DNA of 64,000 nt. It comes from a virus (lineage: Duplodnaviria; Caudoviricetes). The notes beneath the pieces are model-generated. The model was not told the origin of the DNA and made no database searches. It saw nothing but the letters and a program-made list of their open reading frames with translations. Shown one piece after another: positions 1 to 64,000 of the stretch (positions within the stretch are counted from its first letter, which is position 1; the number at the start of each line of letters is the position of its first letter). The stretch is from the IMG/VR virus record IMGVR_UViG_3300010340_001122. One strand, 5' to 3'. Made by a program: the position numbers and the translations under genes.

Positions 1-467
1 GGGCAAATTCTTGCGATTATATCCTCTATTTTAGAAAGGCTTTTTATAACAAATTGAGCAATTTCAAAATAAGGCTTTTGTGTTTCAAATATTGATGATA
101 ATATTGCTTTTTCAATTGAAGGTAATCCAATTCCATCTTTAAATATTCCTGTTTTAGATCCTGATTGTCCATATAATTGATCAAAAGTTTCTCTAATTTT
201 TGGATTTTTTATTCTAGCAATATTTTCCTGTTGACCTGATTTTAAAAGAGAATCGGATATACCCAATTCATAGTTTGCAAACCGTCTAATATATTCAACA
301 TCTGGTATTAGAATAGATGATTTTGTATTTGGATAATTATTTTTTTTAGCAAAGTCTCCAATTTGTGGAAGATCCCATAATTTAGGACCAGGTATAGCCA
401 ATGAAACATTATATTGTAAAAATGTTGATGATGGGTATAGTGGAAATATTGGTAATACTTTAGACAT
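1..467 (-). CDS. Hypothetical protein, runs off the window start
   Basis: Hand-translated from ATG 467 (MSKVLPIFPLYPSSTFLQYNVSLAIPGPKLWD...); TAATATATA motif upstream at 487-495; absent from ORF track because the stop is outside the window. Confidence 0.75.
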   Translation of the reverse strand, partial: MSKVLPIFPLYPSSTFLQYNVSLAIPGPKLWDLPQIGDFAKKNNYPNTKSSILIPDVEYIRRFANYELGISDSLLKSGQQENIARIKNPKIRETFDQLYGQSGSKTGIFKDGIGLPSIEKAILSSIFETQKPYFEIAQFVIKSLSKIEDIIARIC

Positions 468-510
468 TACTAAATTTTAATTTATTTATATATTAAAACT
501 TAGTTTTTTC

Positions 511-1899
511 TCAAATTTCTTCTGATCCTTGTATTTCTGATATTATATAATTAAAATTTTCTGGTAAATCATATTTATATTTGGCATTTAGTTTACTAGA
601 AAATTCACCACCAGAGAATCCAACTATTATTGACATGTTAACAATTTCTTTATCATCCAAAATTAATTTAATTTTAAATTTAAAATTATTATTTTCCTCT
701 TCTGAGTCTATTTTAAATTTAACATGATAGTCAAATAATATTTCTATATTATTATAATTTTTTCTAAAAAATTCTCTACTTGGAATCTGTATAAAGTTAT
801 TGCCACCGTTTGAAAGGTAATAAATAGGTCTTTCTAAACAATTCATTTTATTAACAAGAGTTTTCATCAATTTCATTTTAATAGTTCCTGATGATTTTTT
901 GAATCCATCTTCTTGTTTTTCTATTTCTTCTAACTTATCTCTTTTTAATGATGTTGTAAATAGATGCTCAAGTATTCTAGAATTAAGTATTGCCACTTTA
1001 GTTTCATACCATTCTTTATTTGATCTTTCCAAGTCAATAAAATGAATATCTCTTTTTTTCCAAATTTCACTCATCAATTCAGAAAGTTTAAGAATATTTT
1101 TTTCAAATTCTTTCATATATTCACCAAGATATTTAAACCTTGGATCTCTGTGTCTTATATCAAAATATTCAAAATAACCAATAGCATCAATTCTTTTAGT
1201 GTCTATGAATTTCTCAATATATGATTGTATATTTTTATTTGAATTCTCATATACAATTCTAACCCATTCTTGAGTTAATTTATCCCACTTTTTAATATTT
1301 TCTTCATTAAATAAATTATCAATATCATTTGGAATTAGATCATCAGCAAATGTATTAAAACTTGCTGTTTTTTGTAAAGATAGATTTTTATTTAGATAAA
1401 AAGAGAATTGTGTCCCATCTGTTAATTCAATAACAATATCTTCTTGTATATTCTCATCTTTATTAGGACCTATCCAATATATTTTTGAAATTCTATCAGA
1501 TGTTAATTTCTCATTTGGTAATAGTTTATCAATTATATTTCTGGCAGTTTGTCTAGCATTTACTAATTGTTCCCAATTTTTCTCAATATCAAATTCAACT
1601 TTATCAAAAATAGAATTTATTTTTGATAATTCATCATCAGATTCAAATTTTTTACCTAAATATTTACCTAATTCTAATCTATTTTTTGTTAATAATAGAT
1701 TTTTCAAATCTGTTAAAAATACAGAAGAGTTTTCAGAATATCTTGCTTTTAGTCCTCTATCTAATAAATTATCTAGAAATTCATTATTCAAAAGAATCAT
1801 AGATGTACATATTTCAAAAACTAAATTTTTTGGTGTATAATATGTTTTAACATTACTAACATTAGATTCAAATAAATAGGAGCTCTTTAAAAATTTCAT
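511..1899 (-). CDS. Hypothetical protein with capsid-targeting-like N-terminus
   Basis: 462-aa ORF starting MKFLKSSYLFES; TAATATATA upstream. Confidence 0.7.
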   Translation of the reverse strand: MKFLKSSYLFESNVSNVKTYYTPKNLVFEICTSMILLNNEFLDNLLDRGLKARYSENSSVFLTDLKNLLLTKNRLELGKYLGKKFESDDELSKINSIFDKVEFDIEKNWEQLVNARQTARNIIDKLLPNEKLTSDRISKIYWIGPNKDENIQEDIVIELTDGTQFSFYLNKNLSLQKTASFNTFADDLIPNDIDNLFNEENIKKWDKLTQEWVRIVYENSNKNIQSYIEKFIDTKRIDAIGYFEYFDIRHRDPRFKYLGEYMKEFEKNILKLSELMSEIWKKRDIHFIDLERSNKEWYETKVAILNSRILEHLFTTSLKRDKLEEIEKQEDGFKKSSGTIKMKLMKTLVNKMNCLERPIYYLSNGGNNFIQIPSREFFRKNYNNIEILFDYHVKFKIDSEEENNNFKFKIKLILDDKEIVNMSIIVGFSGGEFSSKLNAKYKYDLPENFNYIISEIQGSEEI

Positions 1900-1963
1900 A
1901 AAAGTTTTAATACTTTTTATTATATATTAATTTCTAATATGTATTTAACTTGTTTAAATATAT

Positions 1964-3910
1964 ATGTTTATGGCAGATAGTTTAAATACCGGAATACAAA
2001 AGTTAGGAGATACTTTATCAAGTAAATTATTTAATAAAAAAGATAATCCTGAAGGATCCACTAATTTTAGTGGACTATATTCTGGACCAGGCGGAGGAAT
2101 CACTAGAAAAGATCTCAAAGGTGTTGATGAAGATCTATTTATAGATAATGGCCTTACTAGGATTGCAGCATTTACACCAGTTGGTTATTTTGATCAAACC
2201 AATCAATGGATAGATGATAAATTAAGTTCTGTTATAAAAGAAATTCCAGGTGTTTCAAGAACACTAGTTAGTGGTACAATTTTATCTCCTGCCAGTCCAT
2301 CTATACAATTAGTTGATGAGGATACAGGTGATTTATCACCATCAGGATTTACCCCAGTTGCTTATTATAGAACTGGCAAAGAAGTATATTTAGGATTGGG
2401 ATCACAAGCGATGTCAGGATTTGTTCCGAGTAGTAAATCTATTGGAATCGTAAGTAGTGAGGAATCTAAAAATTATACGAAAAAGACTGGTGAATCAGGG
2501 TTTTATGAAAATAAAGAATCTTCTGATTATAGGTTTAAATTCGGATTAGAAGATGACAACTTATTAAATACTACTGATAATTTATCAGTAACTCCAAAAG
2601 ATAATGAAGATCCGTTGTTTCTAGGATTTGAGGTTATAATAGATGTCCCAAACTCACCATTATTTAATGGGGAAGCAGCAAAATTTATTGATATGTTTAA
2701 GGGTAATAGTGAGATAAAATCAAGAGCTAGGATTTTAATAGACACTATAAATGAATTATCAAAATTTTTTAAATTTAATACGAGTGTTTCATCCAAATTT
2801 AGTGAAGATGATATGAATAATTCTATTTTTAATACTTCTCAAAATACTAAAAGACATTATATTAAAAAAATATCCGGACTTGATAAATTGGTTGAAGCTA
2901 ATACCCCATCTGCTCAATCATCTTTTGTTAAATATAGACAAGATTTGATAAAATTATCATTTTATGAAGATACTACTCTAAATCTCGGAACGGTTGCTTC
3001 TTTATATAAATTACTATATTGGTCTAGAATAAATGGTAAGAATATAATACCAGAAAATTTACTCAGATTTGATTGTTATATAATTGCATCTGAAGTCAGA
3101 AATTTAACAAGGGTTGTTAAAGCAGCTAATGGAAAAGCTGGTCTACAAACATTAAAAGAAAATGTTTCTAGATATGTTTATAATCTATATGAGTGTCAAT
3201 TTTTTTTCGATAAAATGACACATGGTGATTCTATTGATATCGGTGGTGGATCTTTGGGTAATCCGGATCCATTAGAAGTAACATTTAGTTATAAATTCTC
3301 AACTATGAGATTTGATAGATTTAATTTCACTTCTAATCAATATTCTTTTTTAAATAATGCTAGAAAAAATCCAACTGAATTAACTCCAAGTGATGCAAAA
3401 TCCGCCACACTAACTGGTGATGAAATAGTTCTTCTTGGTAAAAAAGTTATAAATCCTTTAAATAATGGATATTCCGGAAAAGATATTACAGAAATTGATA
3501 GGTCATCTCTAATCGAAGAAAGATCACAATCTGATATTTCGGGATATGAGACTGTAGTGTTGGATGACTTAAAAGGTAAGGAAAAGTTTGATATTTATAA
3601 TAGCCAATATTCAAAACAAATAATGGAGGATCCATCTACCAACAATGGTAATTTATTTAAAAATGCGGGTGAAAAACTTTTAAAAAATATTAAAAAATCT
3701 GCTCTAAATGAATCACAAAGACAATTAAATAATCAATTTAGGTTAGTAAATAATAGTCTTGATAAAGTTAGAAATTCCTTTGGGATCGGTAGAATTAGTG
3801 ACCCAGTGAATGTTTATGACAGTTCACTCAATCAACCATTCTTCTCGGATCTTAAAAATTCATTAAGAAATTTTGGGGGAGATGTTTTAGGTGGATTATT
3901 GGGAGGTTAA
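1964..3910 (+). CDS. Probable virion structural (baseplate/tail-associated) protein
   Basis: 648 aa, G/S/N-rich, directly upstream of the gp5-like gene; function from context only. Confidence 0.45.
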   Translation: MFMADSLNTGIQKLGDTLSSKLFNKKDNPEGSTNFSGLYSGPGGGITRKDLKGVDEDLFIDNGLTRIAAFTPVGYFDQTNQWIDDKLSSVIKEIPGVSRTLVSGTILSPASPSIQLVDEDTGDLSPSGFTPVAYYRTGKEVYLGLGSQAMSGFVPSSKSIGIVSSEESKNYTKKTGESGFYENKESSDYRFKFGLEDDNLLNTTDNLSVTPKDNEDPLFLGFEVIIDVPNSPLFNGEAAKFIDMFKGNSEIKSRARILIDTINELSKFFKFNTSVSSKFSEDDMNNSIFNTSQNTKRHYIKKISGLDKLVEANTPSAQSSFVKYRQDLIKLSFYEDTTLNLGTVASLYKLLYWSRINGKNIIPENLLRFDCYIIASEVRNLTRVVKAANGKAGLQTLKENVSRYVYNLYECQFFFDKMTHGDSIDIGGGSLGNPDPLEVTFSYKFSTMRFDRFNFTSNQYSFLNNARKNPTELTPSDAKSATLTGDEIVLLGKKVINPLNNGYSGKDITEIDRSSLIEERSQSDISGYETVVLDDLKGKEKFDIYNSQYSKQIMEDPSTNNGNLFKNAGEKLLKNIKKSALNESQRQLNNQFRLVNNSLDKVRNSFGIGRISDPVNVYDSSLNQPFFSDLKNSLRNFGGDVLGGLLGG

Positions 3911-3931
3911 AATTTAACAATATATAGGATT

Positions 3932-5485
3932 ATGTATGTTGATAGAACAAGAACCTATATTGGGATAGTTGAAGAAAATGAAGACCCTAAAAAGCTTGGT
4001 AGATGTAGAATAAGGGTTATAGATATTTTTGATAATATACCAAAAGATGATATACCATGGGCATCTCCTTGGAAAGATTTAAATGGAAACTCATTTAATG
4101 TTCCTGAAAAGGGTAAGATAGTCACAGTGGTTTTTGATTCTGGTAATATTTATAAACCTGAATATGTTTATGCTGAACACTATAATATAAATTTAGAAAA
4201 TAAACTACAAAAACTTTCAGGAAAAGATTATACTTCAATGAAGTCGTTATTATTTGATCATAAAACTCAAATATTTGTTAATGATTCCGAAGGACTTGTG
4301 ATTGATCATAAAATGAATCAGATGAATATCACTAATAATAGTATTAATTTAAACCTAAAAGATAATAATTCAAGTATAAATTTAGGACATGAAAGTGCAA
4401 ATCAACAAGCTATATTAGGTACTAATTTTATGAATTGGTTTGACGATTTTATATCTAATTTATTAGGTGAGAAAGGAGGTCCATATCTTGGTAATTTATC
4501 AGCACCAGTTGTTGCTAATCCTGATTTTATTGAAATTTGTCAAAAATATAGAGCATTAAAAGATCCTAAATTTCTATCACATAATGTGAATTTGAACGAT
4601 AATAAATTAATAGATTGTAGTGTTGTTAAAATTCAACAAGATAGAATACAAGATGGTCAAATTGGAGATAAATGGAAAACAACAAAAACAGGTGTTTCTG
4701 ATTTTAGTGGTGGTAATGATTCAGAACCTATTGATTTCGGACCTAAGGCAGCAATTGCTCCAGAAGGAAATCTAACCGAGGCAAGTGGATCACAAGATCC
4801 TAATCAACCAGATACTGAACAAAGAGAGATACCACCCGCTTCTAGTGAAAGTAATGATGATGGTTTATATATACTACTTCAATTAAAAAGACTAAATTAT
4901 GAGATATATTCAAGACCTTATGAGATGAATATAGTTGGAATTAGATATCAAAATTCCGGAGATCCCTACTCAAATAAATTTATTGATAGACTCTATTTGA
5001 TATATAAAAATGACCAAGGATCATTAAAAGCTCATTGGTATCCAATATCAACAGTACCTGGTAAATACGGATCAAGTAAAAGTAAAACATTACACAAAGA
5101 TCTTCCAAAAATGAAAGAAAGAGGTGGATTAGGTATATTACAACCAGCTCAGTATAAAAATTCTTGGACTATTAGTGATTATCATGGTGAAAAGTGTTTG
5201 AGACCTGGTAAACAAAAATTTTATAGAGATACTAATACGGGTGTTGATAAAATAACTTATTCTAAATCAGGAGAAGGAAACGCTGGTATGTTAATTCATA
5301 AAGCTTTCAATAGAAATCAGGGCAAAAACACATATGGTGTTAATAATTGGTCTGAGGGATGTCAAGTTATTCAAAGTCCAACAGATTTAGATCAAATATT
5401 TGGATTATTAGAAAAGCACAAAATGAAATATGGTAATAGATTTACATATACTCTGATAACCAAAAATAATGTTCCTGAACTTTAA
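3932..5485 (+). CDS. T4 gp5-like baseplate hub/spike protein with C-terminal putative cell-wall enzyme domain
   Basis: N-terminal OB-fold signature GIVEENEDPKKLGRCRIRV...IPWASP...VPEKGKIVTVVF; C-terminal IH...WSEGCQV. Confidence 0.8.
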   Translation: MYVDRTRTYIGIVEENEDPKKLGRCRIRVIDIFDNIPKDDIPWASPWKDLNGNSFNVPEKGKIVTVVFDSGNIYKPEYVYAEHYNINLENKLQKLSGKDYTSMKSLLFDHKTQIFVNDSEGLVIDHKMNQMNITNNSINLNLKDNNSSINLGHESANQQAILGTNFMNWFDDFISNLLGEKGGPYLGNLSAPVVANPDFIEICQKYRALKDPKFLSHNVNLNDNKLIDCSVVKIQQDRIQDGQIGDKWKTTKTGVSDFSGGNDSEPIDFGPKAAIAPEGNLTEASGSQDPNQPDTEQREIPPASSESNDDGLYILLQLKRLNYEIYSRPYEMNIVGIRYQNSGDPYSNKFIDRLYLIYKNDQGSLKAHWYPISTVPGKYGSSKSKTLHKDLPKMKERGGLGILQPAQYKNSWTISDYHGEKCLRPGKQKFYRDTNTGVDKITYSKSGEGNAGMLIHKAFNRNQGKNTYGVNNWSEGCQVIQSPTDLDQIFGLLEKHKMKYGNRFTYTLITKNNVPEL

Positions 5486-7098
5486 ACTAAATTAACTTTA
5501 GTTAAAGTGTATGGATACTTTCTTTTTATATAAAACTTTTCTCTTTCTTTGAAATGTTTAAATAATGTATTTTTAGGATCATCTTTTGTAAAGACATCAA
5601 CCAAATCAAAAATCAAAGCTGTCTTCTTTTCTTCATGTAATCTAAGAGCTCTACCAATTGATTGAATAATAATTTGTTCGGATTTAAATGAATCTGCAAA
5701 TATTACATTAAATATCGCATTAATAGAAACACCTGTACTTAATGTACCAAAACTTGCTATTAGAATTTTGGTATTATTACCTGTTTCTTCCATAAATTTT
5801 TTAATAGCTTCTCTTTCTTTATTTCTAACCTCACCATCAATATAGAAAAAGTCTTTACTAGATACTTCAGTTCTTAACTTATTAAGAATTTTTTGACCAT
5901 ATTCAATACTATGAAAAAGAATAAGTGTATTTTTATCACATTTTTCGACAATTTTTTTAATAAAATTTAATCTTTTATCTGATTCATGTATAAAGCTTTT
6001 TTCTAAATCTAAAGCTTCTTTCCCCATCCCACCTCTTTTAATTATTTCAAGTCTTTCACCATAATCCAAATCTTGGTGATTCATTATAACAACCTTAACT
6101 TCCATCGGTGTGATAATACCCTTTTCTTTTAATTCACTTGCAGAAACTTCGGTTATTTTAGGACCTAAAACAGACTGTATTGTTAATATTTCACAAGATT
6201 CATCTGGTGGAAAAGTACCAGAAACTCCAAATCTTGAGTAAGCAGATCCAAATGTTTTGTGTAAAATACCAGTTATAGTTTTTGCTTTAGCTCCGTGTGC
6301 TTCATCACACGCCACCGTGTGAAATTGTTGAAAAAATTGTTTAGGCCATTTTTCTAATGATTGATAAGTACCAATATAAATATTTGGATTTTCAGTTCCA
6401 GAATATTTACGTGGTTTATCAGACATAACCTCTTCTATTCTTATATCACAAGAGGTATAATCTTTATCTGTTAATAACGATTCTATTTTTTTATTTCTAA
6501 TTTCTTCTAAGTTATTAACTCCATGGTTATATTCTATTATATTATCATAGAATTGAGTTACAAGTGTAATTGATGGTACTATCAAAAGAAATTTAGCATC
6601 TGATTTTAGATTCTTTAAAGTGTAAAATATAACTATTGATATAATCAATGATTTACCACCAGAAGTTGCAACCTCTGCCATACAAAATCTATTTTTAAGT
6701 ATTTTATAAGCGGCATCTATTTGATGATCATATGGATCAAATTGAATCCACTCACCTTTTTTATTTTTAACTTTGTGATCTTTAAAAAATTCTTTACAAA
6801 AGTCTTTAACTTTATCAAGAGTAATATCTCTGTTAACTGGAAAATCTTCTTTATTTTCTATAACAAATGGTACTTCTATTTCTTTACAACCTTTATAACA
6901 TTCTTTCCAAAGTCCAAGATTTATTCTACCATTTCTAAAATACGAATTCTGACCATTCCACACACCCAGTTTGAAAGCAGGCATATATCTATAACCTTTA
7001 ACATGTCGTGTTAGCCAAATATTCATTTGATGATATTCAACCCTTGTTGCATCAGATACAACTAATTCTTCGGTGAGTGGTTCATAACGAAACTTCAT
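5482..7098 (-). CDS. uvsW: UvsW-like SF2 DNA helicase
   Basis: PYDHQ Q-motif, ATSGGKS Walker A, DEAH, SGT, QSIGRALR motif VI. Confidence 0.9.
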   Translation of the reverse strand: MKFRYEPLTEELVVSDATRVEYHQMNIWLTRHVKGYRYMPAFKLGVWNGQNSYFRNGRINLGLWKECYKGCKEIEVPFVIENKEDFPVNRDITLDKVKDFCKEFFKDHKVKNKKGEWIQFDPYDHQIDAAYKILKNRFCMAEVATSGGKSLIISIVIFYTLKNLKSDAKFLLIVPSITLVTQFYDNIIEYNHGVNNLEEIRNKKIESLLTDKDYTSCDIRIEEVMSDKPRKYSGTENPNIYIGTYQSLEKWPKQFFQQFHTVACDEAHGAKAKTITGILHKTFGSAYSRFGVSGTFPPDESCEILTIQSVLGPKITEVSASELKEKGIITPMEVKVVIMNHQDLDYGERLEIIKRGGMGKEALDLEKSFIHESDKRLNFIKKIVEKCDKNTLILFHSIEYGQKILNKLRTEVSSKDFFYIDGEVRNKEREAIKKFMEETGNNTKILIASFGTLSTGVSINAIFNVIFADSFKSEQIIIQSIGRALRLHEEKKTALIFDLVDVFTKDDPKNTLFKHFKEREKFYIKRKYPYTLTKVNLV

Positions 7099-7194
7099 TA
7101 TATGTTATATATCCAAAAGTGTTTTAAGTTTTTTAAGGTTTTTTACAAAAGGGACATGATATATGAGTATATATATTAAAAAATAATAAAATTT

Positions 7195-7551
7195 ATGAAA
7201 TTTATTAAATTCATTAAAAGTCTATTTAAAGGTTTTACTGAAGAATCAACTATGCCAGTAATCAACACACCAGTAACAAAGACCAAAGTTGAAGAGCCAG
7301 TTGTAATAGTTGAGGAAACACCAACTTTTACTAACGAGCCAGTTGTAAAAGTTGAAACAGATACGCCAGTTATTGTTGAATCTGATAAAAAAGAGATAGT
7401 AACTGAGACTCCTAAGGTTGAGGAATCGAAAACTGCTAAGGAAATTAAATCTAAAGTTAGAAAACCTAACCCAGATGTAAATCAACAGTCTAAGCCTAAA
7501 CCAAAAAGAAGAAGACCTTCTAAGCCAAAACAACCCAAACAAGGTGAATAA
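7195..7551 (+). CDS. Low-complexity protein (E/P/V/T-rich, basic tail)
   Basis: 118-aa ORF followed by terminator. Confidence 0.65.
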   Translation: MKFIKFIKSLFKGFTEESTMPVINTPVTKTKVEEPVVIVEETPTFTNEPVVKVETDTPVIVESDKKEIVTETPKVEESKTAKEIKSKVRKPNPDVNQQSKPKPKRRRPSKPKQPKQGE

Positions 7552-7582
7552 AAAAAACCTCTGATTTATCAGAGGTTTTTTT
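7552..7582. terminator. Bidirectional intrinsic terminator
   Basis: aaaaaaacctctga-ttta-tcagaggttttttt between convergent genes. Confidence 0.85.
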
Positions 7583-7899
7583 TATTTTAAAAGTTTGATA
7601 TAAGATTTATAAGTTTTCCTATCCATAGTCATAATACAATATTTAGAATCTATTTCATTATAATAAGGGAAAAAGTAAAAACTATTATCTTGTTCATTAA
7701 AATTAAGTCCTAAAATCATTCTACCACCTTGTCTATATTTATCGCTATCTGATTTTAAAACAATAAAGTCATAATATATAATTTCTCTATGTAAAGACCA
7801 CCCATACTCTGATAATTTACACTCTAATATATGATCACCATCTTCATCTCTGAAGAGTAATCTATAGGATTTATTTTGTTTTAGAAGATTTTTCATCAT
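7582..7899 (-). CDS. Hypothetical protein
   Basis: 105-aa ORF; TATATTTG upstream. Confidence 0.65.
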   Translation of the reverse strand: MMKNLLKQNKSYRLLFRDEDGDHILECKLSEYGWSLHREIIYYDFIVLKSDSDKYRQGGRMILGLNFNEQDNSFYFFPYYNEIDSKYCIMTMDRKTYKSYIKLLK

Positions 7900-7915
7900 C
7901 TTATTATTAATATAT

Positions 7916-7923
7916 CAAATATA
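7916..7923 (-). promoter_or_regulatory. Bacteroidota sigma70-type -7 element (TAnnTTTG)
   Basis: TATATTTG on - strand upstream of 7899. Confidence 0.65.
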
Positions 7924-7935
7924 CGAAAAATCTTC

Positions 7936-8604
7936 TTATTTTTTCTTTTTTTTCTTAGTAATAATACTATCAATCATACCATAATCTAAAGCGGATTTAG
8001 CAGTCATCCAATAATCTCTATCACCATCTTTATAAACTTTATCATACTTTTGTCCTGTTCTATCTGATATTATTTCATATAGCTCTTTTTTAAGTTCATT
8101 TATTTCACGTGCTTCAATTTCCATATCTGATGCTTGTTGAACCCATCCACCATAACCAAGTGGTTGATGTATCATTGTCCTGCTTCTTTTAAGAGCTTTC
8201 CTTTTCCCCCTTGTTCCTGAACATAATATTATAGCAGCCATTGATGCTGCTAATCCAGTATTTATTGTTTCAATATCCGGTTTAATATATTCCATCACAT
8301 CTAATAGACCTAAACCACTATAAACAGAACCACCAGGTGAATCGATATAAATCGATATATCATCATTTGATGTATTTTCAAGATATAATAACTGAGCTTT
8401 AATTAAATTACAAACTCCAGATTCCAACTCTGTGTTTAGAAAAATAATTCTATCATTTAACATTTTATTAAAAACATCAAACATTGATGTTGAAAATCCA
8501 TCATCAATAAATTGGCTAGTTTTATTAGATATTTTATTAAAATAGTCATCAAAATAAAGACTATTTATATTGTGGTGTTTAGTAGCATATTTTCTAAAAT
8601 CCAT
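7936..8604 (-). CDS. clpP: ATP-dependent Clp protease proteolytic subunit
   Basis: DRIIFL, YIDSPGGSV, GLAASMAA (Ser), MIHQP (His), DRDYWMTA (Asp). Confidence 0.95.
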   Translation of the reverse strand: MDFRKYATKHHNINSLYFDDYFNKISNKTSQFIDDGFSTSMFDVFNKMLNDRIIFLNTELESGVCNLIKAQLLYLENTSNDDISIYIDSPGGSVYSGLGLLDVMEYIKPDIETINTGLAASMAAIILCSGTRGKRKALKRSRTMIHQPLGYGGWVQQASDMEIEAREINELKKELYEIISDRTGQKYDKVYKDGDRDYWMTAKSALDYGMIDSIITKKKKKK

Positions 8605-8687
8605 ATATCATTTTTTTCTTATTATAGAAGGAATAAGGCTTTAAGTTTATTATATAAGTAATATATACATAAAGCTTTGTTAAATCT

Positions 8688-9299
8688 ATGAAAAGGTTTA
8701 TACTAATTTTACTAACATTAATACCTTCTATTTTATTTTCACAGAAAATAAGTTTTCATCTTGCTCCAACTTATTTTTATGGAAATTCCGTTATAGTTGA
8801 TAAAAATACATCTTTTACAAATTTTAGAAATGAATCTAAATTATTTAATAGTTCATCCAGTTATGGTATAAGTGGAACTTTTTTTAAAAGAGATAGATTC
8901 TCATATTATCAATCTAGACAATATGGTGTAAAAGTTTCTATTTTAAAATCAACATCTTCTCAAAAAATAGTTTATGATCCCAGTCCTAGTAGTAACTTAA
9001 ATGACATTTATATGGTTAAAAATACATATTCTTTTATTGAGATTCCTGTTTTATTCACTCAAGCTGCTACAAATCATCAAACATTTGTTGTTGAAGTTGG
9101 TCCAGTTTATTCTTATTATTTAAATGAAAAATCATCTAAAATTGGATTAATGTTAAAAGCAGGTATACACAATCATATATCGAAGAAACTTACATATTCT
9201 TTTTTATTTAGCTCAACTGGTACTAGACTAGGAGATAATTACTATCGATTATCTAATGGGTTTGAACTTAATCTAATATATAGATTAAGTAGGAAATAA
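8688..9299 (+). CDS. Outer-membrane beta-barrel protein (Bacteroidota porin/PorT-like)
   Basis: Signal peptide ending FSQ; YSFIEIPVLF and EVGPVYSYYL motifs; terminal amphipathic strand FELNLIYRL. Confidence 0.65.
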   Translation: MKRFILILLTLIPSILFSQKISFHLAPTYFYGNSVIVDKNTSFTNFRNESKLFNSSSSYGISGTFFKRDRFSYYQSRQYGVKVSILKSTSSQKIVYDPSPSSNLNDIYMVKNTYSFIEIPVLFTQAATNHQTFVVEVGPVYSYYLNEKSSKIGLMLKAGIHNHISKKLTYSFLFSSTGTRLGDNYYRLSNGFELNLIYRLSRK

Positions 9300-9353
9300 A
9301 TTGATAAAAATTCATTTCCAATAAATAATATATAAAAAAAAATAGAAAATAAT

Positions 9354-9668
9354 ATGAAAACTACAATAGAAATAAACGGGTTTGAAATCGTTATTGAAGA
9401 AACTGATGGTCTTATTACTGTTAGTGCTATAAAAGACGAAGAAACTATCGAAGAATTTGAAGTACAATCTGGTGAGCAATCAGATGATGATGAGGTTCAG
9501 GGGTTTGATGATTTTGACGGAGAGGAATCTGATGATGGTAGCGAGTCTTTTGATGGAGAAGAGGAAGAAGATTTTGATGATGAAAGTGATGCGGATGATG
9601 ATATGGAAGAAGAGGAAGAAGAAGGTAAACTAGAATCTTTTCAATCTTTTCTTAAAAAAAGAAAATAA
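9354..9668 (+). CDS. Highly acidic small protein
   Basis: D/E-rich core, ends KLESFQSFLKKRK. Confidence 0.7.
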   Translation: MKTTIEINGFEIVIEETDGLITVSAIKDEETIEEFEVQSGEQSDDDEVQGFDDFDGEESDDGSESFDGEEEEDFDDESDADDDMEEEEEEGKLESFQSFLKKRK

Positions 9669-9671
9669 TAA

Positions 9672-10802
9672 ATGATTTTAAAATTTAACATTTTCAAAGA
9701 ATCTGTTAATGGGCTGGAATTACATTATTTCGCATTTGATTGGGATGATAATATTCTTCACATGTCAACAACTATATTAATGGATAAAAAAGAAGGAGAT
9801 AAATGGATACCTGTTGAGGTATCAACCTCTGAATTTGCAACACTTAGAAATGATATAGATAATTATAGATTGAGAAATAATGATCCAATCATAGGATTTT
9901 CCGGATTTAGAGATACCGGACCTAGAGGATCAAATGCCTTTATCGATGATGTTAAAGTTGCGGTATCTAAAAAAGATTTTGGACCATCTTGGGATAAATT
10001 CATAAACTGCTTAAAAGAAGGAGCTATATTTTCAATAATAACAGCTCGCGGACATGAGCCAGAAACTATAAAAAAAGCTATTGAATATATTATAGATGAT
10101 ATTTTGTCTGAGGATGAACAATATTTACTCTATAATAATTGTCTAAAACACGTCTATTTATTTGGAAAAGATTCTGATTTTGATAGAATTCCAAAAGGAC
10201 CTGTTTCAAAGACAAAATTAATTCAAGCTTACTTGGATCATTGTGATTTTTATGGTGTTAGTTCTCAAACATTCGCCAGTAAATTTGGTGAGGCATCAGC
10301 ATCTAATCCAGAAAAAGCCAAAGAAATGGCACTTGATAAATTTATAGAAAAATGTAATAATTTTGGTAAAAATATTGGAGCAAAGTCAGTATCTATTGGA
10401 TTTTCCGATGATGATCCAAAAAATGTTGATCATGTTAGAAAATATTTTAAAGAAAAATCAGCATTATCTAACGATCTTAGTCACGAATTAAAACTATCAT
10501 TACATAAAACAACTGATAGAAGAATAAAAGGTGGAGAAATAACTAAATTCAGACAAGGAGAAGAAAAATATGAAGCAACCGATTCTATTCAGGCTCCAGG
10601 AATGGCAAGCTCAGTAATGTCTTTTAGCTCTTTTAATAATCAAGGATCTAGATTGTTTCCAAGTAATGTATCCGATAATGATCCAGTTGCTCATACTCAT
10701 AGAATGGCAACAGATTATATTTCAAAGAAATCTAAAGAATGGACAGAAGATTTCAAAAAAAGCTTAAAAAGTAGGAAGAAAAAAACTAAAACAAAAAAAT
10801 GA
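9672..10802 (+). CDS. HAD-superfamily hydrolase-like protein
   Basis: FDWDDNI motif I, ITARGH motif II, GFSDDD motif IV; N-terminus MILKFNIFKES. Confidence 0.7.
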   Translation: MILKFNIFKESVNGLELHYFAFDWDDNILHMSTTILMDKKEGDKWIPVEVSTSEFATLRNDIDNYRLRNNDPIIGFSGFRDTGPRGSNAFIDDVKVAVSKKDFGPSWDKFINCLKEGAIFSIITARGHEPETIKKAIEYIIDDILSEDEQYLLYNNCLKHVYLFGKDSDFDRIPKGPVSKTKLIQAYLDHCDFYGVSSQTFASKFGEASASNPEKAKEMALDKFIEKCNNFGKNIGAKSVSIGFSDDDPKNVDHVRKYFKEKSALSNDLSHELKLSLHKTTDRRIKGGEITKFRQGEEKYEATDSIQAPGMASSVMSFSSFNNQGSRLFPSNVSDNDPVAHTHRMATDYISKKSKEWTEDFKKSLKSRKKKTKTKK

Positions 10803-11257
10803 AATATTTGAAAAGGTTTGAATCACACGAAGAATCTATGTCTAGAGAACAAATGTGTGATATTCTTTGTAATTGTGGTTATACAATTGAAGAACTTGAG
10901 AGCTGTTCTGATTATGAATTATCTGATATGTGTAAAACTTGCAATATGGATAGTGCTTTAGAAAATTTAAAAGAACAAAATAACTATATGTTCTTTGGTA
11001 ATTTGGAAACAATGAAAGATATGATTGATAAATTACTTCAAATGGATAAGTCTAAAATTGATTCAGTATTAAATGATCACGATTGGGCATCTGATCATAT
11101 ATCGGTTGCTAACGAGAATTTAGAACAAGTTTATAACTTTTTAAAAAATAATATCAATAATGAATTAATTGGAGGTCCAAAAGCCTCATATCCAAAAATA
11201 CAGGGACCGGAAGTTAAGAAAGTAAAACCTTATCAGATTAAAATAAAATCTGATTGA
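10799..11257 (+). CDS. Hypothetical protein with capsid-targeting-like N-terminus
   Basis: MKYLKRFES start; Cys cluster; overlaps upstream stop. Confidence 0.7.
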   Translation: MKYLKRFESHEESMSREQMCDILCNCGYTIEELESCSDYELSDMCKTCNMDSALENLKEQNNYMFFGNLETMKDMIDKLLQMDKSKIDSVLNDHDWASDHISVANENLEQVYNFLKNNINNELIGGPKASYPKIQGPEVKKVKPYQIKIKSD

Positions 11258-11261
11258 AAAT

Positions 11262-11291
11262 AAAAAAACCCACTCAAATGAGTGGGTTTTT
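11262..11291. terminator. Bidirectional intrinsic terminator
   Basis: aaaacccactc-aaat-gagtgggtttt, same core as 43146-43172. Confidence 0.85.
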
Positions 11292-11293
11292 AG

Positions 11294-12040
11294 TTACACA
11301 TTTCTGAATGTATTAACATCTAAACAAATGAATTCACAATCATTATGATAGAATTTATAATTTCTATGAAAATGTCCGTAATAGAAACCTTTTAATTTGT
11401 TATTATTCATAACTTCGGTTACCAATTTTGTCATATTTTCTCTTTCAGTTGTTAAATCACCTAGAAGTAAATCATCATTCTTAGCATAGTTATAAACAAG
11501 ATTATTAAATGTTAGGGGTTCAACAAAATCTGGACTTGTGTGACAAATCATTCTATCGATATCTCTCAATTCTTTAACAATTTCAAAGTCAAATTTAACA
11601 ATTTCATCTTCCCAGTATTTACCACCATACATTTTATTGTAATTTCGATCAATACTCACAGCACCACCAACAAAAAGTATATTCTCCCAGTCAATATTAA
11701 GAACAGTATAATCTGGAACAAAGAAAATATTAGTTAATTGTTCTTTATAAGTGTCATATTTATCACTTTGAAACCATTCTGGATCATCGTGATTACCGCG
11801 TATAATAAACAAATCACTTTCTCTTGTTGCTAACTCTTCATTAAGAACTAGAAGTTTTCTAATCTCTATCTCTACTTTATTATAGCCAATTCCAAAGTCA
11901 CCAACTTGAATATAACAGATGTTTCTTTTTTCTTCTAAATCGAAGTCACTAACTTTACGCAAGTGGTTTAGAATGACACTCCACTCTCCGTGGATATCAC
12001 CTAAAAAATACTTCTCTTTATATACAATATAATTTTTCAC
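11294..12040 (-). CDS. Calcineurin-like metallophosphoesterase
   Basis: GDIHG, GDFG, RGNHD, HT, GHFH motifs; GTG start. Confidence 0.9.
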   Translation of the reverse strand: MKNYIVYKEKYFLGDIHGEWSVILNHLRKVSDFDLEEKRNICYIQVGDFGIGYNKVEIEIRKLLVLNEELATRESDLFIIRGNHDDPEWFQSDKYDTYKEQLTNIFFVPDYTVLNIDWENILFVGGAVSIDRNYNKMYGGKYWEDEIVKFDFEIVKELRDIDRMICHTSPDFVEPLTFNNLVYNYAKNDDLLLGDLTTERENMTKLVTEVMNNNKLKGFYYGHFHRNYKFYHNDCEFICLDVNTFRNV

Positions 12041-12044
12041 GACA

Positions 12045-12052
12045 CAAATATA
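12045..12052 (-). promoter_or_regulatory. TAnnTTTG -7 element, probably driving a leaderless mRNA
   Basis: TATATTTG 4 nt before the start codon. Confidence 0.65.
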
Positions 12053-12077
12053 AGGTTATTTTTTTATATATACTATT

Positions 12078-13937
12078 ATGTTAAAAAGTTTCCTTGAATA
12101 TATCTTTGAATCTGAATCAAAGTTAAGTCTACCAATATTTTATTCTAAAAGACTTAGAGATTTTTTCTATAAAATAGAAACATCTAGTAAAGATCCAGAT
12201 GTTGCTAGACTAGCAAGTGCTATTCGATTCTCCGAAAATTCAAATCAAATGTCATCTGATGTAACACTTATTGATATGACTGAAAAAAATGACATGTTAT
12301 CATTTATTCAAGTTAATAGAGTTAAAAGAAAATATGATGATCCTGGTAGTCATCCAAATCCTGAAAACTTTGACGATTTAAAATCTTGGGTTGAATATAT
12401 TTGGCAATATGATAATAAAAATTCACTATGGAATGATCGAAGAGGTGAAGTAAAGGTTGGTAAATTTTCTAAAAAGATTTTCAAGGATAATAATATATCA
12501 ACATCTGATGCAACAATCGAGAAATTCTCAAATGCTTATAAAGCCACTTTTGATTTTGATTTTAATCTTGACCAAAAGATGGATTTAGTATCGGGCGAAG
12601 ACATCAGAAAATGGTATTTAGTGACAAATTATTCAGAAGTAAAAGGACAATTGGGAAATTCTTGTATGAGACATGGTACAAGTCAGGACTTTTTGGATAT
12701 TTATGTTAAAAATCCAGAGGTTTGTAACCTATTAATAATGTATTCTGACCAATCTAAAACTAAAGTTTCAGGAAGAGCTCTTATTTGGAAAGATATCAAA
12801 GGTGAATTTATAATGGATAGAGTATATACAATAAATGACTATGATGTTGAAGTTTTTAGAAAATATGCATCATCAAAAGGATGGTCTGATATATCTAAAA
12901 ATTGGAAGAGAACTACGATTCAGTTAATAAGTGAAGTATATGATAAGTATCCATATATGGATAATTTTTATATTTTTGATCATGTCAATTTTAAACTAAC
13001 AAACGACGATATTTGGCCAAAAGAAGGACTTTATAAATTACAAAATACTGATGGAACATATACCGGTGATGATGATACTGTTTGGTCTGAGTATCATGGA
13101 GAACACATTAACAGAGAAGACGCCGTTTATTGTGAAAATGCTGACGATTATGTACATGTAGACTCCGCAATATATTTAGAATATTTAAGCATTTACGCTA
13201 GTCCAAATGAGGAAACTGCTTATTCTGAATGGTTTGATCAAACATATTATTTAGATGATGTCATACACTCGGAAATTATGGGTGATTATATTCCAACCAA
13301 TGATTCTATTTCAATTTTTATTAATTCTGTTGGAGATGAAGATTATATTGTAGCAGATTTTGCAAAAAAATCTTTAGTTACTCTTAATTTTGATGGTGAC
13401 GAAATAAAAACATTAAATAAATTTGTTATACTCGATCCAATAACTAGAGAATATCACTTCAGGGATGAAAAAGTAGATGGTATTAAAATACAAGATATTA
13501 TTCTTGATAAATTGAAAGATGTAGAAGTAGATACTGATAAGATAAAGAATTATTTAATAGAGAAAGAATTTACTATAGATAGAAGTAAATTAAATGATGC
13601 TATGTCAATTTATAAAGTTTGGCAGACACCAACAAACTTAGAAGGAGTTATTAAATATTTACTTTATGCTTATCCAAGTAGACCAAATCAAAGAGATGGT
13701 ATGCCTATTTTACCCCAAGAAAGAGGTCTTAAAAATTATGAAAAATATTCTATGTTTAAGTCCTCTATGTTAAAATTTGATCCTGAATTACTAGATATTT
13801 TTATTGATAAAAATAGTTTAGATAAATTAGGTAATGATATTATTTTTAATTTAACATGTCTTTCTCAATCTTTTGTAGAGGATGTATTTAAAGATACAGA
13901 GATATACAAGATGTGGTATAAGTGGAAGAATACTTAA
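12078..13937 (+). CDS. Hypothetical jumbo-phage protein (SCMR/GRALIW/DRVY/YPYMD motifs)
   Basis: 619-aa ORF starting MLKSFLEYIFES; truncated paralog at 25895. Confidence 0.7.
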   Translation: MLKSFLEYIFESESKLSLPIFYSKRLRDFFYKIETSSKDPDVARLASAIRFSENSNQMSSDVTLIDMTEKNDMLSFIQVNRVKRKYDDPGSHPNPENFDDLKSWVEYIWQYDNKNSLWNDRRGEVKVGKFSKKIFKDNNISTSDATIEKFSNAYKATFDFDFNLDQKMDLVSGEDIRKWYLVTNYSEVKGQLGNSCMRHGTSQDFLDIYVKNPEVCNLLIMYSDQSKTKVSGRALIWKDIKGEFIMDRVYTINDYDVEVFRKYASSKGWSDISKNWKRTTIQLISEVYDKYPYMDNFYIFDHVNFKLTNDDIWPKEGLYKLQNTDGTYTGDDDTVWSEYHGEHINREDAVYCENADDYVHVDSAIYLEYLSIYASPNEETAYSEWFDQTYYLDDVIHSEIMGDYIPTNDSISIFINSVGDEDYIVADFAKKSLVTLNFDGDEIKTLNKFVILDPITREYHFRDEKVDGIKIQDIILDKLKDVEVDTDKIKNYLIEKEFTIDRSKLNDAMSIYKVWQTPTNLEGVIKYLLYAYPSRPNQRDGMPILPQERGLKNYEKYSMFKSSMLKFDPELLDIFIDKNSLDKLGNDIIFNLTCLSQSFVEDVFKDTEIYKMWYKWKNT

Positions 13938-14297
13938 TTACTTATCAAGTATCTCATTTAGCTTTTCCTCCCTTTTATGTTGTAAGGTATCATTAGATCC
14001 ACTTACCCATTTATCCTTATATTCATCACACATTCTTCTACCATCCTCAACGGATTGAACTTCTTTAGCGTGTTTTTGTATCGTATCATATGTTGCTTCC
14101 ATCGGAAATGAATGCCATTCATGTGTAAGTCGAAGATCACCATTTGGTGATGTTTTATATGATATCAAATAATATTTCCACCTACCAGTTCCACTATTTG
14201 ACGTGAATATACCATAGACACCTACATTCACATCATCACTCGATGATTTCATACCATCAACTTTGATACTGTATATCATTTTACCATGAATATTCAT
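13938..14297 (-). CDS. Hypothetical protein with REEKLNEIL tail
   Basis: ATG 14297 preferred because the track's TTG lies inside the TATATTTG promoter (14316-14323). Confidence 0.65.
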   Translation of the reverse strand: MNIHGKMIYSIKVDGMKSSSDDVNVGVYGIFTSNSGTGRWKYYLISYKTSPNGDLRLTHEWHSFPMEATYDTIQKHAKEVQSVEDGRRMCDEYKDKWVSGSNDTLQHKREEKLNEILDK

Positions 14298-14372
14298 ACT
14301 GTATAATTTAATTTTCAAATATACAAATTTTCTAAACTAAAAACAATTCGTTTAAATATAATATCATGACAT

Positions 14373-15557
14373 ATGGATAAAGTTTATATACAAAGTATTA
14401 TTCAAAATATATTAGATAAAGAGTTCTCATCACCGATATTTAGAAAAGTAAATACATATGAGGATCGTATAAATATGCGATGCCCATATTGTAAAGAAGG
14501 TCGATCTCAACATAAAAAGAGAGGTAATCTATATTTTAATAAATTATTATTCATCTGTTTTAGATGTGATAAGAAAACTTCTTTTGATAAAATGTCTCGT
14601 GATTTTAATGAGGCTATTGATCCTCAGAAAAAGCTTGAACTAATTGAATATCTAGACTCGGTTGTTGATTATTCAGATTATGATACAGACTTTAATGATT
14701 TTAAAGTCGATGACTTAATCGATATGAAAGACTTAGAAGAATTATTCAATGTTAAAAAGACTACACCTATATTTGATTTTGCACCAGTGAGTGAAAAGAG
14801 TGGAGTTTTTAAATATTTAATAGGAAGGGGAATTCCCAAAGAATTACATAAGAATATTTATCAAGCTAAATTTGCAAAAGGCGATGAGGGATTTGAACAT
14901 GTTATTATATTCTTAAATAGAAGAGGTGATAAAGTGCTAGGTCTTCAAGTTCGTAATCTAAAAGAAGGTCGTAGAAGATTTTTTGTTATTTATAATTGGG
15001 AATCTATCTATAAGTGGATTCATGGTGATGATGTTGAATTAGATATTCAAAAATCGGTTATCTATAACAAACTATCATATTTCTTTAATATATTGAATAT
15101 TGATTTTGAAAATACGATAACTGTTTTTGAGGGGTATTTAGACTCAATATTTTATCCAAACTCTATTGGAATAGTTGGAGTAAATACTGATTTAAGATTC
15201 CTTGAAAATAATAATTTAGAGTTACAATATTTTTTTGATAATGATGATGCTGGTTTTAATAAGTCTGAGGAAAAAATAAAAGAAGGTGGTAAAGTCTTTT
15301 TATGGAAAAAGTTATTTGAAGATATTGTTTCTAAAAAGAAAAGTGGGGATCCACATGAGTTACTTTATCGAATTTCAAAAGTTAAAGATTTAAATAAATT
15401 AAATGAATTGGTTCCAGGTGCTTTTAAAAAATTAAATATTTATAATTTTTTTTCAGAGGATTTATATGATTTGAAATATTTACCTAAAAAATTAAACAAA
15501 AGAAAAACTAAACCTGAAAAAGATTATTTAAAAGAATTTAAAAATCACGACTTTTAA
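14373..15557 (+). CDS. DNA primase (T4 gp61-like)
   Basis: Zn finger CPYC...CFRC; TOPRIM VFEGYLDS and FFDNDDAG; KDLN. Confidence 0.9.
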   Translation: MDKVYIQSIIQNILDKEFSSPIFRKVNTYEDRINMRCPYCKEGRSQHKKRGNLYFNKLLFICFRCDKKTSFDKMSRDFNEAIDPQKKLELIEYLDSVVDYSDYDTDFNDFKVDDLIDMKDLEELFNVKKTTPIFDFAPVSEKSGVFKYLIGRGIPKELHKNIYQAKFAKGDEGFEHVIIFLNRRGDKVLGLQVRNLKEGRRRFFVIYNWESIYKWIHGDDVELDIQKSVIYNKLSYFFNILNIDFENTITVFEGYLDSIFYPNSIGIVGVNTDLRFLENNNLELQYFFDNDDAGFNKSEEKIKEGGKVFLWKKLFEDIVSKKKSGDPHELLYRISKVKDLNKLNELVPGAFKKLNIYNFFSEDLYDLKYLPKKLNKRKTKPEKDYLKEFKNHDF

Positions 15558-16027
15558 ATATACGGTACTCTAGTATTTTTATATTTTATATTTTTGATTC
15601 TTAAATAATCTTTAAACTTTAAATCTCCTCTTTCGTTATTACAATCAAAACACACAACAACTAAATTAATTTGACAATTATTACCACCCTTTGATATTGG
15701 TATAATATGATCAGTTGTTGCATTAGATTCTGTTAGATATTTTTCACAATAGATACATTTGGCTTTATCATTATCCTTTAAATATTCTTTAGCAAAACCA
15801 CTTGTTCTCCTTTTAACATTTTTACCATTCCATTTAAGACCAACGACAACAATATTTTCAAGAAATTTATACTTTTTTCTATAAATTACACAAGGAACAT
15901 AATTCTTATTTAATCTAACAAATAATCTTATTACTATTGACCATTTTTCCCAAATTTCTTTATCTACCGATATAAAATGGTGGTCTTTTGACTTTCTAAT
16001 AAACTTGACAACTTCTATAATATTCAT
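15554..16027 (-). CDS. HNH endonuclease
   Basis: CIYC...TTDHIIPISKGG...NLVVVCFDCNNERG. Confidence 0.85.
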   Translation of the reverse strand: MNIIEVVKFIRKSKDHHFISVDKEIWEKWSIVIRLFVRLNKNYVPCVIYRKKYKFLENIVVVGLKWNGKNVKRRTSGFAKEYLKDNDKAKCIYCEKYLTESNATTDHIIPISKGGNNCQINLVVVCFDCNNERGDLKFKDYLRIKNIKYKNTRVPYI

Positions 16028-16094
16028 AATGTTAAAAAGTTATCTTCTTCTCTTAATTATATATTATAATATGATTTCTCCATTTTATGACTAA

Positions 16095-16141
16095 AACAAA
16101 AAAGACTCAAAATTATTTGATAATTTTGAGTCTTTTTGTTT
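16095..16141. terminator. Long-stem hairpin / terminator
   Basis: aacaaaaagactcaaaattat-ttg-ataattttgagtctttttgtt. Confidence 0.75.
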
Positions 16142-16544
16142 AGTTTTTACCTAGATATTCCAAAACTTCATCTATTGTTTTAAATTTCTTTTTATCAATA
16201 TGAAATGAATCTGTTTCTGAAAAGAAATTTATCTTCTTACCATTATATTCGATAGAATTATTAACGACTTCTGTTCCTAGTTTTTGAGATAATTCTTTCA
16301 TTAATTTAGTTCCTTCATATTCATGTCCTTCTTCCTCCTCAAATTCATCCTGACCAACTTTTCTTTCACCATCTAGTTCTCCAGTGATTTCATTTTCATC
16401 ATCAGCAAAAATACCTTTAGGTTTAGAAAAGTCCGGAGATGGAGATCCTGATCTTCTACCTACTGGTCTATTTGAGTTATTTTCAATATCATCAACTGAT
16501 TGAATATCTTCTTTGATATATTGATTATATTTTTTTAATTTCAT
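16140..16544 (-). CDS. Acidic hypothetical protein with capsid-targeting-like N-terminus
   Basis: MKLKKYNQYIKE start; TAATATATA at 16564-16572. Confidence 0.7.
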   Translation of the reverse strand: MKLKKYNQYIKEDIQSVDDIENNSNRPVGRRSGSPSPDFSKPKGIFADDENEITGELDGERKVGQDEFEEEEGHEYEGTKLMKELSQKLGTEVVNNSIEYNGKKINFFSETDSFHIDKKKFKTIDEVLEYLGKN

Positions 16545-16569
16545 ATTTTACGATATTTTTTATTATATA

Positions 16570-17046
16570 TTAATCTTCATATTTATATTTTTCCTCTATT
16601 TGAGCAATTACATAATCTATAAAAGAATCTAATTCATATTCTAAACCACCACAAAATTCAAATATATCATATCCCTCTTTACTATAAAAATCGGGAGATA
16701 TGCTTCCATTTTCGAATTTTATAATTCTTCCTTCTAAACATCCTTCAATTATTTTACCACCAGATTCTAAATCCGGAACATATAAAGTTCCAATATAGTG
16801 TTGTTCATTGTCATAATCCTCCCAAGTTTCAAATTCAAATTTGAAATAATCATCTTCAAAAATTGTTTCAGATTCTTCGTTTGACATCTTATCATGTGTT
16901 TCTTTTTCAACTCCAGCTTTATGAGAATCTAAAAACTCTTTTTCTAAAGGTGTTAATGATATAATACCATATTTTGATATTTTGTCTAAAATATCATCCA
17001 TTCTTTCATTAGAAGTATATCCCTCATATCTCATTAGATGTTTCAT
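16570..17046 (-). CDS. Hypothetical protein with DUF6576-like motif
   Basis: MKHLMRYEGY start; DDILDKISKYGIISLTPLEKEFL. Confidence 0.7.
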   Translation of the reverse strand: MKHLMRYEGYTSNERMDDILDKISKYGIISLTPLEKEFLDSHKAGVEKETHDKMSNEESETIFEDDYFKFEFETWEDYDNEQHYIGTLYVPDLESGGKIIEGCLEGRIIKFENGSISPDFYSKEGYDIFEFCGGLEYELDSFIDYVIAQIEEKYKYED

Positions 17047-17065
17047 ATAGTATATATTTTATAGA

Positions 17066-17416
17066 TTATATGTGTTTTCTATCTATACCAGCAATTGGTT
17101 GCCATACTTGATAAGATTTGGTAAATTTATCTTTTAATATTTTAATAATTAAATCATCTTCTCCCTTAGATTGATATAACATCAGGTAGTTGTTATCTAA
17201 ATTTTCTAAAATATTATCAAAATCTTCAAATTTAGTATCTCCAAATATTGAATTTATCTTCATATCTCTTTTTATCGCATCTATCGAATCTATTAAAACT
17301 ATCATAATCCCGTTTTTACCGTCTTTTGGGTGATCTAAAACACGTTCTATGTCAAATCCTTTCCAAAATTTTACAACTTCACCAGAAGCATTTATTTCAT
17401 CTAAAAAAATCATCAT
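17066..17416 (-). CDS. Hypothetical protein
   Basis: 116-aa ORF; internal KRDMKINSIF motif. Confidence 0.6.
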   Translation of the reverse strand: MMIFLDEINASGEVVKFWKGFDIERVLDHPKDGKNGIMIVLIDSIDAIKRDMKINSIFGDTKFEDFDNILENLDNNYLMLYQSKGEDDLIIKILKDKFTKSYQVWQPIAGIDRKHI

Positions 17417-17624
17417 CTAAAATATCATCTATTTTATTATCTCTAATTTCACTTTTAACCATCTCATCAATTCTAATTTTAAAATCTAATCCATATTTAT
17501 ATTGGAATTTGAAATCTTCAAATGAGGATTCAGACATTTTCATTAGTTTTTTAGCACCATTTGATATTCTTTTATTATCAATATAGATTTCATAAAATTT
17601 ATATAATTCATGATTTTTGAACAT
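17397..17624 (-). CDS. Small protein with RDNKIDDIL tail
   Basis: 75-aa ORF immediately downstream of polB. Confidence 0.6.
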   Translation of the reverse strand: MFKNHELYKFYEIYIDNKRISNGAKKLMKMSESSFEDFKFQYKYGLDFKIRIDEMVKSEIRDNKIDDILDDDFFR

Positions 17625-17704
17625 GAATTATATATTGTTTATTTCATTATCACCTCTTTGGAAAAAGGATAATCTATCAAAAAAGGTAATAGATGGGAAA
17701 GTGT

Positions 17705-19167
17705 TTAAAATCCGTTGAATATGTCTAAAATAACACTCAATCTTTTAGTTATTTCTGGCATTCCAAGTGGAGTAATAATTGAGTTAATAGGACTTATAAT
17801 TGTTTTGAAAAATTGTAAATCATAATCAACTTCAGGTGCGAATTCAATAGGATATGATCCTCTAATAAATGCAAATATTTCATTTATTTTTTTATTATTA
17901 CAGTGATAATACTTAATTTTTGTTCCGGATTTAATAAATTCATACTTTGATTGTAATTCTTTATTTTGATTTAAAAGAAAATTATAGTAAGCTGCTGATT
18001 TAACCGCAAAGTGAGCACCAGATACAAAACTTAATCTATCTTTATCTTCTAAAACCTTTGTTTCATAGTTAGAGCAAGATGATTGCATTGATATATCATC
18101 AATATCAGCTAATTCAAATTCTTTTCTTAAATTCTTAACCAATTTAAGTAAGTCTTTAATATTAAAATTATCTGGATGTTCAAATAAATATTTAACAATC
18201 TGTATAATTTTCTCTCTTGCAAAAAGTGGTGTTGATGATCTAACAAGTTCAACTCCTTTAGGGAAAATATATGTCAATCTATCGAAGGGAATACCATCTT
18301 CATAAACAATATTTTGTATATATTTCTTTTTAGAAAAATTCAGAATAGATTCAGAAATTCTCTCCAATTCAAAATCCTCTCGATTTTTAACCCCGAAACT
18401 CTCAGCATACTCTTCAAGACAGTTTTTAAAGTATCCACCAAATCTAAATCCATCAATTCCATGAATAAAATCTAATTCATTAAACCAATTCCATCTTATT
18501 ACATTATTTTTTAATAAATCTTGCAATTCAGGAGAATTAAATGATCTATCTTTAACAAAATAACCATCAATAATTAAATGATCTACTTTGTTATTTTTCA
18601 AAAAATCTTTTAATTCATCCGGTTTTTTAAAAATACCTAAACAGTTAATATTGTCGGTTTTGGTTTCTTGTCTATACTCTAATATTACAAATGTTGTATC
18701 TACTTTATCTATATTTTTTAAGAATAGATTTTGCCATTCACAATGTTGAATTGCAGGTTCAAATGATACAAATAATGAATCAGTATCTGCATAAATACTT
18801 ACTTCTTCTCCATTCTTTTTAATAATTGGAGTAACATTTTTCACACCTAATCTGGCATGTAATTCATAATCTATGTGCCAATGAGAATACCAGTATTTCT
18901 CATTTACTGCATGCATAGTTTTTGTTAAATCACGACCCTGTGCAGTAATTGTACCAGCAACGTGTTGGTTAAATAGTATGAAATATTGCGTCGCAAATGC
19001 ACCATACGAACCATTTAATATAAGTTTTAGTCAATACCCCCTCAAATAAATTGAGGGGGTCAAAAAAGAGCGAGCTGTAAGGCATTGTAGTAATCACTTT
19101 CCCTTTTCAACTCGCTGGCTTTATTTTTTAATGACTCAATTTTTTTGAGTTTATCTTCTTTAGTCAA
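17705..19167 (-). CDS. Family B DNA polymerase, C-terminal subunit (gp43B-like), interrupted by a 38-nt non-coding insert
   Basis: Segment 1 is 19167-19069 (TTG; MTKEDKLKKIESLKNKASELKRESDYYNALQLA). Segment 2 is 19030-17705 (LKLILNGSYG...ITAQGR...YADTDS...SKKKY...KGVELVRSSTP). Joined product is 474 aa; the ORF track start at 18916 omits motif B. Confidence 0.85.
19031..19068 (-). other. 38-nt coding gap with in-frame TGA and 10-bp hairpin (candidate translational bypass element)
   Basis: Minus strand: GCT[CTT TTT TGA ccccctcaa tttat ttgagggggt attga]CTA AAA CTT; hairpin at 19036-19060. Confidence 0.75.
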
Positions 19168-19206
19168 TTTTTTAATTATTTTTTAAATATATCCTTAAAG
19201 GAACAT

Positions 19207-20388
19207 ATGTTAATTTTATATATAATAAAATTAATTAGTTTTTATATGATAAAAGAAAAAAATGTTTTAGTCTCCGTAAATTCAAGAAACATATCACACT
19301 ATAAGTTATTGGGTTATGATATACATATTGGTGGGTTTTCAGATAAAAAACTATTAGAAGTAATTATTAAAGACATTCCAAAAAATTCAACGGTTAGAAT
19401 AACTGCTATTTGTGACTTGTGTAGTTGTGAAAAGTCTATTACACTAGCAAAATATTATAAAAATTTTGAAAGAGGTGGTTATAATTTTTATTCTTGTTTT
19501 GGTTGTAAAAATAAAAAGAAAGAAATGACTAATCTAAAATTGTTTGGTGTAAAGTCTTTTTCCGAAACTGATGTCTTTAAGGAAAAATATAACAAAACTT
19601 GTTTAGAAAAATATGGAGTTAAAAATCCAAATATGTTAAAAGATTTTAGAGAAAAAACTAAAAAAACTTGCTTGGAAAAGTATGGATTTACAAATCCATT
19701 AATGAGACCAGAAATTATAGATTCAAATAGGATATGGATGTCTTCTGATGAATTTAAAAATAAATCCAAATTAACGTTAATAAAAAACTGGGGATTTGAT
19801 TCATACTCAAAAACTGATGAATTTAAAAATAAAATTCAAGAGAATAAAGAAATGATTATTAGTAAAATAAAATCTTCGTTTTTAGAAAAATACGGAGTTG
19901 ATTCTATTTTTAAAACTAAAGATTGGAAAATTAACTTTATGAATAAAATAGATGAAATCCAAAAGAAGAAAAAGGATACTTGTTTAGAAAAATATGGATT
20001 TGAAAATGTTTCTCAAGTCTCTGAAATATATGACAGAATAATTAAAACTAAGATATATAATAATCAAATTATACCTGATTCATTATTATCAGATTGGAAA
20101 ATATATAAAAGAAAAGTTAGGAAAATAACAAACAAGAATAAAAAAACTCTTTATGAAAATTGGAACGGTAATGATTATTATGATGATGAAGTTATAAAGT
20201 CCTATCTTGCATACTCACACACACATAGGTTTTACCCTTGTATAGACCACAAGATTAGTGTTTTTTATGGATTTAATAATAACATAGATCCAGAAATAAT
20301 AGGAGATATTGATAATTTATGTATAACTAAAAGATTTTTGAACTCCATAAAAGGTAGTTTAATTGAAGAGGAGTTTCGAAAATTTTAA
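19207..20388 (+). mobile_element. Free-standing HNH homing endonuclease with (T)CLEKYG repeats
   Basis: CDLC...CFGC, several KTCLEKYG(V/F) repeats, C-terminal IDHKIS...NLCIT...NSIKG; likely start ATG 19246; inserted antisense between clamp and polB. Confidence 0.75.
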
Positions 20389-20389
20389 A

Positions 20390-21172
20390 TTAATCCTCTT
20401 CGTTTGTAAAATCTTGTTCAAAACTAATCATTAAGTGACTTGTTTCATCTTTTGTTAAAATGAATGTATCAAAAACATAAAATTCAATTTTATCAGAATT
20501 ATCATTTATAGATGGGAGAAATGTTTTATTAAACATTAAATGTCTGTCTGTTAAATCCACTTCATCTACTTGAAATTCCCAAGTGGATAATTCAGATAAA
20601 ACAACTTTTTTATCTTCAACATTTAAATGTATTACTTTACCATCTGAATTAATTGATGATAACTTCTTAATATCTTGAAATTCTGATTTATCAATTTTAA
20701 AAGACCATTTACTATTTTTAATATCAACTCTTTTTGATAGAACTCCTTTTGGAATATCTCTAATTTCAGAAGATTCGCCTCCTTGAAGGCCAATTTTTAA
20801 CTTACCATTTTTAATTTGTGTAAAACGAACTATTGAAGAATCATCATCATCATTTTCACGATAATCAATATTCATTACGATTTTATCAGATGATGTTTTA
20901 ATAAATCCAAGATTTTTAACAAATCTTTTAGCACCAGAAATGATCATATCGAGTGTATTTTCTAATTCATCTTTCATTTCAAAATAGTCTTTAGTATCTA
21001 TTAGATAACTTTTAAATGCTAAAAGTATTGTTTCTCCAACAATAGAATACATTAGAATATTTTCCGAATCTATTTTTAATTTAATTGTATCACTTATTTT
21101 AGATAAGTCCTCTAACTTTGTTAGAAAGTCCTCGAATTTATCACGATTTAATTGTATAGTGAGTTTTGACAT
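20390..21172 (-). CDS. Probable sliding clamp (gp45/PCNA-like)
   Basis: 260 aa, two-domain beta/alpha pattern, upstream of polB on the same strand. Confidence 0.55.
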   Translation of the reverse strand: MSKLTIQLNRDKFEDFLTKLEDLSKISDTIKLKIDSENILMYSIVGETILLAFKSYLIDTKDYFEMKDELENTLDMIISGAKRFVKNLGFIKTSSDKIVMNIDYRENDDDDSSIVRFTQIKNGKLKIGLQGGESSEIRDIPKGVLSKRVDIKNSKWSFKIDKSEFQDIKKLSSINSDGKVIHLNVEDKKVVLSELSTWEFQVDEVDLTDRHLMFNKTFLPSINDNSDKIEFYVFDTFILTKDETSHLMISFEQDFTNEED

Positions 21173-21228
21173 TTTAAATAATAGTTTTATATTATTAATA
21201 TATACAGAAAATTTAGTTTGTTTATTAA

Positions 21229-21582
21229 GTTTTAAAACTATTTGAAAAATTTAATGATGATTATGATGATGAACCATTATCAAGATCTGAAGAGATTTTT
21301 GGTAAAGATACTAGACTGGAAAAACAATTTTCAAAAATTGTTGTTTCAGGATTATCATCTGACTCTGAAGGTAGATATTGGTCAATATTTAATGCTTTAA
21401 AAATTGAGTTACAAGAGTTAATTGATAAAAAGGATCCTCTTTATAAGGAAATGATGCATAGAGTTGTTGAAGGAGAAGATCCAACAGAAGTAATTAGTGA
21501 TATTTTTAGTAAGGTTGGGAATAGTACAAGTGAATCTGAACGACTTTTAAATAAATTAAATAATTATAAAAAGAATAAATAA
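21229..21582 (+). pseudogene. 117-codon open frame lacking a start codon
   Basis: TAA then VLKLFEKFNDDYDDEPLSRSEEIFG...KKNK*; capsid-targeting-like start without ATG; TAATATATA at 21196-21204. Confidence 0.55.
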
Positions 21583-21584
21583 TA

Positions 21585-22073
21585 ATGAAATATTTAAAAA
21601 TATTTGAGAATTCAAGATACCCCTCTGATGATCAACTTGATGGTACCAAATTAAGATTTTGGAAAAATCGTTTTAATTTAAAAAGAAATAATATGAAATA
21701 TTTAAATAACTTTAAATCATTTGAGGGTAAATATAATAATATGGAAGTTAATGTTTATGGACTTAAATGTGACAATACTAATTGTGACTATGAAGACATG
21801 TCTATTCCATTTTCCGACTATGAAAAATCCGTTGGTAAAGAATGTCCTAAATGTGGAGAAAATTTATTAACTCAAAAAGATTATGATGAAATAATTAATA
21901 TGATAGATTCTGCTGAGATTCTAAATATGTTTTCTCCAGAAGAGTTAGAAAAGATAGCAGGAAATCTTTCACCAGAAGAGGTAGATAAAGTTCTTGATAC
22001 TATCAATCTACTAAAGATGAAACACAAAGGTAAGACTGATGATGGTCGTGATATATGGACTGTTGGTGATTAA
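21585..22073 (+). CDS. Zn-ribbon protein with two tandem capsid-targeting-like starts
   Basis: MKYLKIFEN... then internal MKYLNNFKSFE; CDNTNC...CPKC. Confidence 0.7.
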   Translation: MKYLKIFENSRYPSDDQLDGTKLRFWKNRFNLKRNNMKYLNNFKSFEGKYNNMEVNVYGLKCDNTNCDYEDMSIPFSDYEKSVGKECPKCGENLLTQKDYDEIINMIDSAEILNMFSPEELEKIAGNLSPEEVDKVLDTINLLKMKHKGKTDDGRDIWTVGD

Positions 22074-22786
22074 TCATCTAAAAGTTCATCTAGTCTTTGA
22101 CCTCTATTTGGCATTATATTAGGTGATGTTGCTAATACATATCCATCTGAAAATTCTAATACTTGTGAATTAATATTATTATTAACTTTTAAAAGCTTAT
22201 AAAGAATCAACTCCTCACTGAAGTCATATATTCTTTTATATGAAAAATAGTTTTCTGTGTTTTCCCTAATAAATTCTAAAGATTCTATAAAATAATCAGA
22301 TTTATCATGTTTCAATGAAACAATAGATCCTATTTTATTTTTTATACTACATATCTCATTTCCATTCTCATCGAATCCATAAAAATCCCCTATTATTTTT
22401 ATAACATCTTTAATGGTTTGTATGTAAAGAATGCAAGGAATTGCTGGTAATTGTGAAAAGTTATAAGTATATTTTACAAAATCAACATTATAGGATCTAT
22501 GTTCTTGGATATCTTCTATTTCTTTAAAATAATTTAAATTTTCTTGACTAATCGAGCATTTTATAACCTCATGTCCAAGTAGAGATGAAAAGAATTCTAT
22601 TTTAAATTCTTCTTTAAGAAATCGATGTACAAGTTTTTCAAATCTATCAATATTATTTTTTGATATAGAAAAAGAAAAACGATAATCGATTTTTCTATTA
22701 TATACCTCTTTTATTTCCAAATAATGCAAACCACCAGATATCTTCTTAGACCATTCCTCAATTTCTATTTTTGATAAAATTCTCAT
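22070..22786 (-). CDS. Hypothetical protein with RGQRLDELL tail
   Basis: 238-aa ORF, last gene of the NAD operon. Confidence 0.65.
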   Translation of the reverse strand: MRILSKIEIEEWSKKISGGLHYLEIKEVYNRKIDYRFSFSISKNNIDRFEKLVHRFLKEEFKIEFFSSLLGHEVIKCSISQENLNYFKEIEDIQEHRSYNVDFVKYTYNFSQLPAIPCILYIQTIKDVIKIIGDFYGFDENGNEICSIKNKIGSIVSLKHDKSDYFIESLEFIRENTENYFSYKRIYDFSEELILYKLLKVNNNINSQVLEFSDGYVLATSPNIMPNRGQRLDELLDD

Positions 22787-23469
22787 ACTAATTCCACAAC
22801 TTTAATAGGAACTTCCGCTCTTTCTCTAATTTCCTCAAATGTCCATTCTTTTAAAATTCGACCATTTTCAAAAATTTTTACTAAAATATCATCACTAAAC
22901 TCGTTACAATGTTCAACAGTTTCATATTCATCACTATTATTATATCTATCAATATGATGTAAAAGTTTTAATCTACCAGCTTTTGATTTTTTAAAAGACT
23001 GAACTCTCTCACCATATTCATTAATTTCAATTGGATTTTTCTGAACTTCTACTTCTTCACCATTGATAACAATTGATGAACATTTGATAGCAAATTTCTG
23101 AGTATCTCTATCAACTTTTTGTAAAAGAGCACCACCCATACCAAATGCAATATTCTCTACTGCGAATCCTTCTTCAACCATCATATCTAAAATATCAATA
23201 ATAGACTCATAATTAACGCCATCACCCTGAATTACTCTAACATGTGGATCAATAACTTTAAATCCTTTTTTATTAATTGTTCCTCCGAATTTTTCCCAAA
23301 GAATATGAAAGATTTGCTTTAATGTTTGAATTGGATCACCACTATCCGGACGAATTACAAGACGACCATCTCTATTTAGAATTTTATCTCTCAAAGTAGT
23401 GCCCCAATAATCTCTACAAGCACGGATAATATCAAATGAGTCTGATAGTAATAGAATATTAGGTTCCAT
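22783..23469 (-). pseudogene. nadV: Nicotinamide phosphoribosyltransferase, C-terminal half only
   Basis: SDSFD, VIRPDSGDP, VIQGDGV, FGMGGALLQKVDRDT, KKSKAGRL present; N-terminal half absent. Confidence 0.8.
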
Positions 23470-23470
23470 A

Positions 23471-24592
23471 TTATGAATTTATTTTGTCAAAGTAATTTTT
23501 GAATATCTCATGTGGCACTGATACAGATATTCTTGAGTATTGTGTATTTACTGTTCTGTTAAGTGAAAACTTAAGTAAAGGTACGGATGATATTCGATTA
23601 AATAAAAGAATATCAAAATTTATATTAATTATAGCGAATGGTCCGGTTGGAATCGATGGATATTCATCAAATAAGAATCCTCTATCTTTAAGATATTGAA
23701 TATTCTTCTTTATACTATCCTGTGTTTTTATTTTATAGTTCTCTAAAGCTGCATTACCATTATTTGTTGTAAGAAGTTTCGTTATTACTTGTTGTGGAAT
23801 TGTTGAAATAGAATTATACTTATATAAGGAACGAATTTTCATTGAATTATATAATTCTTGATTTTTTGTTGCAATATATCCAATTCTAAGTCCTGATAAT
23901 CCCATTGATTTAGAAAATGATGATATAACAATTACATTATCATAGAATAACTCATGAATTGGATTATCAATATCATTGAATAAATAATAATATGGTAAGT
24001 CTAGAATAACTGTAATATTATGTTCTTTTGAATGATCTAAAAACGCCTTTAAATCTTCAAAATTAGGTGACCATCCTGTAGGATTTGAAGGGTAACACAA
24101 CATTACAACTTCCGATTCTTTTTCAAATGGTAGGATGTTAAAGTAATTTGTAAATGGGTCACAAACTTTAAAATTTCTAATATTAAAATCATCAAATTCC
24201 TTAATTTTTTTATTATGAATTTTAAGAATTTTATTCCAAGAACCCCAATGATATTTAGGAACCCAAAAATTTTCTTCATCTAATGAATTTATAACCAAAT
24301 CAAGTGTTGCCATTCCACCAGGAACAGTCATTACATAATGATCCTTTAAATGAAATTTGTTTTTAATAACATCAATTAAAACCGAATCGCCATCATTACC
24401 ACCATATTGTTGAACAGATTTTTGATTATAGTCAAAATCTCTCATGAATGAATTTAAGTCGATCATATCGACATCCATAACACCTCGATGTAGTTTTAAA
24501 TATGTTTCACCAGTTGCCTTTTCTAACTGTGAAGTTCTTTCACCTATCTCTACGATTGATGAATATGTTACGGGTGAGTGATTTATTTTCAT
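23471..24592 (-). CDS. PLP-dependent class I/II aminotransferase
   Basis: PSNPTG, ILDLPY, SFSKSMGLSGLRIGY (PLP lysine), terminal RIS. Confidence 0.9.
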   Translation of the reverse strand: MKINHSPVTYSSIVEIGERTSQLEKATGETYLKLHRGVMDVDMIDLNSFMRDFDYNQKSVQQYGGNDGDSVLIDVIKNKFHLKDHYVMTVPGGMATLDLVINSLDEENFWVPKYHWGSWNKILKIHNKKIKEFDDFNIRNFKVCDPFTNYFNILPFEKESEVVMLCYPSNPTGWSPNFEDLKAFLDHSKEHNITVILDLPYYYLFNDIDNPIHELFYDNVIVISSFSKSMGLSGLRIGYIATKNQELYNSMKIRSLYKYNSISTIPQQVITKLLTTNNGNAALENYKIKTQDSIKKNIQYLKDRGFLFDEYPSIPTGPFAIININFDILLFNRISSVPLLKFSLNRTVNTQYSRISVSVPHEIFKNYFDKINS

Positions 24593-25515
24593 ATATTTTT
24601 TAAAAACATTTTTAATAGTGGTTTATGTTCATCAACGATTGGTCCAATTACATTATCATAAATATCAATCCAAGATTGTGATATTTCATGTATATCCCAC
24701 CATTTCAGTTCAGATACATCATCTGAGGGTTCGATAATACCACCGATATATTTGGTTTTGTAGAAATTACTAATAATTTTATCTTCCTCTCCACGATATC
24801 TCCAATCTGGAACTAGTGTGCTACCAATATATTTTAGTTCAGATATTTCTAAACCATTACCAGCATCTTGAGAAATTTTCCTTTTTGCAGTTGATTCAAA
24901 TGAATCATCGGTTGGATGAGCGAATCCGCCAATGAATCTCCAACCATTTTCATAAGGTTTTTTTGCTAAAAGAATCTTATCATCATCATTCATAATAGCG
25001 ACATCTACACAAGGATGTACTTTTGGATATTGATTATATGCATTATAAATAACACCTGCTCTAAAATCTGGTGAGTTTTTGACTGTTTCAGATACTATTT
25101 TTCTAACCTCTGTTCCTGATACAAATGTATATTGGTCTAATTCTCTACAATCGAATTGCCCTTTACCTCTTTTATAATATGGTATGAATGAATCTCTACC
25201 CCCATAAAGAACCACATCACCTATTGGATAAACCTCTCTGATTCTTCTATCTAATTCTGATGTCCATTTAACATCATCTCCAAAATCGGGAAGTGCAAGA
25301 ATAACTGAATCTGGATAGGATGCTTGAATCATCTTTTTCCTAGAATCAAAATCTAAAGGATTCTTTTTAGTACCAACTACTTTAGGTACTCCTAAAAATA
25401 TAATTGATTTTTTATGATTATTAACGACTTGATCGATGATATATCGATGAGCATCGTGTAGATCATGAACTTGGAATCTACCAACTACCGATCCTATTGA
25501 ATATTCTTTATCCAT
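24589..25515 (-). CDS. Bifunctional NMN adenylyltransferase / Nudix (NadM-Nudix, NatV-like)
   Basis: VGRFQ...HDAH, KNPLDF, SGTEVR; C-terminal Nudix fold with degenerate Nudix box. Confidence 0.9.
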   Translation of the reverse strand: MDKEYSIGSVVGRFQVHDLHDAHRYIIDQVVNNHKKSIIFLGVPKVVGTKKNPLDFDSRKKMIQASYPDSVILALPDFGDDVKWTSELDRRIREVYPIGDVVLYGGRDSFIPYYKRGKGQFDCRELDQYTFVSGTEVRKIVSETVKNSPDFRAGVIYNAYNQYPKVHPCVDVAIMNDDDKILLAKKPYENGWRFIGGFAHPTDDSFESTAKRKISQDAGNGLEISELKYIGSTLVPDWRYRGEEDKIISNFYKTKYIGGIIEPSDDVSELKWWDIHEISQSWIDIYDNVIGPIVDEHKPLLKMFLKNI

Positions 25516-25519
25516 AATA

Positions 25520-25527
25520 CAAATATA
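25520..25527 (-). promoter_or_regulatory. TAnnTTTG -7 element, probably driving a leaderless mRNA
   Basis: TATATTTG 4 nt before ATG 25515. Confidence 0.65.
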
Positions 25528-25535
25528 TAAAAACT

Positions 25536-25850
25536 TTACAACATATCTTGTAAAGTTTTTCTTAAATAATTTTCTATCTCTTTTGCTTTTCTTGGTGTTG
25601 TTTTAACATCTAATTGAAGTCTATAATTTTTTATAGTATCCTCATCAGCCTCATCAAGAATTATTATATTAACTTCTAGTTCGTTTATTACTTCAATTTT
25701 ATCCTTTAAAGAATCTTTTGTGAAAGTCATTGGACCATATTCTGTAGATACTTTTATAGTATCATCATCATCAAATGATATGACTCCATTTTTAGGAAGT
25801 ATAATTGTATTAATTATCTTTAAATCTTCTGTTAATTTATAATTACTCAT
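25536..25850 (-). CDS. Hypothetical protein
   Basis: 104-aa ORF. Confidence 0.6.
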   Translation of the reverse strand: MSNYKLTEDLKIINTIILPKNGVISFDDDDTIKVSTEYGPMTFTKDSLKDKIEVINELEVNIIILDEADEDTIKNYRLQLDVKTTPRKAKEIENYLRKTLQDML

Positions 25851-25894
25851 ATAATTTAATATATAGATAATATATTTAAAAATTAAGAAAGTTT

Positions 25895-26350
25895 ATGTTA
25901 ATAAAATATAATGATTTTATCATAGAAAAACAGGTTATTAATTTAATACTTGAAGGAACATTAGATGCATCTCCTGATTTTTTAAGTAGATTAAAATTAA
26001 TATCTACTAAAAATGAAATTGCTAAGTTATTATATGATAAATTTTATGATAGTAGTGATTATGAGTGGGAAGTTGAAAAGGATCTACCCCATAATTTTAT
26101 TGATATAACTGATAAGGATGATACGATATCATTTTTATCAGATGTTAAATCTAATAAGTTATCATATCCTGACACACAATACTCGGCGAAAGGTAGAGGT
26201 GAGATAAAAATTGGAAGATTTGTAAAATCATTCTTAACTGATAAAAAAATCCTAAATGATTTAGAAATTGATAAAAGTTTTTCTGATAAAGACTACGAAG
26301 AATTTGTAAATAAGGAATTAGAAAGATTAGAAATAAAATCATCTTCCTAA
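25895..26350 (+). pseudogene. Truncated paralog of the N-terminus of 12078..13937
   Basis: IDITDKDDTISF / RGEIKIGRF / EEFVN align with IDMTEKNDMLSF / RGEVKVGKF / EKFSN; ends abruptly overlapping the convergent gene. Confidence 0.55.
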
Positions 26351-26830
26351 ATAATTAAATAAATCTATTATATTTTTAATAGTGAATTGTAAGCTTTCTA
26401 AATTTTTATTAGTTTGTCTTAAATATTCAATATAATTTTCAATTAATTCAACATTTCTTTGTTCTTCAGCAACATGTGCTTCAATCAATAGTGACTTTTC
26501 ACCCATATTTGTTTTAACTCCAAAAGAAGTCGCATACCAAATAAATTTATCTTGTTTAATTCTTTTTAATTTAACATCTTGTTTAGAACGTCTATCTAAA
26601 AATGTGGAGATTTCTTCTGTTATTATTTGACGGTAGGTTAAACACAATGATTGTGTTTCCATTATTTTTTTAGAAGTGTGAGTAGTTATTTCAATTTTTA
26701 TTGTTTCGAACAGAGGTTCAATTTGTTTTTTCCAATTTTCTCTTTTCTCAGTAAAAAAAGTTTCTAATCTATCATTAGTTTCTTTTAATTTATTAATTCT
26801 ATCTACTTCTTCTGGTGTATATACATTCAT
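26339..26830 (-). CDS. UvsY-like recombination mediator (putative)
   Basis: 163-aa helical protein ending IEYL...LESLQFTIKNIIDL, like the UvsY C-terminus. Confidence 0.5.
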   Translation of the reverse strand: MNVYTPEEVDRINKLKETNDRLETFFTEKRENWKKQIEPLFETIKIEITTHTSKKIMETQSLCLTYRQIITEEISTFLDRRSKQDVKLKRIKQDKFIWYATSFGVKTNMGEKSLLIEAHVAEEQRNVELIENYIEYLRQTNKNLESLQFTIKNIIDLFNYLGR

Positions 26831-26891
26831 ACCTTATTATATGAAAAGTAATAAAAAAAGTTAAATATATACCTAAAAAATTATTAATATT

Positions 26892-27428
26892 ATGAGTGAT
26901 AAACCAACATTGGATAGAATAGAATTATTACATCCAGCAGTTAGACAAGAAGTTAAAGATATCTATTTAAATGAAATTGTACCTGCTTTAGCTGGAAAAG
27001 CAATATGCAGATTTGCATATACTTTAAGAACGTTTGCTGAGCAAGATGCACTTTATGCACAAGGTCGAACAAAATTATTTGACGCTAATGGAAAAAAATT
27101 AGGAGTTGTTACAAAAGCAAAAGGTGGTCAATCTATACACAATTTTGGATTGGCACTTGATATTGTCCTTTTAAAGGATACTAATGGTGATGGTACGTTT
27201 GAGTCTGCTTCTTGGGAAACAAATATAGATTTTGATAAAGATGGTAAAGCAGATTGGATGGAAATTGTAAATATTTTTAAAAAACATGGATGGGAATGGG
27301 GAGGAGATTGGAAATCATTTAAAGATCTTCCACACTTTGAAAAAACTTTTGGAAATACATGGAGAACATTATTACCAAAACATAATGCTAAACAATTTAT
27401 ACCTGGAACCACATATGTAAAGATCTAA
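26892..27428 (+). CDS. Endolysin, M15 L-alanyl-D-glutamate peptidase
   Basis: RTFAEQDALYAQGRT, SIHNFGLALD, WGGDWKSFKDLPHFE. Confidence 0.9.
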   Translation: MSDKPTLDRIELLHPAVRQEVKDIYLNEIVPALAGKAICRFAYTLRTFAEQDALYAQGRTKLFDANGKKLGVVTKAKGGQSIHNFGLALDIVLLKDTNGDGTFESASWETNIDFDKDGKADWMEIVNIFKKHGWEWGGDWKSFKDLPHFEKTFGNTWRTLLPKHNAKQFIPGTTYVKI

Positions 27429-27430
27429 AT

Positions 27431-27461
27431 AAAAAAACCACTCATTTTGAGTGGTTTTTTT
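27431..27461. terminator. Bidirectional intrinsic terminator
   Basis: aaaaaaaccactca-tt-ttgagtggtttttt. Confidence 0.85.
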
Positions 27462-28611
27462 ATTTTAAAATATTTACTACTTCTGGATACCAATGACATT
27501 TTGTATCATCTTTATCATCATAATTTATTTTATCCAAAACATATCTCATTGCATTTAATCTTCCTATTTTTTTATCATTAGAATTTATTATTACCCAAGG
27601 AGACATTCTTGTTGATGTTTTATTAAACATCTGATTTTTATATTTAGTTATTATATCCCATTTATCAACAACTTTTGCATCGTTTGGTGAAAATTTCCAA
27701 TATTTAAGAGGAGATTGTTTTCTTAATTCAAATCTTAATTGTTGTTTTTCTTTAGTTATAGAAAACCAAAATTTAATTAAAATTAATCCTTTTTTTATTA
27801 AAGATTCTTCCCAATTTCCAACATTTTCTATAAAATCCATATATTGATCCTCTGTACAATATCCCATAGCTGGCTCAACGACTCCTCTATTATACCAAGA
27901 TCTATCAAAGAAAACAATTTCTCCATTATTTGGTAGATGTTTTTCATATCTTCCAAACCAATTATTTTTCTCTTCTTCTGTTGGTACTCCAAGAGCAACA
28001 ACTCTGAAGTATTTAGGATTTAAATATTCAATAAATCTTTTAATAGTTGAACCTTTACCAGCTGAATCTCTTCCTTCAAAAACAATAGCAACTCTCTGAT
28101 TTGTTCTAATAACCCATTCTTGTAATTTCATCAATTCAACCTGAATATCATATTTCTCATCTTCATATTTTCTACGAGTTATTAATGAGTGTTCTCCTTC
28201 GACTTTATCAAAATGATCTTCTTCTTTAGAATCTTGAGATTCCTCTTCAAATCTATTTTCTAGAGAAGAATAATAATTTAAAAACTCTTCTTTAATTTTC
28301 TTTTTAGTATTTCTTTTTTTTAAATCTAAAATTTGATTGATTTTTCTTAAAAAAGACACAATATTGAATTGTTCTACAATATCCTTTCCTAAATCCGAGT
28401 TTAATTGTGATATAATTTGAGGTATATTAATATTTGTAAAATCTTTATATTCAATTTTATTAGTTTTAAGATTATATTCAATATTGTGTAATATTGAATA
28501 TTTATATTGATCTAAATTAGTAATGATATTTATTAATAATTTATTAAAACTACTATCACTCATTTTACTAATATTTAATTCTTCTTTTATATGTTTTATA
28601 TAGTGTAACAT
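27460..28611 (-). CDS. ppk2: Polyphosphate kinase 2 with about 140-aa N-terminal extension
   Basis: FEGRDSAGKG Walker A, FDRSWYNR, WKFSPND, PWVII. Confidence 0.92.
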   Translation of the reverse strand: MLHYIKHIKEELNISKMSDSSFNKLLINIITNLDQYKYSILHNIEYNLKTNKIEYKDFTNINIPQIISQLNSDLGKDIVEQFNIVSFLRKINQILDLKKRNTKKKIKEEFLNYYSSLENRFEEESQDSKEEDHFDKVEGEHSLITRRKYEDEKYDIQVELMKLQEWVIRTNQRVAIVFEGRDSAGKGSTIKRFIEYLNPKYFRVVALGVPTEEEKNNWFGRYEKHLPNNGEIVFFDRSWYNRGVVEPAMGYCTEDQYMDFIENVGNWEESLIKKGLILIKFWFSITKEKQQLRFELRKQSPLKYWKFSPNDAKVVDKWDIITKYKNQMFNKTSTRMSPWVIINSNDKKIGRLNAMRYVLDKINYDDKDDTKCHWYPEVVNILK

Positions 28612-28621
28612 ATATTATATA

Positions 28622-29527
28622 TTAAATTTTCTTATCAAAGATATATAAATCATAAAGAGAATTACCTTTTACTTTAGTAATACTTTTCAATACTTGACCA
28701 GTTGTGGAATCTAAAACTTTATAAACTCCTAGATTTTTACCTTTATCATCTAAAACTTTAACTGTATTTCCAGGTTCTCCCATTGCTCCTAATATTGCAA
28801 GATATATGTTTCCATATATACTCTTTAAAAAGGATATTCTTACATTTTCAACATTTTTTAAATTATTAATATATGAATTTTCAAGTGGTTTATTCAAATC
28901 TAGTTTAGAATCTGTAATTTTTACTCTAATAGTAACAAATTTTCTTTCATCTTGACTCAAAGTCACCTCTTCCCTGTTTTGAATTACATTTTGTTGAACA
29001 AGATTTTGTTGATTTCTTCTAATAGCATTAAAATCAGCTTTAGCTATTATACCACCTCTCATTCCTTTATCATTCATATTATAACCAACTGGAGCTAATC
29101 TATAAAATGATCCAGTAAATGTCATAGATAATATTCTATCCGCTCTAAATAATCTCCAAATTTTATCAATATGTCTATTTTTAGAAACTGACCAACCATT
29201 TAAATGCCAACCTCTTATTAATGTTTTTCCTTGTGAAGATCTACCAATGACCATTGGATATATAACTCTCTCATGACCCGCAAAATGTTTATCTTTCTCT
29301 CCTTTATAATTTATTAAGAAAATCATTCCATATTGAATAGCTTTAATCATAAGCTTTTCATCATATTTAATAGGTTCATTAATTGGAATATTTTGAAAAT
29401 CTTTTATATTTTTTAAAGAAAATCTAGGAATAAACTCTCTATCTTCTTTTAAATCATTATAAGCCTCTTTGATAACAAATTCAACAGGTTTTCTATTATA
29501 GAAGGATTTTGCTTGAGATAAATTCAT
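28622..29527 (-). CDS. WYL-domain-like protein
   Basis: INYKG...ERVIYPMVIG...LIRGWH...WRLFRADRI. Confidence 0.7.
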   Translation of the reverse strand: MNLSQAKSFYNRKPVEFVIKEAYNDLKEDREFIPRFSLKNIKDFQNIPINEPIKYDEKLMIKAIQYGMIFLINYKGEKDKHFAGHERVIYPMVIGRSSQGKTLIRGWHLNGWSVSKNRHIDKIWRLFRADRILSMTFTGSFYRLAPVGYNMNDKGMRGGIIAKADFNAIRRNQQNLVQQNVIQNREEVTLSQDERKFVTIRVKITDSKLDLNKPLENSYINNLKNVENVRISFLKSIYGNIYLAILGAMGEPGNTVKVLDDKGKNLGVYKVLDSTTGQVLKSITKVKGNSLYDLYIFDKKI

Positions 29528-29569
29528 TTACTTAATACTTTTCTTATATATTAAAACTTTTAAGTGCAT

Positions 29570-29598
29570 AAAAAACCCAGATATAATCTGGGTTTTTT
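29570..29598 (-). terminator. Intrinsic terminator
   Basis: aaaaaacccagat-ata-atctgggtttttt downstream of the lipoprotein gene. Confidence 0.8.
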
Positions 29599-29618
29599 AT
29601 TTTACATCAAATTTTAAA

Positions 29619-29786
29619 TTACTTTACAGTATCAACACAAGTTGTGTCACATTTTGTAGAATCAATGCATGTTGAATCTACTGAAACACTTGTTGAGTCT
29701 TTTTTAGTGGATTGTTCATCTTGAGAACTTCCACATGAAGACATTAAAATTGAAAAAAGGGTAACAGCTAAAATAGCTTTTCTCAT
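29619..29786 (-). CDS. Small lipoprotein (55 aa, not in ORF track)
   Basis: MRKAILAVTLFSILMSS-CGSSQDEQSTKKDSTSVSVDSTCIDSTKCDTTCVDTVK*; signal peptide plus lipobox; own terminator. Confidence 0.8.
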   Translation of the reverse strand: MRKAILAVTLFSILMSSCGSSQDEQSTKKDSTSVSVDSTCIDSTKCDTTCVDTVK

Positions 29787-29865
29787 AATCAAATTAATTT
29801 TTATTATATATCAGAATAAAATACCTTTGTTTTAAATAGTGAAAAAAATATTTAATATATAATCT

Positions 29866-30591
29866 ATGATTCAGAATACAGAAGACGCAAATAAATACTA
29901 CCAACTTGTAAATCAATATATTGATGAGTATGTTGATAAATGGAAAATAAAACCAACTAATCTTAAAAATTACCTTTTAGGTAATAAATCAAGACTTGTT
30001 AATTTCTTAGAAAGAAAAGGACTTAAAGATATTGGTAATATAAACCGCGTAGTTTTAGATGTGGTTGAAGATAGGGTTGCTATGTATAGTGATGGTGTAA
30101 TGACATTCGAAAATTTTAAATTTTTTGAATCTGATGAATTTAAAATTATTGATATGAGACAATGTCTCTATAAAGGAATCGATAAAGCCACAATTGATCA
30201 TGAGAAAATATTAGCTGATTATTGGGATGCTTCTTTAAGTCAAATCGATATTGTATCTGCTGAAAAGCATATTTTTAAAGTAGATAAAGGATTATCATCC
30301 GGTGATGGTATGAATGTAGTAATTTATAATGAATCTGAACTTACTACTATTAAAGAAAATATTAAAGACTATGTTTTAAATCAAACATTTAACAAAACTG
30401 TAAAATTAGATTTAGGAAAATCTGACTTAGATTTAAATGTTAATATTAAAGATTTTATGAATGAAGATAAATTCAAAAATAAAATAGACGAAATATTAAC
30501 TCCTGAAAATGTCAAAAGTATTATTTCGTCTATTTTAGATTGTAAAGAAGAAAATAGCCAAGAAGGAAGTTTTATTGCTATTTTACAGTAA
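29866..30591 (+). CDS. Hypothetical protein
   Basis: 241-aa ORF; TAATATATA upstream; internal VMTFENFKFFES. Confidence 0.7.
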   Translation: MIQNTEDANKYYQLVNQYIDEYVDKWKIKPTNLKNYLLGNKSRLVNFLERKGLKDIGNINRVVLDVVEDRVAMYSDGVMTFENFKFFESDEFKIIDMRQCLYKGIDKATIDHEKILADYWDASLSQIDIVSAEKHIFKVDKGLSSGDGMNVVIYNESELTTIKENIKDYVLNQTFNKTVKLDLGKSDLDLNVNIKDFMNEDKFKNKIDEILTPENVKSIISSILDCKEENSQEGSFIAILQ

Positions 30592-30633
30592 TTCATGTAA
30601 CATCATGATATCCATTTAAGATATATTATTATT

Positions 30634-31047
30634 TCACGCCATTGGTTTCAATTTAATTTCATAGATTATTATATCTGATGGATCTTTCATAAAGTAGAAT
30701 TTATCAACGATATCTAAAAATGATTTACCATTAAACCAAGAGACATTATCTTTTACATCTCTTTTTTTTCTCCAAACTATTTCATAATTTTGAAAGTTTT
30801 TCTTATAGTCCGACTTGATATAATCAATCATCTTATTTAAACAAGATAATTTATTTGAAGATTTTATCTTATGAAAAAGAAATCTTTCCCCGTGATTTTT
30901 AGAAATTGTTATAATTGAAAGTTCAGTATCTGATTCACTTTCTTGATAATCAAAATAAAGTGTGACATCATCAAGTTCTTTTCTGATAATATCTTCAGAT
31001 GTCATTTCTGCTAATAAAATTTCGGATGATTTGTTTAGTGAGTTCAT
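30634..31047 (-). CDS. Hypothetical protein
   Basis: 137-aa ORF coupled to the upstream gene. Confidence 0.6.
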   Translation of the reverse strand: MNSLNKSSEILLAEMTSEDIIRKELDDVTLYFDYQESESDTELSIITISKNHGERFLFHKIKSSNKLSCLNKMIDYIKSDYKKNFQNYEIVWRKKRDVKDNVSWFNGKSFLDIVDKFYFMKDPSDIIIYEIKLKPMA

Positions 31048-31250
31048 ATTCCTAATATATTTAGTTTTTTTTCTCTTATTTGTTCGACGGTTAAGAATTT
31101 TGATTTTGAAATTCTTCTATAATCATGATTCTCATTTATTATCCAATATGAAGTTTCATCTGAAATTTTATCAATAAATGTTACCTCATACCAATTACCA
31201 ACCGTAATTGATAATGAAACATCTTTATTATCAATACAAAGTACCTTCAT
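31044..31250 (-). CDS. Small SH3-like protein with REKKLNIL tail
   Basis: MKVLCIDN...ITVGNWYEV...YWIINE...IREKKLNILGI. Confidence 0.65.
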   Translation of the reverse strand: MKVLCIDNKDVSLSITVGNWYEVTFIDKISDETSYWIINENHDYRRISKSKFLTVEQIREKKLNILGI

Positions 31251-31855
31251 TATTCGTGATGATCAACTGGTGATATAATTTTATCATTCATAACTTTTTT
31301 AAGCTCTGAATATGATAGTGGTGTATAATCCCAACCATTTGTTCCAACATCAATTACTTTTCTTTTATAATACCAAGCCATTTCAGGATTTTTCATAATT
31401 GATTGATGGCAGTGTCCGTGAATATGCCAAGAACCATGATGTGATTTGTTCCAAGAAAGTATTGGGTAGTGACATAAGATTATATCTTGATATCCTCTAC
31501 TTGCATCATCATCCTTTACGGATATTGTAGCACCACCAAGAGTAGTATCATCACCAAATACTTTTTCAAATCCTAATTTAGATATATCTCTTATTCTATC
31601 ATGGTTTCCCATTATAAAATAAATCTTACCTTTTAATTGGTCTCTAAACCATTTTGCCTCACCTTTATCCTTAAAAGCAAAGTCACCTAAGTAAAATACT
31701 ATATCTTCATCATCAACTACTGTGTTCCAGTTTTTGATAAGTGTTTTATGCATTTCTTCCGTATTTGCAAACGGTCTTCCGTCAAATCTAATTACATTAT
31801 GATGACCAATATGGAAATCACTAGCAAAGTGTATGTTTTGATGTTCAATTCTCAT
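31250..31855 (-). CDS. Calcineurin-like metallophosphoesterase
   Basis: SDFHIGH, LGDF, GNHD, CHYP, HGHCH, DVG. Confidence 0.9.
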   Translation of the reverse strand: MRIEHQNIHFASDFHIGHHNVIRFDGRPFANTEEMHKTLIKNWNTVVDDEDIVFYLGDFAFKDKGEAKWFRDQLKGKIYFIMGNHDRIRDISKLGFEKVFGDDTTLGGATISVKDDDASRGYQDIILCHYPILSWNKSHHGSWHIHGHCHQSIMKNPEMAWYYKRKVIDVGTNGWDYTPLSYSELKKVMNDKIISPVDHHE

Positions 31856-31859
31856 ATGA

Positions 31860-31867
31860 CAAATATA
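31860..31867 (-). promoter_or_regulatory. TAnnTTTG -7 element, probably driving a leaderless mRNA
   Basis: TATATTTG 4 nt before ATG 31855. Confidence 0.65.
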
Positions 31868-31919
31868 CGAATTATTTTGATAAACAAATTTTAATATATA
31901 AAAAAAATAACATAAATAT

Positions 31920-32225
31920 ATGATAAAGTCATATTTAGAGTTTATTAAAGAAAATCAAACTCCACCAGGATCAGGAACCGCAAATACAACCTCTATATCA
32001 CTAAGTGATGATGATATAAATTTAATTGGAGAAGAACCAGTCTTATCTAATATGATTGCAAATCAACAAATAACATTAATGGGTAATCAATTATATTATT
32101 TTAATGATGAAAAAACTACACAAAATTTAAATAGATATTTTCCCGATAAAATTGTAAATACAATCGAAGAAGAAGAAAATGAGATAGGACACGTGAGTAA
32201 TGAAACTAAAAATAATCGATTTTAA
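31920..32225 (+). CDS. Hypothetical protein with capsid-targeting-like N-terminus
   Basis: MIKSYLEFIKE, close to T4 internal protein MKTYQEFIAE. Confidence 0.7.
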   Translation: MIKSYLEFIKENQTPPGSGTANTTSISLSDDDINLIGEEPVLSNMIANQQITLMGNQLYYFNDEKTTQNLNRYFPDKIVNTIEEEENEIGHVSNETKNNRF

Positions 32226-32488
32226 TGAATCATGTTGATGATTGGTCTTTATATAATCAAAAAAATAAACTAAAAGCAGAAGAATATGTTAATGATAACC
32301 TTTTTAGATTAATACGTTTTTTTGAATTCGAGAATGGTGAAGGAGATGAAAAAAAACAAATTCTAATAGATTATTTTACAAAATATCCTGACCAAATATC
32401 AAGCACTAATATACAAACAATTGGAAAACCTAATCAATTGTCTGTACCTAGCCTAAATAATATCGGAGGAGTTATTAAATATAAATAA
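32225..32488 (+). CDS. Hypothetical protein
   Basis: 87-aa ORF with TAATG coupling. Confidence 0.6.
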   Translation: MNHVDDWSLYNQKNKLKAEEYVNDNLFRLIRFFEFENGEGDEKKQILIDYFTKYPDQISSTNIQTIGKPNQLSVPSLNNIGGVIKYK

Positions 32489-32556
32489 AAATAAATATAA
32501 CGTCCAATGCTAAACAACATTAAAACTATTTATCATGGACGTTATATTTATTTTTA
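32486..32556. repeat. 21-bp perfect inverted repeat with 29-nt loop
   Basis: taaaaataaatataacgtcca ... tggacgttatatttattttta. Confidence 0.85.
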
Positions 32557-32739
32557 ATTAATGAATACTTCTATATCCTTCTCTATACCAGAAGGATTTA
32601 CATAAACAAATTTACAACCATAATCATCATATTTTACTTCTTCAAAGTGCTTTGTGGCATCTTCAATGTTGGTAAAATTCTTCTTAGTGTCTAAATCAAC
32701 ACCATATTCATTTCCATTTACAACGTAATAATGTTCCAT
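32554..32739 (-). CDS. Small hypothetical protein
   Basis: 61-aa ORF with own TATATTTG promoter at 32779-32786. Confidence 0.6.
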   Translation of the reverse strand: MEHYYVVNGNEYGVDLDTKKNFTNIEDATKHFEEVKYDDYGCKFVYVNPSGIEKDIEVFIN

Positions 32740-32777
32740 TTTTTATTTGTATTAATGATTAAAAACTAAATATAACA

Positions 32778-32843
32778 ACAAATATAAGAAATAAATCTTA
32801 CTTTGTCAATTTTTTAATGAAAAGATTTATTTCTTATATTTGT
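32778..32843. repeat. 22-bp perfect inverted repeat carrying two outward-facing TAnnTTTG elements
   Basis: acaaatataagaaataaatctt-(22 nt)-aagatttatttcttatatttgt. Confidence 0.85.
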
Positions 32844-32853
32844 AACCGTGTGA

Positions 32854-34077
32854 TTAACTAAAGAAATCTCCTGCATCAAATGATTCACTATCTGGTGTTT
32901 CCTCTACATCCTCAATTATATCATTGAACTCTTTCTCTACTTGTTCAATCTCATCTAATGATTTAAATCTGAAATAATCATTTACAATTGGTGCCATTTT
33001 CTCAAGAATTTCCATTGTAAATATCTCTTGTGTAAATAATTGCTTAGTTGTAACTGATTTATTTAAATGATTTATATACCACCTGTTACCACCTGGTGTA
33101 AATGTCATCTCTCCAGTTTTTTTATCAACTTCCATTTTACCTTGAGCAATTCCTATTTTTTCAAAATATTCTGGACGACAGAAAGCATCTAACCCTGTGT
33201 ATGGGTTCATACCGTGTGCAAATGAGATATCAAATCTAATTTTCTTTGGTTTAGCCATACGATTTTTCATAGTTTTGAATAAAACTGAAATTCCACTAGA
33301 ACCTAAATCCATCTCGTCCTCTTCACCGGTCTTTAATTTCGATTTTGACATCATTCCGATTACTGATGCTGAATACAATAGTCCATTACCACCTTTGAGT
33401 TTCTCAACACTAAACATGTCGAGTGTCATATAAGTATGGTTTGCTACAATCATTGGTATTTCTAAATATCCAAGGTCTGTATTAATACTTCTAAACATAG
33501 AACCTAATGCTTTCGCTTTTGTCATATCTTGTTTAATATTACCAGCAAGTAGATCTTCTTTTTCTTTATTAGATGCCATTTGACCTAATGAGTCTAATAC
33601 AATCATTAATTTAGGTAGTTCATAACCAGCTATTTTTTGCTCTTTTAAGTCATCTAATAGTTTAGTTAAAAGCATATTAACATCTTCAACTTTGTTAGAT
33701 GTGATTAATCTAAATTTATCCAGTGAATTATCAATTCCAAATTTAGGCAAATCTTCTAAATCAATTGCTTGTTCTGTATCAATATAAATAACAGAATATC
33801 CTGCTCTTTGTGCATGTTTGGCACATGAGTAACATAAAAAGGATTTTCCGGCACCTGATTCACCAGCAAAAGCTGTGATTCGATTTGTAGAAACTCCTCC
33901 TCCTAATAATTTACCTGATAAAGCAGCATCTAATAAATAAACACCAGTTGTAATAAAAACCTTTTCTACTATTTCTTTCCTTATTTGAACTGGGATAGTT
34001 TTTGCAATATTATCTAATATTGATCCAACTTTACTAAATTCAAACTTCTTAACTTCTTTTCCTGTTTGTTTTGCCAT
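32854..34077 (-). CDS. uvsX: RecA/UvsX recombinase
   Basis: GESGAGKS Walker A, YIDTE, IVLDSLG Walker B, ANHTY, GGNGLLYSAS. Confidence 0.9.
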   Translation of the reverse strand: MAKQTGKEVKKFEFSKVGSILDNIAKTIPVQIRKEIVEKVFITTGVYLLDAALSGKLLGGGVSTNRITAFAGESGAGKSFLCYSCAKHAQRAGYSVIYIDTEQAIDLEDLPKFGIDNSLDKFRLITSNKVEDVNMLLTKLLDDLKEQKIAGYELPKLMIVLDSLGQMASNKEKEDLLAGNIKQDMTKAKALGSMFRSINTDLGYLEIPMIVANHTYMTLDMFSVEKLKGGNGLLYSASVIGMMSKSKLKTGEEDEMDLGSSGISVLFKTMKNRMAKPKKIRFDISFAHGMNPYTGLDAFCRPEYFEKIGIAQGKMEVDKKTGEMTFTPGGNRWYINHLNKSVTTKQLFTQEIFTMEILEKMAPIVNDYFRFKSLDEIEQVEKEFNDIIEDVEETPDSESFDAGDFFS

Positions 34078-34188
34078 AAAATATAATTTTTATTATATAT
34101 ATATAAATTATATTCTCCTCTTTTATTATTTTATATAATCACCACATAAATCTATTAAGGGTGGGAATATAATTTTTATATATACTAA

Positions 34189-35244
34189 ATGACAAAAGAA
34201 GATTTTTTATTAAGAGCACGAGAATCACATGGATATAAATATAATTATCCTAATTTAAATGATAAAATATTATCTAATGATGATATTGATATTGAATATA
34301 ATGGTATCATATATAGACAAAAAGTAGTTAAACATATATTATTAGGAAGATGTCCTGAGAAAAATACACCAAGTAAAACAACTGAACAATTTATATCAGA
34401 GGCTAAATTAATATGGTTTGATAAATACGACTATTCTTTAGTAGAATATAAAGGAGCTTTGAAAAAAGTTAAAATAATCTATAAAGGAATTGTTTTTGAA
34501 CAAGTTGCTGTTTCACATTTAAATGGTCAATGTTGTGAAAAGAGTCTTAATCAAGAAAACTTTATTTTAAAATCTAAAGAAAAACATGGTAACCGATATG
34601 ATTATAGTTTAGTAAAATTTAAAAATGGTAATTTTCCAGTATTAATTGGATATAAAGGAATTTATTATCTACAAAAACCATATTATCATCTTTCTGGAAA
34701 TAGACCAGAAAACATAAAATTGGCTGTTAGAAAAACCAATAAACAATTTATTAATGAGTCAAATCAAGTACATGATTTTAAGTATAATTATGATAAACTA
34801 GATTATATTTCCAATCAAACCAAAATTATAATAACATGTCCAATACATGGTGATTTCAAACAAAGACCTCTTTCACATATCCAAGGAAATGGATGTCCAT
34901 TATGTAATGAATCAAAGGGTGAAAAAGAGATTGCTAAATTTTTAGATAAAAACAACATATTATATTATAGACAACATAAATTTCATGATTGTCGTAATGT
35001 ATTTGAATTACCATTTGATTTTTATCTACCTAAATATAGATTTGTAATAGAATTTGATGGAATTCAACATTATGAGCCTATTGAACACTTTGGAGGATTG
35101 AAAGCATATGAATCATTAAAAACCAATGATAAAATTAAAAATGATTATTGTGAGGATAATTATATTGATTTGATTCGTATTAGATATGATCAGATTGATA
35201 GGATATTTGATATTTTGAAAGAAAGTCTTAAAAATAAGATTTAG
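34189..35244 (+). mobile_element. Free-standing putative homing endonuclease (YDYS repeats, Zn finger, PD-(D/E)XK/Vsr-like C-terminus)
   Basis: Repeated FI...HG.KYDYS modules, CPIHG...GCPLC, SKGEKEI...PFDFYL...IEFDGIQH. Confidence 0.75.
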
Positions 35245-35945
35245 TCCTTATATGTTATATGAATTTGAATTTGCCAAGCAGTTGGTATAAGTTCTGTGCT
35301 TTTAATATCTATTAGATCTATTTCCTGATTTAGGTGTGATTTAAGAGTTTCGATGCATTGATTAAACTTTATTTCAGAATCTTTATCTAAATAGATTTCC
35401 TCTTGGCCTTTTTTACCTATTTCGGGATTCCAGTGTTCGTTCATAATACTTATTTGTAAGCATTTAGTATGATCCACATTTGCGAGTTCTCCGACTTGAC
35501 CTTTGATATTATCCCAAATATATACTGACATCCATCCATGAAATTTAGGAATTTGTATTCCGGGATTAAAAAACATGGACATTGAGTAGTCACTTAAAAA
35601 ATCCTGGAATACTTCTTTACATATTTCTTCAATTTTGATATCTGTTTCGGTTTTAATATATGAATCAAAATCTCGACTTTCATTTAAATCATTTAATACT
35701 TTATTTAAATTTTCTAAATTGAATCCTTCAAGTGGAGTTCCACCATTTTTTAAATAATTAAAATATAAATCTTGATATTCATCATAAGTTACAATTCTTC
35801 CAAATATATCTGAGTAAATAACATCGGTTATTCCGATTTTTTTCATAGGTGCATTATCTTCTTCACCATAATTAGGACCCATGTGTCCTACTAATTCAGT
35901 TCCAGATATAGATTCTAAGAAGTTTAAATATTTTTTAATCTTCAT
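35241..35945 (-). CDS. Hypothetical protein with capsid-targeting-like N-terminus
   Basis: MKIKKYLNFLES start. Confidence 0.65.
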   Translation of the reverse strand: MKIKKYLNFLESISGTELVGHMGPNYGEEDNAPMKKIGITDVIYSDIFGRIVTYDEYQDLYFNYLKNGGTPLEGFNLENLNKVLNDLNESRDFDSYIKTETDIKIEEICKEVFQDFLSDYSMSMFFNPGIQIPKFHGWMSVYIWDNIKGQVGELANVDHTKCLQISIMNEHWNPEIGKKGQEEIYLDKDSEIKFNQCIETLKSHLNQEIDLIDIKSTELIPTAWQIQIHITYKD

Positions 35946-36402
35946 TTCTTACTGGTATTTTTTCAAAAAACTCGTCTTCTATTTCTAATGAATAAGTATC
36001 TTTATTAAAATCATAAAATATATTATAAAGAAAATTATCTTTTAAATCAATTTTCTCACCATTTTTTAGTTCTAGAATACAAATTTCATTTTCATAGTCA
36101 TTATAAATAGAGTGTATTTGTATTCCTATTTTACCATTTCTATCAATTAAGTTACAAATAACTTTTTTTTCATTCTGAATAAGATCATTTAATCTCTCAA
36201 AAGTTGATTGTCTGGAAAGCATTGTATAGTCTTGAATATCACTATCACTAATATTGTTATATTTTCCTAAAAAATCTTCTTCTTTTGAGCTCAGTTTCGT
36301 ACTCTTAGAAATCTTATCTAAGATTTTATTTAACTCAATCTCTTTTAGAGATTCAGTTATTCTAAGGTATGATATGAACTTTTTGAACCCCATAATCACC
36401 AT
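35935..36402 (-). CDS. Hypothetical protein with DUF6576-like motif
   Basis: MGFKKFISYLRITES; LNKILDKISKSTKLSSKEEDFL. Confidence 0.65.
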   Translation of the reverse strand: MVIMGFKKFISYLRITESLKEIELNKILDKISKSTKLSSKEEDFLGKYNNISDSDIQDYTMLSRQSTFERLNDLIQNEKKVICNLIDRNGKIGIQIHSIYNDYENEICILELKNGEKIDLKDNFLYNIFYDFNKDTYSLEIEDEFFEKIPVRNED

Positions 36403-36480
36403 ATCTAATTTTAATATTTTACAATATATATATTAAGAAATCAATCTATTATTTATATATACTTTGTAAATTAAAGTTAT

Positions 36481-39400
36481 TTGATGGATAAGGATTTAAT
36501 AGTCGGTCTTAGTAATTTATCTAAATCTTTAGATAAAATAGCAGATGCTCTTTCTAAAAAGAAAGATCCTAAAACCGCAACTGCTGCTGCATTACAGATG
36601 GGTCGATTTGATAAACAACTTCGACAAATTAGTAGTAGTATTACTAATGTTAAAAGAGATACTCAGAAGATATTAGATCAACAAGATACTATTCTTAAGA
36701 TTTTAAAAAGAAAAGAAAAAGACGTAAAATCTAAGGATATACAAGAAACCATTGTCAAGGTTAGTAAAGATAAGAATAATGAAAAAAATATTGATTCGAA
36801 GGATAAAGTAAAAGAAAAAGATTCTAATATATCTAACAAACCAAAAGAGGTAAAGGAAATTCCTAAGGAAACCACTATTGTTAAGGTTAGTAAGGATAAA
36901 AAAGTTGAAAAAGATTCTATTTCTGATAAACCAAAAGAGGTAAAGGAAATTCCTAAAGAAACCACTATTGTTAAGGTTAGTAAGGATAAAAAAGTTGAAA
37001 AAGATTCTAATATTTCTGATAAACCAAAAGAGGTAAATGAAATTCCTAAGGAAACCACCATTGTTAAGGTTAGTAAAGATAAGAAAATAGACTCTAATAA
37101 AGTAAATGAAGTACCCAAGGAAACCACTGTTGTTAAAGTTAGTAAAGATGTTTCAAATTCTGAAAAAAATACAAAAAAAAATCCGGGAATTTTTGGCGAT
37201 ATAGATACTAAAAAAATCAAAGATGGTATTTCAACTGTTTTGATTATTGCTAGTGCCTTAGCAGCTATTGGATTATCTTTGAAAATTATTGGTAAAGTTG
37301 ATTTCACTTCAGTTCTTGCACTAACATTAGCACTGCCTTTGATGGCATTTGCATTTGAAAGAATTTCACGTATAAATTTAGATAGAAAAAAAGTACCTGA
37401 TATGATATTAGCTTTGGTTGGATTTTCTACTGCTATTACTCTATCATCATATGTTCTTAGTTTAATTAAGCCTGTTGGACTATTTCAATCTATTACAGCT
37501 ATAATGATATCTGGGGCTTTTGCAATAATTGCTCCTAATTTCGGAAAACTATTAAATGGATTTAAAGATGTTAATTTTTTAACATTAGCTAAATCTGTTA
37601 TTTTTTTACCGATAATAATGGTTAGTTTATCAATGGCTATTATGTACTCATCGAAATTTTTAAGTAATGTTAAACCAATTGGATTATTCCAAGCTGTTTC
37701 TGCTATAATGATTTCTGGTGTTTTTGCAGTTATATCATATGGTATTGGTAAATTGTTATCAGGATTTAAAGGATTAAATCCAATAACTGCAATTGTAGCT
37801 TCAACGTTATTACCTATTGTATTAGTATCGATATCATTTGCGATAATGGCATCTTCAGCTTTATTATCGAGAGTTAAACCAATTGGATTATTCCAAGCGA
37901 TAACATCAATAATGATTGCTGGAGTTTTTTCTGTTATATCATATGGTATTGGTAAAATATTGGGTGGATTTAAGGGAATCAGTCCATTGACTGCTATAGC
38001 CGCTTCTGCTCTTATTCCTATTGTTTTTATTGCTCTCTCATTTGCAATAATGACATCTTCTAATTTCTTATCAAAAGTCACACCAATTGGATTATTCCAA
38101 GCGATATCATCAATATTAATTGCTGCAACATTTGTTGTTTTATCTTATGCAGTTGCTAAAATATTACCATCATTTAGAAAGGTTAATATGGCTGATGCTG
38201 TTAAGGCGTCGATTATAATGCCTCTATTATTTACTAGTATGTCAATTTCGATTATGTTATCGTCTTATGTTCTATCTAAAGTTAGACCAATTGGTGTATT
38301 TCAGTTTTTAAGTGCTATTGGTATATCTTTAGTTTTTGTTGCTTTTGCATATACAATGAAGTTAATAGTTAATGCTATTAAGAATATTAGTATAAAAGAT
38401 ACTATTTCAGCATTTGCTAAATTAACTATAATGGTTGTTGCAATTGCATTAACTGGTTCTATAATTAGTAAAATGCCTGATATAAACCTTTCTAAAACCT
38501 TAAAGGCTGTTGCATTTACCGGAGGATTATTCGTAATTGCTTTATTATTTAATGGTATTATTAAAGCAGTTGGTAATATTTCTGTTTCTAATATAGTAAA
38601 GGGTGGTGTTGTTATAGTTGCGATTGCTGCTGTCATAATGGTTTCTTCTTTACTTCTTTCAGTTGGTAAATATAAAAATTATCCAGGTCTTGCATGGGCA
38701 CTTGGTGTTGGTCTAAGTTTGGCAGCATTTGGTTTAGGTGCGGTTTTGTTAGGTACTCAAGTTTTAAATCCATTTTTCTATGATGGTCTTGGTGTTATTT
38801 TACTTGTAGCGGCTACTGTTGTTGCAACTTCTTATATACTGGGCTCAGGATCTTATGATAAGTATCCAAGTTTTAGTTGGGTTGGATCTACTATATTAAT
38901 TTTAGGATCTTTTGGATTGGTTGCTGTTGGATTGGGAGTTGTTTCACCTCTATTATTATTAGGATTACCAGCTATGTTAGGTGTTGCTGGTACTATTTAC
39001 TTAATTGATAAAATATTTAGTAGTGGCGGGTATAAAAAATACCCAACAAATGATTGGGTTAATCCAAGTATATCTCTTATAGGTAGATTTGCTGGAATGG
39101 CTATTCTTTATTCTTTTGCATTACCATTAATTATACTTGGAGGTTTGTCGATTTTAGCAGTTACTGGTACCATTTTATTAGTTGATAAGATTTTTGGTAA
39201 AGGAACATTTAAAAGCTATCCATCAACTAAGTGGATGAGTGGAGTTTCAAATACTTTAGAAATTTTTTCTAAACTGTTGAAAGATATTAGAAGAGATTTG
39301 GGATTTGGTGATCTTATTCTTGGAGCAATAAAGGTTTTAGGTGTTGTTTATACAATAAAACAGATGGATGATGTATTAAGTAAGGGAGATTTTAAAAAGT

Positions 39401-41523
39401 TTCCGAATAAATCTTGGAATGATGGAGTTGGATATAGTATTAGAACATTTATGGAACTTATGAAAGAGAAGAGTTTCTGGGATGTTATAGGTGAAAAAAT
39501 TGGTAGTTTTTTTGGAGGTGGGTTAGATGATATTGCTACTGGTATGGTCAAGATTGATACTATTTTATCAAAAGGTAAATTTGATAAATATCCTTCATCA
39601 GATTGGACAAAAAATGTTATCAATACAATACGTTCATTTAAGAATTTGATGGCTGAAACAGGTATGTTTGATAAAATAGGATCTGGAATTTCAGACTTTA
39701 TTAGTGGTGGTGATGAGGGTAGTCTTAGCTTAGTTGGTATAGCAGATCAAATACAACGAGTATCTTATACATTATCTATTGGTAATTATGAAAGATATCC
39801 TAGTGAATCATGGACAAAATCGATACAGAGTATTTTTATTAAATTCTTATCTTTAGGAAATATGGCTTCTAAATCAACATTTGGTATATCTAATATATTG
39901 AATTTAACAAAATCTATACTATTAATTGATCTTTTATTTAGTAAAGGTAAATTCAATAGATATCCAGATTCCAAATGGATAAAAAATTCATCAAATGCTA
40001 TATTAGAATATGGTAAGTTGATTATTCTATCCGATAAAATATTCCCATTGTCAAATTTAATGATGGGTTTAATTAAGGATAGATTAATAGTAGAGAATAT
40101 TCTTTGGCTTGATAAGAAGTTATCACTTGGTAAATATCAAAAATATCCAAATAATAAATGGTTAACTGAGACTAATAATTCTATTTTATATTATGGTAGA
40201 TTATTTATAAAATCTAATAAAGAATTTTCATTACCGAGCCTTTTGCTTGGTATAATGAAGGTTAATTTAATTGTTGATTCTATTATTTCTATTGATAAAA
40301 AAATAGAGACTGGTAAATATCAAAGATATCCAGATAAATCTTGGATTGATAAAACATTCAGTTCTATTTTAGAGTATGGTAAACTATCAATTAATGTTGA
40401 TAAAAAGTTTGGATTAATTTCTCTAATTTTAGGATTATCTAAGATTAGAAAAATTGCTGATACTATACAACAGGTTTCGTTATCATTATCAAGAGGAAAT
40501 TATACAAAATTTCCAAATAATCAGTGGTCTCTTGGAGTTCCGGGAGCGATTAAAGGATTTATGAGTTTTAATTTTGGAATATTATCTGGTATGTTATTAC
40601 CCGATAAAGTCGAGAAAAATGAATTAGGTAAAATTGTTGATTTAATGTTATTTGTTGATAAAAAATTTCAATCTGGAAATTGGCAAAAATTCCCATCAGT
40701 TCAATGGGTGAATGGAACGATACTTTCCTTACAGAAATTTAGAAGCATTATATCATTACTATCTTTTAGTTCTTTGGGAGATGGTGTTTTATCATCATTT
40801 GGTTCTAATAATCCAATAGTGACGGCTGTTTCGAATATTGAAAAACTTGCCGTCTCTTTTGAAAAATTATCAAAATCTATAAAAAGTTTTACAGATTCTA
40901 TTAAAAATATAGATGGTGATAAATTATCAGCTATACGTAGTTTATCTACTAATGTTATAATGATGTCTCTTATGGATCCGACACAGTTTGATGCTATGAT
41001 GGATAAATTGGAAAAAAGATCTGGTGTTTTTGCTGATTTAGTCAAAGATTTCGAATCAAAGAAAACAGAAGTTAATAAAACTAGTGGTAGTATTGGTGTT
41101 TCTTATAAAACATCTAAAAATACGGATAGTACCTCTAAAACAGAATCTCAAATACTATCTGAGAAACTAGATTTAATGAATTCTTTCCTAGCTGATATAA
41201 CATCAGTTGTTGGGTCAAGAGGAACACTTAAAAATTATCTTAATCGAATTAAAGATGATGTTTCCATAGGTGGACAAAATACACTTAGTCATAGATCTGA
41301 TAAAAGAGTAAAGAATATAATTAAAAAATATGGAGTGTCTGATAGTGGTATAAATATTTATTTATTTACATATCATTTTGATCCATGTACAATTTATCAG
41401 GGTATTATAGCTCAAGAACTTATTGGTACTAAATATGAAAAAGCTCTACATGTTGATAGTTCTGGACTATATTCTGTTGATTATTCTATAATAGATGTTG
41501 AATTTAAAAAAACAAACTTATAA
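36481..41523 (+). CDS. Tape-measure-like protein with C-terminal peptidase S74-like chaperone domain
   Basis: 1680 aa; hydrophobic helical repeats (PIGLFQAI), G.Y.KYP...W repeats, C-terminal SDKRVK...IY.F.Y...QGIIAQEL...YSVDY. Confidence 0.65.
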   Translation: MMDKDLIVGLSNLSKSLDKIADALSKKKDPKTATAAALQMGRFDKQLRQISSSITNVKRDTQKILDQQDTILKILKRKEKDVKSKDIQETIVKVSKDKNNEKNIDSKDKVKEKDSNISNKPKEVKEIPKETTIVKVSKDKKVEKDSISDKPKEVKEIPKETTIVKVSKDKKVEKDSNISDKPKEVNEIPKETTIVKVSKDKKIDSNKVNEVPKETTVVKVSKDVSNSEKNTKKNPGIFGDIDTKKIKDGISTVLIIASALAAIGLSLKIIGKVDFTSVLALTLALPLMAFAFERISRINLDRKKVPDMILALVGFSTAITLSSYVLSLIKPVGLFQSITAIMISGAFAIIAPNFGKLLNGFKDVNFLTLAKSVIFLPIIMVSLSMAIMYSSKFLSNVKPIGLFQAVSAIMISGVFAVISYGIGKLLSGFKGLNPITAIVASTLLPIVLVSISFAIMASSALLSRVKPIGLFQAITSIMIAGVFSVISYGIGKILGGFKGISPLTAIAASALIPIVFIALSFAIMTSSNFLSKVTPIGLFQAISSILIAATFVVLSYAVAKILPSFRKVNMADAVKASIIMPLLFTSMSISIMLSSYVLSKVRPIGVFQFLSAIGISLVFVAFAYTMKLIVNAIKNISIKDTISAFAKLTIMVVAIALTGSIISKMPDINLSKTLKAVAFTGGLFVIALLFNGIIKAVGNISVSNIVKGGVVIVAIAAVIMVSSLLLSVGKYKNYPGLAWALGVGLSLAAFGLGAVLLGTQVLNPFFYDGLGVILLVAATVVATSYILGSGSYDKYPSFSWVGSTILILGSFGLVAVGLGVVSPLLLLGLPAMLGVAGTIYLIDKIFSSGGYKKYPTNDWVNPSISLIGRFAGMAILYSFALPLIILGGLSILAVTGTILLVDKIFGKGTFKSYPSTKWMSGVSNTLEIFSKLLKDIRRDLGFGDLILGAIKVLGVVYTIKQMDDVLSKGDFKKFPNKSWNDGVGYSIRTFMELMKEKSFWDVIGEKIGSFFGGGLDDIATGMVKIDTILSKGKFDKYPSSDWTKNVINTIRSFKNLMAETGMFDKIGSGISDFISGGDEGSLSLVGIADQIQRVSYTLSIGNYERYPSESWTKSIQSIFIKFLSLGNMASKSTFGISNILNLTKSILLIDLLFSKGKFNRYPDSKWIKNSSNAILEYGKLIILSDKIFPLSNLMMGLIKDRLIVENILWLDKKLSLGKYQKYPNNKWLTETNNSILYYGRLFIKSNKEFSLPSLLLGIMKVNLIVDSIISIDKKIETGKYQRYPDKSWIDKTFSSILEYGKLSINVDKKFGLISLILGLSKIRKIADTIQQVSLSLSRGNYTKFPNNQWSLGVPGAIKGFMSFNFGILSGMLLPDKVEKNELGKIVDLMLFVDKKFQSGNWQKFPSVQWVNGTILSLQKFRSIISLLSFSSLGDGVLSSFGSNNPIVTAVSNIEKLAVSFEKLSKSIKSFTDSIKNIDGDKLSAIRSLSTNVIMMSLMDPTQFDAMMDKLEKRSGVFADLVKDFESKKTEVNKTSGSIGVSYKTSKNTDSTSKTESQILSEKLDLMNSFLADITSVVGSRGTLKNYLNRIKDDVSIGGQNTLSHRSDKRVKNIIKKYGVSDSGINIYLFTYHFDPCTIYQGIIAQELIGTKYEKALHVDSSGLYSVDYSIIDVEFKKTNL
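36745..37149 (+). repeat. Intragenic tandem repeat (ETTIVKVSKD..., five copies)
   Basis: Unit starts at 36745, 36868, 36958, 37051, 37120; near-identical at DNA level. Confidence 0.9.
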
Positions 41524-41541
41524 TTTTACTATATAACCATT

Positions 41542-41973
41542 ATGGGATTTTTTAAAAAAATTAAACTATTTTCTTCATATAAGAAAATTATATGGTATAA
41601 TCGAGTTTCTCTTGAATCACAATTCAATATAAGAATTGATAGAGCATCTCGTATTTATACTGTGTTGAATATACCGGATGAATTATTTGGCGAACCATAT
41701 AATATTCGTAAAAGCGATATTGATTCAATATCTGAAGTTTATATAAAAGAGTATATTCAGAAATTATCAGAATATTTAAATTCAATAGGATTAAATGAAT
41801 TATATGATTTCTATGAGCCTATTAAAAAGGTTGATAAGTATTCATACTTAATAGTTTTAGGATTTAAGCCTTTAAACTCAGTTAAATATAATAAATTAAT
41901 TTGGATGAGGTTAATTCCAATTATTTCCATACTTTCTTTATTATCATTAATAATTTATATTTTATTTCTTTAA
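41542..41973 (+). CDS. Protein with C-terminal transmembrane helix
   Basis: Ends LIPIISILSLLSLIIYILFL. Confidence 0.7.
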   Translation: MGFFKKIKLFSSYKKIIWYNRVSLESQFNIRIDRASRIYTVLNIPDELFGEPYNIRKSDIDSISEVYIKEYIQKLSEYLNSIGLNELYDFYEPIKKVDKYSYLIVLGFKPLNSVKYNKLIWMRLIPIISILSLLSLIIYILFL

Positions 41974-42016
41974 ACAAAGAACTCAAATCTTTTTATAAAT
42001 AAAAACTATAAATAGT

Positions 42017-42445
42017 ATGAGTAAATTTTATGAATTGTCGCAAGACTCGGTTGACACTTTTTTCAAAGTTTTTAATAAAAAAACTTTCCCTTTAGCTATT
42101 AAATTCCAATTTGTTGGATGTGAAAAGCAAAAAAATCTAATAAAGATTTCTAAATTACCAGATCAGTATTCCTTCTTATTGGATAAGGAGTTATTAGTAC
42201 AAATTAATGATGATCTAATGTCTGTTTTTGAAGAAGAATCAATAACAATTCTAATTGAGCAGGAAATAGATAAGGTTGTTATAGATAGTCAATCAGGTAA
42301 AATCAAAATGATTAAACCAGATTTATCTACTTTTTCATCACTTATCACTAAATATGGTGTTGATAAAGTAGCAAAAGCTAATCAAATTGAAGAATTGTAT
42401 CATCAACAAACTAATGATAGTGACAAAGAGGAGTTTATAGTATAA
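42017..42445 (+). CDS. Hypothetical protein, possible degenerate phage metallopeptidase fold
   Basis: ILIEQEIDKV...IKPDLSTF...KYG pattern but no HExxH. Confidence 0.45.
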   Translation: MSKFYELSQDSVDTFFKVFNKKTFPLAIKFQFVGCEKQKNLIKISKLPDQYSFLLDKELLVQINDDLMSVFEEESITILIEQEIDKVVIDSQSGKIKMIKPDLSTFSSLITKYGVDKVAKANQIEELYHQQTNDSDKEEFIV

Positions 42446-42485
42446 TTTGACATGTATTTAATACAAAATAAAATAAATAAATAAA

Positions 42486-43142
42486 ATGACACAGAAATTA
42501 GAAATTAATACAATTAAACCAGAAGTATCATTTTCTCATATTGATGAGAACTATAGAATTATAGATATTGCTGATGAAATTAAACTAGATAATAGTATTG
42601 ATAGTATCCGGAATTATATGTCTACTACAAATGGGTTTGGTAAAACAGAGGAACAAAAAGATTCAGATTATGCATATGCTCAATCTATTTGGAAGACTTT
42701 TCAAACTGACCTAAGAGAAATTAAACTAAATTTTTATCTTGATAGAAATCAATATAATTTATTAACAGATATTTTGCTAAAAAAATTAGAGTATGATGTA
42801 AATACTGTTTTTATTGCTATTGAACTAACTGAATTGTTGGGTGGTATGAACGGAACTAAGTTTACGGATGATAAAGAAATCAAATCTTTTAAGGCAAATG
42901 CTACTGAGATAACATATATTTATCATTTAATACAAAATTTTAAAGTTAAGGGATTAACCAAAGAGGCATATACATTCTCAAAAATATTGAGAAGAATTGG
43001 TGATATTTCTAAAATAATTAGCTATTATGACGCTAATGCTAAAAATTTAACTGATGAGATTTCAAAATGGGCTTTATCACTTGATGCAGTTATTGCTCCT
43101 CCAATTATGGATTTACCTAAAGTAGAAAAAACCGAAGTTTAA
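42486..43142 (+). CDS. Hypothetical protein
   Basis: 218-aa helical ORF followed by terminator. Confidence 0.7.
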   Translation: MTQKLEINTIKPEVSFSHIDENYRIIDIADEIKLDNSIDSIRNYMSTTNGFGKTEEQKDSDYAYAQSIWKTFQTDLREIKLNFYLDRNQYNLLTDILLKKLEYDVNTVFIAIELTELLGGMNGTKFTDDKEIKSFKANATEITYIYHLIQNFKVKGLTKEAYTFSKILRRIGDISKIISYYDANAKNLTDEISKWALSLDAVIAPPIMDLPKVEKTEV

Positions 43143-43145
43143 ATA

Positions 43146-43172
43146 AAACCCACTCAAATGAGTGGGTTTTTT
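43146..43172. terminator. Bidirectional intrinsic terminator
   Basis: aaaacccactc-aaat-gagtgggtttttt. Confidence 0.85.
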
Positions 43173-43992
43173 ATTTATTTAAATATTGATATACATATTT
43201 TCTAAACCTATTTTGAACCTCAGGATCCATTTTACTATAAACATCTTGAATCCAGGAAGATTTACTACCAGTTTTTAATAAATATAATATTCTATCATTA
43301 CTCAATCCTCTTTTACGACATTGAGTAATAAAAGAATCAGCATAAGCCATAATTTCATCAGTAGAACTAAAATATTTTTTCATCTTCATTGGTGAATTTT
43401 CTAAATTACGAATTTGAATATTAGGTCTTTTTTCAGCTTGTTTTTTATGTATAGATTCGTGTCTTAATATTTCTTCTAATAAGTCTAATAAACCATTTTT
43501 AATAGGGCCCAAATCGGAATTTAATGTTTCTATAAATTTATCTTCAACCACACAAACATACATTTTATTAGTATGAACATTATGAGCTGCAAATCTTAAT
43601 CCTGGCATAATATGTGGCATATTTACTGGTACCAATTCAATTTCTTTATCTGTTTGTAGTTTAGATTTGAAGTAGTCAATATCTATAAATTCAACATCTA
43701 AACCATTAAACATATCTTTTAACTCATTCATTGTAATACTGTTCATACTTTTAATATTATTTATTATTTCAGTAAAATCATATGGTTCTATTACTGCCTC
43801 GTTAAATGATTTAAAGTTTAAAATATAATTAAAAGATTCTTTTACTTTATTAGGTAATTCTTTTACTGGTACATTTTTAGTCCATTCTTTATTAAATGCC
43901 CATTTCATATTTTTCGGAGCATTCTTTTTAGATTTATATTTATTTCTCATTGCCCAAATAAATTTGAATTGTTGTTTAGATTTTGCTGGCAT
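43171..43992 (-). CDS. Putative zinc metalloprotease (HExxH)
   Basis: ILRHESIH...YF...DEIMAYA; basic N-terminal peptide MPAKSKQQ then internal ILNFKSFNE. Confidence 0.6.
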   Translation of the reverse strand: MPAKSKQQFKFIWAMRNKYKSKKNAPKNMKWAFNKEWTKNVPVKELPNKVKESFNYILNFKSFNEAVIEPYDFTEIINNIKSMNSITMNELKDMFNGLDVEFIDIDYFKSKLQTDKEIELVPVNMPHIMPGLRFAAHNVHTNKMYVCVVEDKFIETLNSDLGPIKNGLLDLLEEILRHESIHKKQAEKRPNIQIRNLENSPMKMKKYFSSTDEIMAYADSFITQCRKRGLSNDRILYLLKTGSKSSWIQDVYSKMDPEVQNRFRKYVYQYLNK

Positions 43993-44023
43993 TTTAGGAA
44001 TTCTTTTTTAATATATATTAAAT

Positions 44024-45124
44024 ATGAAGTATATTTTTAATTTCATTTCATTCAATGAAGAGATAAATCCGAAAGACATATTTTTTATTCAATCTAATTT
44101 TGATAAGTATTTTACAATAGCATACGAATTTGAAATAGAGACTGATGATTCTGAAAACTATCAACATGATTTTGATGAGATTGATGATGATGTATTAGAT
44201 GATACATTTAAAGATGTTAAAAAGGAATTGAACTTAACAAGAAGATCTGATACCAATTTTTTAAAAAATTTATTAGATTCAATTTTAGAGTTAGTTGATA
44301 TTGGAGAACTAGATGAGAAATCATTTAATTCGATATTTGATCTGTTAAATCCAATTGATGATATTCAAATTAAAATATCAGAACACACTAAGTCAATTTT
44401 ACTTAGTCAAATAACATCTAATGATTTCAACTATCTAAGTGAAATGGTTAGCCAACATCTAAAACCTTTTTTAGATAAATGGTCCGATGATATCGATCTT
44501 ATTGTTGATGTTACTTTGGATAGAGGTATAGAAATAAAACCAAAAACATATGTAGTAGGAATTTCAAAAGGAATGGAAATGATAGAAGATTTCTATTCAG
44601 CACTTGATTCACAATCATATTGGAAGTTTGCCCCTACTACCGGGTTACATATAAATATTGGAACAACTGAAAATGTAGAATGGAATCCACTCAAAGGATT
44701 ACTCATAATGGATGATTTTAGTTTTAATAAAGAAAGAGTTCCTTTAGTTTTTAAAGATATGACTTGGAGACAGAATAATAAATTTTGTGGATCTCTTTTA
44801 GAATCTATTTATAAAATGGACTTTAAAAAAAGATCTATTTTGAAAAATAAGTTCAATATAGATGATATTAAAAAAACTGAAATTGATATCAATTCTTTTC
44901 TAACAAACAAGGTTAAAGTTGATGGTTTGAAGAATTTTGGATTTAATATAACTAGAATTGAGCAAAATTATGTTGAGTTTAGATATGCTGGTGGTGATAT
45001 TTCTAAAGAAACCTTGAGTGATAAGCTAAAATATTTTAGCTTTCTTGTGTATTGTATGACTAATGTTGAATATAAACGTAAAGAATACTTGAAGAAGTTA
45101 TATAAATTTATAGATTCTTTATAG
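44024..45124 (+). CDS. Putative amidoligase (glutamine-synthetase-fold COOH-NH2 ligase)
   Basis: YEFEIE, D.TL..GIEI, TGLHINIG, VEFRYAGG. Confidence 0.75.
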   Translation: MKYIFNFISFNEEINPKDIFFIQSNFDKYFTIAYEFEIETDDSENYQHDFDEIDDDVLDDTFKDVKKELNLTRRSDTNFLKNLLDSILELVDIGELDEKSFNSIFDLLNPIDDIQIKISEHTKSILLSQITSNDFNYLSEMVSQHLKPFLDKWSDDIDLIVDVTLDRGIEIKPKTYVVGISKGMEMIEDFYSALDSQSYWKFAPTTGLHINIGTTENVEWNPLKGLLIMDDFSFNKERVPLVFKDMTWRQNNKFCGSLLESIYKMDFKKRSILKNKFNIDDIKKTEIDINSFLTNKVKVDGLKNFGFNITRIEQNYVEFRYAGGDISKETLSDKLKYFSFLVYCMTNVEYKRKEYLKKLYKFIDSL

Positions 45125-45496
45125 CTTGGTCCAATTTAAATTTGGATAATTTTGAATTATTTTATCCCAAAATCCTCCACTAACATCTTGGTCTATAACT
45201 ATTTTAAAATTATTAGGTAGTGTTTCAAATATTTTAATTAACTCATCAATTAACCTTCTATCAGAAGTTTTATTTACTATTGATTTGATAGTTACACTAT
45301 TTTCATTGACTTCTAATAGTAATGCTTTTATTAGATTTTTCGAATCTATTCTAACTATTGGATTTCCAGATTTGTTAATTAGTGTTGATGCGTATATTTT
45401 ATTTGCTACTATTTTAACATATGGGAATATTTTTAATATCTGATTTTTCAATGATGATATTGTATCATATGAATTGTATTCTAGTATATTTTTCAT
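45119..45496 (-). CDS. Hypothetical protein, possibly GNAT-like
   Basis: Likely start MKNILEYNSY; DVSGGFWDK resembles a GNAT C-terminal motif. Confidence 0.5.
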   Translation of the reverse strand: MKNILEYNSYDTISSLKNQILKIFPYVKIVANKIYASTLINKSGNPIVRIDSKNLIKALLLEVNENSVTIKSIVNKTSDRRLIDELIKIFETLPNNFKIVIDQDVSGGFWDKIIQNYPNLNWTKL

Positions 45497-46107
45497 TTTA
45501 TTGGACAATGGTTTGCTGACCAAATATATCTATGGTCTCTTTTAATATTTAAACCTATTTTTTCGGCTAATGTAAAAACATCATCTAAACATTCAGAATC
45601 AGAACCACCTACTATTGTAATTGTTTTGCCTTTTAGTTTATTAAGTATTTCATAAAGTTTTTTTGGACAATGAAACCAGACATGATTATTTCCAATATAT
45701 GTTATAACAGTTCCTTCTTTTGTTGGAAAAGTATCTCCTTTTTTAAGTTGTTTTTTATTTTCTAGATCTTTTACTTTATTATAAGTTTCTTTTGATAGAA
45801 TTTTCTTATAGAAGTCAGCATTTACATTATAATTATATCTCTTTTCTATTATATCTTTTTGATTAGGAAACTGATAAAAGTTATCATGTATTGGTATCTC
45901 TGGATCTTCATCATATAAGAAATCTTTATCCACATTTCCTAAAAAGTGATTATCCCATATTTGATATACAACATTAAAGTTATTACAATATTTTGTTAAC
46001 TTATTTATATACATCTCAGTAAAGAATTTTTTAAACGATTTCTGAACATCAACTACTATTAATATGTCTGAATGTTCATAATTCTCAAATGTCTTGATGA
46101 ATCTCAT
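45493..46107 (-). CDS. Isochorismatase/cysteine hydrolase-like protein
   Basis: LIVVDVQ catalytic Asp; IVGGSDSECL nucleophile Cys region; starts MRFIKTFENY. Confidence 0.65.
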   Translation of the reverse strand: MRFIKTFENYEHSDILIVVDVQKSFKKFFTEMYINKLTKYCNNFNVVYQIWDNHFLGNVDKDFLYDEDPEIPIHDNFYQFPNQKDIIEKRYNYNVNADFYKKILSKETYNKVKDLENKKQLKKGDTFPTKEGTVITYIGNNHVWFHCPKKLYEILNKLKGKTITIVGGSDSECLDDVFTLAEKIGLNIKRDHRYIWSANHCPIK

Positions 46108-46122
46108 ATACTATATATAAAT

Positions 46123-46159
46123 AAAAAAAACGAGATAGATTAACTATCTCGTTTTTTTT
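46123..46159 (-). terminator. Intrinsic terminator
   Basis: aaaaaaaacgagatag-attaa-ctatctcgtttttttt. Confidence 0.85.
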
Positions 46160-46171
46160 ATATTTTTTTTA

Positions 46172-46759
46172 TTACAGTGGTAACTCTTCAGTTCCTTCTT
46201 CTTCATCATTTTCCTCATCTTCACCAACTTCTTCAAAATCATCTTGAGCTTGTACTTGAGGTTGAGCTTGTGTTTGAACTTGTACTTGAGGTTGAGCTTG
46301 TACAGATTGATCTCCTTGTTCAGTTTGAGCTTGTGGTGCCATTTGTCCTTGAGCTTGTGGTGCCATTTGTCCTTGAGCTTGTGGTGCCATTTGTCCTTGA
46401 GCTTGTGGTGCCATTTGTCCTTGAGCTTGTGGAGTCGTTTGTCCTTGAGCTGCTTGTCCTTCACCTTGAGCTTGTGCGTCACCCATAAGAGCACCAGCTG
46501 GGATTTGATCTACATTTAAGAAATTAGTATTGATGTATTTAACAATTTCTTCTGCGATATCTACATCTCCAAAAAATTGGCGTAAATTCTTACCTGTGGT
46601 ATCTTTTACTTTTTTAACATAGGCGTTAACTAGAGATTGTGGAATATCTAAAAAAGCTCTTACTTTATAAAGATCATTAACCTGAAGAACAGCTTCTTTA
46701 ATAATCTCTTCTCTTTTTCTGTTAAATGTGTATTTTTCAAATTTTCTAAGATGTTTCAT
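46172..46759 (-). CDS. Capsid-targeting-like protein with Q/A/G/P repeat and acidic tail
   Basis: MKHLRKFEKY start; (PQAQGQMA)n; TAATATATA at 46786-46794. Confidence 0.75.
   Translation of the reverse strand: MKHLRKFEKYTFNRKREEIIKEAVLQVNDLYKVRAFLDIPQSLVNAYVKKVKDTTGKNLRQFFGDVDIAEEIVKYINTNFLNVDQIPAGALMGDAQAQGEGQAAQGQTTPQAQGQMAPQAQGQMAPQAQGQMAPQAQGQMAPQAQTEQGDQSVQAQPQVQVQTQAQPQVQAQDDFEEVGEDEENDEEEGTEELPL
46325..46450. repeat. 24-bp tandem repeat, about 5 copies
   Basis: ttgagcttgtggtgccatttgtcc x4 plus one variant. Confidence 0.9.
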
Positions 46760-46804
46760 CTTCTTTTTCTTAATTTTTTATAATGTATATATTAATGTTT
46801 AAAA

Positions 46805-47305
46805 TCAACTTTTTATAATTAATATAGTTGTTATAGTCGCTAATATAATATTTCCACTAATACTAATAAATTTTCTAAATTTCTGTCTGGAAATTTCTTT
46901 TTTAAGAGTTTTGATTTCCTCATCTTTTATAGATGATTGTTTATCAGATAATTTTTTATCGGATTCATAATTTTTTATCTGATTATTAAGATTAATTATT
47001 AACTTATCTTTTTCACCACTTTGATTAATTAATTCTTTATTCTTTATTTCTAATAAAGATATTTTTTGATCTAAAGCATTTACTACTTCTAGATAATAAA
47101 CATCTAAATTATCACAATCAATTCTCAATTGTTTAAATAGTTTTAATAGTTCAGCGTCATTATCTAATGATTGTGCTTGTTCAATTGATATTACAATTCC
47201 TAAGGTATCACCATTTTCTATTAGATATCTTGGCAGTTCTAAAGATTGAGAATTTGCAAATATACTAATCATAATTAAAATTGAAGAAAGTATTAACTTT
47301 TTCAT
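46805..47305 (-). CDS. Secreted/membrane coiled-coil protein, possible spanin partner
   Basis: Signal peptide, coiled coil, C-terminal hydrophobic segment. Confidence 0.5.
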   Translation of the reverse strand: MKKLILSSILIMISIFANSQSLELPRYLIENGDTLGIVISIEQAQSLDNDAELLKLFKQLRIDCDNLDVYYLEVVNALDQKISLLEIKNKELINQSGEKDKLIINLNNQIKNYESDKKLSDKQSSIKDEEIKTLKKEISRQKFRKFISISGNIILATITTILIIKS

Positions 47306-47306
47306 A

Positions 47307-47735
47307 TTATTTTGTTTTTTCTTTTATAGATTCTATAAGGTCTATTCCAGTTTTTTTTATTGGATTTTTCTCTATATTGTCTATTTTCTTTTTAGTTTTT
47401 TCAACTTCTTTTTTCTGTTTGTCAACATTTAACGTTAGATTTTTTATCTCAACATCTTTTTTATATATTAGATCTGATATTGAATCTATTTTATATTGAT
47501 ATTTTGATATGTTATTTATATAAGATATCGATTCTTTTTTAAGTTTTTCGTTTTGTTTAGATAATAAATCTCTTTCTTTTTGAATTTCTCTACTTTCTTT
47601 TTCAAGTTTCTTTATATCTTTTTTATATCCAGATGAACTCATTGAGAAGTTTATGAAGAAGAATAGTGCAATAACTGATACAACTATCAGTGCCCAGTCC
47701 TTTAATTTTAAATTTGTTAAAAATGAGTTTTTCAT
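47307..47735 (-). CDS. Membrane-anchored coiled-coil protein, i-spanin-like
   Basis: N-terminal TM (WALIVVSVIALFFFINF) then long coiled coil. Confidence 0.5.
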   Translation of the reverse strand: MKNSFLTNLKLKDWALIVVSVIALFFFINFSMSSSGYKKDIKKLEKESREIQKERDLLSKQNEKLKKESISYINNISKYQYKIDSISDLIYKKDVEIKNLTLNVDKQKKEVEKTKKKIDNIEKNPIKKTGIDLIESIKEKTK

Positions 47736-47800
47736 ATTGAAAATTGAATTTTTTATGTATATTTGTTACTAATATATATTCAATAAAAATATCTTCATTT

Positions 47801-48337
47801 GTGAAAAAATTAGTATCTTTTGATTTTGATGGAACTTTATTCTTTACTCCCGATAAAGAGAACGGACAAGTTATATTTAAGAATGTAACTGGTATAGATT
47901 GGCCTTATGGTGGCTGGTGGGGCAGAAAAGAATCATTAGATTTGAGAATATTCCCTATTCCAATAAATCAATATGTTTATAATAGTTACCTTAAACATAG
48001 GGAAGATCCTGATACCTATGTTTTCTTGGCAACCGGTAGATTAGCTAGTAAGAAAGTTGATCTAACTAAAAATGTTATGCGGGTACTAGATCAATATGAC
48101 TTAACAATTGATAATGAAAAAGGATTTCATGAAATCCACTTGAACCCTGGTATGGATACTTTTGCTTTTAAAGCACGTCTATTCGAAAATTTAATTAAAC
48201 AACATAATCCTGATGAATTTATCATGTATGATGATAGACATGGACATTTAATAAATTTTGAAACATGGGCGCAAACTCAGAAGTGTAAAGTGACTATAAT
48301 TGATGTTGTAAACAAAAAACAAAAAACATATAATTAA
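47801..48337 (+). CDS. HAD phosphatase (RNA-repair 'Swiss army knife'-like)
   Basis: GTG start MKKLVSFDFDGTLFFTP, GGWW, LATGR, MYDDR; TATATTTG at 47758-47765. Confidence 0.75.
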   Translation: MKKLVSFDFDGTLFFTPDKENGQVIFKNVTGIDWPYGGWWGRKESLDLRIFPIPINQYVYNSYLKHREDPDTYVFLATGRLASKKVDLTKNVMRVLDQYDLTIDNEKGFHEIHLNPGMDTFAFKARLFENLIKQHNPDEFIMYDDRHGHLINFETWAQTQKCKVTIIDVVNKKQKTYN

Positions 48338-48341
48338 AAAT

Positions 48342-48623
48342 ATGACAACTATAACAAAGAAAAAAACTTCATCTAAAGTAGATGAAATATTATCACAACC
48401 TTTTAAACTTATACTTCATAATGATGATTATAACACATTTGAATGGGTTATAACCTGTCTTATGAAGGTGTGTGATCATGAATTTGAGCAGGCGAGCCAG
48501 TGCGCTCATATAGTACATTTTAAAGGTGAGTGTGATGTTAAGTATGGAGATTTTGAAAAAATTTCAGTTATGAAAGATAAATTATCATCAGCTGGTTTGT
48601 CAGTCACTATAGAATCGAATTAA
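48342..48623 (+). CDS. clpS: ClpS N-degron adaptor
   Basis: LILHNDDYNTFEWVITCL...EQASQCAHIVHFKG. Confidence 0.9.
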   Translation: MTTITKKKTSSKVDEILSQPFKLILHNDDYNTFEWVITCLMKVCDHEFEQASQCAHIVHFKGECDVKYGDFEKISVMKDKLSSAGLSVTIESN

Positions 48624-49405
48624 AATCTATTAGAAGATCTTATTATTTCTTTGATTTGAAGTAAATCTTCATTGGATATTTTATCTATTGAGTGTTTTAC
48701 TTCAAATCTTTTATTTTCAGTTACTTGATCTTCCACAATTGTGTCTTTTATCATTTTACTTATGTCTTTTATAGACAGATTATCTTTTTGAAGGATTCCT
48801 GGTATTTTAAAATTATTTGAATCCTCTTTAAATTTATCCCACTCTTCTTTGTAATTTGGAATATCTTCTACAAATTCATCTTTTTCTTCATCGGTGAAAT
48901 TATTTATTATAGAAACTATTCTCCAATCAAGCTTATTTCTATTCTTTCTAATGAAATCAATTGGTAGTTGGTTGGCACTTATTAATTTCCATAAATTGAA
49001 TTTCTCAATAACCCATTCATATTTGGAAATATCATCTATTTTTTCAGATGAACAAAGATATAAAATCATTCTTTCCCAATTTATATAATTTTCATATAAT
49101 TTAGTGAATTTATCAGATAGTCCTGCATAAGTCTTCATATTTAATCCATGAACATCTTCTAATTCAAAATAGTCAATATCAATTGCATCTTTTATGAATT
49201 TTTCAGAAAGTGTCATAACTTGTATGATAATATTTTTATCGAAATCCTTAATAACTCCCCATTTTAATATGAATGATTCAGGTATCTCATAACGTTGAAT
49301 AACACTTAAAAGACCATCTTCTGAAATCATATCCAATAAGTCTTGTTCAGTTAATTTTACAACTTCTTCAATTTCTTTTTTTTCTACTAATTCTATTTTT
49401 CTCAT
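48620..49405 (-). CDS. Tryptophan-repeat protein
   Basis: Repeats INWERM / NLWKLISANQLPIDFI / LDWRIVS. Confidence 0.6.
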   Translation of the reverse strand: MRKIELVEKKEIEEVVKLTEQDLLDMISEDGLLSVIQRYEIPESFILKWGVIKDFDKNIIIQVMTLSEKFIKDAIDIDYFELEDVHGLNMKTYAGLSDKFTKLYENYINWERMILYLCSSEKIDDISKYEWVIEKFNLWKLISANQLPIDFIRKNRNKLDWRIVSIINNFTDEEKDEFVEDIPNYKEEWDKFKEDSNNFKIPGILQKDNLSIKDISKMIKDTIVEDQVTENKRFEVKHSIDKISNEDLLQIKEIIRSSNRF

Positions 49406-49408
49406 AAT

Positions 49409-51517
49409 TTAATTATTATTTTTAAACGGATTATTCCAAGGATTGGATAATACATCATTTTTGTATCTATTTTGAAGCTTCTTTCTCCTTATATCTAAAA
49501 CTTGAGTGTAATCTACACCTTCTGTATATTCTATTCCGTCTAATGTTGCTCTTATATAGTTCAACATTTCAGAATCAGGTAAAGATTCTGAAAATTCCTC
49601 AACCATTTGTCTAAAATCATTTTTTTGAAATATTGCACACATATCTATTATACTCATAACTGTATCATCATGTGATGATCCATCCGCAGCATATCTTACA
49701 TTACCTGCGGCTGTTGTATGTTTTATAAATGTTGTCATTTCCGAAATATTTATATCATTTGTTATTATTATAGATCTTTCTTCCATTTTATCTTGATACT
49801 CTTTAACCAATAGGTTTTTATTTTCACCAACTTTAAGTCCTATTTTTTCATCAAGTGCATCTGCGCGATGTTTGAATCTAAAAAATATTGATGATCCATA
49901 ATCATTTCTACCATCAAATACATGAGGCATATGAGCTAGTAGTTCATTTCCATAAGTATTGATCTCTAAAACTATTTTAACATTGTCTGGGTTGAAATAT
50001 TCAAATGATATTAAATATAGAATTTCAGCTAGTTGTTGTACAGATACTAAATTACTTCTAAACATACCTACCTGTTCCAATTTGAAAAAATCAACAATTG
50101 ATTTATATTTATGTTTTTGGTGTTCTATTAATTCTTTTGTTTTAACATTTAATTTAAATATATTAATTATTGAATAATCCTGTCCTAATCCTTCTGATAC
50201 ATCCACAGATATTATTATTTTATAATCTTTTCTTTTTAGTGGTAAAAATATATCATCGTCTTGAATCCATTTCATATCTTGATACGAAAATTTCAATTTT
50301 TCAAGTTCATCAAGTTTTTCCCACTCATATATTTTTTTATTTTTAGTTAAATCATCGATGAGAGTTTCGGTTAATAAACTTCTTGAAGAATTTATAAATC
50401 TTAAATCATATTCCTGGTTAAATGCTTCTTCACCGCCAATATCCTTAATAGTTTCTTTTTTCCAAGTCGTTATTTCTGAAAACTCTAATAGTCTTATTCC
50501 ATTAAATGATTCGGATAAAATATCTTCTTCAGAACAGTCTATTGTATTTAGTGTTGTAATTACCCATTTTTTTAACTCATCATTATATGATAAGGTGTGT
50601 TCATTTTTTGGATATTTTTCAATTAAATAATCGAGTAATTCATTTTTGTTTATTTTATTTTCTTCTACTTTTTTTGGATTTAGTCTAATATAAGTAGAGA
50701 ATCTTTTAGGAACTTGCCACCAATATACTCTTTTTGCGACATATGATGATTTTTCTCCCTCTGGTTTTTCAGCATCTGTTAATAATTTGTGAAAAAGGTT
50801 AAACCCATCAGGAGTTGATGTTATGATTATTTTTGAATTATCTATATTAGATACTGTCGGAAATACTGATTTGTAGAATTTATCAGCTATATTTCCTGGT
50901 AGATATGCAAACTCATCTAAGTATAAAAAATCAGCAGCCTGCCCAATAGATGCAGTTTTAGTTGTTGCGAATCCTTTTATTCTACTTTTATTTTCAAAAA
51001 CCATAAATTTTTGATTCCAGTTTATAATTCCCTGTTGTAAAAAGAAAGGCAGTTTTTGATATATTTCCCTTATTTTATCTAACACCTCAATTGCTGTATC
51101 TAATTTATTTGCTGTTACTAATACATTTTTATTATTATTAAATAAAACATAATGTAGCATCATAATTGATGAGCAGATGGTTTTACCTATTTGACGACTT
51201 GCCATCAATATATTAAATCTATTATTAAAGAAATTATCTAGTATTTCATTTTGATAGTCTCTAAGTGGTATTATAATTGGTTGTCCTTCTTCGCCTTTGA
51301 TATAACAATAGGTTCTTGCGAAATAATGAATATCTAAAGCACATTTTATATATTCTTCTTGTTCATCATTTGACATCTTAAATGTTAGACCAGCAGTTCT
51401 TAGACCCACTACTTTTTCAAAAAATGGATTTTCTAGTCTATTTAAAACAAAACCATTGTTTATTTTTTCAGTAGCTTCTTCTACCATTTTTGTTGTCCAA
51501 ATTATTTGTCTTGACAT
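49409..51517 (-). CDS. terL: Terminase large subunit (T4 gp17-like)
   Basis: LRDYQ, ASRQIGKT, LYLDEFAY, ITSTPDG, FNQEY, VDVSEGLGQDYS, HDDTVMS. Confidence 0.95.
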   Translation of the reverse strand: MSRQIIWTTKMVEEATEKINNGFVLNRLENPFFEKVVGLRTAGLTFKMSNDEQEEYIKCALDIHYFARTYCYIKGEEGQPIIIPLRDYQNEILDNFFNNRFNILMASRQIGKTICSSIMMLHYVLFNNNKNVLVTANKLDTAIEVLDKIREIYQKLPFFLQQGIINWNQKFMVFENKSRIKGFATTKTASIGQAADFLYLDEFAYLPGNIADKFYKSVFPTVSNIDNSKIIITSTPDGFNLFHKLLTDAEKPEGEKSSYVAKRVYWWQVPKRFSTYIRLNPKKVEENKINKNELLDYLIEKYPKNEHTLSYNDELKKWVITTLNTIDCSEEDILSESFNGIRLLEFSEITTWKKETIKDIGGEEAFNQEYDLRFINSSRSLLTETLIDDLTKNKKIYEWEKLDELEKLKFSYQDMKWIQDDDIFLPLKRKDYKIIISVDVSEGLGQDYSIINIFKLNVKTKELIEHQKHKYKSIVDFFKLEQVGMFRSNLVSVQQLAEILYLISFEYFNPDNVKIVLEINTYGNELLAHMPHVFDGRNDYGSSIFFRFKHRADALDEKIGLKVGENKNLLVKEYQDKMEERSIIITNDINISEMTTFIKHTTAAGNVRYAADGSSHDDTVMSIIDMCAIFQKNDFRQMVEEFSESLPDSEMLNYIRATLDGIEYTEGVDYTQVLDIRRKKLQNRYKNDVLSNPWNNPFKNNN

Positions 51518-51576
51518 ATCTTAAAAAATTTTTAAAAAATCCACAAAGGAATATTTTTAGTATATATAGTAATATT

Positions 51577-52185
51577 ATGGGTACAATGTCAAAAAGTGAA
51601 AAAGAACACACTAGAATAAATGATGAATTTGATATGATTCAAGAAGAAAATATAGATTTTGATATAGCTGGGCATTTAGCTACTATTGATGATCTTCCTG
51701 ATTTGGGTCAAATTGAATTATATGATTATGATTCAGACTTAACTGTTGCATCTCAAAAAGGAATGGATGTAATTGAATCTCTTGTTGATCTATATTTGGG
51801 AGAATTTGGTGATTTAAAGAGTCATCCTTATATAAAAAATAAACTCAGAGAAGATGCTATGGTATATGCTGAAACTTTATTTTTATCTAAAATGACTAGA
51901 AAAAACTTTTTAACTCAGATGAGACAAGTTGATAATGGTGATAATTCTGCAAGAATGCATGAAGTTATAAATCAAACAATACGAGAAGTTAGAGAAAATT
52001 CTAAGTTCTCATCTTCACAGAGGACAGAATTAGAGGAATATTATAAAAAATTTAGAGAAGATTTAGGTGAAGTTGCCGCAGCTATGAAACTATCAAATCC
52101 TGATAAAGAAGAGGATGGTCAAATTGTTGATAATAAGAAGTTAAATGATATGATAAGTGAGGCAATGAAAAAGAAAAAATCTTAA
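51577..52185 (+). CDS. Hypothetical protein, possible small terminase subunit
   Basis: Divergent from terL; helical, ARMHEVINQ; ATG 51577 or 51586 preferred over the track's TTG. Confidence 0.4.
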   Translation: MGTMSKSEKEHTRINDEFDMIQEENIDFDIAGHLATIDDLPDLGQIELYDYDSDLTVASQKGMDVIESLVDLYLGEFGDLKSHPYIKNKLREDAMVYAETLFLSKMTRKNFLTQMRQVDNGDNSARMHEVINQTIREVRENSKFSSSQRTELEEYYKKFREDLGEVAAAMKLSNPDKEEDGQIVDNKKLNDMISEAMKKKKS

Positions 52186-53027
52186 AATTTAAAATTTTCA
52201 AAACTCTTAATTAAATTAGAATATTGTAATTGTATATTATATTCTTTAAATCTATTAGCTTTGTTATGTGTAAATTCTTTTATTATTAATAAATTTTCAT
52301 CATTTTTAATTTTATCCTTTACTATTGTTTTTACTTCTTTTTCAGTTTTAGTAAGTAGTTTTTCTAAAATACTGTTTATATCTTTACACATCTGTATTGA
52401 CTTCATATTATCATCATAAAAAGTTATTTGATTGTAGTTTTCAATTTCTACATTTGATAATTTATCACCATCAGTTTTTAAACCTAGTAAATGTTGTAGA
52501 ACTAATTTAGATTTTAAATAAGAGATTTCATCATCGTCTTTATTGTAGAAGGTCTCTGAGATGAAATAATATTTTTTAATTTTTAATCCTATTTCTTCTA
52601 GTTTTTCTTCTAGTTTAGAAATTTGCTTTTCAAAATTAGCTTTTGTGTTTTTAGAACATATTATATAAATATCATCATTTGTATTAATAACCGGTCTAAA
52701 TAGAGAGATGTCTATATCAAATTTTATATTTTCAATTATTTCAGGATTTAAAAATTCCTGCATCGATATTCCTAAATTTGAAATATCTACTTTAGATTTT
52801 TTAGCTTTAACTTTTAATTTATTCATAAATTCATTAGATATCCAAAATATTTTACCATTAAATGATATTTTATTTCCTTGAGATTTATAAATTCCAGATT
52901 TGAATAGGTTGAATTCAGATATGTCCATTTTAATTATTGGAATATTTGGATTTAATTTATCTACAATCCAGGGTTTTGATTCTATTTTTAAAATTATGTC
53001 TAGTTCAATAAAGTGAGCATTCATCAT
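52182..53027 (-). CDS. Degenerate HAD-like protein
   Basis: AHFIELD...IICSK...TFYDDN; ends NLIKSFENFKF. Confidence 0.5.
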   Translation of the reverse strand: MMNAHFIELDIILKIESKPWIVDKLNPNIPIIKMDISEFNLFKSGIYKSQGNKISFNGKIFWISNEFMNKLKVKAKKSKVDISNLGISMQEFLNPEIIENIKFDIDISLFRPVINTNDDIYIICSKNTKANFEKQISKLEEKLEEIGLKIKKYYFISETFYNKDDDEISYLKSKLVLQHLLGLKTDGDKLSNVEIENYNQITFYDDNMKSIQMCKDINSILEKLLTKTEKEVKTIVKDKIKNDENLLIIKEFTHNKANRFKEYNIQLQYSNLIKSFENFKF

Positions 53028-53039
53028 AAACTATATATT

Positions 53040-53072
53040 AAAAAACCCATTTGATAAATCAAATGGGTTTTT
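53040..53072 (-). terminator. Intrinsic terminator
   Basis: aaaaacccatttga-taaa-tcaaatgggttttt. Confidence 0.8.
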
Positions 53073-53074
53073 CA

Positions 53075-53524
53075 TTATGCTATTTCGTTTTCTAATGCAA
53101 ATTCATATAAAATTGGAAGATTTAAATATTTTAAAAAACCATTTCTAACATCCTTCATAGTTTTAGAATTTTTTAAAATTGATATTACCTTCATTCCAAA
53201 TTCTTCTTGATATAATAAAGAACAATCGATCCAAGTTTTTTTATAATTATTCATAATTTTCCATTCAGTTTCACCACCAGATAGCCAGTATAGTGATTTT
53301 TCTGGTGTTATATTATAATAGTCTAAATTTTGTATTTCTAAATCCCAGAATTTGCTATCTGATTTACTTTTATATTTCATTATGATAGCAACTGCTTCAG
53401 CTAGATCTGTTGTTATATGATTTCCTATTTCAAAATAATAATGTTCACCTTCTTTATCAATTTTTATGAAATTATCTGACCATACGTCAAAGTTTCTCAT
53501 CAAAGCCACTTTTTTCTTTTTCAT
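53075..53524 (-). CDS. Hypothetical protein
   Basis: 149-aa ORF. Confidence 0.65.
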   Translation of the reverse strand: MKKKKVALMRNFDVWSDNFIKIDKEGEHYYFEIGNHITTDLAEAVAIIMKYKSKSDSKFWDLEIQNLDYYNITPEKSLYWLSGGETEWKIMNNYKKTWIDCSLLYQEEFGMKVISILKNSKTMKDVRNGFLKYLNLPILYEFALENEIA

Positions 53525-53555
53525 GAATGAAAAATTATTTTTTATATCAATTTGA

Positions 53556-53837
53556 TTATTTTATACCACTATTCCATTTTCCTTTAAAATTTCCTTTTTC
53601 AAAAATACCATTTTCCCAATTACCATAAAAATTTCCTTCTTTGAAAATTCCATATTTCCAATTACCGGTATAGAAGTCACCAGAGTGCCAAATGAGAGTA
53701 TTTTTTTTAATCTCTATTTTAGCATTCTCGATCTCTGAATCTAGTAACCAATAAAATTTCTGCGATTTTAAAATGACATCTATCTCTTTTTGATTCTTTA
53801 TAGACTTACCATTTATTAATAATTCCTGATATCTCAT
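53556..53837 (-). CDS. (W/F)xxG repeat protein
   Basis: WHSGDFYTGNWKYGIFKEGNFYGNWENGIFEKG. Confidence 0.7.
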   Translation of the reverse strand: MRYQELLINGKSIKNQKEIDVILKSQKFYWLLDSEIENAKIEIKKNTLIWHSGDFYTGNWKYGIFKEGNFYGNWENGIFEKGNFKGKWNSGIK

Positions 53838-53915
53838 ATTGTTAATTTAAACTTGAGGTATATATTCAGGTCGGAATATTACTAAATATACTAAGTGGAT
53901 TTTTTCAGTAAAAAT

Positions 53916-53944
53916 AAAAAAACCTAACATTATGTTAGGTTTTT
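53916..53944 (-). terminator. Intrinsic terminator
   Basis: aaaaacctaacat-t-atgttaggttttt. Confidence 0.8.
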
Positions 53945-53951
53945 ATTTAGA

Positions 53952-54329
53952 TTATTTATTCAAATTGTCAAGAAATTCTTTTTCTTTTTTAGAAAGTGAG
54001 TCAATTCCTTTTTCAGAAATTTTTTCTAGAATAACATCAACATCCAAAGACATTTTTGTATCTGTTTTGAATGATAATGATGACATATTTTTTAGAAAAT
54101 CTTTGAAATTATCTTGAAATATTATTTCTTTTTTTGAAGATTCATGCACATAAGCAACAGCCTCAAAAGTATTCTTATCGAAGAATATTTTTGTATATCC
54201 AGATTCTTTGTGTTCAAAGAGTTTATTGGCGTCTATATTTTCTATGCCGTTATCATCAAGAAGTCTTTGAAAGTCTTCAACCGATTTGAATCTATTCAAG
54301 TGAATTGATATTACGTTTTCGAATTTCAT
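53952..54329 (-). CDS. Protein with C-terminal DUF6576-like motif
   Basis: VDVILEKISEKGIDSLSKKEKEFL; TATATTTG at 54350-54357. Confidence 0.7.
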   Translation of the reverse strand: MKFENVISIHLNRFKSVEDFQRLLDDNGIENIDANKLFEHKESGYTKIFFDKNTFEAVAYVHESSKKEIIFQDNFKDFLKNMSSLSFKTDTKMSLDVDVILEKISEKGIDSLSKKEKEFLDNLNK

Positions 54330-54397
54330 GTGTTTCTGTGTTTGTTTTACAAATATACAAATTATATTTTATATATACTAAAAAAGATTATTTTTTT

Positions 54398-56962
54398 ATG
54401 AAGAAACTATTAACTAGAGACTCATATCTAAAGGAAATTAATAATAAGTATTATAGTAAATTCACAGGAGTTCCTGTGAATGAAGTTTTTGCTAATGATA
54501 TTCCTTGGGGTGATACTCACATTGGCAGAATGATAAACTCTATAGCCAGAAAGGCAAAAATTGTTTTTAATAAGAGAAGAATCAGTGGGTTAATAAATGG
54601 ATTAAAATCTTTATTCGATGAGATGTTGGTTGTTGGTAAGGTTGATATGACAAATATCGATGAGATGTTTTTAAAAATATCTATATACCTTGGATTACTA
54701 GAAGAACAAGTTAAGGATGAGAATGAAGAAATTGATATAATAATAGGAACGACTTCGGATTTAATACAATTTGTAACGGATTATAAATTTGATGAGAAGG
54801 AGATAATGTTAAAAACTTTAAATGACTTTTTAGACTTTCTAAAGGAATTAAAAGATGGAAAAGTTGATAAGTCAGAGGTTGTTGAAGAACCTACTGTTGA
54901 TATTTATGGTAGTTCATTGAACCTTTTACAATCAGTAGTCCAATTACATAATCTTATTGCATCAAAACAAAAGACACAGACACCAATTGAGAAGAAACCT
55001 AATAAGACCAATATACAAGTTGGTAAGGAGTATTTATATGGTGATAAAGTCGTTAAAGTTGTGGACTTAGAACATCCAAGAAAAGCAGGTAATGATAAAA
55101 AATGGTTAACTGGTGATGATTCTCGAAATAAAGAAGAAGATATAAAACCGAATGTATTTGTTATATGGAGAGACCCTCAAACAAAAACATATAAACCAAA
55201 CGCAGCAAGTCAAGCAGTTGATCCATCAAAACTTAAACCAATTAGTGGTGATGTTAATGTTAGTAAGAAACCAGTTGCGGTGAATGCTAGTAGACAATAT
55301 GATATGACTGATACTTTTATTAATGAGAGTACCGAGTCTGATAATATATGGAATAAAATTGTTAAATCATATAATACAGTTGGATTGTCAAAGATGATTC
55401 CAAGAATAAAAGAACTTATTGAAAAATCAAAAGATGAGAACTCCAATGAGAAAAAATATGTTTCTATTATAGGAAAACAAGTTATTATGAATAAGTCTAC
55501 TGTTGGTAAAGAAATTCCCTACGATCAACTTATCAAAGAAGAAGTAGATCCTATACCTACTAGTTATAACGATATACCTAAGGCAATATCATTGATAAGT
55601 AGGTATATTTTACCAGTTAGAGATCATAAAGACGCCTTAAAGGATAAAGTTGAAGAAATAAAAGTTATTTCTTCATTTATAGATGGCTTTAGTGAATTAG
55701 AGAATCTTTTGAAAAAATCAAATAGTAGTGAAGACATTAAAAAAGAATCTTTAGTTGGATATTCTAAGTTTTTAATTTTATTAGAAAACTCTAAATATCA
55801 TAGTCAGATATTGGAAAAATTTAATGAGTTATTTACGGATGAGATTAAGAAGACTTTCCAAATATCTGAAGAGATGAGAGGTAAATTGGAAAATATGAAA
55901 GAATATCCTGAAGGACAACTTGTATTTACATCTAGTGATCCAATCATTGAAATAGTTAGACTATTTAATAGAGCTTGGAGAATACATACACCTGGTGTTA
56001 TTCCTTCTGGAAGAACTGGTGGTAGAGTTTCCAATTCTGTATTTAGAGAATATGAAGATCTAGGAAGTGGAAGTGGTACACCTGATTCACCGGGCAGCGG
56101 TCCTTATAGAAATATTGAACTTTATGATTCTTGGTTTGAATCAGTTCAAGATATTTTAAGTGATACTAAATACAGACCTATTTTTAGTGAAAGTGCTGTT
56201 TTTAGATTTGTTAATGAGGAGACCGGACAAGAAGGTGATTCGATTAAGAAGGGTGGAAAAATACTTTTAAAATTTATAAATGAATTATTATCTGATAGTA
56301 AAATGTATAAGTCAGGTGCTATTAATAAGTTTATAGTTGAATATTTCCAATTAGATCCTTCAAAAATTGAAGGAGTTAATACAACATATGCTGGATTTGA
56401 AAATGATTCTAAAAATAATAATAGCACTTCTTCTACAATAAAAACTACGGAAGTTGAATATAGAAGTATGGATAGAATTAAAGAATTAAATAAATATTCT
56501 GATGATTTAGGTAAATTATTCTCTGATATCTCAAATAATGGACCTTATAAGAACTTAGCTTTCAGAATTGAAGTAGATACAAAAATATATTTTTGTGTTT
56601 ATAACTCTACTGAAAATGGATATCCAATTTTTACATTTAGTTCAGGTAATTACGCTTATGATTTGACTAAAATTAGTGGTATTTCAAAAGTTAGTGCTCC
56701 TTTAAATGTCTATTTAGCATCATTGGAGAAAAACAGCAGCTTCAAAGTGGGATCTACATCTAAGGTTAAATATGTTGAAATATCTAAAAATACAGTTTCT
56801 GATGGTGATGAGATCACATCAGATTTTAAAATTTCTAAAATTGAAATTCTTTGTGAGAAAAGTTCTCAAGATCTTTATTTAGAATTGGAAAAATATCTAC
56901 CTAATTTGAAGAGTAATATTAGTAGAAATCTACCTAAATCAAAGATACTTTTAAAAAAATAA
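54398..56962 (+). CDS. Large probable virion (head-internal) protein
   Basis: Likely start ATG 54398 (MKKLLTRDSYLKE); several internal (L/I/V)(N/K)E sites; begins the cluster leading to the sheath gene. Confidence 0.6.
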   Translation: MKKLLTRDSYLKEINNKYYSKFTGVPVNEVFANDIPWGDTHIGRMINSIARKAKIVFNKRRISGLINGLKSLFDEMLVVGKVDMTNIDEMFLKISIYLGLLEEQVKDENEEIDIIIGTTSDLIQFVTDYKFDEKEIMLKTLNDFLDFLKELKDGKVDKSEVVEEPTVDIYGSSLNLLQSVVQLHNLIASKQKTQTPIEKKPNKTNIQVGKEYLYGDKVVKVVDLEHPRKAGNDKKWLTGDDSRNKEEDIKPNVFVIWRDPQTKTYKPNAASQAVDPSKLKPISGDVNVSKKPVAVNASRQYDMTDTFINESTESDNIWNKIVKSYNTVGLSKMIPRIKELIEKSKDENSNEKKYVSIIGKQVIMNKSTVGKEIPYDQLIKEEVDPIPTSYNDIPKAISLISRYILPVRDHKDALKDKVEEIKVISSFIDGFSELENLLKKSNSSEDIKKESLVGYSKFLILLENSKYHSQILEKFNELFTDEIKKTFQISEEMRGKLENMKEYPEGQLVFTSSDPIIEIVRLFNRAWRIHTPGVIPSGRTGGRVSNSVFREYEDLGSGSGTPDSPGSGPYRNIELYDSWFESVQDILSDTKYRPIFSESAVFRFVNEETGQEGDSIKKGGKILLKFINELLSDSKMYKSGAINKFIVEYFQLDPSKIEGVNTTYAGFENDSKNNNSTSSTIKTTEVEYRSMDRIKELNKYSDDLGKLFSDISNNGPYKNLAFRIEVDTKIYFCVYNSTENGYPIFTFSSGNYAYDLTKISGISKVSAPLNVYLASLEKNSSFKVGSTSKVKYVEISKNTVSDGDEITSDFKISKIEILCEKSSQDLYLELEKYLPNLKSNISRNLPKSKILLKK

Positions 56963-56971
56963 TTTAAATAA

Positions 56972-57358
56972 ATGAATCATATTAAAACATTTGAAGGATT
57001 TTTCACAAATAAAAGTAAAAGGAGTATTTTAAGTAATTTGTTTAGTAAAGAAGATGATGAGTTTGCTCAAAAAATTTTAAATTCTTTAGAATCAAATAGA
57101 ATTGGTGATATATCCAGATATGGTGATTATAAAAGATCAGTTAAATTACAATCTAATGGAAATACATATCTAGTTACCGTTCAGAAAAGTTCAAAAAGTG
57201 ATTATGTCTTAATAATAAATAATAAACATTTTATAGATCGAAATACTGGTAAATCAACTGTTTCGAAGAAAATTATTAAAAATATTTGGGAATTTTTGGA
57301 TAAAGAACATGATAAAAAATCTTTTAATAAGGAAGATATGAAGAAAGATTTTGAATAA
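56972..57358 (+). CDS. Hypothetical protein with capsid-targeting-like N-terminus
   Basis: MNHIKTFEGFF start. Confidence 0.7.
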   Translation: MNHIKTFEGFFTNKSKRSILSNLFSKEDDEFAQKILNSLESNRIGDISRYGDYKRSVKLQSNGNTYLVTVQKSSKSDYVLIINNKHFIDRNTGKSTVSKKIIKNIWEFLDKEHDKKSFNKEDMKKDFE

Positions 57359-57360
57359 GT

Positions 57361-57383
57361 AAACCCGTTTTAACGGGTTTTTT
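57361..57383 (+). terminator. Intrinsic terminator
   Basis: aaacccgtt-tt-aacgggtttttt. Confidence 0.8.
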
Positions 57384-57407
57384 AATTATATAATTAATAT
57401 ATAGACT

Positions 57408-58028
57408 ATGAAATATTTGAAAAAGTATATTCTTTTTTTAGAGGATATTGAAAATATAGTAACAGATGATATTAGTGCATTACCATCAGATCCAGAATTA
57501 GACTCAAAGACTGATAAAACAAAATCTGAGTCTTTATCAGACTCACAAGCACTTTTAAGAGAATTTCAAGATAAAAAGAGTAAAATAGAGAGTATTTTTA
57601 AGGATCCAAAAATAACTGATGATGTTTCACTTGATAATGCCTTATTAAATGGTGTTTATAATAGTAAAAGGGAAGTTAAAGATAGAAATAAATGGATTAA
57701 AGAGTTTGAATCAATTCTTCGAGCAGAAAGAAGAAAGAATGCTCTTCAATCAGCTATAGGTAGTGATGAGGATCAAGTTAAAAAAACTAACGATGATATA
57801 AATCGATTAAATAATGAGATATTAAATGCTTCTGACAAAAGAAAAGATCAGATTGTTTCATCTCTAGAAATGAATAAAAAAAGACTTAAAGAAATTAAAG
57901 ATAATATTCTTTTGAATAAGAAACTACTTTCAGAAGATATAACTAATTGGAATAAAAATCTTGAGAATTTTAAAAAGTCTATTAAAATTGAGGAAGAAAG
58001 AATAAAGAATTTACTGTCTAAAGTATAG
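57408..58028 (+). CDS. Coiled-coil protein with capsid-targeting-like N-terminus
   Basis: MKYLKKYILFLE start; TAATATATA at 57395-57403. Confidence 0.7.
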   Translation: MKYLKKYILFLEDIENIVTDDISALPSDPELDSKTDKTKSESLSDSQALLREFQDKKSKIESIFKDPKITDDVSLDNALLNGVYNSKREVKDRNKWIKEFESILRAERRKNALQSAIGSDEDQVKKTNDDINRLNNEILNASDKRKDQIVSSLEMNKKRLKEIKDNILLNKKLLSEDITNWNKNLENFKKSIKIEEERIKNLLSKV

Positions 58029-58055
58029 AAATAGAAAAAAAATGGTTTTTCCTTT

Positions 58056-58064
58056 TAATATATA
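58056..58064 (+). promoter_or_regulatory. Putative late promoter TAATATATA
   Basis: 30 nt upstream of the sheath start; the same 9-mer precedes many other genes. Confidence 0.6.
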
Positions 58065-58094
58065 AAACATAAAATAAAAAATAATTAAAAAAAT

Positions 58095-61000
58095 ATGGCA
58101 ATTCAAATCGGTAAATACAAAAGACCAGGAATCTTCATAGAAGAAATTGACAAATCGATTATCACCAGCCCAACCGTGGAAGGTTTTGCTAATTTAGTTA
58201 TTGGATTCTCTAAAAAGGGTCCAGTAAACTCAGCAGTTTTGTTAAAAACTGTTGGTGATCTAGAAAGAATCTTCGGTTCTGTTGATAGACAATTAGAGAG
58301 AAAAGGTTCTTTTTTCCATAGAACTATTTCAAAAATGTTAGAATCAGCTCCTGTTTATGCAGTTAACCTATTGTTAACTGATGATACACTTGACCAAATT
58401 GAGTATCAATCTGTTTCAGCAACCCCAATACATAATAATGATATTGAGAGAACAGCAGCTTATAGAAAGTTTTTTGATACAACTGGATTTTGGAAGAGAG
58501 ATACTGAGTCTTTTATAGACACTACAAAACCTAACTCTGGATATGAAAACAGAGTATTAAATTTTACAAATCTTTCAGATAGATTTATTACAGTTTTTTG
58601 TGTTAAATCTTCTGTAACAGGATTTGAAAGACCATTACTTGAATGGTATGGTTCAATTGAAAAACTTCCACCTTATTTATATTCTACCGATTTGGCATCT
58701 GACTACTTAGTAGATGTTATTGTTGTTGGTGGTGATTGGTCTAATTATCAAGAATTATCTGTCGATCCAAGATGGACAGCATATTTCTCAGCAGAAGGTT
58801 TGAAAAAGAATCAAATTAGAAATTTTGCTAATGATAGAAATATTACTCTATTGGGTTATTATGAAGGTCTTTCTTTGGTTCCATATTTTAGAGATTTGAA
58901 TGGTAGAAATATATTTATTGAAACAATTATTAACAGAGACACAGATAAAACTGGATTGTTTTGTGCATTTAACAATGATTTATTTGAAACAGACTATCCA
59001 AAGGGACTTGTCGATTTAATTGGTAACTCATTAGTTGGAGATGATTTATTAAGTAATCCTCCATCAGTTGATGAAACTTACTACAAATCATTGGATGCTA
59101 ATGATGGTAAAGTTGATGGTGAATTATCAATCGATTTCTTATCATATAAGGAACAGATAACTGAGACTTTAACGTTTGCTAATAGAGTATTGGATAGACC
59201 AGGTAATGTTATCGCTTTATTTGATGGATTAGGTAGTGGTACTTCATCGTTGTATCAGAATATATATACACACTCTTATAATGATTCATCATCTGTTTTA
59301 GGTGGTGTTGTAACAGGACCTAATGATGATACAAATTTACAATATGTTAAATATCCTAATAGAACATATTGGTTCGCTGAGGGATATGTTAATGACCTTG
59401 TATATTCAAGTTTTGATACAAGTGGTACTTCAAGTTGGACAGCAACATATACTGTAGATACTACATCGGATAATGGTTATGCTATTATTGGTGGAAACTA
59501 TATTCCTTTATCAGGAACATATTCTATCCAATTAAAAGCCAGCTCTTTTCCAACTATTACATCTACTCAATCATTTAATTGGGCTTTTGTACTAGATTCG
59601 ACAGGTAATATTTCTGCTAAAATATCCACAGCTACTTCTTCTAAAGCTACAGTTGCTTCTACTGATATTGTTTTACAATATGGTACAGCAGATTTAAATA
59701 ATGGTATGTTTGTACCATCTAGTGAAGTTGGATCATCTGTTACTATTGATAGTACAACTGGTGGTGGACCATCTTCATATATTCCAATGGAATTAGGAGT
59801 TGATTATATTATATCAACAGCATCAACACCTCAACAACCATTAAATGATGGAGATTTTAAAGTTGAGTTTTTAAATACTAATTCTACACCAGATGTTAAA
59901 AACTATGAACAATATAGAAGATTTAAAATGTTTAACTCGTTATTAACTTATATTGATACAAGTTCTACATATAGAGGTCTTATGTTGTTGGGTCCAGGTG
60001 GACAAGGAAATGCTAATTATGAGACTACAAAAAAGAGCCTATCTGGAGTAACTTTTAGTAATATTAAGACTGGAACAACTGTTAACAAATCATTTGTTGT
60101 TAAAACTGGATTAACATATGCTGATATTCAAGATATTGTTGAGGCTGGTGAGCTTGTATTTTATAAACTAGATGATGAGTTTTTAATTGACTATGCTGGT
60201 TTTGAGACTAAAAACACATTACCAGTGTTGGATGGTACTACTGCATCTTTTGGTGTGGTTGGTAAATATTCAACATTCTACACACAATATGATCAAGGAT
60301 TAATAGGTGCTGGAGATATTTTCTTCCAAAATGAACTTTGGGATGGAGTACAGGTTAATTTTATACCTGGTTTAGGAATAACTGCTTCTTTAGAGGGTTA
60401 TAATTATGTTCTATTCAGAGTTGAAGAGGGTAATACTTATACATCTCAAAATAAAGCATATTTTAATCAATTGAATAATAATATTGGAGATGATATTGTT
60501 CAAGGATACCAATTTTTGATAGGTGGTGTTCTTAATAGTGGAGCATTCACATTGAAGTATGATCAGGGATTAACTGTTGAAAACGGACTGTCTTTACCTG
60601 GTGATGCTGGTGGTGATGCGACACTCGCTTCAGGAAGAGCTTATTTAATAGCTACATATAGTAATACAACTATCGATTCAATTGATACTGCGTCTTATAG
60701 CTATTATGCATATGAAGTTTCTGAGACTGTTTCTGATGAAACTTTAAATATTAGTAAATTATATGGGTATAATAATGAATTCTCAGGAGCTGGTATTTAT
60801 CTATCTCCTTACCAAAAGGATAATGGAGATTTAGTGGTTAATTTTACAAATTTTGGATTAGCTACACAATCAGTAATGAGTTCTTTAAATCCTACTGCTA
60901 ATAGTGCATTAGCAACTAATGGAATTATCTATGTTAAGTCATCGAAGAGTAACTTTAAACAATCTCTTGAGGTGGAATATCCAACAGGATGGTCTGCTGT

Positions 61001-62303
61001 TCCTAATAAGGTTCTTGTTAAGAGAGATAGATATTCTGAGGTCAAAGTTGGAGATTTCTTAGAAGCAGCATACGATCCTACATTATTAAAATCTGATCAA
61101 ATGCCTAAGAAACTTACTAGAATTCAAACTAAAAAACTTTGGTCTGTTAATTCTGACTATGTTGAACTATCTTGTGATTCATCAGTTAAATTGAGATCAT
61201 TTAATGGTGATTATCAAACAAACAGATACACTAAAATAGATGATTATGTTAAAACATATAAAGCAATTTCTCTAAAAGGATTTAGAATTAGAGAAGCATC
61301 TATACCAGATGGTACAGAGTCTAAACAATCATCGATACTTGATGTAGTTGCTAAAGGAACTCCTTTGTTCAAAGCACTTACAAATAAAGAAGCTTTTGAT
61401 TTTAGATATCTAATCGACTCATTTGGTCTAGGTTTAACACCTGACTCTAAACAACAATTAGTTGATGTTTGTGGGGATCGCCTTGATGCTTTTGGTATCT
61501 TGAATATGCCATCGTTGAAATCGTTTAAGAATTCAGTTTCTCCAACATTCAAAGATGGTAATGGAACACTACAAGTAGAGTATATTGCTAAAGGTGGTGA
61601 TCCAGAAAGTAATCCAGATTTCCTTTACTCATTCGGTAAAGGCGCCGGTGTAACTTCTGTTGGTTATTTCTTACCTTATATAACAGTTGACGATTTTGGT
61701 AGACCAGTTGATGTACCACCATCAGCATATGTAGGATTGACATTTATGAGAAAACATAATAGCACAACTACAAGTATTGTTCCTTGGACAATTGCAGCGG
61801 GTGTTAATAATGGTAGAATTACTGGTATACAAGACCTTGAGCAAATATTCACTCCTTCTGATCTTGAATATCTAAATCAGGCTCAAATGAATCCATTAAC
61901 TTTCAAGAGAAATAGAGGATTCGTAATTGAAACTGAAAATACAGCTCAAGTACTTTATAAATCAGCACTTTCTTACATACACGTAAGAGAAGTATTGATT
62001 GAACTTGAAAGAGAGTTATCTAGAATGTTGTTAGACTTCCAATGGAAATTCAATACAGCAGAAATTAGATCACAAATCAAGTTACAAGCTGACGTTATTT
62101 GTGAGAAATATGTGGCTCAAAACGGTCTTTACAATTACTTCAATAAGATCGATGAGGAGAATAATACTCCAGAGATTATTGATAATCAAATTGGTGTTCT
62201 TGACACATATGTTGAACCAATCAAGGGTATGGGTATAATTGTGAATAATATCACAATACTTAGAACTGGAGCTATCTCAGCAGGTGGATTCATCAACTCT
62301 TAA
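58095..62303 (+). CDS. Contractile tail sheath protein (gp18-like), greatly enlarged
   Basis: RPGIFIEEID, GFSKKGPVN; C-terminal VPPSAYV, AGVNNG, LSYIHVREVLI, IDEENNTPEIID. Confidence 0.93.
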   Translation: MAIQIGKYKRPGIFIEEIDKSIITSPTVEGFANLVIGFSKKGPVNSAVLLKTVGDLERIFGSVDRQLERKGSFFHRTISKMLESAPVYAVNLLLTDDTLDQIEYQSVSATPIHNNDIERTAAYRKFFDTTGFWKRDTESFIDTTKPNSGYENRVLNFTNLSDRFITVFCVKSSVTGFERPLLEWYGSIEKLPPYLYSTDLASDYLVDVIVVGGDWSNYQELSVDPRWTAYFSAEGLKKNQIRNFANDRNITLLGYYEGLSLVPYFRDLNGRNIFIETIINRDTDKTGLFCAFNNDLFETDYPKGLVDLIGNSLVGDDLLSNPPSVDETYYKSLDANDGKVDGELSIDFLSYKEQITETLTFANRVLDRPGNVIALFDGLGSGTSSLYQNIYTHSYNDSSSVLGGVVTGPNDDTNLQYVKYPNRTYWFAEGYVNDLVYSSFDTSGTSSWTATYTVDTTSDNGYAIIGGNYIPLSGTYSIQLKASSFPTITSTQSFNWAFVLDSTGNISAKISTATSSKATVASTDIVLQYGTADLNNGMFVPSSEVGSSVTIDSTTGGGPSSYIPMELGVDYIISTASTPQQPLNDGDFKVEFLNTNSTPDVKNYEQYRRFKMFNSLLTYIDTSSTYRGLMLLGPGGQGNANYETTKKSLSGVTFSNIKTGTTVNKSFVVKTGLTYADIQDIVEAGELVFYKLDDEFLIDYAGFETKNTLPVLDGTTASFGVVGKYSTFYTQYDQGLIGAGDIFFQNELWDGVQVNFIPGLGITASLEGYNYVLFRVEEGNTYTSQNKAYFNQLNNNIGDDIVQGYQFLIGGVLNSGAFTLKYDQGLTVENGLSLPGDAGGDATLASGRAYLIATYSNTTIDSIDTASYSYYAYEVSETVSDETLNISKLYGYNNEFSGAGIYLSPYQKDNGDLVVNFTNFGLATQSVMSSLNPTANSALATNGIIYVKSSKSNFKQSLEVEYPTGWSAVPNKVLVKRDRYSEVKVGDFLEAAYDPTLLKSDQMPKKLTRIQTKKLWSVNSDYVELSCDSSVKLRSFNGDYQTNRYTKIDDYVKTYKAISLKGFRIREASIPDGTESKQSSILDVVAKGTPLFKALTNKEAFDFRYLIDSFGLGLTPDSKQQLVDVCGDRLDAFGILNMPSLKSFKNSVSPTFKDGNGTLQVEYIAKGGDPESNPDFLYSFGKGAGVTSVGYFLPYITVDDFGRPVDVPPSAYVGLTFMRKHNSTTTSIVPWTIAAGVNNGRITGIQDLEQIFTPSDLEYLNQAQMNPLTFKRNRGFVIETENTAQVLYKSALSYIHVREVLIELERELSRMLLDFQWKFNTAEIRSQIKLQADVICEKYVAQNGLYNYFNKIDEENNTPEIIDNQIGVLDTYVEPIKGMGIIVNNITILRTGAISAGGFINS

Positions 62304-62321
62304 TGATAAGCAATAATAAAG

Positions 62322-62352
62322 AAAACTCCAATAGAAATATTGGGGTTTTTTT
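62322..62352 (+). terminator. Intrinsic terminator after the sheath gene
   Basis: aaaactccaata-gaaa-tattggggtttttt. Confidence 0.85.
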
Positions 62353-62402
62353 ATTAAACAAAGATAGGTGTATTTAATATATATGTAAAAAGGTATGTTA
62401 TT

Positions 62403-64000
62403 ATGGATTTAGATATATTTAGAAAAAACGATCCTTCTGGTAAATTAAATAAGGAATCTTACCTTTTCAAAAATCATACTGAAGAGTATAATTATATTAT
62501 TGATTATTGTAGGAAAAATGAAATATTTGATATTTCTTTCAAGGAAAAAGTTTATCTGTGTCTAAATAATATATCTAAAGTGCCTATCTGTAAAAATCCA
62601 AATTGCAATAAAAAAGTAAATTTTATAAATTCGACTTTGGGTTTCAGAGAATATTGTTCTAATAAATGTATATCATCTGATCCAGATATCAAAAAAATTA
62701 AAGAGATGAAATCTTTAGAAAAGTTTGGAACAAAAACTCCAGCTGAATCGAAATTAATAAAAGACAAAATAATTCAAACTAACCAATTAAAATATGGAGG
62801 TAATTCCCCTATGTCTTCGGAAAAGATTCAAGAAAAATCAAAAGAAACATTAATAGAGAATTGGGGAGTTGATAATCCTGCTAAATCAAGTAAAATTTTA
62901 GATAGAAGAATTGAGTCTTTCAAAAAAAGCAATTATAAAGAATCATATAGAAAAACTTCTATTGAAAAATATGGTGTTGATCATCCGTGGATGAATGAGG
63001 AAGTTCATAAAAAAACGATAGATTTCTTCTATAAGAGTTATAAGGAAAGAATTGAAAGTAAGATAAATCATGACCAATTTTTTTTTAAAGGATTTAAAAA
63101 AGATCTTTCAACCAATTTACAATTTCATTGCAATGAGTGTGGTGAAGATTTTGATATTTTAACCTGGCAATTTTATTACAGAAACAATTCAGGTAGAAGT
63201 ATCTGTACAAATTGTTTTCCAATTTCAGAAAATGCTTCTATTTCGCAATTAGAAGTTTTAAGATTTATTGAATCAAATTATAATGGTGAAATCATTTCAG
63301 ATTGTAAAGGTATTATAAACCCTTATGAAATAGATATTTATTTACCTGAACTTAAATTAGGATTTGAGTTTAATGGTGTTTGGTGGCATTCCGAGAAATT
63401 TAAAGGTGATAGTTATCATCAGAAAAAACATAAATTTGCGGAAGATAATAATATAAATTTATTTTCGATTTGGGAAGATGATTGGAATAGTAAAAGAGAA
63501 ATCTGTCAATCATTTATACTTAATAAACTAGGTAAAACTCAAAATAAAATCTGGGCTAGAAAATGCCAAATCGAAAATGTTTCTTATAATGATTCAAGAG
63601 ATTTTTTAATAAAAAATCACCTTCAGGGAGATTGTAAATCTTCGATTAGAATTGGTTTATATTTCAATAATGATTTAGTAAGTCTAATGACATTTTCTAA
63701 ATTAAGATTACCATTACAAAGACTAAAATCAAATCGTAAAGAAAATTACTATGAATTGACTAGATTTTGTAATAAAATAAATACTAATGTTGTTGGAGGA
63801 GCATCAAAAATATTGAAATATTTTATTCAAAATCATTCACCTATATCAATAGAAACTTATTCTGATAATTCAATTTCAAATGGTGGTCTTTATCAAACTT
63901 TAGAATTTACTTATCAACATACTTCAAAACCAGGATATTGGTATGTGATAGATGGTATAAGAAGTCATAGATTTAATTGGAGAAAACAAAAACTCCTTAA
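62403..64000 (+). mobile_element. Free-standing putative homing endonuclease (Zn fingers, KYG repeats, PD-(D/E)XK-like domain), runs off the window end
   Basis: Hand-translated from ATG 62403: CKNPNC...YCSNKC, KFG/KYG/NWG repeats, YEIDIYLPELKLGFEFNGVWWH, IWEDDW, YELTRFC. Confidence 0.75.

Follow-up and report, generated by a model that had tools for sequence, protein, structure and literature searches.

The window, as we call the whole 64,000-nucleotide stretch of viral DNA analysed here (IMG/VR record IMGVR_UViG_3300010340_001122), is a megaphage fragment of 27% GC and comes from a very large uncultured phage that infects Bacteroidota-type bacteria. Its nearest relatives are LR745206, LR756502 and LR756501, and matches of the tail sheath gene (58095..62303, plus strand; 1402 aa, untagged, with a TAATATATA-type box in front) tie it to the megaphage clade; LR745206 is a complete, independent 635-kb relative with 892 ORFs. 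About a quarter of the window genes (15-17 of 69 ORFs) carry an N-terminal tag of 9-12 residues, either in a short form, MK[YH]LKxFE[SN], or in a long form, M[IL]KK[YF]xxFI[KN]E. An earlier note had placed such a tag on about 20 unrelated proteins; the 17 N-termini that it quoted are all present at the gene starts given there, and 15 tagged proteins fall into 15 separate BLAST clusters when their first 20 residues are removed.

Genes carrying the tag in the window

The gene at 511..1899 (minus strand, 462 aa) begins with MKFLKSSYLFES, ending L-F-E before S; its product matched nothing in Pfam or PHROG, and its orthologue in LR745206 (64% identity) begins with MKWLRNFELFKE. On the plus strand lie 9672..10802 (376 aa; MILKFNIFKES, in the orthologue MIKKFNQFLEN), 10799..11257 (152 aa), whose short-form MKYLKRFES has the highest score, 21.9, on the matrices described below, and 12078..13937 (619 aa; MLKSFLEYIFES), a member of the only sizeable tagged paralogue family, which has five members in LR745206. 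The long, T4-like form MKLKKYNQYIKE opens 16140..16544 (minus strand, 134 aa), while the neighbouring 16570..17046 (minus strand, 158 aa) encodes a DUF6576-domain protein starting MKHLMRYEGY, a peptide that its orthologue retains. In 21585..22073 (plus strand, 162 aa) the tag MKYLKIFEN at Met1 is joined by a second one in the same frame, MKYLNNFKSFE at Met37, and the alignment with the LR745206 homologue begins at the latter. Further along, 25895..26350 (plus strand, 151 aa) has the long form MLIKYNDFIIE (orthologue MLTKYESFLLE), 31920..32225 (plus strand, 101 aa) has MIKSYLEFIKEN, the nearest match to the T4 sequence MKTYQEFIAE, 35241..35945 (minus strand, 234 aa) has MKIKKYLNFLES (orthologue MIKKFYQFINE), and 44024..45124 (plus strand, 366 aa) has MKYIFNFISFNEE, its LR745206 orthologue being without a clear tag. 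The remaining tagged genes are 45493..46107 (minus strand, 204 aa; MRFIKTFENY), 46172..46759 (minus strand, 195 aa; MKHLRKFEKY, orthologue MKHIRTYENY), 56972..57358 (plus strand, 128 aa; MNHIKTFEGF), which stands before 57408-58028 and has the tail sheath gene two genes downstream, and 57408..58028 itself (plus strand, 206 aa; MKYLKKYILFLED).

Two matches are weaker. The polyphosphate kinase 2 gene at 27460..28611 (minus strand, 383 aa) begins with MLHYIKHIKEE (score 10.4), which has the T4 spacing Y4..I8..E10 and is separated from the PPK2 domain (residues 146-369, E=1e-78) by an extension of ~145 aa; LR745206 has FHKFINEE where this tag aligns. The other, MKNILEYNSY at 45119..45496 (minus strand, 125 aa), is a weak candidate missed by both the regular expression and the matrices.

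Tag-like copies away from the N-terminus, which the earlier note had also reported, were recovered as well. The protein of 52182..53027 (minus strand) has an untagged N-terminus and the tag-like C-terminus NLIKSFENFKF, and its LR745206 orthologue likewise ends tag-like, with RHLKKTFESF; KLESFQSF is C-terminal in 9354-9668, VMTFENF is internal to 29866-30591, and the Met37 tag of 21585-22073 adds a further copy. The helicase, the PolB fragment and the RecA/UvsX-like protein carry no tag, in agreement with the earlier claim that replication genes lack it, and neither do the HNH protein, ClpP, the T4-type large terminase (49409..51517, minus strand; Terminase_6N, E=2e-17), the sheath and the baseplate hub.

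Enrichment of the tag at protein N-termini

A regular expression derived from the window matched 15 of 69 ORF N-termini versus 1.6-2.3% of internal 15-residue segments, and, applied unchanged to LR745206, it matched 112 of 892 N-termini versus 0.9-1.2% of internal segments. With position weight matrices trained on LR745206 only, 15 of the 69 window N-termini scored above the 99th percentile of internal segments, where 0.7 would be expected (binomial p=3e-16), and 14 of 69 exceeded the 99th percentile reached when these N-termini were shuffled with their composition preserved, the shuffled control for which the earlier note had called. Since the enrichment holds against both internal segments and shuffled N-termini, AT-rich composition is not its cause. 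In the complete LR745206 genome about 120-133 of 892 ORFs are tagged, and the 133 tagged proteins form 123 BLAST clusters after removal of the first 20 residues. Tagged genes cluster, with 42 adjacent pairs versus 19.7 expected. The LR745206 set includes housekeeping-type domains (thioredoxin, GrpE, SpoVR, lysins), some of these matches being false positives of the regular expression. No tags were found in the cultured relatives PTm1 and MaF61.

Selection on the tag peptide and position of the tag outside the fold

Selection acts on the tag peptide rather than on the DNA. Synonymous codon choice in the tags is the genome-wide one for K, E, F and N (AAA/AAG 0.75/0.25 versus 0.74/0.26; GAA/GAG 0.74/0.26 versus 0.72/0.28) and differs modestly for L, I and Y, while substitutions within the tag exchange similar amino acids (F/Y, I/L, K/R). 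The tag is kept in 12 of the 13 tagged window genes that have an LR745206 homologue, and it persists in orthologues diverged to 45-65% protein identity. For the product of 45493..46107 we found 822 homologues, with an architecture of tag, variable linker and conserved domain; over 113 aligned homologues the entropy was 0.87 bit in the tag, 2.22 in the linker and 0.61 in the body, K5, F7 and E8 being near-invariant and the five residues after them hypervariable. In the AlphaFold2 model of this protein (mean pLDDT 82) residues 1-11 score below 50 and the fold begins at residue 13, which places the tag outside the predicted fold; the conserved domain resembles, weakly, a nicotinamidase/isochorismatase-like fold (Foldseek E ~1e-2, probability 0.97).

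Behind the amphipathic tags lie acidic linkers, D/E being 1.6-fold enriched at residues 12-30. A Sec or lipoprotein signal peptide was ruled out by this arrangement of amphipathic tag and acidic linker and by the lack of a hydrophobic core of at least 10 residues. True signal peptides, different from the tags, are present in the window at 8688-9299 and 46805-47305.

A promoter box shared with virion genes

The earlier note had remarked that many tagged genes follow a shared box, and this was seen in both genomes: TAATATATA lies within 60 nt upstream of 7/15 tagged versus 10/54 untagged genes in the window (p=0.04), and of 38% of tagged versus 12% of untagged genes in LR745206 (p=4e-11), a 3-fold enrichment. 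In the window it is found 20 nt upstream of 16140..16544, 22 nt upstream of 31920..32225, 4 nt upstream of 57408..58028 and also upstream of 46172..46759. The same box precedes portal, protease, capsid, sheath and baseplate genes. Of the 156 boxes that LR745206 has in the 150 nt before an ORF, 74 end 0-9 nt from the ATG, and tags are most frequent (44%) on genes whose box stands 0-12 nt from the ATG; the six virion-gene boxes that we inspected by eye stand ~20-45 nt from the ATG. No box is present within 60 nt of 83 of the 133 tagged LR745206 genes.

Likeness to the T4 capsid-targeting sequence

The capsid-targeting sequence (CTS) of T4 IPII and IPIII is MKTYQEFIAE, with related propeptides on IPI, Alt and gp24 (Mullaney and Black 1996, as reviewed in PMC9026906, PMC9958956 and PMC5694885); by mutation, its residues 4 and 7 serve targeting, and 8 and 10 processing (PMC9026906). 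The long form of the megaphage tag matches this sequence at Tyr4, Phe7, Ile8 and Glu10. At the targeting positions the long form has [Y/F]-x-x-[F/Y], and the short form has L/I at 4 and F/Y at 7. On the matrix built from the megaphage tags, YQEFIAEA, the core of the T4 sequence, reaches 12.0 bits, in the top 0.004% of 170,012 internal segments. The residue at -3 from Glu is hydrophobic (I, L or F) in 12 of 17 window tags; the other five end R-F-E, R-Y-E, T-F-E (twice) and K-F-E, and since they have no hydrophobic residue at -3 they miss the strict T4 L/I-x-E motif. TFE-275 is a documented cleavage site of the gp21-like protease of phage 201phi2-1 (PMC5694885).

The head protease, scaffold and capsid genes lie outside the window, and the head-module evidence comes from relatives, at a sheath identity of 52% and below. 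LR745206 encodes a portal (phrog_213), a maturation protease (phrog_207, E=3e-30; Pfam S77, E=1e-4) and a gp23-type capsid protein (E=7e-26), and a gp21-family protease together with a gp23-family capsid protein was present in every relative examined, namely LR745206, LR756500, LR756501 and 35 IMG/VR contigs. The T4-type head protease of the relatives carries 11-13 repeats of YSEY[IL]AE, in LR745206 as 12 repeats of NIAYSEYIAENLDK; the repeat array is present in 35/35 IMG/VR relatives and in LR756501, and is degenerate in LR756500. On the tag matrix the repeat units fall in the top 0.06-0.12% of internal segments, 10 of the top 200 segments lying in the protease alone; as a single sequence is copied in all units, the effective significance is ~0.01. 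The scaffold repeats were missed in a first blind scan with a mixed tag matrix and emerged with the long-form matrix only. The capsid protein has an N-terminal region ending in a conserved [I/L/M]-x-E followed by N in three genomes, and the protease has an N-terminus with L-I-[I/V]-E, like LIE-9 of T4 gp21 (PMC9026906).

Discussion

The best explanation of these data, to which we give a probability of roughly 0.55, is that the N-terminus common to these proteins serves as a portable propeptide of the T4 CTS type that targets them to the head, used proteome-wide; we prefer it because of the peptide-level selection, the box shared with virion genes, the match to the T4 CTS and the protease repeats of the relatives. 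Tagged proteins would be made from the same promoter class as virion genes, and the amphipathic tag (aromatic-x-x-aromatic-[I/L]-x-E or the short MKYLKxFE) would dock on the prohead core, most likely on the 11-13 tandem YSEY[I/L]AE units carried on the scaffold-like stretch that extends the C-terminus of the T4-type head maturation protease. Once the shell is assembled, this protease would cut after Glu in both scaffold repeats and tags, dismantling the core and freeing the cargo inside the head, for delivery to the next host along with the DNA. We infer scaffold docking, cleavage, presence in the virion and injection from the sequences. The T4-like capsid-targeting tag of the earlier note is partly supported, by its likeness to the CTS (top 0.004%), its conserved positions, the head genes of the relatives and the shared box, and it fits less well where 5 of 17 tags have x-F-E instead of I/L-x-E and where tag-like copies are C-terminal. 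Two further points count against capsid cargo: the mismatch in distance between the boxes most strongly associated with tags (0-12 nt from the ATG) and those of the six inspected virion genes (~20-45 nt), and the housekeeping-type domains, since the usefulness of a thioredoxin, GrpE, SpoVR or lysin inside a capsid is not obvious.

A bolder form of this reading, which we put forward only tentatively, is that heads of this clade may be pre-loaded with more than 100 tagged proteins (15-20% of the proteome), docked, cut loose by the head protease and injected as a starter proteome, each cargo protein docking through its own single unit of the 14-residue repeat, of which the protease-scaffold carries an array of 12 docking sites. 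Among these proteins would be enzymes of anti-defence and repair type, with Acb1-like, NADAR, RNA ligase and NUDIX domains in the relative and the PPK2 and the nicotinamidase-like enzyme in the window. If the proposal is true, the protein cargo packed by the phage may be very large.

The tag might instead be a linear docking motif for another late partner, such as an assembly chaperone, a cytoplasmic compartment or a membrane-associated factory, its T4 likeness being that of a generic amphipathic helix. A modular peptide outside the fold, conserved as a peptide, found also at C-termini as free docking peptides can be, and borne by cargo of many enzyme types would suit such a partner; yet a generic helix needs neither the match to T4 residues 4, 7, 8 and 10 nor a terminal Glu followed by Ser/Asn, and the only other site of the repeated motif is the head protease-scaffold protein, so that we consider this explanation unlikely. 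Much less probable is a proteolysis or stability signal, read by phage Clp components and timing the lifetime of the protein set. The window does encode a full-length ClpP (7936-8604, E=1.5e-64) and a ClpS adaptor (48342-48623, E=2.5e-17), and N-terminal motifs for ClpXP are short, basic and hydrophobic; but neither Clp gene is near a head module, and a degron would not account for a Glu that is conserved, for tags that resemble the scaffold repeats or for their promoter link to virion genes. ClpS reads N-terminal Leu, Phe, Tyr or Trp (the N-end rule), whereas tagged proteins start Met-Lys or Met-Ile, with Met expected to be retained, and a ClpS N-degron was ruled out, all tags beginning Met-Lys, Met-Arg, Met-Ile, Met-Leu or Met-Asn.

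We give slightly less credence still to a nucleic-acid or translation-initiation feature, either a 5' coding element for near-leaderless mRNAs after TAATATATA or a recombination cassette of promoter and start. The 74/156 boxes ending 0-9 nt from the ATG, the 44% tagged among genes with the closest boxes and the adjacency of tagged genes all speak for it. However, tag codons are mostly chosen as genome-wide, tag variation is conservative in amino acids, the box is absent from the 60 nt before 83/133 tagged genes, and tags outlast divergence of their proteins to 45-65% identity.

The known systems nearest to the proposed capsid-targeting tag are those of T4, of phiKZ-type giant phages, and of encapsulins and P22-type scaffolds. 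Giant phages of the phiKZ type load tens of different proteins into the head and use a T4-like prohead protease to trim them after Glu; phiKZ, 201phi2-1 and SPN3US have long propeptides on inner-body or ejection proteins cut by gp21-like proteases (PMC5694885, PMC9026906), and conserved N-termini recur on diverged paralogues. Those propeptides, however, are mostly at least 100 residues long with S/A/G-x-E, whereas the megaphage tag is short, T4-like and common to non-homologous proteins; a phiKZ-type long propeptide was ruled out by the 9-12 aa tags, a fold starting at residue 13 (one model) and the aromatic or I/L-x-E motif. PMC7411985 puts about 50 different proteins in giant-phage heads, with which the scale of the tagged cargo would not be out of line. 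With encapsulin cargo-loading peptides and P22-type scaffold-binding helices the tag would share a working principle and no sequence relation. In these systems a short terminal peptide docks cargo inside an HK97-fold shell or scaffold; the peptides are transplantable, may sit at either terminus and are not cut off by a maturation protease, and those of encapsulins bind the shell protein itself.

Like the T4 CTS, the tag is a peptide of ~10 residues at the N-terminus of otherwise unrelated proteins, Met-basic, with an aromatic residue at ~4-5, another three residues on and then, in the long form, I/L-x-Glu, and the examined relatives in this phage lineage encode a capsid protein of gp23 type and a protease of gp21 type. 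Unlike in T4, where the CTS is on a handful of proteins, here the tag is on 15-17/69 and in the relative on ~120-133/892; a second, shorter form, MKYLKxFE[SN], lacks I/L-x-E; and in the relatives the protease itself bears 11-13 repeats of the motif. To our knowledge, CTS-like repeats on the protease have not been described for T4. Tag copies also occur at C-termini, where the classical CTS of T4 internal proteins is not found, although T4 Alt and gp21 do carry C-terminal propeptides (PMC9026906).

A short N-terminal peptide is shared by otherwise unrelated proteins

The N-termini that the earlier note had quoted as carrying a common T4-like peptide were all found in the window, and a regular expression derived from the window matched 15 of its 69 ORF N-termini compared with 1.6-2.3% of internal windows. 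Applied unaltered to the entire genome of LR745206, a complete uncultured megaphage relative, the same expression matched 112 of 892 N-termini compared with about 1% of internal windows; moreover, with matrices built only from LR745206, 15 of the 69 window N-termini exceeded the 99th percentile of internal windows (p=3e-16). The enrichment also held against shuffled controls, with 14 of the 69 N-termini scoring above the 99th percentile of their own shuffled versions, and chance is excluded as the source of the tag. We found a short form, MK[Y/H][L/I]Kx[F/Y]E[S/N], and a long form, M[I/L/K]KK[Y/F]xx[F/Y][I/L]xE, while the core varies in more distant relatives (MKYIKEYEEF[I/L]NE in LR756500, MIKKFxxFINE in LR756501). 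In agreement with the earlier note, proteins that carry the tag have nothing else in common, the 15 of the window falling into 15 clusters and the 133 of LR745206 into 123, and replication genes (a UvsW-like helicase, a PolB fragment and a RecA/UvsX-like protein) are untagged. Also untagged are the T4-type large terminase (49409-51517), the gp5-like baseplate hub (3932-5485), ClpP, ClpS, the M15 lysin and the NAD-salvage genes.

Tag-like copies at C-termini, which had likewise been described, were recovered: a conserved one ends the protein encoded at 52182-53027, and the 9354-9668 product ends in KLESFQSFLKKRK. The latter ORF (+ strand) encodes an extremely acidic protein of 104 aa with long Asp/Glu runs, whose N-terminal half is conserved in LR745206, and a tagged gene lies directly downstream. 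The ORF at 21585-22073 (+ strand) has in-frame tags at Met1 and Met37, and its LR745206 homologue begins at the second; this double tag could reflect an alternative start or the fused remnant of an adjacent tagged gene. We saw no tags in Tenacibaculum phage PTm1 or Flavobacterium phage MaF61, both of them cultured relatives, over stretches of 50 kb and 43 kb. We rejected a correspondence with the 'basic/aromatic N-terminal extensions' published for huge-phage ribosomal protein S21 (PMC7162821), since the S21 genes of this clade are frames of 64-67 aa without an extension.

The tag is a modular element acting at the peptide level

Where a tagged window gene has an LR745206 homologue, the tag is retained in 12 of 13 cases. 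For the protein encoded at 45493-46107, which has 822 homologues, an alignment of 113 sequences gave an entropy of 0.87 bit in the tag, 2.22 in the next five residues and 0.61 in the body, with K5, F7 and E8 near-invariant. In its AlphaFold2 model (pLDDT 82), residues 1-11 score below 50 and the fold, which has weak nicotinamidase/isochorismatase matches, begins at residue 13. Tagged proteins are also more acidic (median pI 4.86 versus 5.54, p=3e-8), Asp and Glu are together enriched 1.6-fold in the 20 residues downstream of the tag, and the tagged genes are clustered along the genome. We conclude that the tag is a modular element acting at the level of the peptide.

As for the functions of the proteins that carry it, a Pfam scan left 14 of 16 tagged window proteins without a family, the exceptions being PPK2 and DUF6576, and a PHROGs scan of nine of them assigned none. 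Two tagged window proteins queried in the protein atlas fell into viral hypothetical clusters only.

Genomic setting and relatives

The window is coding dense on both strands, with a GC content of 26-30%. Its tail sheath (58095-62303, + strand, 1402 aa) is closest to those of the uncultured megaphages LR745206 (635 kb, 52% identity), LR756502 and LR756504, followed by LR756501 and then by Lak phages and PTm1, for which the alignment spans only about half of the protein. LR756501 corresponds to the largest genome of the Mahaphage clade, at 735 kb, and the largest members of that clade are predicted to infect Bacteroidetes (PMC7162821). Exact 40-mers of the window had no match among the viral and metagenome contigs scanned, and a protein-level metagenome scan retrieved relatives only, at identities of up to 84%. 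Near-identical DNA was detected in activated sludge, anaerobic digester, freshwater and wastewater runs and in one marine study, with at least half of the sampled window words present in eight runs from five studies and 95-96% of them in three activated-sludge or digester runs.

Several further genes were recorded. ClpP is full-length (7936-8604, - strand, E=1.5e-64; 69% identity to its LR745206 counterpart), and the phage also encodes an N-degron adaptor, ClpS, at 48342-48623 (+ strand, E=2.5e-17; 76% identity). A metabolic cluster (22783-28611) comprises an NAPRTase-family fragment, a class I/II aminotransferase, a NUDIX protein, PPK2 and a weak PRPP-synthetase N-domain match, and may form an NAD/nucleotide salvage set with the tagged, weakly nicotinamidase-like protein of 45493-46107. 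The family-B DNA polymerase match is confined to a 403-aa ORF (474 aa in LR745206) near an HNH endonuclease and two DUF7487 proteins (17705-18916, -; 15554-16027, -; 19207-20388, +; 62403-63998, +), and this polymerase may have been split by mobile elements.

An upstream box enriched before tagged genes also precedes virion genes

The earlier note had placed TAATATATA, a putative promoter, before many tagged genes, and this box indeed lies within 60 nt upstream of 7 of 15 tagged versus 10 of 54 untagged window genes; in LR745206 the corresponding figures are 38% and 12% (p=4e-11). There, 144 of 191 sites are found immediately before a correctly oriented ORF. The LR745206 genes for portal, protease, capsid, sheath and baseplate are preceded by the box or by a variant that differs in one base, as is the window sheath gene. 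The LR745206 boxes end either 0-9 nt (74 sites) or 20-29 nt (50 sites) from the ATG, and genes of the ATG-proximal class, which as judged from box position would yield leaderless or nearly leaderless mRNAs, are most often tagged (44%).

A host-type TAnnTTTG box lies upstream of nine untagged and no tagged window genes, a difference that is not significant. The sequence (T/C)GTATATTTG, a second box seen upstream of genes, agrees with the TAnnTTTG -7 element of Bacteroidota. Since it was seen only before untagged genes (7582-7899, 13938-14297, 31250-31855, 53952-54329 and 24589-25515), it may represent host-polymerase (early) promoters.

Relatives carry tag-like repeats on the head maturation protease

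The head-module evidence comes from the genes of relatives, the window itself having no head module. One module of LR745206 encodes a portal (phrog_213), a head maturation protease that matches both phrog_207 (E=3e-30) and Pfam Peptidase_S77 (E=1e-4), and a capsid protein of the Gp23 family (E=7e-26). PHROG and Pfam profiles detect the protease family, while a phmmer search of the PDB with the protease domain failed to retrieve T4 gp21. The LR745206 protease protein extends into a tandem array of 12 NIAYSEYIAENLDK units, each of 14 residues, and then an acidic stretch; a YSEYIAE/YSEYLAE repeat is present in 11-13 copies in all 35 of 35 IMG/VR relatives, and a YSEY-type repeat occurs also in LR756501 and, degenerate, in LR756500. 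All three genomes compared share one core pattern of tag and scaffold repeat.

On a matrix built from long-form tags only, the scaffold units scored 6.3-8.0 bits, in the top 0.06-0.12% of internal windows, and 10 of the 200 top-scoring windows belonged to the LR745206 protease-scaffold protein, whereas a mixed short-plus-long matrix did not rank the repeats highly. Because the units copy one sequence, we put the effective significance of this resemblance at about 0.01. Just after the capsid gene, LR745206 has a further peptidase gene (202934-204292, phrog_4191, E=7e-65), flanked within the head module by two small tagged ORFs.

Proposed head targeting and its alternatives

We consider the tag to be a head-targeting propeptide of the type of the T4 capsid-targeting sequence (CTS, MKTYQEFIAE), with a probability of about 0.55. 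On sequence grounds, the protease-scaffold repeats point to a possible site at which the CTS docks. The tag would represent a single unit of the scaffold repeat and would dock cargo, within the core of the prohead, onto the array formed by the protease-scaffold, whereupon the protease would cleave after Glu, in repeats and tags alike; docking, cleavage, virion location and injection of the cargo are what we infer. Weak points are the housekeeping-type domains on some LR745206 tagged proteins, the conserved C-terminal tag-like peptide at 52182-53027, the lack of tags in the sequence covered of the cultured relatives and the reliance on relatives for the head genes.

That the tag instead docks on another partner or compartment seems unlikely. 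We regard as improbable that it is a Clp-related stability signal, an idea prompted by the presence of ClpP and ClpS in the phage but opposed by the tag N-termini, which are not N-degrons. Least probable by our estimate is a translation or DNA-level element: synonymous codon use within the tags equals genome-wide use, which argues against an element acting in DNA or mRNA.

Should the tag indeed serve to load the head, sequence alone would reveal which proteins uncultured giant phages inject, a set that is very difficult to obtain when cultures are lacking, and a location and time of action would be assigned to over 100 proteins in each genome, mostly dark matter. For protein delivery, too, a tag of 10 residues able to load arbitrary proteins into capsids of very large size would be of interest.

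Comparison with the T4 capsid-targeting sequence

The T4 CTS is already known, and reviewers have proposed that T4-like phages load varied proteins with it (PMC9026906), while protein localisation to the T4 core is still called mysterious (PMC9958956). Neither proteome-scale use of the CTS by megaphages nor a protease bearing CTS-like repeats was described in the literature we searched. In the CTS, residues 4 and 7 serve targeting and residues 8 and 10 serve processing at L/I-x-E (PMC9026906). Five of the 17 window tags end in x-F-E and thus depart from this site, a weak point of the likeness; TFE is a known cleavage site in phage 201phi2-1 (PMC5694885). In three genomes, a conserved [I/L/M]-x-E with Asn after it closes the N-terminal region of the capsid protein, and the L-I-[I/V]-E present at the protease N-terminus resembles LIE-9 of T4 gp21. 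The T4 CTS core itself scored 12.0 bits on the long-form-only matrix, in the top 0.004% of 170,012 internal windows, and the long-form tags conserve the positions that serve targeting and processing in T4. If the reading is true, the T4 CTS principle, which serves a few cargo proteins in T4, would scale up to a substantial share of a proteome.

Follow-up and report, generated by a model that had tools for sequence, protein, structure and literature searches.

The interrupted polymerase gene and its surroundings

The window, i.e., the whole 64,000-nt stretch of the virus record IMGVR_UViG_3300010340_001122 (Duplodnaviria; Caudoviricetes), carries on its minus strand a gene for the C-subunit of a split family-B DNA polymerase (polB) that is interrupted inside motif B (Table 1). 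The incoming frame translates as LTKEDKLKKIESLKNKASELKRESDYYNALQLALF, followed by a stop. Its TTG aligns with the ATG or GTG start of uninterrupted homologues, and an in-frame stop just 5' of it closes the frame upstream. Deletion of 38 nt (19031-19068) yields QLALKLILNGSYG, which is identical to uninterrupted relatives at this place. The landing frame is closed by a TGA directly before CTA, and the earliest ATG, GTG, or TTG in it is the ATG at 18916, 38 codons past CTA. The TTG frame with its terminal TTT TGA, the hairpin, the effect of removing 38 nt, and the missing start in the landing frame had been read by the original prediction and were confirmed.

Table 1. Features of the polB C-subunit locus and the adjoining gene (positions are those of the window)
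Feature	Position	Strand	Basis
5' coding segment of polB C-subunit, TTG (19167-19165) to proposed take-off CTT (19068-19066), 34 codons	19066..19167	-	Homologue start alignment
6-nt spacer, sense codon TTT (19065-19063) and stop TGA (19062-19060) in the incoming frame	19060..19065	-	Read from sequence
10-bp hairpin, 5' arm C-run 19060-19051, loop 19050-19046, 3' arm G-run 19045-19036	19036..19060	-	Folding, covariation
A/U-rich 3' spacer including TGA (19033-19031) that closes the landing frame	19031..19035	-	Read from sequence
Proposed landing codon CTA (19030-19028), synonymous with take-off CTT	19028..19030	-	CTT to CTA in 15 distinct alleles
3' coding segment, AAA (19027-19025) to stop (17707-17705), 440 codons	17705..19027	-	Pfam, PHROG, alignment, dN/dS
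Free-standing homing-endonuclease-like gene, 393 aa	19207..20388	+	Pfam DUF7487, homing endonuclease PHROGs

The 3' segment contains motif B (KLILNGSYG) and motif C (YADTDS), retains every invariant column of an 18-sequence alignment, and matched Pfam DNA_pol_B (6e-14) and a PHROG annotated as DNA polymerase (1e-42). No N-subunit gene was found in the window by tblastn. TGA is a true stop in this genome, with long ORFs ending in TAA, TGA, and TAG 34, 8, and 3 times, respectively. An alternative genetic code was ruled out since all three stops terminate long ORFs and gap lengths span all frames. Contigs from independent runs of other studies contained the insert unchanged, so that the reads, which the original prediction had wanted mapped over the insert, confirm it. 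One of 12.5 kb (X2) runs across the insert with 1 difference and no alignment gap, and a second (X4) covers 18700-19216 with 0 differences. Together with dozens of diverged variants, these independent contigs rule out an assembly error.

The neighboring endonuclease-like gene is divergent from polB and starts ~40 nt from the polB start. Its product carries DUF7487 repeats (1.4e-22, the only Pfam match) and a C-terminal HNH-like motif seen by eye, and two PHROGs that it matched (4e-14 and 2e-13) bear a homing endonuclease annotation. A D-H-K...N...N motif shows no variation among 9 homologues. A PDB profile search with the protein gave no match, and the single-sequence fold of its C-terminus was poor and unusable (pLDDT 40). 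An assignment of this ORF to a TnpB or an IS200/IS605-type end was dropped in favor of the DUF7487 and homing endonuclease matches.

Gap alleles in related phages

Gap alleles were drawn from 30 IMG/VR contigs, 9 contigs with gaps at the Tyr or Gly site, and an unbiased metagenome sample in which 33 of 79 informative loci (~42%) had a homologous gap. In total, 41 distinct single-gap alleles and one double-gap allele were obtained. In uninterrupted homologues QLALK is continuous; the closest of them are 66-68% identical (tblastn) and lie on sequences 634-642 kb long. Uninterrupted QLALK alleles and alleles with a covarying hairpin were thus both found at the same site, as the original prediction had proposed to check. 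All gaps sit at one of five motif B codons (Ala, Leu, Val, Gly, or Tyr), and the break point ranges over ten codons within a single helix. Gap lengths vary from 37 to 48 nt and fall into the three frame classes in a 13/13/15 split (41 alleles). Since they are spread so evenly, the gap is not translated through, and its removal restores the conserved protein irrespective of frame both in the window and in the related alleles. The nearest relatives of the window have 39-nt gaps with TAA as the stop, and the frame class therefore changes without harm.

In 34 of the 41 distinct alleles, at five different codons, exactly 6 nt separate a codon boundary from the C-run, and the 6-nt spacer includes a stop in 30 of the 41. 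The first in-frame stop abuts the hairpin in 27/41 alleles and follows the take-off codon directly in only 3/41; TGA, TAA, and TAG are all used. The stop is thus usually the second codon after take-off, and in the window the first is TTT. This Phe codon before the stop was noticed in the original prediction as a weak point and proved to be a feature of a family in which take-off always lies ~6 nt from the hairpin. TTT makes up 4.4% of codons and, being common, is not a slow "hungry" codon, which together with the second place of the stop counts against a hop of the gene 60 type. On the 3' side, the hairpin is usually 5-8 nt from the landing codon in related alleles, while the distance between hairpin and 3' junction ranges from 8 to 17 nt.

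In 26 of 27 alleles of the Ala, Leu, Val, and Gly sites, the take-off codon has a synonym directly ahead of the resume point. Which codon this is depends on the site, most often with NNT at take-off and NNA at landing. Of the 16 distinct Leu-site alleles, 15 pair CTT with CTA and one pairs CTG with CTA, which fits the predicted CTT to CTA hop by a single tRNA-Leu, although hop and tRNA identity are both inferred. The other four take-off codons obey an analogous rule, with GCN to GCN, GTT to GTA, and GGT to GGT at the Ala, Val, and Gly sites. At the Tyr site, landing codons are only loosely Tyr-like (TAC, TAA, TAG, AAC, AAA, and AGC), and strict re-pairing is therefore not universal. That CTT and CTA are not identical remains a point against a hop. 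Neither tRNA-Leu nor tRNA-Ala is encoded in the window, and a 483-kb relative (G001) encodes only Met, Gln, and Cys tRNAs; its lack of a tRNA-Leu is likewise a point against a hop.

Two auxiliary signals known from such systems were considered. A G-run precedes the landing codon by 5-8 nt, and the original prediction had assigned it a possible Shine-Dalgarno-like helper role. This role found no support; an SD-like core occurs at only 1/55 gene starts in the window, and a gene-60-like aid to landing is doubtful because the phage genes show no use of Shine-Dalgarno pairing. The Lys-rich 34-residue N-terminal peptide shows the same degree of conservation with and without a gap, and no clear gap-specific conservation of it was found, a further point against a gene-60-like hop.

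A conserved and covarying hairpin

The 10-bp hairpin of the window has a 5-nt loop and a folding energy of -19 kcal/mol (z-score -4.25), and none of 200 shuffled sequences folded as well. No other perfect hairpin of the window (27% GC) is as G+C-rich, and the motif of this one occurs there only once. RNAalifold predicted 11 pairs from 38 variants, and compensatory changes occur in 8 of these pairs. At the base of the stem, four pairs are C:G in 40/40 contexts; inner pairs are formed by 4-6 pair types, and loops are frequently UUCG or GNRA tetraloops across gap alleles. The C-run is 5' on the sense strand in all gap alleles, an orientation that suggests the element acts as RNA. A stable, conserved, and covarying stem-loop starts 6 nt past the take-off codon, downstream of the A site and not in it, and this position counts against a gene-60-like hop.

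The region has no match in Rfam. Group I and II introns, inteins, and self-cleaving ribozymes were ruled out by the length of 38 nt, the absence of an Rfam match, the stops, and the occurrence of all frame classes. With a covariance model built from 38 variants, neither the window nor any of five large records yielded another copy at E<=0.3, and a GC-island scan revealed no similar elements. A dispersed repeat or GC-cluster family was ruled out as the motif is unique in the window and present in one copy per gap-bearing genome. The hairpin lacks a trailing T-run, which excludes an intrinsic terminator; terminator-like hairpins of the window are of the A-run/stem/T-run type and lie in intergenic DNA.

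Mobility, copy number, and selection

The gap element occurs once per genome and only in motif B of polB. Its presence is scattered on the gene tree, with at least 5 changes forced and 10 needed by parsimony. Of 39 gap-bearing alleles, 27 have an endonuclease homologue or its remnant next to them, against none of 37 gap-less alleles (Fisher p = 1.5e-11), and the gene is decayed or lost in some lineages. An endonuclease beside gap alleles, its absence from gap-less alleles, and a patchy distribution are the marks of a mobile cassette, although nuclease activity and target are inferred. The endonuclease most likely recognizes the motif B coding stretch of ~30 bp.

The 483-kb relative is 98% complete, and its sole C-subunit gene is the interrupted copy, located ~96 kb from the N-subunit gene. 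A second, intact C-subunit gene, which would have refuted the original prediction, is thus absent from this near-complete genome. Downstream ORFs of ~440 codons stay intact in gap alleles, and dN/dS of the C-subunit is 0.05-0.18. Two alleles with one insert in common (L047 and L048) differ by 44 synonymous and 5 non-synonymous codons. Purifying selection was found on both coding segments, as had been anticipated. Because the insert is mobile, part of this signal may predate its arrival.

Interpretation

The 38 nt are likely a programmed bypass element in the sole gene for the C-subunit of a split family-B polymerase and at the same time one half of a mobile endonuclease cassette, gene-60-like but not homologous to that of T4. 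The hop itself is inferred, and no RNA or protein data support it so far; the one metatranscriptome that was searched had no coverage of the stretch. In the proposed mechanism, initiation at the TTG would yield 34 residues and bring the Leu codon CTT into the P site. The C:G-clamped hairpin, 6 nt downstream and roughly at the mRNA entrance, would then hinder normal translocation, and ribosomes getting through would terminate at once on TGA. Peptidyl-tRNA-Leu would leave CTT, the ribosome would cross the hairpin and the A/U-rich spacer, and the same tRNA would re-pair with CTA, with decoding restarting at AAA. The predicted product is a continuous ...YYNALQLALKLILNGSYG... chain with motif B intact. 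An exact hop would be recognizable by the junction peptide ESDYYNALQLALK, whereas take-off one codon later would give ESDYYNALQLALFK. At the DNA level, an insert inside the likely recognition stretch would render its carrier immune, and gap-less alleles would be cut and converted.

Excision of the gap from the mRNA, by a micro-intron or by hairpin-guided cleavage and religation with normal translation of the mended message, appears unlikely. An excised element would likewise be independent of frame, have a conserved hairpin, and restore the protein exactly, and the loose landing codons of the Tyr site are easier to explain if no tRNA has to re-pair. In some alleles, the flanks also pair into a longer stem that brings the junctions together. 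However, we know of no bacterial or phage mechanism for splicing 37-48 nt, and Rfam has no match in the region. Excision would not need a stop in the spacer, the codon-phased spacing of 6 nt, or a synonymous codon at the 3' end that tracks the site, and the variable 3' distance of the junction from the hairpin is at odds with cutting at a fixed distance.

It is very unlikely that the insert is a nuclease-immunity scar which kills or truncates the gene, with polymerase supplied by the host, a co-infecting phage, or another gene. A stop placed in an essential motif, tight linkage to a selfish endonuclease gene, and the weak TTG start in the window would fit such a scar. Yet in AT-rich genomes the long downstream ORFs remain intact and retain every catalytic motif, the low dN/dS also holds between alleles with a common insert, and the gap is present in about four of ten sampled alleles. 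The nearly complete genome without a second C-subunit and the ordered gap design kept over 41 variants likewise speak against a dead gene.

Termination at TGA followed by a downstream restart, so that a 35-residue peptide and a 440-residue fragment assemble as a third polymerase piece, is given hardly any credence. The polymerase does tolerate splitting: its N and C subunits come from different genes, and a split intein is present in addition in some relatives. A G-run also lies 6 nt before CTA. But the landing frame lacks an in-frame start for 38 codons, resume codons (CTA, GCN, GTA, GGT, and TAC-like) are not start codons, the break point shifts within one helix, and the phage shows no SD-led initiation. 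Frameshifting or stop readthrough can practically be discarded: although the CTT TTT TGA C run before the hairpin resembles a shift-prone site, a -1 frame meets TGA just before CTA, the two +1 shifts raised in the original prediction are unsupported by insert lengths that fall evenly in all three frames with variable stops, and readthrough would place 12-16 residues of non-conserved sequence inside the dNTP-binding helix.

Beyond the single locus, we lean towards efficient ribosome hopping having arisen in phages a second time and independently, as a family common in polB of uncultured huge phages of freshwater and wastewater origin (~4 in 10 alleles). Its hallmarks, unlike those of gene 60, would be a C:G-clamped hairpin exactly 6 nt past take-off, NNU take-off and NNA landing codons, no SD help, five take-off codons, and possible double hops, and it would spread as the immunity half of a homing-endonuclease cassette. 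A full-text literature search returned no report of bypassing in a DNA polymerase or in huge phages. For more than 30 years, long-range bypassing in phages and bacteria has been represented by a single system, T4 gene 60 and its topoisomerase homologues. If true, an unrelated family in another essential gene would make hopping a recurrent answer to homing-endonuclease invasion. More than 40 natural variants with five take-off sites and a different hairpin geometry would provide a ready-made mutational series for take-off and landing, extending to hosts that do not use Shine-Dalgarno pairing. Annotation is affected as well, since gene callers will list the polymerases of many huge-phage genomes as broken or truncated. 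If the gap is instead removed from RNA, it would represent a new kind of processing altogether.

Comparison with known systems

T4 gene 60 contains a 50-nt translational bypass that forms a mobile cassette with the homing endonuclease gene mobA, with homologues in topoisomerase genes of Myoviridae (bioRxiv 10.1101/2022.08.31.505936). The same survey, the most recent one, found the gene 60/mobA cassette only in topoisomerase genes and still calls it unique (bioRxiv 10.1101/2022.08.31.505936). Both systems place a short non-coding gap in a highly conserved catalytic motif of an essential and already split replication gene, with take-off early in the downstream cistron, at codon 34 in polB and 46 in T4. 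Both show a stop soon after take-off and a stable stem-loop, often with a UUCG tetraloop. In both, a free-standing endonuclease gene that is decayed or lost in some lineages adjoins, and the element is scattered on the host-gene tree. The two share no sequence homology, however, and the polB gap does not interrupt a topoisomerase gene with its Toprim motif. The polB gaps measure 37-48 nt as opposed to 50, and the polB hairpin starts 6 nt after the take-off codon, whereas that of T4 includes it. In polB the stop mostly comes two codons past take-off, whereas in gene 60 it follows directly. Further differences are the five take-off positions and the allele with two gaps in the polB family, an SD-assisted landing that is unlikely in a phage without SD-led genes, and a DUF7487-type endonuclease that is transcribed divergently. 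Unlike the gene 60 bypass, the polB element rests on sequence evidence alone.

A split polymerase gene has also been described in Aeromonas phages 25 and 44RR, where gp43A and gp43B are accompanied by a seg-type endonuclease, a group I intron, and a spacer between the cistrons (Petrov et al. 2010, summarised in PMC2988022). They resemble the present case as a family-B phage polymerase in N and C subunits that was colonized by homing-endonuclease-associated insertions, but in Aeromonas phages the gene is broken by a cistron boundary and by a self-splicing intron. In the 483-kb relative, by contrast, the two subunit genes lie far apart and the interruption is a short gap. To our knowledge, 38 nt is far too short for any known intron.

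A further parallel is mitochondrial: "byp" elements of the yeast Magnusiomyces capitatus were reportedly described by Lang et al. in 2014 as a dispersed multi-copy family in many genes. They are gaps of tens of nt with a hairpin and with matched or near-matched codons, deviations from which are tolerated. They are also said to share with the polB gap the absence of SD involvement, an A/U-rich 3' part, the possibility of several gaps per gene, and a mobile origin. These elements are also discussed in the survey of gene 60 (bioRxiv 10.1101/2022.08.31.505936). The polB gap differs from them in occurring once per genome, solely in motif B of polB, and in the company of a homing endonuclease.

Anatomy of the gap and the split polymerase

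The original prediction described the sequence around the gap correctly in all details, and the elements are listed in the table. The frame downstream of the gap was assigned to the polymerase by Pfam DNA_pol_B (6e-14) and PHROG DNA polymerase (1e-42). The TGA is a genuine stop in the window because long ORFs end in it 8 times, next to 34 TAA and 3 TAG. In the window, with a GC content of 27%, the gap hairpin is the perfect hairpin richest in G+C (free energy on folding -19 kcal/mol, z = -4.25) and its motif occurs only once. The intergenic hairpins in the table look like bidirectional terminators, and the stems of those at 11264 and 43145 are almost identical.

Features of the window and related loci
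Feature	Position	Strand	Remarks
5' coding frame	TTG 19167 to CTT 19068-19066	-	34 sense codons, ending ...YYNALQLAL
TTT, then stop TGA	TGA 19062-19060	-	directly after CTT
Perfect 10-bp hairpin	19060-19036	-	five C on 5' arm, five G on 3' arm
Five A/U-rich bases		-	between hairpin and CTA
CTA, then AAA	CTA 19030-19028	-	resume point
440-codon open frame	end 17705	-	C-terminal half of family-B DNA polymerase, first residues exactly at motif B
Lys/Glu-rich helix-like stretch	19066-19167	-	N-terminus of C-subunit
DUF7487 homing-endonuclease-like ORF	19207-20388	divergent from polB	393 codons, directly upstream; DUF7487 and homing-endonuclease PHROG matches
Second DUF7487 homing-endonuclease-like paralogue	62358-63998	+	runs off window end
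NAPRTase-family fragment	22783-25515	-	228 residues, about half usual length
Intergenic hairpins	7547-7586, 11264-11291, 27427-27465, 29568-29600, 43145-43170, 46121-46161, 53041-53072		flanking A-run and T-run
N-subunit of 483-kb relative	L034 (G001:C1:171561-174962)		charged, helix-like tail at end
Split intein in polB C-subunit	L008:2986-4907; also L009, L010, L014, L025, L026		Pfam Intein_splicing at one ORF's end and next ORF's start, ORFs 30 nt apart
Mini-intein in polB C-subunit	L012:2884-4824		contiguous
Tyr-site gap loci	L049, L050, L056, L060, L064, L082, L086, L092-L096, L101, L103, L105, L114, L116, L126, L136, L138, L139, L149		gap between NGSY and GAF

The nearest records to the window were uncultured huge phages of 634-735 kb, and T4-like core genes were identified in it (a UvsW-like helicase, a RecA/UvsX-like protein and a T4-type terminase). 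The NAPRTase-family fragment adjoins a class I/II aminotransferase gene and a NUDIX-domain gene, and these may form a remodelled NAD-salvage cluster.

In two of the nearest huge-phage records (L001 and L002), the homologue forms a free-standing cistron of 474-476 codons, so the polymerase of this clade is split by nature. Their ATG aligns with the TTG of the window and they read uninterrupted through ...YYNA(L/M)QLALKLVLNGSYG; the copy in the window differs from them by the 38-nt insertion. The sole C-subunit gene of the 483-kb relative (rated 98% complete) is the insertion-bearing one, and its N-subunit, comprising exonuclease and motif A in a 515-codon frame, lies 96 kb away; no N-subunit was found in the window. 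The tail of the N-subunit and the start of the C-subunit may be docking tails, as in other endonuclease-split phage enzymes.

The 38-nt insert is real. The phage was present in activated-sludge, wastewater and freshwater runs of 13 studies, and contigs of two other studies confirmed the insert independently: one of 12.5 kb (X2) crossed the gap site with one difference and another (X4) covered it with none, both without an indel.

Gap alleles across relatives

IMG/VR was searched with one protein-guided and three DNA-pattern scans, which recovered 30 viral contigs with an insert of the same kind at this position and about an equal number without it. An unbiased protein-guided scan of metagenome contigs yielded 80 loci, 79 of them informative, with the insert in 33 (including the double-gap locus L096) and absent in 46. 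Both sources combined gave 41 distinct single-gap alleles, built to a common design, with gaps of 37-48 nt.

Every allele carried a hairpin of 8-12 bp in which the four basal pairs were invariably C:G, the C lying in the 5' arm. Inner pairs were of four to six types, RNAalifold identified compensatory changes in 8 of 11 pairs, and many loops were UUCG or GNRA. A codon ended exactly 6 nt 5' of the C-run, in frame, in 34 of 41 alleles, and a stop (TGA, TAA and TAG were all used) lay within this spacer in 30 of 41, the remaining stops being inside or 3' of the hairpin. The four nearest relatives of the window (L020, L083, L087 and L102) had a near-identical hairpin and 39-nt gaps, with TAA replacing TGA in three.

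The take-off codon 6 nt before the hairpin encoded Ala, Leu, Val, Gly or Tyr, all inside QLALKLVLNGSYG, and the codon directly 5' of the resume point was its synonym, except in one Ala-site allele and at the Tyr site. The pairs were CTT to CTA (15 alleles) and CTG to CTA (1) at the Leu site, GCN to GCN (5) with the exception of GCT to TCT (1) at the Ala site, GTT to GTA (3) at the Val site and GGT to GGT (2) at the Gly site. Take-off was usually NNT and landing NNA, which we infer would be expected of a tRNA with wobble U that gives up a weak pairing for a strong one. At the Tyr site, landing codons resembled Tyr codons only loosely (2 alleles with TAC, 3 with TAA or TAG, 5 with AAC, 3 with AAA and 1 with AGC), which makes this site the chief departure from strict re-pairing. 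The flanks lengthen the hairpin to 18-19 bp, take-off codon included, in three Tyr-site loci (L049, L101 and L114) and one Val-site locus (L156). L096 (metagenome contig ERZ724522 NODE-30, 2501-2700 region) has two gaps eight codons apart, a Leu-site gap of 41 nt and a Tyr-site gap of 37 nt, and its product would require two successive hops.

Mobility and the neighbouring endonuclease-like gene

The gap was scattered on the tree of 36 alleles, with at least five changes forced by well-supported branches and 10 required under parsimony. Phage-collection relatives of the 393-codon ORF were also annotated as homing endonucleases. Among alleles with enough flank, a homologue or decayed remnant adjoined 27 of 39 gap-bearing versus 0 of 37 gap-less alleles (Fisher p = 1.5e-11); the other 12 gap alleles have lost the gene. 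The second paralogue in the window shares 31% identity over 124 residues with the polB-adjacent one. A covariance model of the element matched once, and only once, in each gap-bearing genome, which ruled out a dispersed repeat in these genomes; the element is a polB-specific cassette.

Mechanism and alternative explanations

The ribosomal bypass of the original prediction was supported by all comparative tests proposed with it, and the element probably represents a new, widespread bypass family coupled to a homing endonuclease, although the hop itself is inferred without RNA or protein data. Peptidyl-tRNA-Leu would detach from CTT as the C:G-clamped hairpin arrives at the mRNA entrance and would re-pair at CTA, with TGA as a possible fail-safe for ribosomes getting past take-off. 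The SD-like G-run had been suggested as a landing aid, which is doubtful: an SD-like core preceded only 1 of 55 long ORFs in the window, and since the phage's genes lack Shine-Dalgarno sequences, a role of the G-run in landing is unlikely. This rarity fits a host using SD-independent initiation, as in Bacteroidota. Gene leaders in the window are A/T-rich with frequent TATATA-like motifs.

Some features fit a hop poorly. As a rule one codon separates take-off from the stop, and in the window this codon, TTT, is a common one; the hairpin is placed downstream of the A site and not in it, and landing codons match poorly in Tyr-site alleles. No phage tRNA-Leu was found in the window or the 483-kb relative, and no gap-specific conservation of the N-terminal peptide was found.

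Excision of the gap at the mRNA level, by whatever route, is improbable, yet not excluded since no RNA or protein evidence was obtained. A dead allele is unlikely, and the gap-bearing gene appears to be still under selection. Pairwise dN/dS among gap alleles was 0.05-0.18 downstream, and the upstream 32 codons had pN of 0.05-0.20 versus pS of 0.4-1.0. Between L047 and L048, whose inserts are identical, 44 codons differ synonymously and 5 non-synonymously. The window polB kept all invariant columns of an 18-sequence alignment, motif C included, and most full-length gap alleles retained the whole frame of ~440 codons (11 of 28 IMG/VR loci scored); in several relatives it ended early at a split intein, a mini-intein or an unexplained shortening. 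To make one polymerase, intein-bearing phages would depend on a hop as well as on subunit assembly and protein trans-splicing. A three-piece enzyme is likewise unlikely; a TGA immediately 5' of CTA and a resume frame without a start codon for 38 codons, both described in the original prediction, were confirmed. Frameshifting across the gap is unlikely because gap lengths fall into all three frame classes (13/13/15), which argues against read-through of any kind.

Comparison with T4 gene 60 and mobA

No report of bypass in a DNA polymerase or in huge phages was found in the literature, and the T4 cassette was confined to topoisomerase genes and termed unique in one survey (bioRxiv 10.1101/2022.08.31.505936). 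Point for point, the polB pattern agrees with the gene 60 gap and mobA (the same survey; PMC2988022). As with gene 60 and mobA, the insert shields a nuclease target, here inferred, within an invariant motif of a replication gene that is split, and the nuclease is lost progressively. Gene 60 also shares the position early in the downstream cistron, the stem-loop and the stop, the A/U-rich 3' portion, the synonymy between take-off and landing codons, and a take-off that differs by one codon between clades. In contrast, a mini-SD guides landing in T4, which the G-run of the polB gap is unlikely to do. Given the T4-like pattern and the lack of such a case in the literature, the 38 nt are therefore read as a bypass element not homologous to the T4 gene 60 gap.

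Follow-up and report, generated by a model that had tools for sequence, protein, structure and literature searches.

A nuclease-linked 38-nt gap in a giant-phage DNA polymerase gene: a candidate homing cassette and its proposed tolerance by ribosome bypass

Introduction

Gene 60 of phage T4 is said, in an account attributed to Bonocora and co-workers in 2011, to contain a 50-nt coding gap that goes together with the HNH homing endonuclease MobA. To our knowledge, long-gap programmed ribosomal bypass in bacteria and phages has been proven for T4 gene 60 and its homologues only. Short mitochondrial inserts known as "byps" have reportedly been described in the yeast Magnusiomyces capitatus by Lang and co-workers in 2014 and by Nosek and co-workers in 2015. 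Manning and Atkins found bypass cassettes only in topoisomerase genes and called the bypass cassette unique (bioRxiv 10.1101/2022.08.31.505936). According to PMC2988022, gene 43 of Aeromonas phage 25 has its 43B part interrupted by a group I intron, and a free-standing seg endonuclease gene lies between 43A and 43B (Petrov, Ratnayaka and Karam 2010). A candidate terminase bypass at a rare UUA codon is known from Streptomyces phage Hau3 (PMC10732093); that article mentions DNA polymerase once, in a reference on Escherichia coli dnaX frameshifting, and HNH never.

The present analysis concerns a 64-kb stretch of DNA (the window) from a giant, uncultured phage whose nearest public relatives are phage genomes of 634-642 kb. 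Here a free-standing homing-endonuclease gene lies next to a DNA polymerase gene whose reading frame is interrupted by 38 nt. The search for a published account of such nuclease-linked polymerase gaps found none. The features of the locus are collected in Table 1.

Table 1. Positions of the polymerase, gap, nuclease and clamp features within the window
Feature	Position	Strand	Remarks
PolB C-subunit gene, second coding segment	17705..19027	-	AAA (motif-B lysine), motif B, motif C, thumb, stop
Coding gap, 38 nt	19028..19065	-	TTT, TGA 19062-19060, hairpin, AU-rich spacer 19031-19035, CTA 19030-19028 = proposed landing codon
GC-rich hairpin in gap	19036..19060	-	10 bp, 5-nt loop
PolB C-subunit gene (43B-like), first coding segment	19066..19167	-	TTG 19167-19165 to codon 34, CTT 19068-19066 = proposed take-off codon
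Divergent spacer, polymerase start to nuclease start	19168..19206		39 nt
Free-standing homing-endonuclease gene, 393 aa	19207..20388	+	Four invariant Cys (zinc-ribbon-like), DUF7487 "KYG" repeats, C-terminal HNH-like domain
Sliding-clamp gene	20390..21172	-	Left border of nuclease insertion; Foldseek E about 1e-11 to PCNA and beta clamps; synteny in relatives

The interrupted polymerase gene

The polymerase is a split family-B enzyme, and the window gene encodes its C-terminal subunit. The second coding segment matches PF00136, phrog_262 and phrog_1918, its motif C (YADTDS) lies at 18776-18793, and motif B of Sulfolobus PolB1 (1S5J) gives an ungapped alignment with a profile of the family. The gapped gene is the only C-subunit gene seen within the window. 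The N-terminal subunit is absent from the window by motif scans and by PHROGs, Pfam and PDB searches of the large unknown ORFs, and searches with PF03104 and phrog_262 did not find it in the IMG/VR relatives. In the public giant-phage genome LR756502, the N-terminal subunit is encoded by a 515-aa ORF that lies about 133 kb away from the gene for the C-subunit; the window contains no homologue of this ORF. The polymerase alleles of LR756502 and of two other public giant-phage genomes (LR745206 and LR756504) are ungapped. The window contains no phage tRNA genes, and a Shine-Dalgarno-like (SD-like) motif precedes the start of only 1 of its 49 genes.

On the minus strand, the first frame runs for 35 codons from the TTG at 19167-19165 to the TGA at 19062-19060. 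The frame that encodes motif B is closed upstream by a TGA (19033-19031), opens at the CTA at 19030-19028 and ends at the stop at 17705; it has no canonical start codon before its earliest ATG, at 18916. The N-terminal peptide of the first frame also opens the ungapped homologues, with ATG, GTG or TTG as the start codon. When the gap is removed, QLAL joins KLILNGSYG and the two segments sum to 34 + 440 = 474 codons, the length of the ungapped homologues P0007 and P0031. The 38-nt insert proposed by the first-pass annotation is borne out; its exact removal restores motif B and a 474-aa protein. The excised nucleotides may be 19028-19065 or, because a "CT" is repeated, equally 19031-19068. P0007 is the closest ungapped allele. 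Gene callers shorten the gapped polymerase genes to 403-440 aa instead of 474, and the window's gene to 403 aa.

Two independent public assemblies retain the window gap without an indel, so the gap is not an assembly artefact. One of these assemblies differs from the window by seven substitutions; the five that fall between the gap and the first ATG each alter a third codon position and are synonymous.

The hairpin that occupies most of the gap has a predicted stability of -19 kcal/mol (z = -4.25), which was matched by none of 200 shuffles. The gap has no Rfam match and no terminator-like site on either strand. A terminator was rejected as the identity of the hairpin: a T-run precedes it and an A-rich run follows it, the reverse of the arrangement in the true terminators of this phage. 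A group I or group II intron or an intein was likewise set aside, as the gap is only 38 nt long, carries stops and lacks an Rfam match. The G-run situated 5-9 nt ahead of the landing codon belongs to one arm of the hairpin itself. It cannot be assumed to act as a mini-SD like that of gene 60, because SD-like motifs are so rare among the window's genes, and its candidacy as an SD anchor was downgraded. The proposed take-off and landing pair in the window is CTT>CTA, and the tryptic peptide predicted across the junction after gap skipping is ESDYYNALQLALK.

Gap variants among related phages

Across 90 related polymerase loci, 35 distinct gaps were counted, each with a hairpin and 36-48 nt long, which occupy four codons of motif B, although many of these variants are homologous to each other and the counts therefore overstate the number of independent events. 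In all 41 single-gap loci and in both double-gap loci, removal of the gap restores the 11-residue motif perfectly. Other lesions do not occur in the gapped alleles. The gap lengths fall into all three frame classes, which rules out simple frameshifting; the stops within the gaps were a further reason for rejecting it. Among codon differences upstream of the gap, gapped alleles have a synonymous fraction of 0.50, compared with 0.57 for ungapped ones. Judged by such substitutions, both sides of the gap are under purifying selection, hence their translation appears to be maintained.

The ends of the gaps also follow a pattern. In 30 of 35 variants, the last triplet of the gap keeps the first two letters of the codon that precedes the gap: CTT>CTA in 12 of 13 variants at the leucine (L) site, GCY>GCT or GCA in 4 of 5 at the alanine (A) site, GTT>GTA in both variants at the valine (V) site and, at the tyrosine (Y) site (n = 16), TAY>TAC in 7 and TAA or TAG in 5. 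The usual arrangement is a take-off codon that is the weaker NNU codon and a landing triplet that is the Watson-Crick codon of one tRNA. Poorly pairing end triplets (AAA, AAC twice, AGC and TCT) occur in 5 of the 35 variants, and in one variant TTG is changed to ATG. Within the 3' spacers, early cognate triplets are missing (0 vs 5.9 expected; P about 0.001). The same take-off, landing and spacer pattern has been described in gene 60 homologues (Manning and Atkins, bioRxiv 10.1101/2022.08.31.505936).

All 35 variants form stems of 10-16 bp (-17 to -31 kcal/mol) that vary in sequence while pairing is kept, and in every variant the stem starts 0-6 nt past the take-off codon. GAAA (10 variants), UUCG (3) and GUAA or GCAA are frequent loops. 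A sense codon follows the take-off codon (TTT in the window) and a stop stands second in the window and in 26 of the 35 variants; a stop directly adjacent to the take-off codon occurs at a single locus, L040.

The nuclease gene and its association with the gap

As the first-pass annotation had proposed, an HNH-like gene lies antisense between the clamp and polymerase genes, with a start codon less than 200 bp from the insert: between its ATG and the gap there are 142 bp, and between its ATG and the polymerase start 39 nt. The tentative assignment to the HNH type draws on several kinds of comparison. The ORF matches DUF7487 and PHROG homing-endonuclease families, and its nuclease domain is C-terminal (about residues 335-385), with a conserved "IDHK...N...N" motif and the invariant residues D347, H348, N358, N370 and N379. 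Phage ORFs that carry HNH or homing-endonuclease annotations share 40% identity with this domain. The best local fold matches of the predicted model are HNH domains, but the fold matches are weak: the best E overall is 0.03, and those to the HNH domains 8f43 (probability 0.98) and 4h9d (0.80) have E above 0.1. Pfam HNH models did not match the protein even at E up to 10, NCBIfam gave no match, and no solved homologue was found by sequence.

The gene is intact and has 15 homologues at the same position and in the same orientation in related phages, always antisense and about 40-60 nt before the polymerase start. At empty sites in relatives, only 11-35 nt separate the clamp stop from the polymerase start. 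Elsewhere, the homologue in LR756501 has no adjoining polymerase gene, and Salmonella phage S16 has its homologue as a small free-standing ORF flanked by tail genes. No T4 mob gene is among the listed tblastn matches of the nuclease. Orthology with T4 MobA was considered and rejected on the basis of the C-terminal nuclease domain and the PolB host gene.

The co-occurrence of nuclease and insert across relatives, which the first-pass annotation had put forward as a check, holds among the 60 related loci with enough upstream DNA. Nuclease and gap occur together at 23 loci, the gap occurs without the nuclease at 10, and the nuclease stands beside none of the 27 ungapped alleles (23/10/0/27; Fisher p = 4e-9). 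About six of seven phylogenetically independent pairs point the same way and none points the opposite way (median p 0.03). The nuclease is patchily distributed at its fixed site, with 16 changes on the tree, and no fewer than 27 state changes are required on the polymerase tree of 83 rows. The nucleases that accompany Y|G-site gaps, 11 in number, all group in a single clade, and the nucleases beside the three upstream gap sites belong to another; this tracking of gap site by nuclease clade fits a nuclease target within motif-B DNA.

The sequence around the gap has a history of its own. In the window's closest relative (93% at the amino acid level), the nuclease is not the same one and the gap occupies another site. 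Over the interval -72 to +18 relative to the gap, the window matches L031, a distant allele with the same gap, at 87 of 90 positions (97%), and L011, otherwise the closest allele, at 56 of 90 (62%); over the rest of the gene the relationship is reversed, and L011 is nearer than L031. On these comparisons, the gap sits in a mosaic tract of about 100 nt, as in co-conversion of flanks. The decay series expected of a homing cycle is also present, in the form of nuclease-less gaps, replacements of the nuclease (a GIY-YIG gene in its place at L043 and a VSR-like variant at L090) and, beside the ungapped allele of L085, a nuclease remnant that has an internal deletion and lacks the catalytic core. 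Loss would explain the 10 nuclease-less gapped loci, but so would independence of gap and nuclease. Taken with the association and the clade-site tracking, the mosaic flanks support the likeness to the mobA/gene 60 cassette that had been suggested for this locus.

A proposed homing cycle and its alternatives

The reading favored here, with a probability of roughly 0.6, is that the homing-endonuclease gene and the 38-nt gap form a two-part selfish cassette whose gap would be tolerated by ribosome bypass. One part would be the nuclease gene, inserted antisense in the short spacer between clamp and polymerase; the other would be the non-coding gap, 34 codons into the gene and within motif-B DNA. 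During a mixed infection, the nuclease would cut or nick the motif-B DNA of gap-free phages, and in the course of repair the recipient would receive copies of the nuclease gene, of codons 1-34 and of the gap. The carrier would be spared, as the gap would disrupt its own recognition sequence. During translation, a ribosome with peptidyl-tRNA(Leu) on CUU would, after another 5 nt, run into the start of a very stable hairpin, leave CUU, pass 35 nt, re-pair the same tRNA on CUA and resume at AAA, while the stop two codons past take-off would end the products of non-hopping ribosomes. We infer the cut site, immunity through the gap and the bypass. That ribosomes hop over the gap is most likely, given the pattern of end triplets and spacers, although the ordinary sense codon UUU after take-off, with the stop one codon later, counts against it, since in gene 60 the stop is adjacent.

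The cassette could home in the same manner without any hop if the gap were a micro-intron, with an endoribonuclease of host or phage excising the hairpin from the mRNA before ligation of the ends. Such excision would be exact and independent of frame, as observed; moreover, the gap is nearly all hairpin, the stem begins at the exon border in L030, L043, L058 and L075, and five variants have end triplets that match poorly. We consider this unlikely: there is no Rfam match, lengths of 36-48 nt are far below those of any self-splicing intron, there is no conserved boundary motif, and splicing predicts neither the keeping of two letters in 30 of 35 variants nor the depletion of early cognates. We know of no mRNA splicing pathway of this kind in bacteria or phages. 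A look for RNA runs containing the interrupted stretch listed none, and two metatranscriptome runs from a study in which its DNA occurs yielded no usable coverage. A reading on which nuclease and gap are independent occupants of one hotspot, with the hairpins as mobile palindromes and the nuclease aimed at, e.g., the clamp-polymerase spacer, accommodates the 10 gapped loci that lack the nuclease and the resemblance of the gap stems to terminator hairpins that this phage has between genes, at 11269 and 43149. Motif C of the polymerase gene is also a site of true inteins (relatives L006-L008 and L010), and endonucleases of other types lie near the ungapped alleles L053 and L054. Independence is nonetheless improbable, as no intact nuclease of this family stands beside any of the 27 ungapped alleles, the nuclease clades track the gap site, and no such GC hairpin lies inside any other gene of the window.

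Two further explanations dispense with a continuous polypeptide. The gene might be expressed in three pieces, with a 35-residue peptide ending at the TGA, a fresh start near the resume site and assembly without a peptide bond; the polymerase is, after all, divided at the finger tip to begin with, and in relatives it functions in the form of subunits, and the first gap of L090 has an ATG exactly at the resume position. The resume codons CTA, GCN, GTA and TAC, however, are not start codons, an in-frame stop often stands directly before the resume codon, and the helix bearing the catalytic lysine would be broken midway, all of which make this arrangement very improbable. That the gene is dead, or the gap an error of assembly, is scarcely credible even though gene callers truncate the gene to 403 aa: the gap is present in two independent assemblies, its 35 variants are free of further lesions and are flanked on either side by codons under purifying selection, and no other C-subunit gene is seen in the window.

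Comparison with known systems

Like the T4 gene 60/MobA pair, the putative cassette joins a free-standing, apparently HNH-type nuclease gene to the start of a split replication gene, and its gap of a few dozen nucleotides falls within DNA for invariant residues, at codon 34 here and codon 46 in T4. In either system, the triplets for take-off and landing are readable by one tRNA and a stop follows soon after take-off. Further common features are a stable stem-loop, with UUCG or GNRA as the loop, a 3' part that is rich in AU and lacks early landing triplets, and the loss of the nuclease with the gap kept or its replacement by GIY-YIG or VSR types.

The two systems differ in their host genes, which encode PolB motif B here and the topoisomerase Toprim domain there. 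The window nuclease is antisense, bears DUF7487 repeats and, in contrast to MobA, has a C-terminal nuclease domain; in T4 Mob proteins, the nuclease domain is N-terminal (PMC2988022). The polymerase split predates the cassette, with the N-subunit gene about 133 kb away in LR756502. Gaps occur at four codons rather than at one or two, a sense codon separates take-off from stop, the hairpin fills most of the gap, and no use of SD is evident in the window phage. Because the nuclease domains lie at opposite ends of the proteins and the host genes and gap sequences are unrelated, it is plausible that this bypass-plus-nuclease cassette originated independently of that in T4.

The byps are likewise short GC-rich hairpin inserts (27-55 nt) in AT-rich coding DNA, skipped by the ribosome, with matching or wobble take-off and landing codons (some with larger deviations), mobile behavior and no need for an SD. 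They are, however, scattered over many genes and lack a nuclease gene, whereas the gaps described here are confined to about 30 nt of a single gene and are linked with a homing endonuclease. A parallel is offered by Aeromonas phage 25, with its split T4-type PolB and a free-standing endonuclease gene before 43B. There, in the account given in PMC2988022, the 43B insert interrupts the nuclease target and the nuclease mobilizes the insert ("collaborative homing"); that insert is a self-splicing group I intron and that nuclease is of the GIY-YIG type, in contrast to the 38 nt without intron features found here. The Hau3 case resembles the present one in that programmed bypass is suspected in a gene of a phage other than T4, but it is driven by a rare codon, involves a different gene and has no homing endonuclease.

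Implications

The chances seem about even that these loci represent a second, independently evolved family of phage bypass that is hairpin-driven and SD-free, uses four codons (Ala, Leu, Val and Tyr), comprises at least 35 variants, each coupled to matching nuclease clades, and probably operates on Bacteroidota-type ribosomes. Such gaps are missed in metagenome annotation because gene callers truncate the polymerase genes that contain them. If the proposal is correct, dozens of natural variants and four take-off codons would become available in a different essential gene, and their different layout (a gap-filling hairpin, a sense codon before the stop and no SD) would test what bypass requires. 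Homing endonucleases would be able to colonize a genome's most conserved DNA and still leave the gene alive, and bypass would be a recurrent shield for carriers of selfish nucleases in essential genes rather than a one-off of T4.

The Split Polymerase Gene and Its Gap

The PolB open reading frame of the window begins at ATG 18916. Upstream of this codon that frame remains open as far as CTA 19030 and encodes motif B, with no start codon before the ATG. A second frame opens at TTG 19167 and continues for 35 codons until it is closed by TGA 19062-19060. Removal of 38 nt (19028-19065) joins QLAL to KLILNGSYG in one frame of 474 codons. Because ungapped homologues (473-477 aa) run uninterrupted from the same start into motif B, and because the family profile aligns without gaps to motif B of Sulfolobus PolB1, the gene is one half of a split PolB, the C-terminal subunit, which begins in the fingers. 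The N-terminal subunit of phage LR756502 (515 aa; carrying motif A and the exonuclease motifs) is encoded about 133 kb away from its C-terminal counterpart, in contrast to the neighboring 43A and 43B of Aeromonas phages; the window has no homologue of that N-terminal subunit.

The gap consists, in order, of TTT, TGA, a 10-bp GC hairpin, five AU-rich bases, and CTA. Two independent assemblies contain it without an indel. In one of them, the stretch from the gap to the first ATG has five substitutions, all of them synonymous third-position changes, so this stretch is evidently translated although it lacks its own start codon. No Rfam family matches the gap. A terminator reading of the hairpin was rejected: there is a T-run in front of the hairpin and, on both strands, none behind it, whereas the phage's real terminators are arranged the other way round. 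Two 18-nt hairpins of identical sequence, located between convergent genes and each flanked by an A-run and a T-run, are bidirectional terminators. Their stems resemble the polymerase-gap stem, and such hairpins are a possible source of the gap hairpins.

Features of the window and the PolB halves of a giant uncultured phage
Feature	Coordinates	Strand	Remarks
Terminator hairpins	11269-11286; 43149-43166		18 nt, identical
Primase-like gene	14373-15557		
Small HNH protein	15554-16027	-	157 aa; PF14279, PF01844
PolB ORF	17705-18916	-	PF00136, phrog_262 positions 564-839, phrog_1918
Gap	19028-19065	-	after Leu
Gap hairpin, 10-bp GC	19036-19060	-	-19 kcal/mol, z = -4.25
Nuclease ORF	19207-20388	+	intact
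Sliding clamp	20390-21172	-	fold match
Polyphosphate kinase 2 and salvage-gene regions	22783-25515; 27460-28611	-	PF03976, E 1e-78
Large homing-endonuclease gene	62403-63998	+	phrog_3339 E 2e-105; phrog_559
Split PolB halves, LR756502.1 (complete 642-kb genome)	254330-254689 (L101:1015-2559) vs 120495-121808		N-terminal vs C-terminal half

Gaps Across Related Loci

Among 90 related loci (10 from IMG/VR and 80 from metagenomes), about half are ungapped; the rest have 36-48 extra nt, and two loci have two gaps each. All gaps lie within about 30 nt, at one of four codon borders: behind the Ala, the Leu (as in the window), or the Val codon, or at Tyr|Gly of motif B. Exact removal restores a perfect 11-residue motif in every case, and gap lengths span all three frame classes. 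Each of the 35 distinct gap sequences contains a 10-16 bp stem (-17 to -31 kcal/mol), which starts 0-6 nt past the preceding codon and is followed by an AU-rich spacer of 5-9 nt. Stem sequences differ and pairing is retained; the loops are frequently GAAA, UUCG, GUAA, or GCAA. In 26 of the 35, the second codon is a zero-frame stop.

Signs of a Proposed Reading Across the Gap

The last triplet of the gap is generally the codon before the gap or its wobble variant, retaining the first two letters in 30/35 variants. CTT goes with CTA in 12/13 variants at the Leu site, GCY with GCT or GCA in 4/5 at the Ala site, and GTT with GTA in 2/2 at the Val site; at the Tyr site, TAY goes with TAC in 7/16 variants and with TAA or TAG in 5/16. 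Mostly, U is the final base of the codon before the gap, giving a weak wobble pair, and A or C that of the last triplet (Watson-Crick, one tRNA). Spacers contain no triplets readable by the same tRNA, against 5.9 expected. These patterns match those reported for gene 60 homologues (10.1101/2022.08.31.505936) and are what peptidyl-tRNA re-pairing during ribosomal bypass would predict. The main rival account of how the gap is tolerated, its removal from the mRNA, is unlikely; splicing predicts neither the last-triplet matches nor the missing spacer triplets. Several features count against bypass: a sense codon directly follows the take-off codon, 5/35 variants end in poorly matching triplets, and the phage seems to make no use of SD pairing. 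Constraint in the 27 codons upstream of the gap is much alike in gapped and ungapped alleles.

The Phage and Its Possible Host

The window is AT-rich (GC about 27%) and has T4-like replication and structural genes (UvsX, helicase, large terminase, baseplate hub, and sheath). No deposited phage is a near match; the polymerase C-subunit shares 66-68% identity with its counterparts in two uncultured phages of 634-642 kb, LR745206 and LR756502, and near-identical DNA occurs in metagenomes from activated sludge, wastewater, digester, and water in several studies. An SD-like motif lies within 20 nt of the start in only 1 of 49 window genes, and leaders are about 90% A+T. This rarity suits a Bacteroidota-type host and suggests SD-independent initiation, as in Bacteroidota.

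Besides polyphosphate kinase 2, the phage has genes for a short protein of the NAPRTase family and for an aminotransferase, plus one gene with both cytidylyltransferase-like and Nudix matches; together these form a nucleotide or NAD salvage set. The small HNH protein abutting the primase-like gene looks like a core rather than a mobile gene because it is kept at the same place in most relatives. The large homing-endonuclease gene directly follows a 1402-aa sheath-like gene and runs off the window end.

The Nuclease and Its Association with the Gap

In the nuclease, four cysteines are invariant; it also has DUF7487 'KYG' repeats and, at the C-terminus, a conserved 'IDHK...N...N' motif. The first-pass annotation called it a free-standing HNH endonuclease. 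The gene is intact and matches PHROG homing-endonuclease families as well as phage genes whose annotation is homing endonuclease or HNH endonuclease; the domain is termed HNH-like rather than proven HNH because its best local fold matches (model pLDDT 86), to HNH domains, are weak and Pfam HNH models do not match.

In nuclease-free relatives, only 11-35 nt separate the clamp stop from the polymerase start. In many relatives (L034:3348-3872, also L037, L048, L053, L054, and L058), a full homologue of translation initiation factor IF-3 (PF05198 + PF00707) lies between these genes; none is present in this interval of the window. Ungapped L053 (2122-2946) and L054 (171-917) have, next to the clamp gene, another type of Cys-rich ORF, whose C-terminus is HNH-like and which has no Pfam match.

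Co-occurrence was counted in the 60 loci whose upstream DNA extends 1.2 kb or more. Twenty-three gapped alleles have the nuclease gene, in antisense orientation, immediately ahead of the polymerase start; 10 gapped alleles and all 27 ungapped ones lack it (Fisher p = 4e-9). About 6 of 7 phylogenetically independent pairs agree in direction and none opposes it (median sign-test p 0.03). Nucleases beside Tyr-site gaps fall in one clade (11/11, 277-287 aa, support 99), and those beside the three upstream sites form another (332-393 aa). In gapped L043, a GIY-YIG gene occupies the nuclease position; gapped L090 encodes a DUF7487 protein whose end is VSR-like. The clamp-polymerase spacer of L085 (791-2594 and 3272-3832), from an ungapped lineage, contains an internally deleted 186-aa nuclease remnant without the catalytic core. 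Two other ORFs in this spacer, of 431 aa (no Pfam match) and 194 aa, look like an IS607-type pair.

A tree of 83 polymerase sequences requires at least 27 changes of gap state. L011, the closest relative of the window (93% aa identity; identical clamp tail), carries a nuclease of the other clade and a gap at the Tyr site. From -72 to +18 nt around the gap, the window shares 97% identity with L031, whose gap is the same, and only 62% with L011; further downstream this relation reverses. Such mosaic identity looks like a co-conversion tract. The earlier proposal of a mobile cassette like T4 mobA/gene 60 is well supported by comparative evidence: nuclease and gap very probably form one mobile unit aimed at motif-B DNA. 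For the whole statement, bypass included, the probability is roughly 0.6.

Gene 60-type cassettes are described in topoisomerase genes only, with polymerase never mentioned (Manning and Atkins, 10.1101/2022.08.31.505936), and a candidate Streptomyces phage bypass lies in a terminase gene (PMC10732093). In Aeromonas phages, a group I intron and a seg nuclease accompany the split gene 43 (T4 mobile-element review, PMC2988022). Nothing on a gap in PolB motif B turned up in our literature search. Inteins occupy motif C of the same C-subunit gene in L006:5100-6910, L007:5115-6925, L008, and L010:4902-6827, where an intein of about 170 aa with HN at its end separates YxD from TDS. With these inteins, three kinds of selfish insert converge on the polymerase C-subunit gene, a hotspot for such elements.
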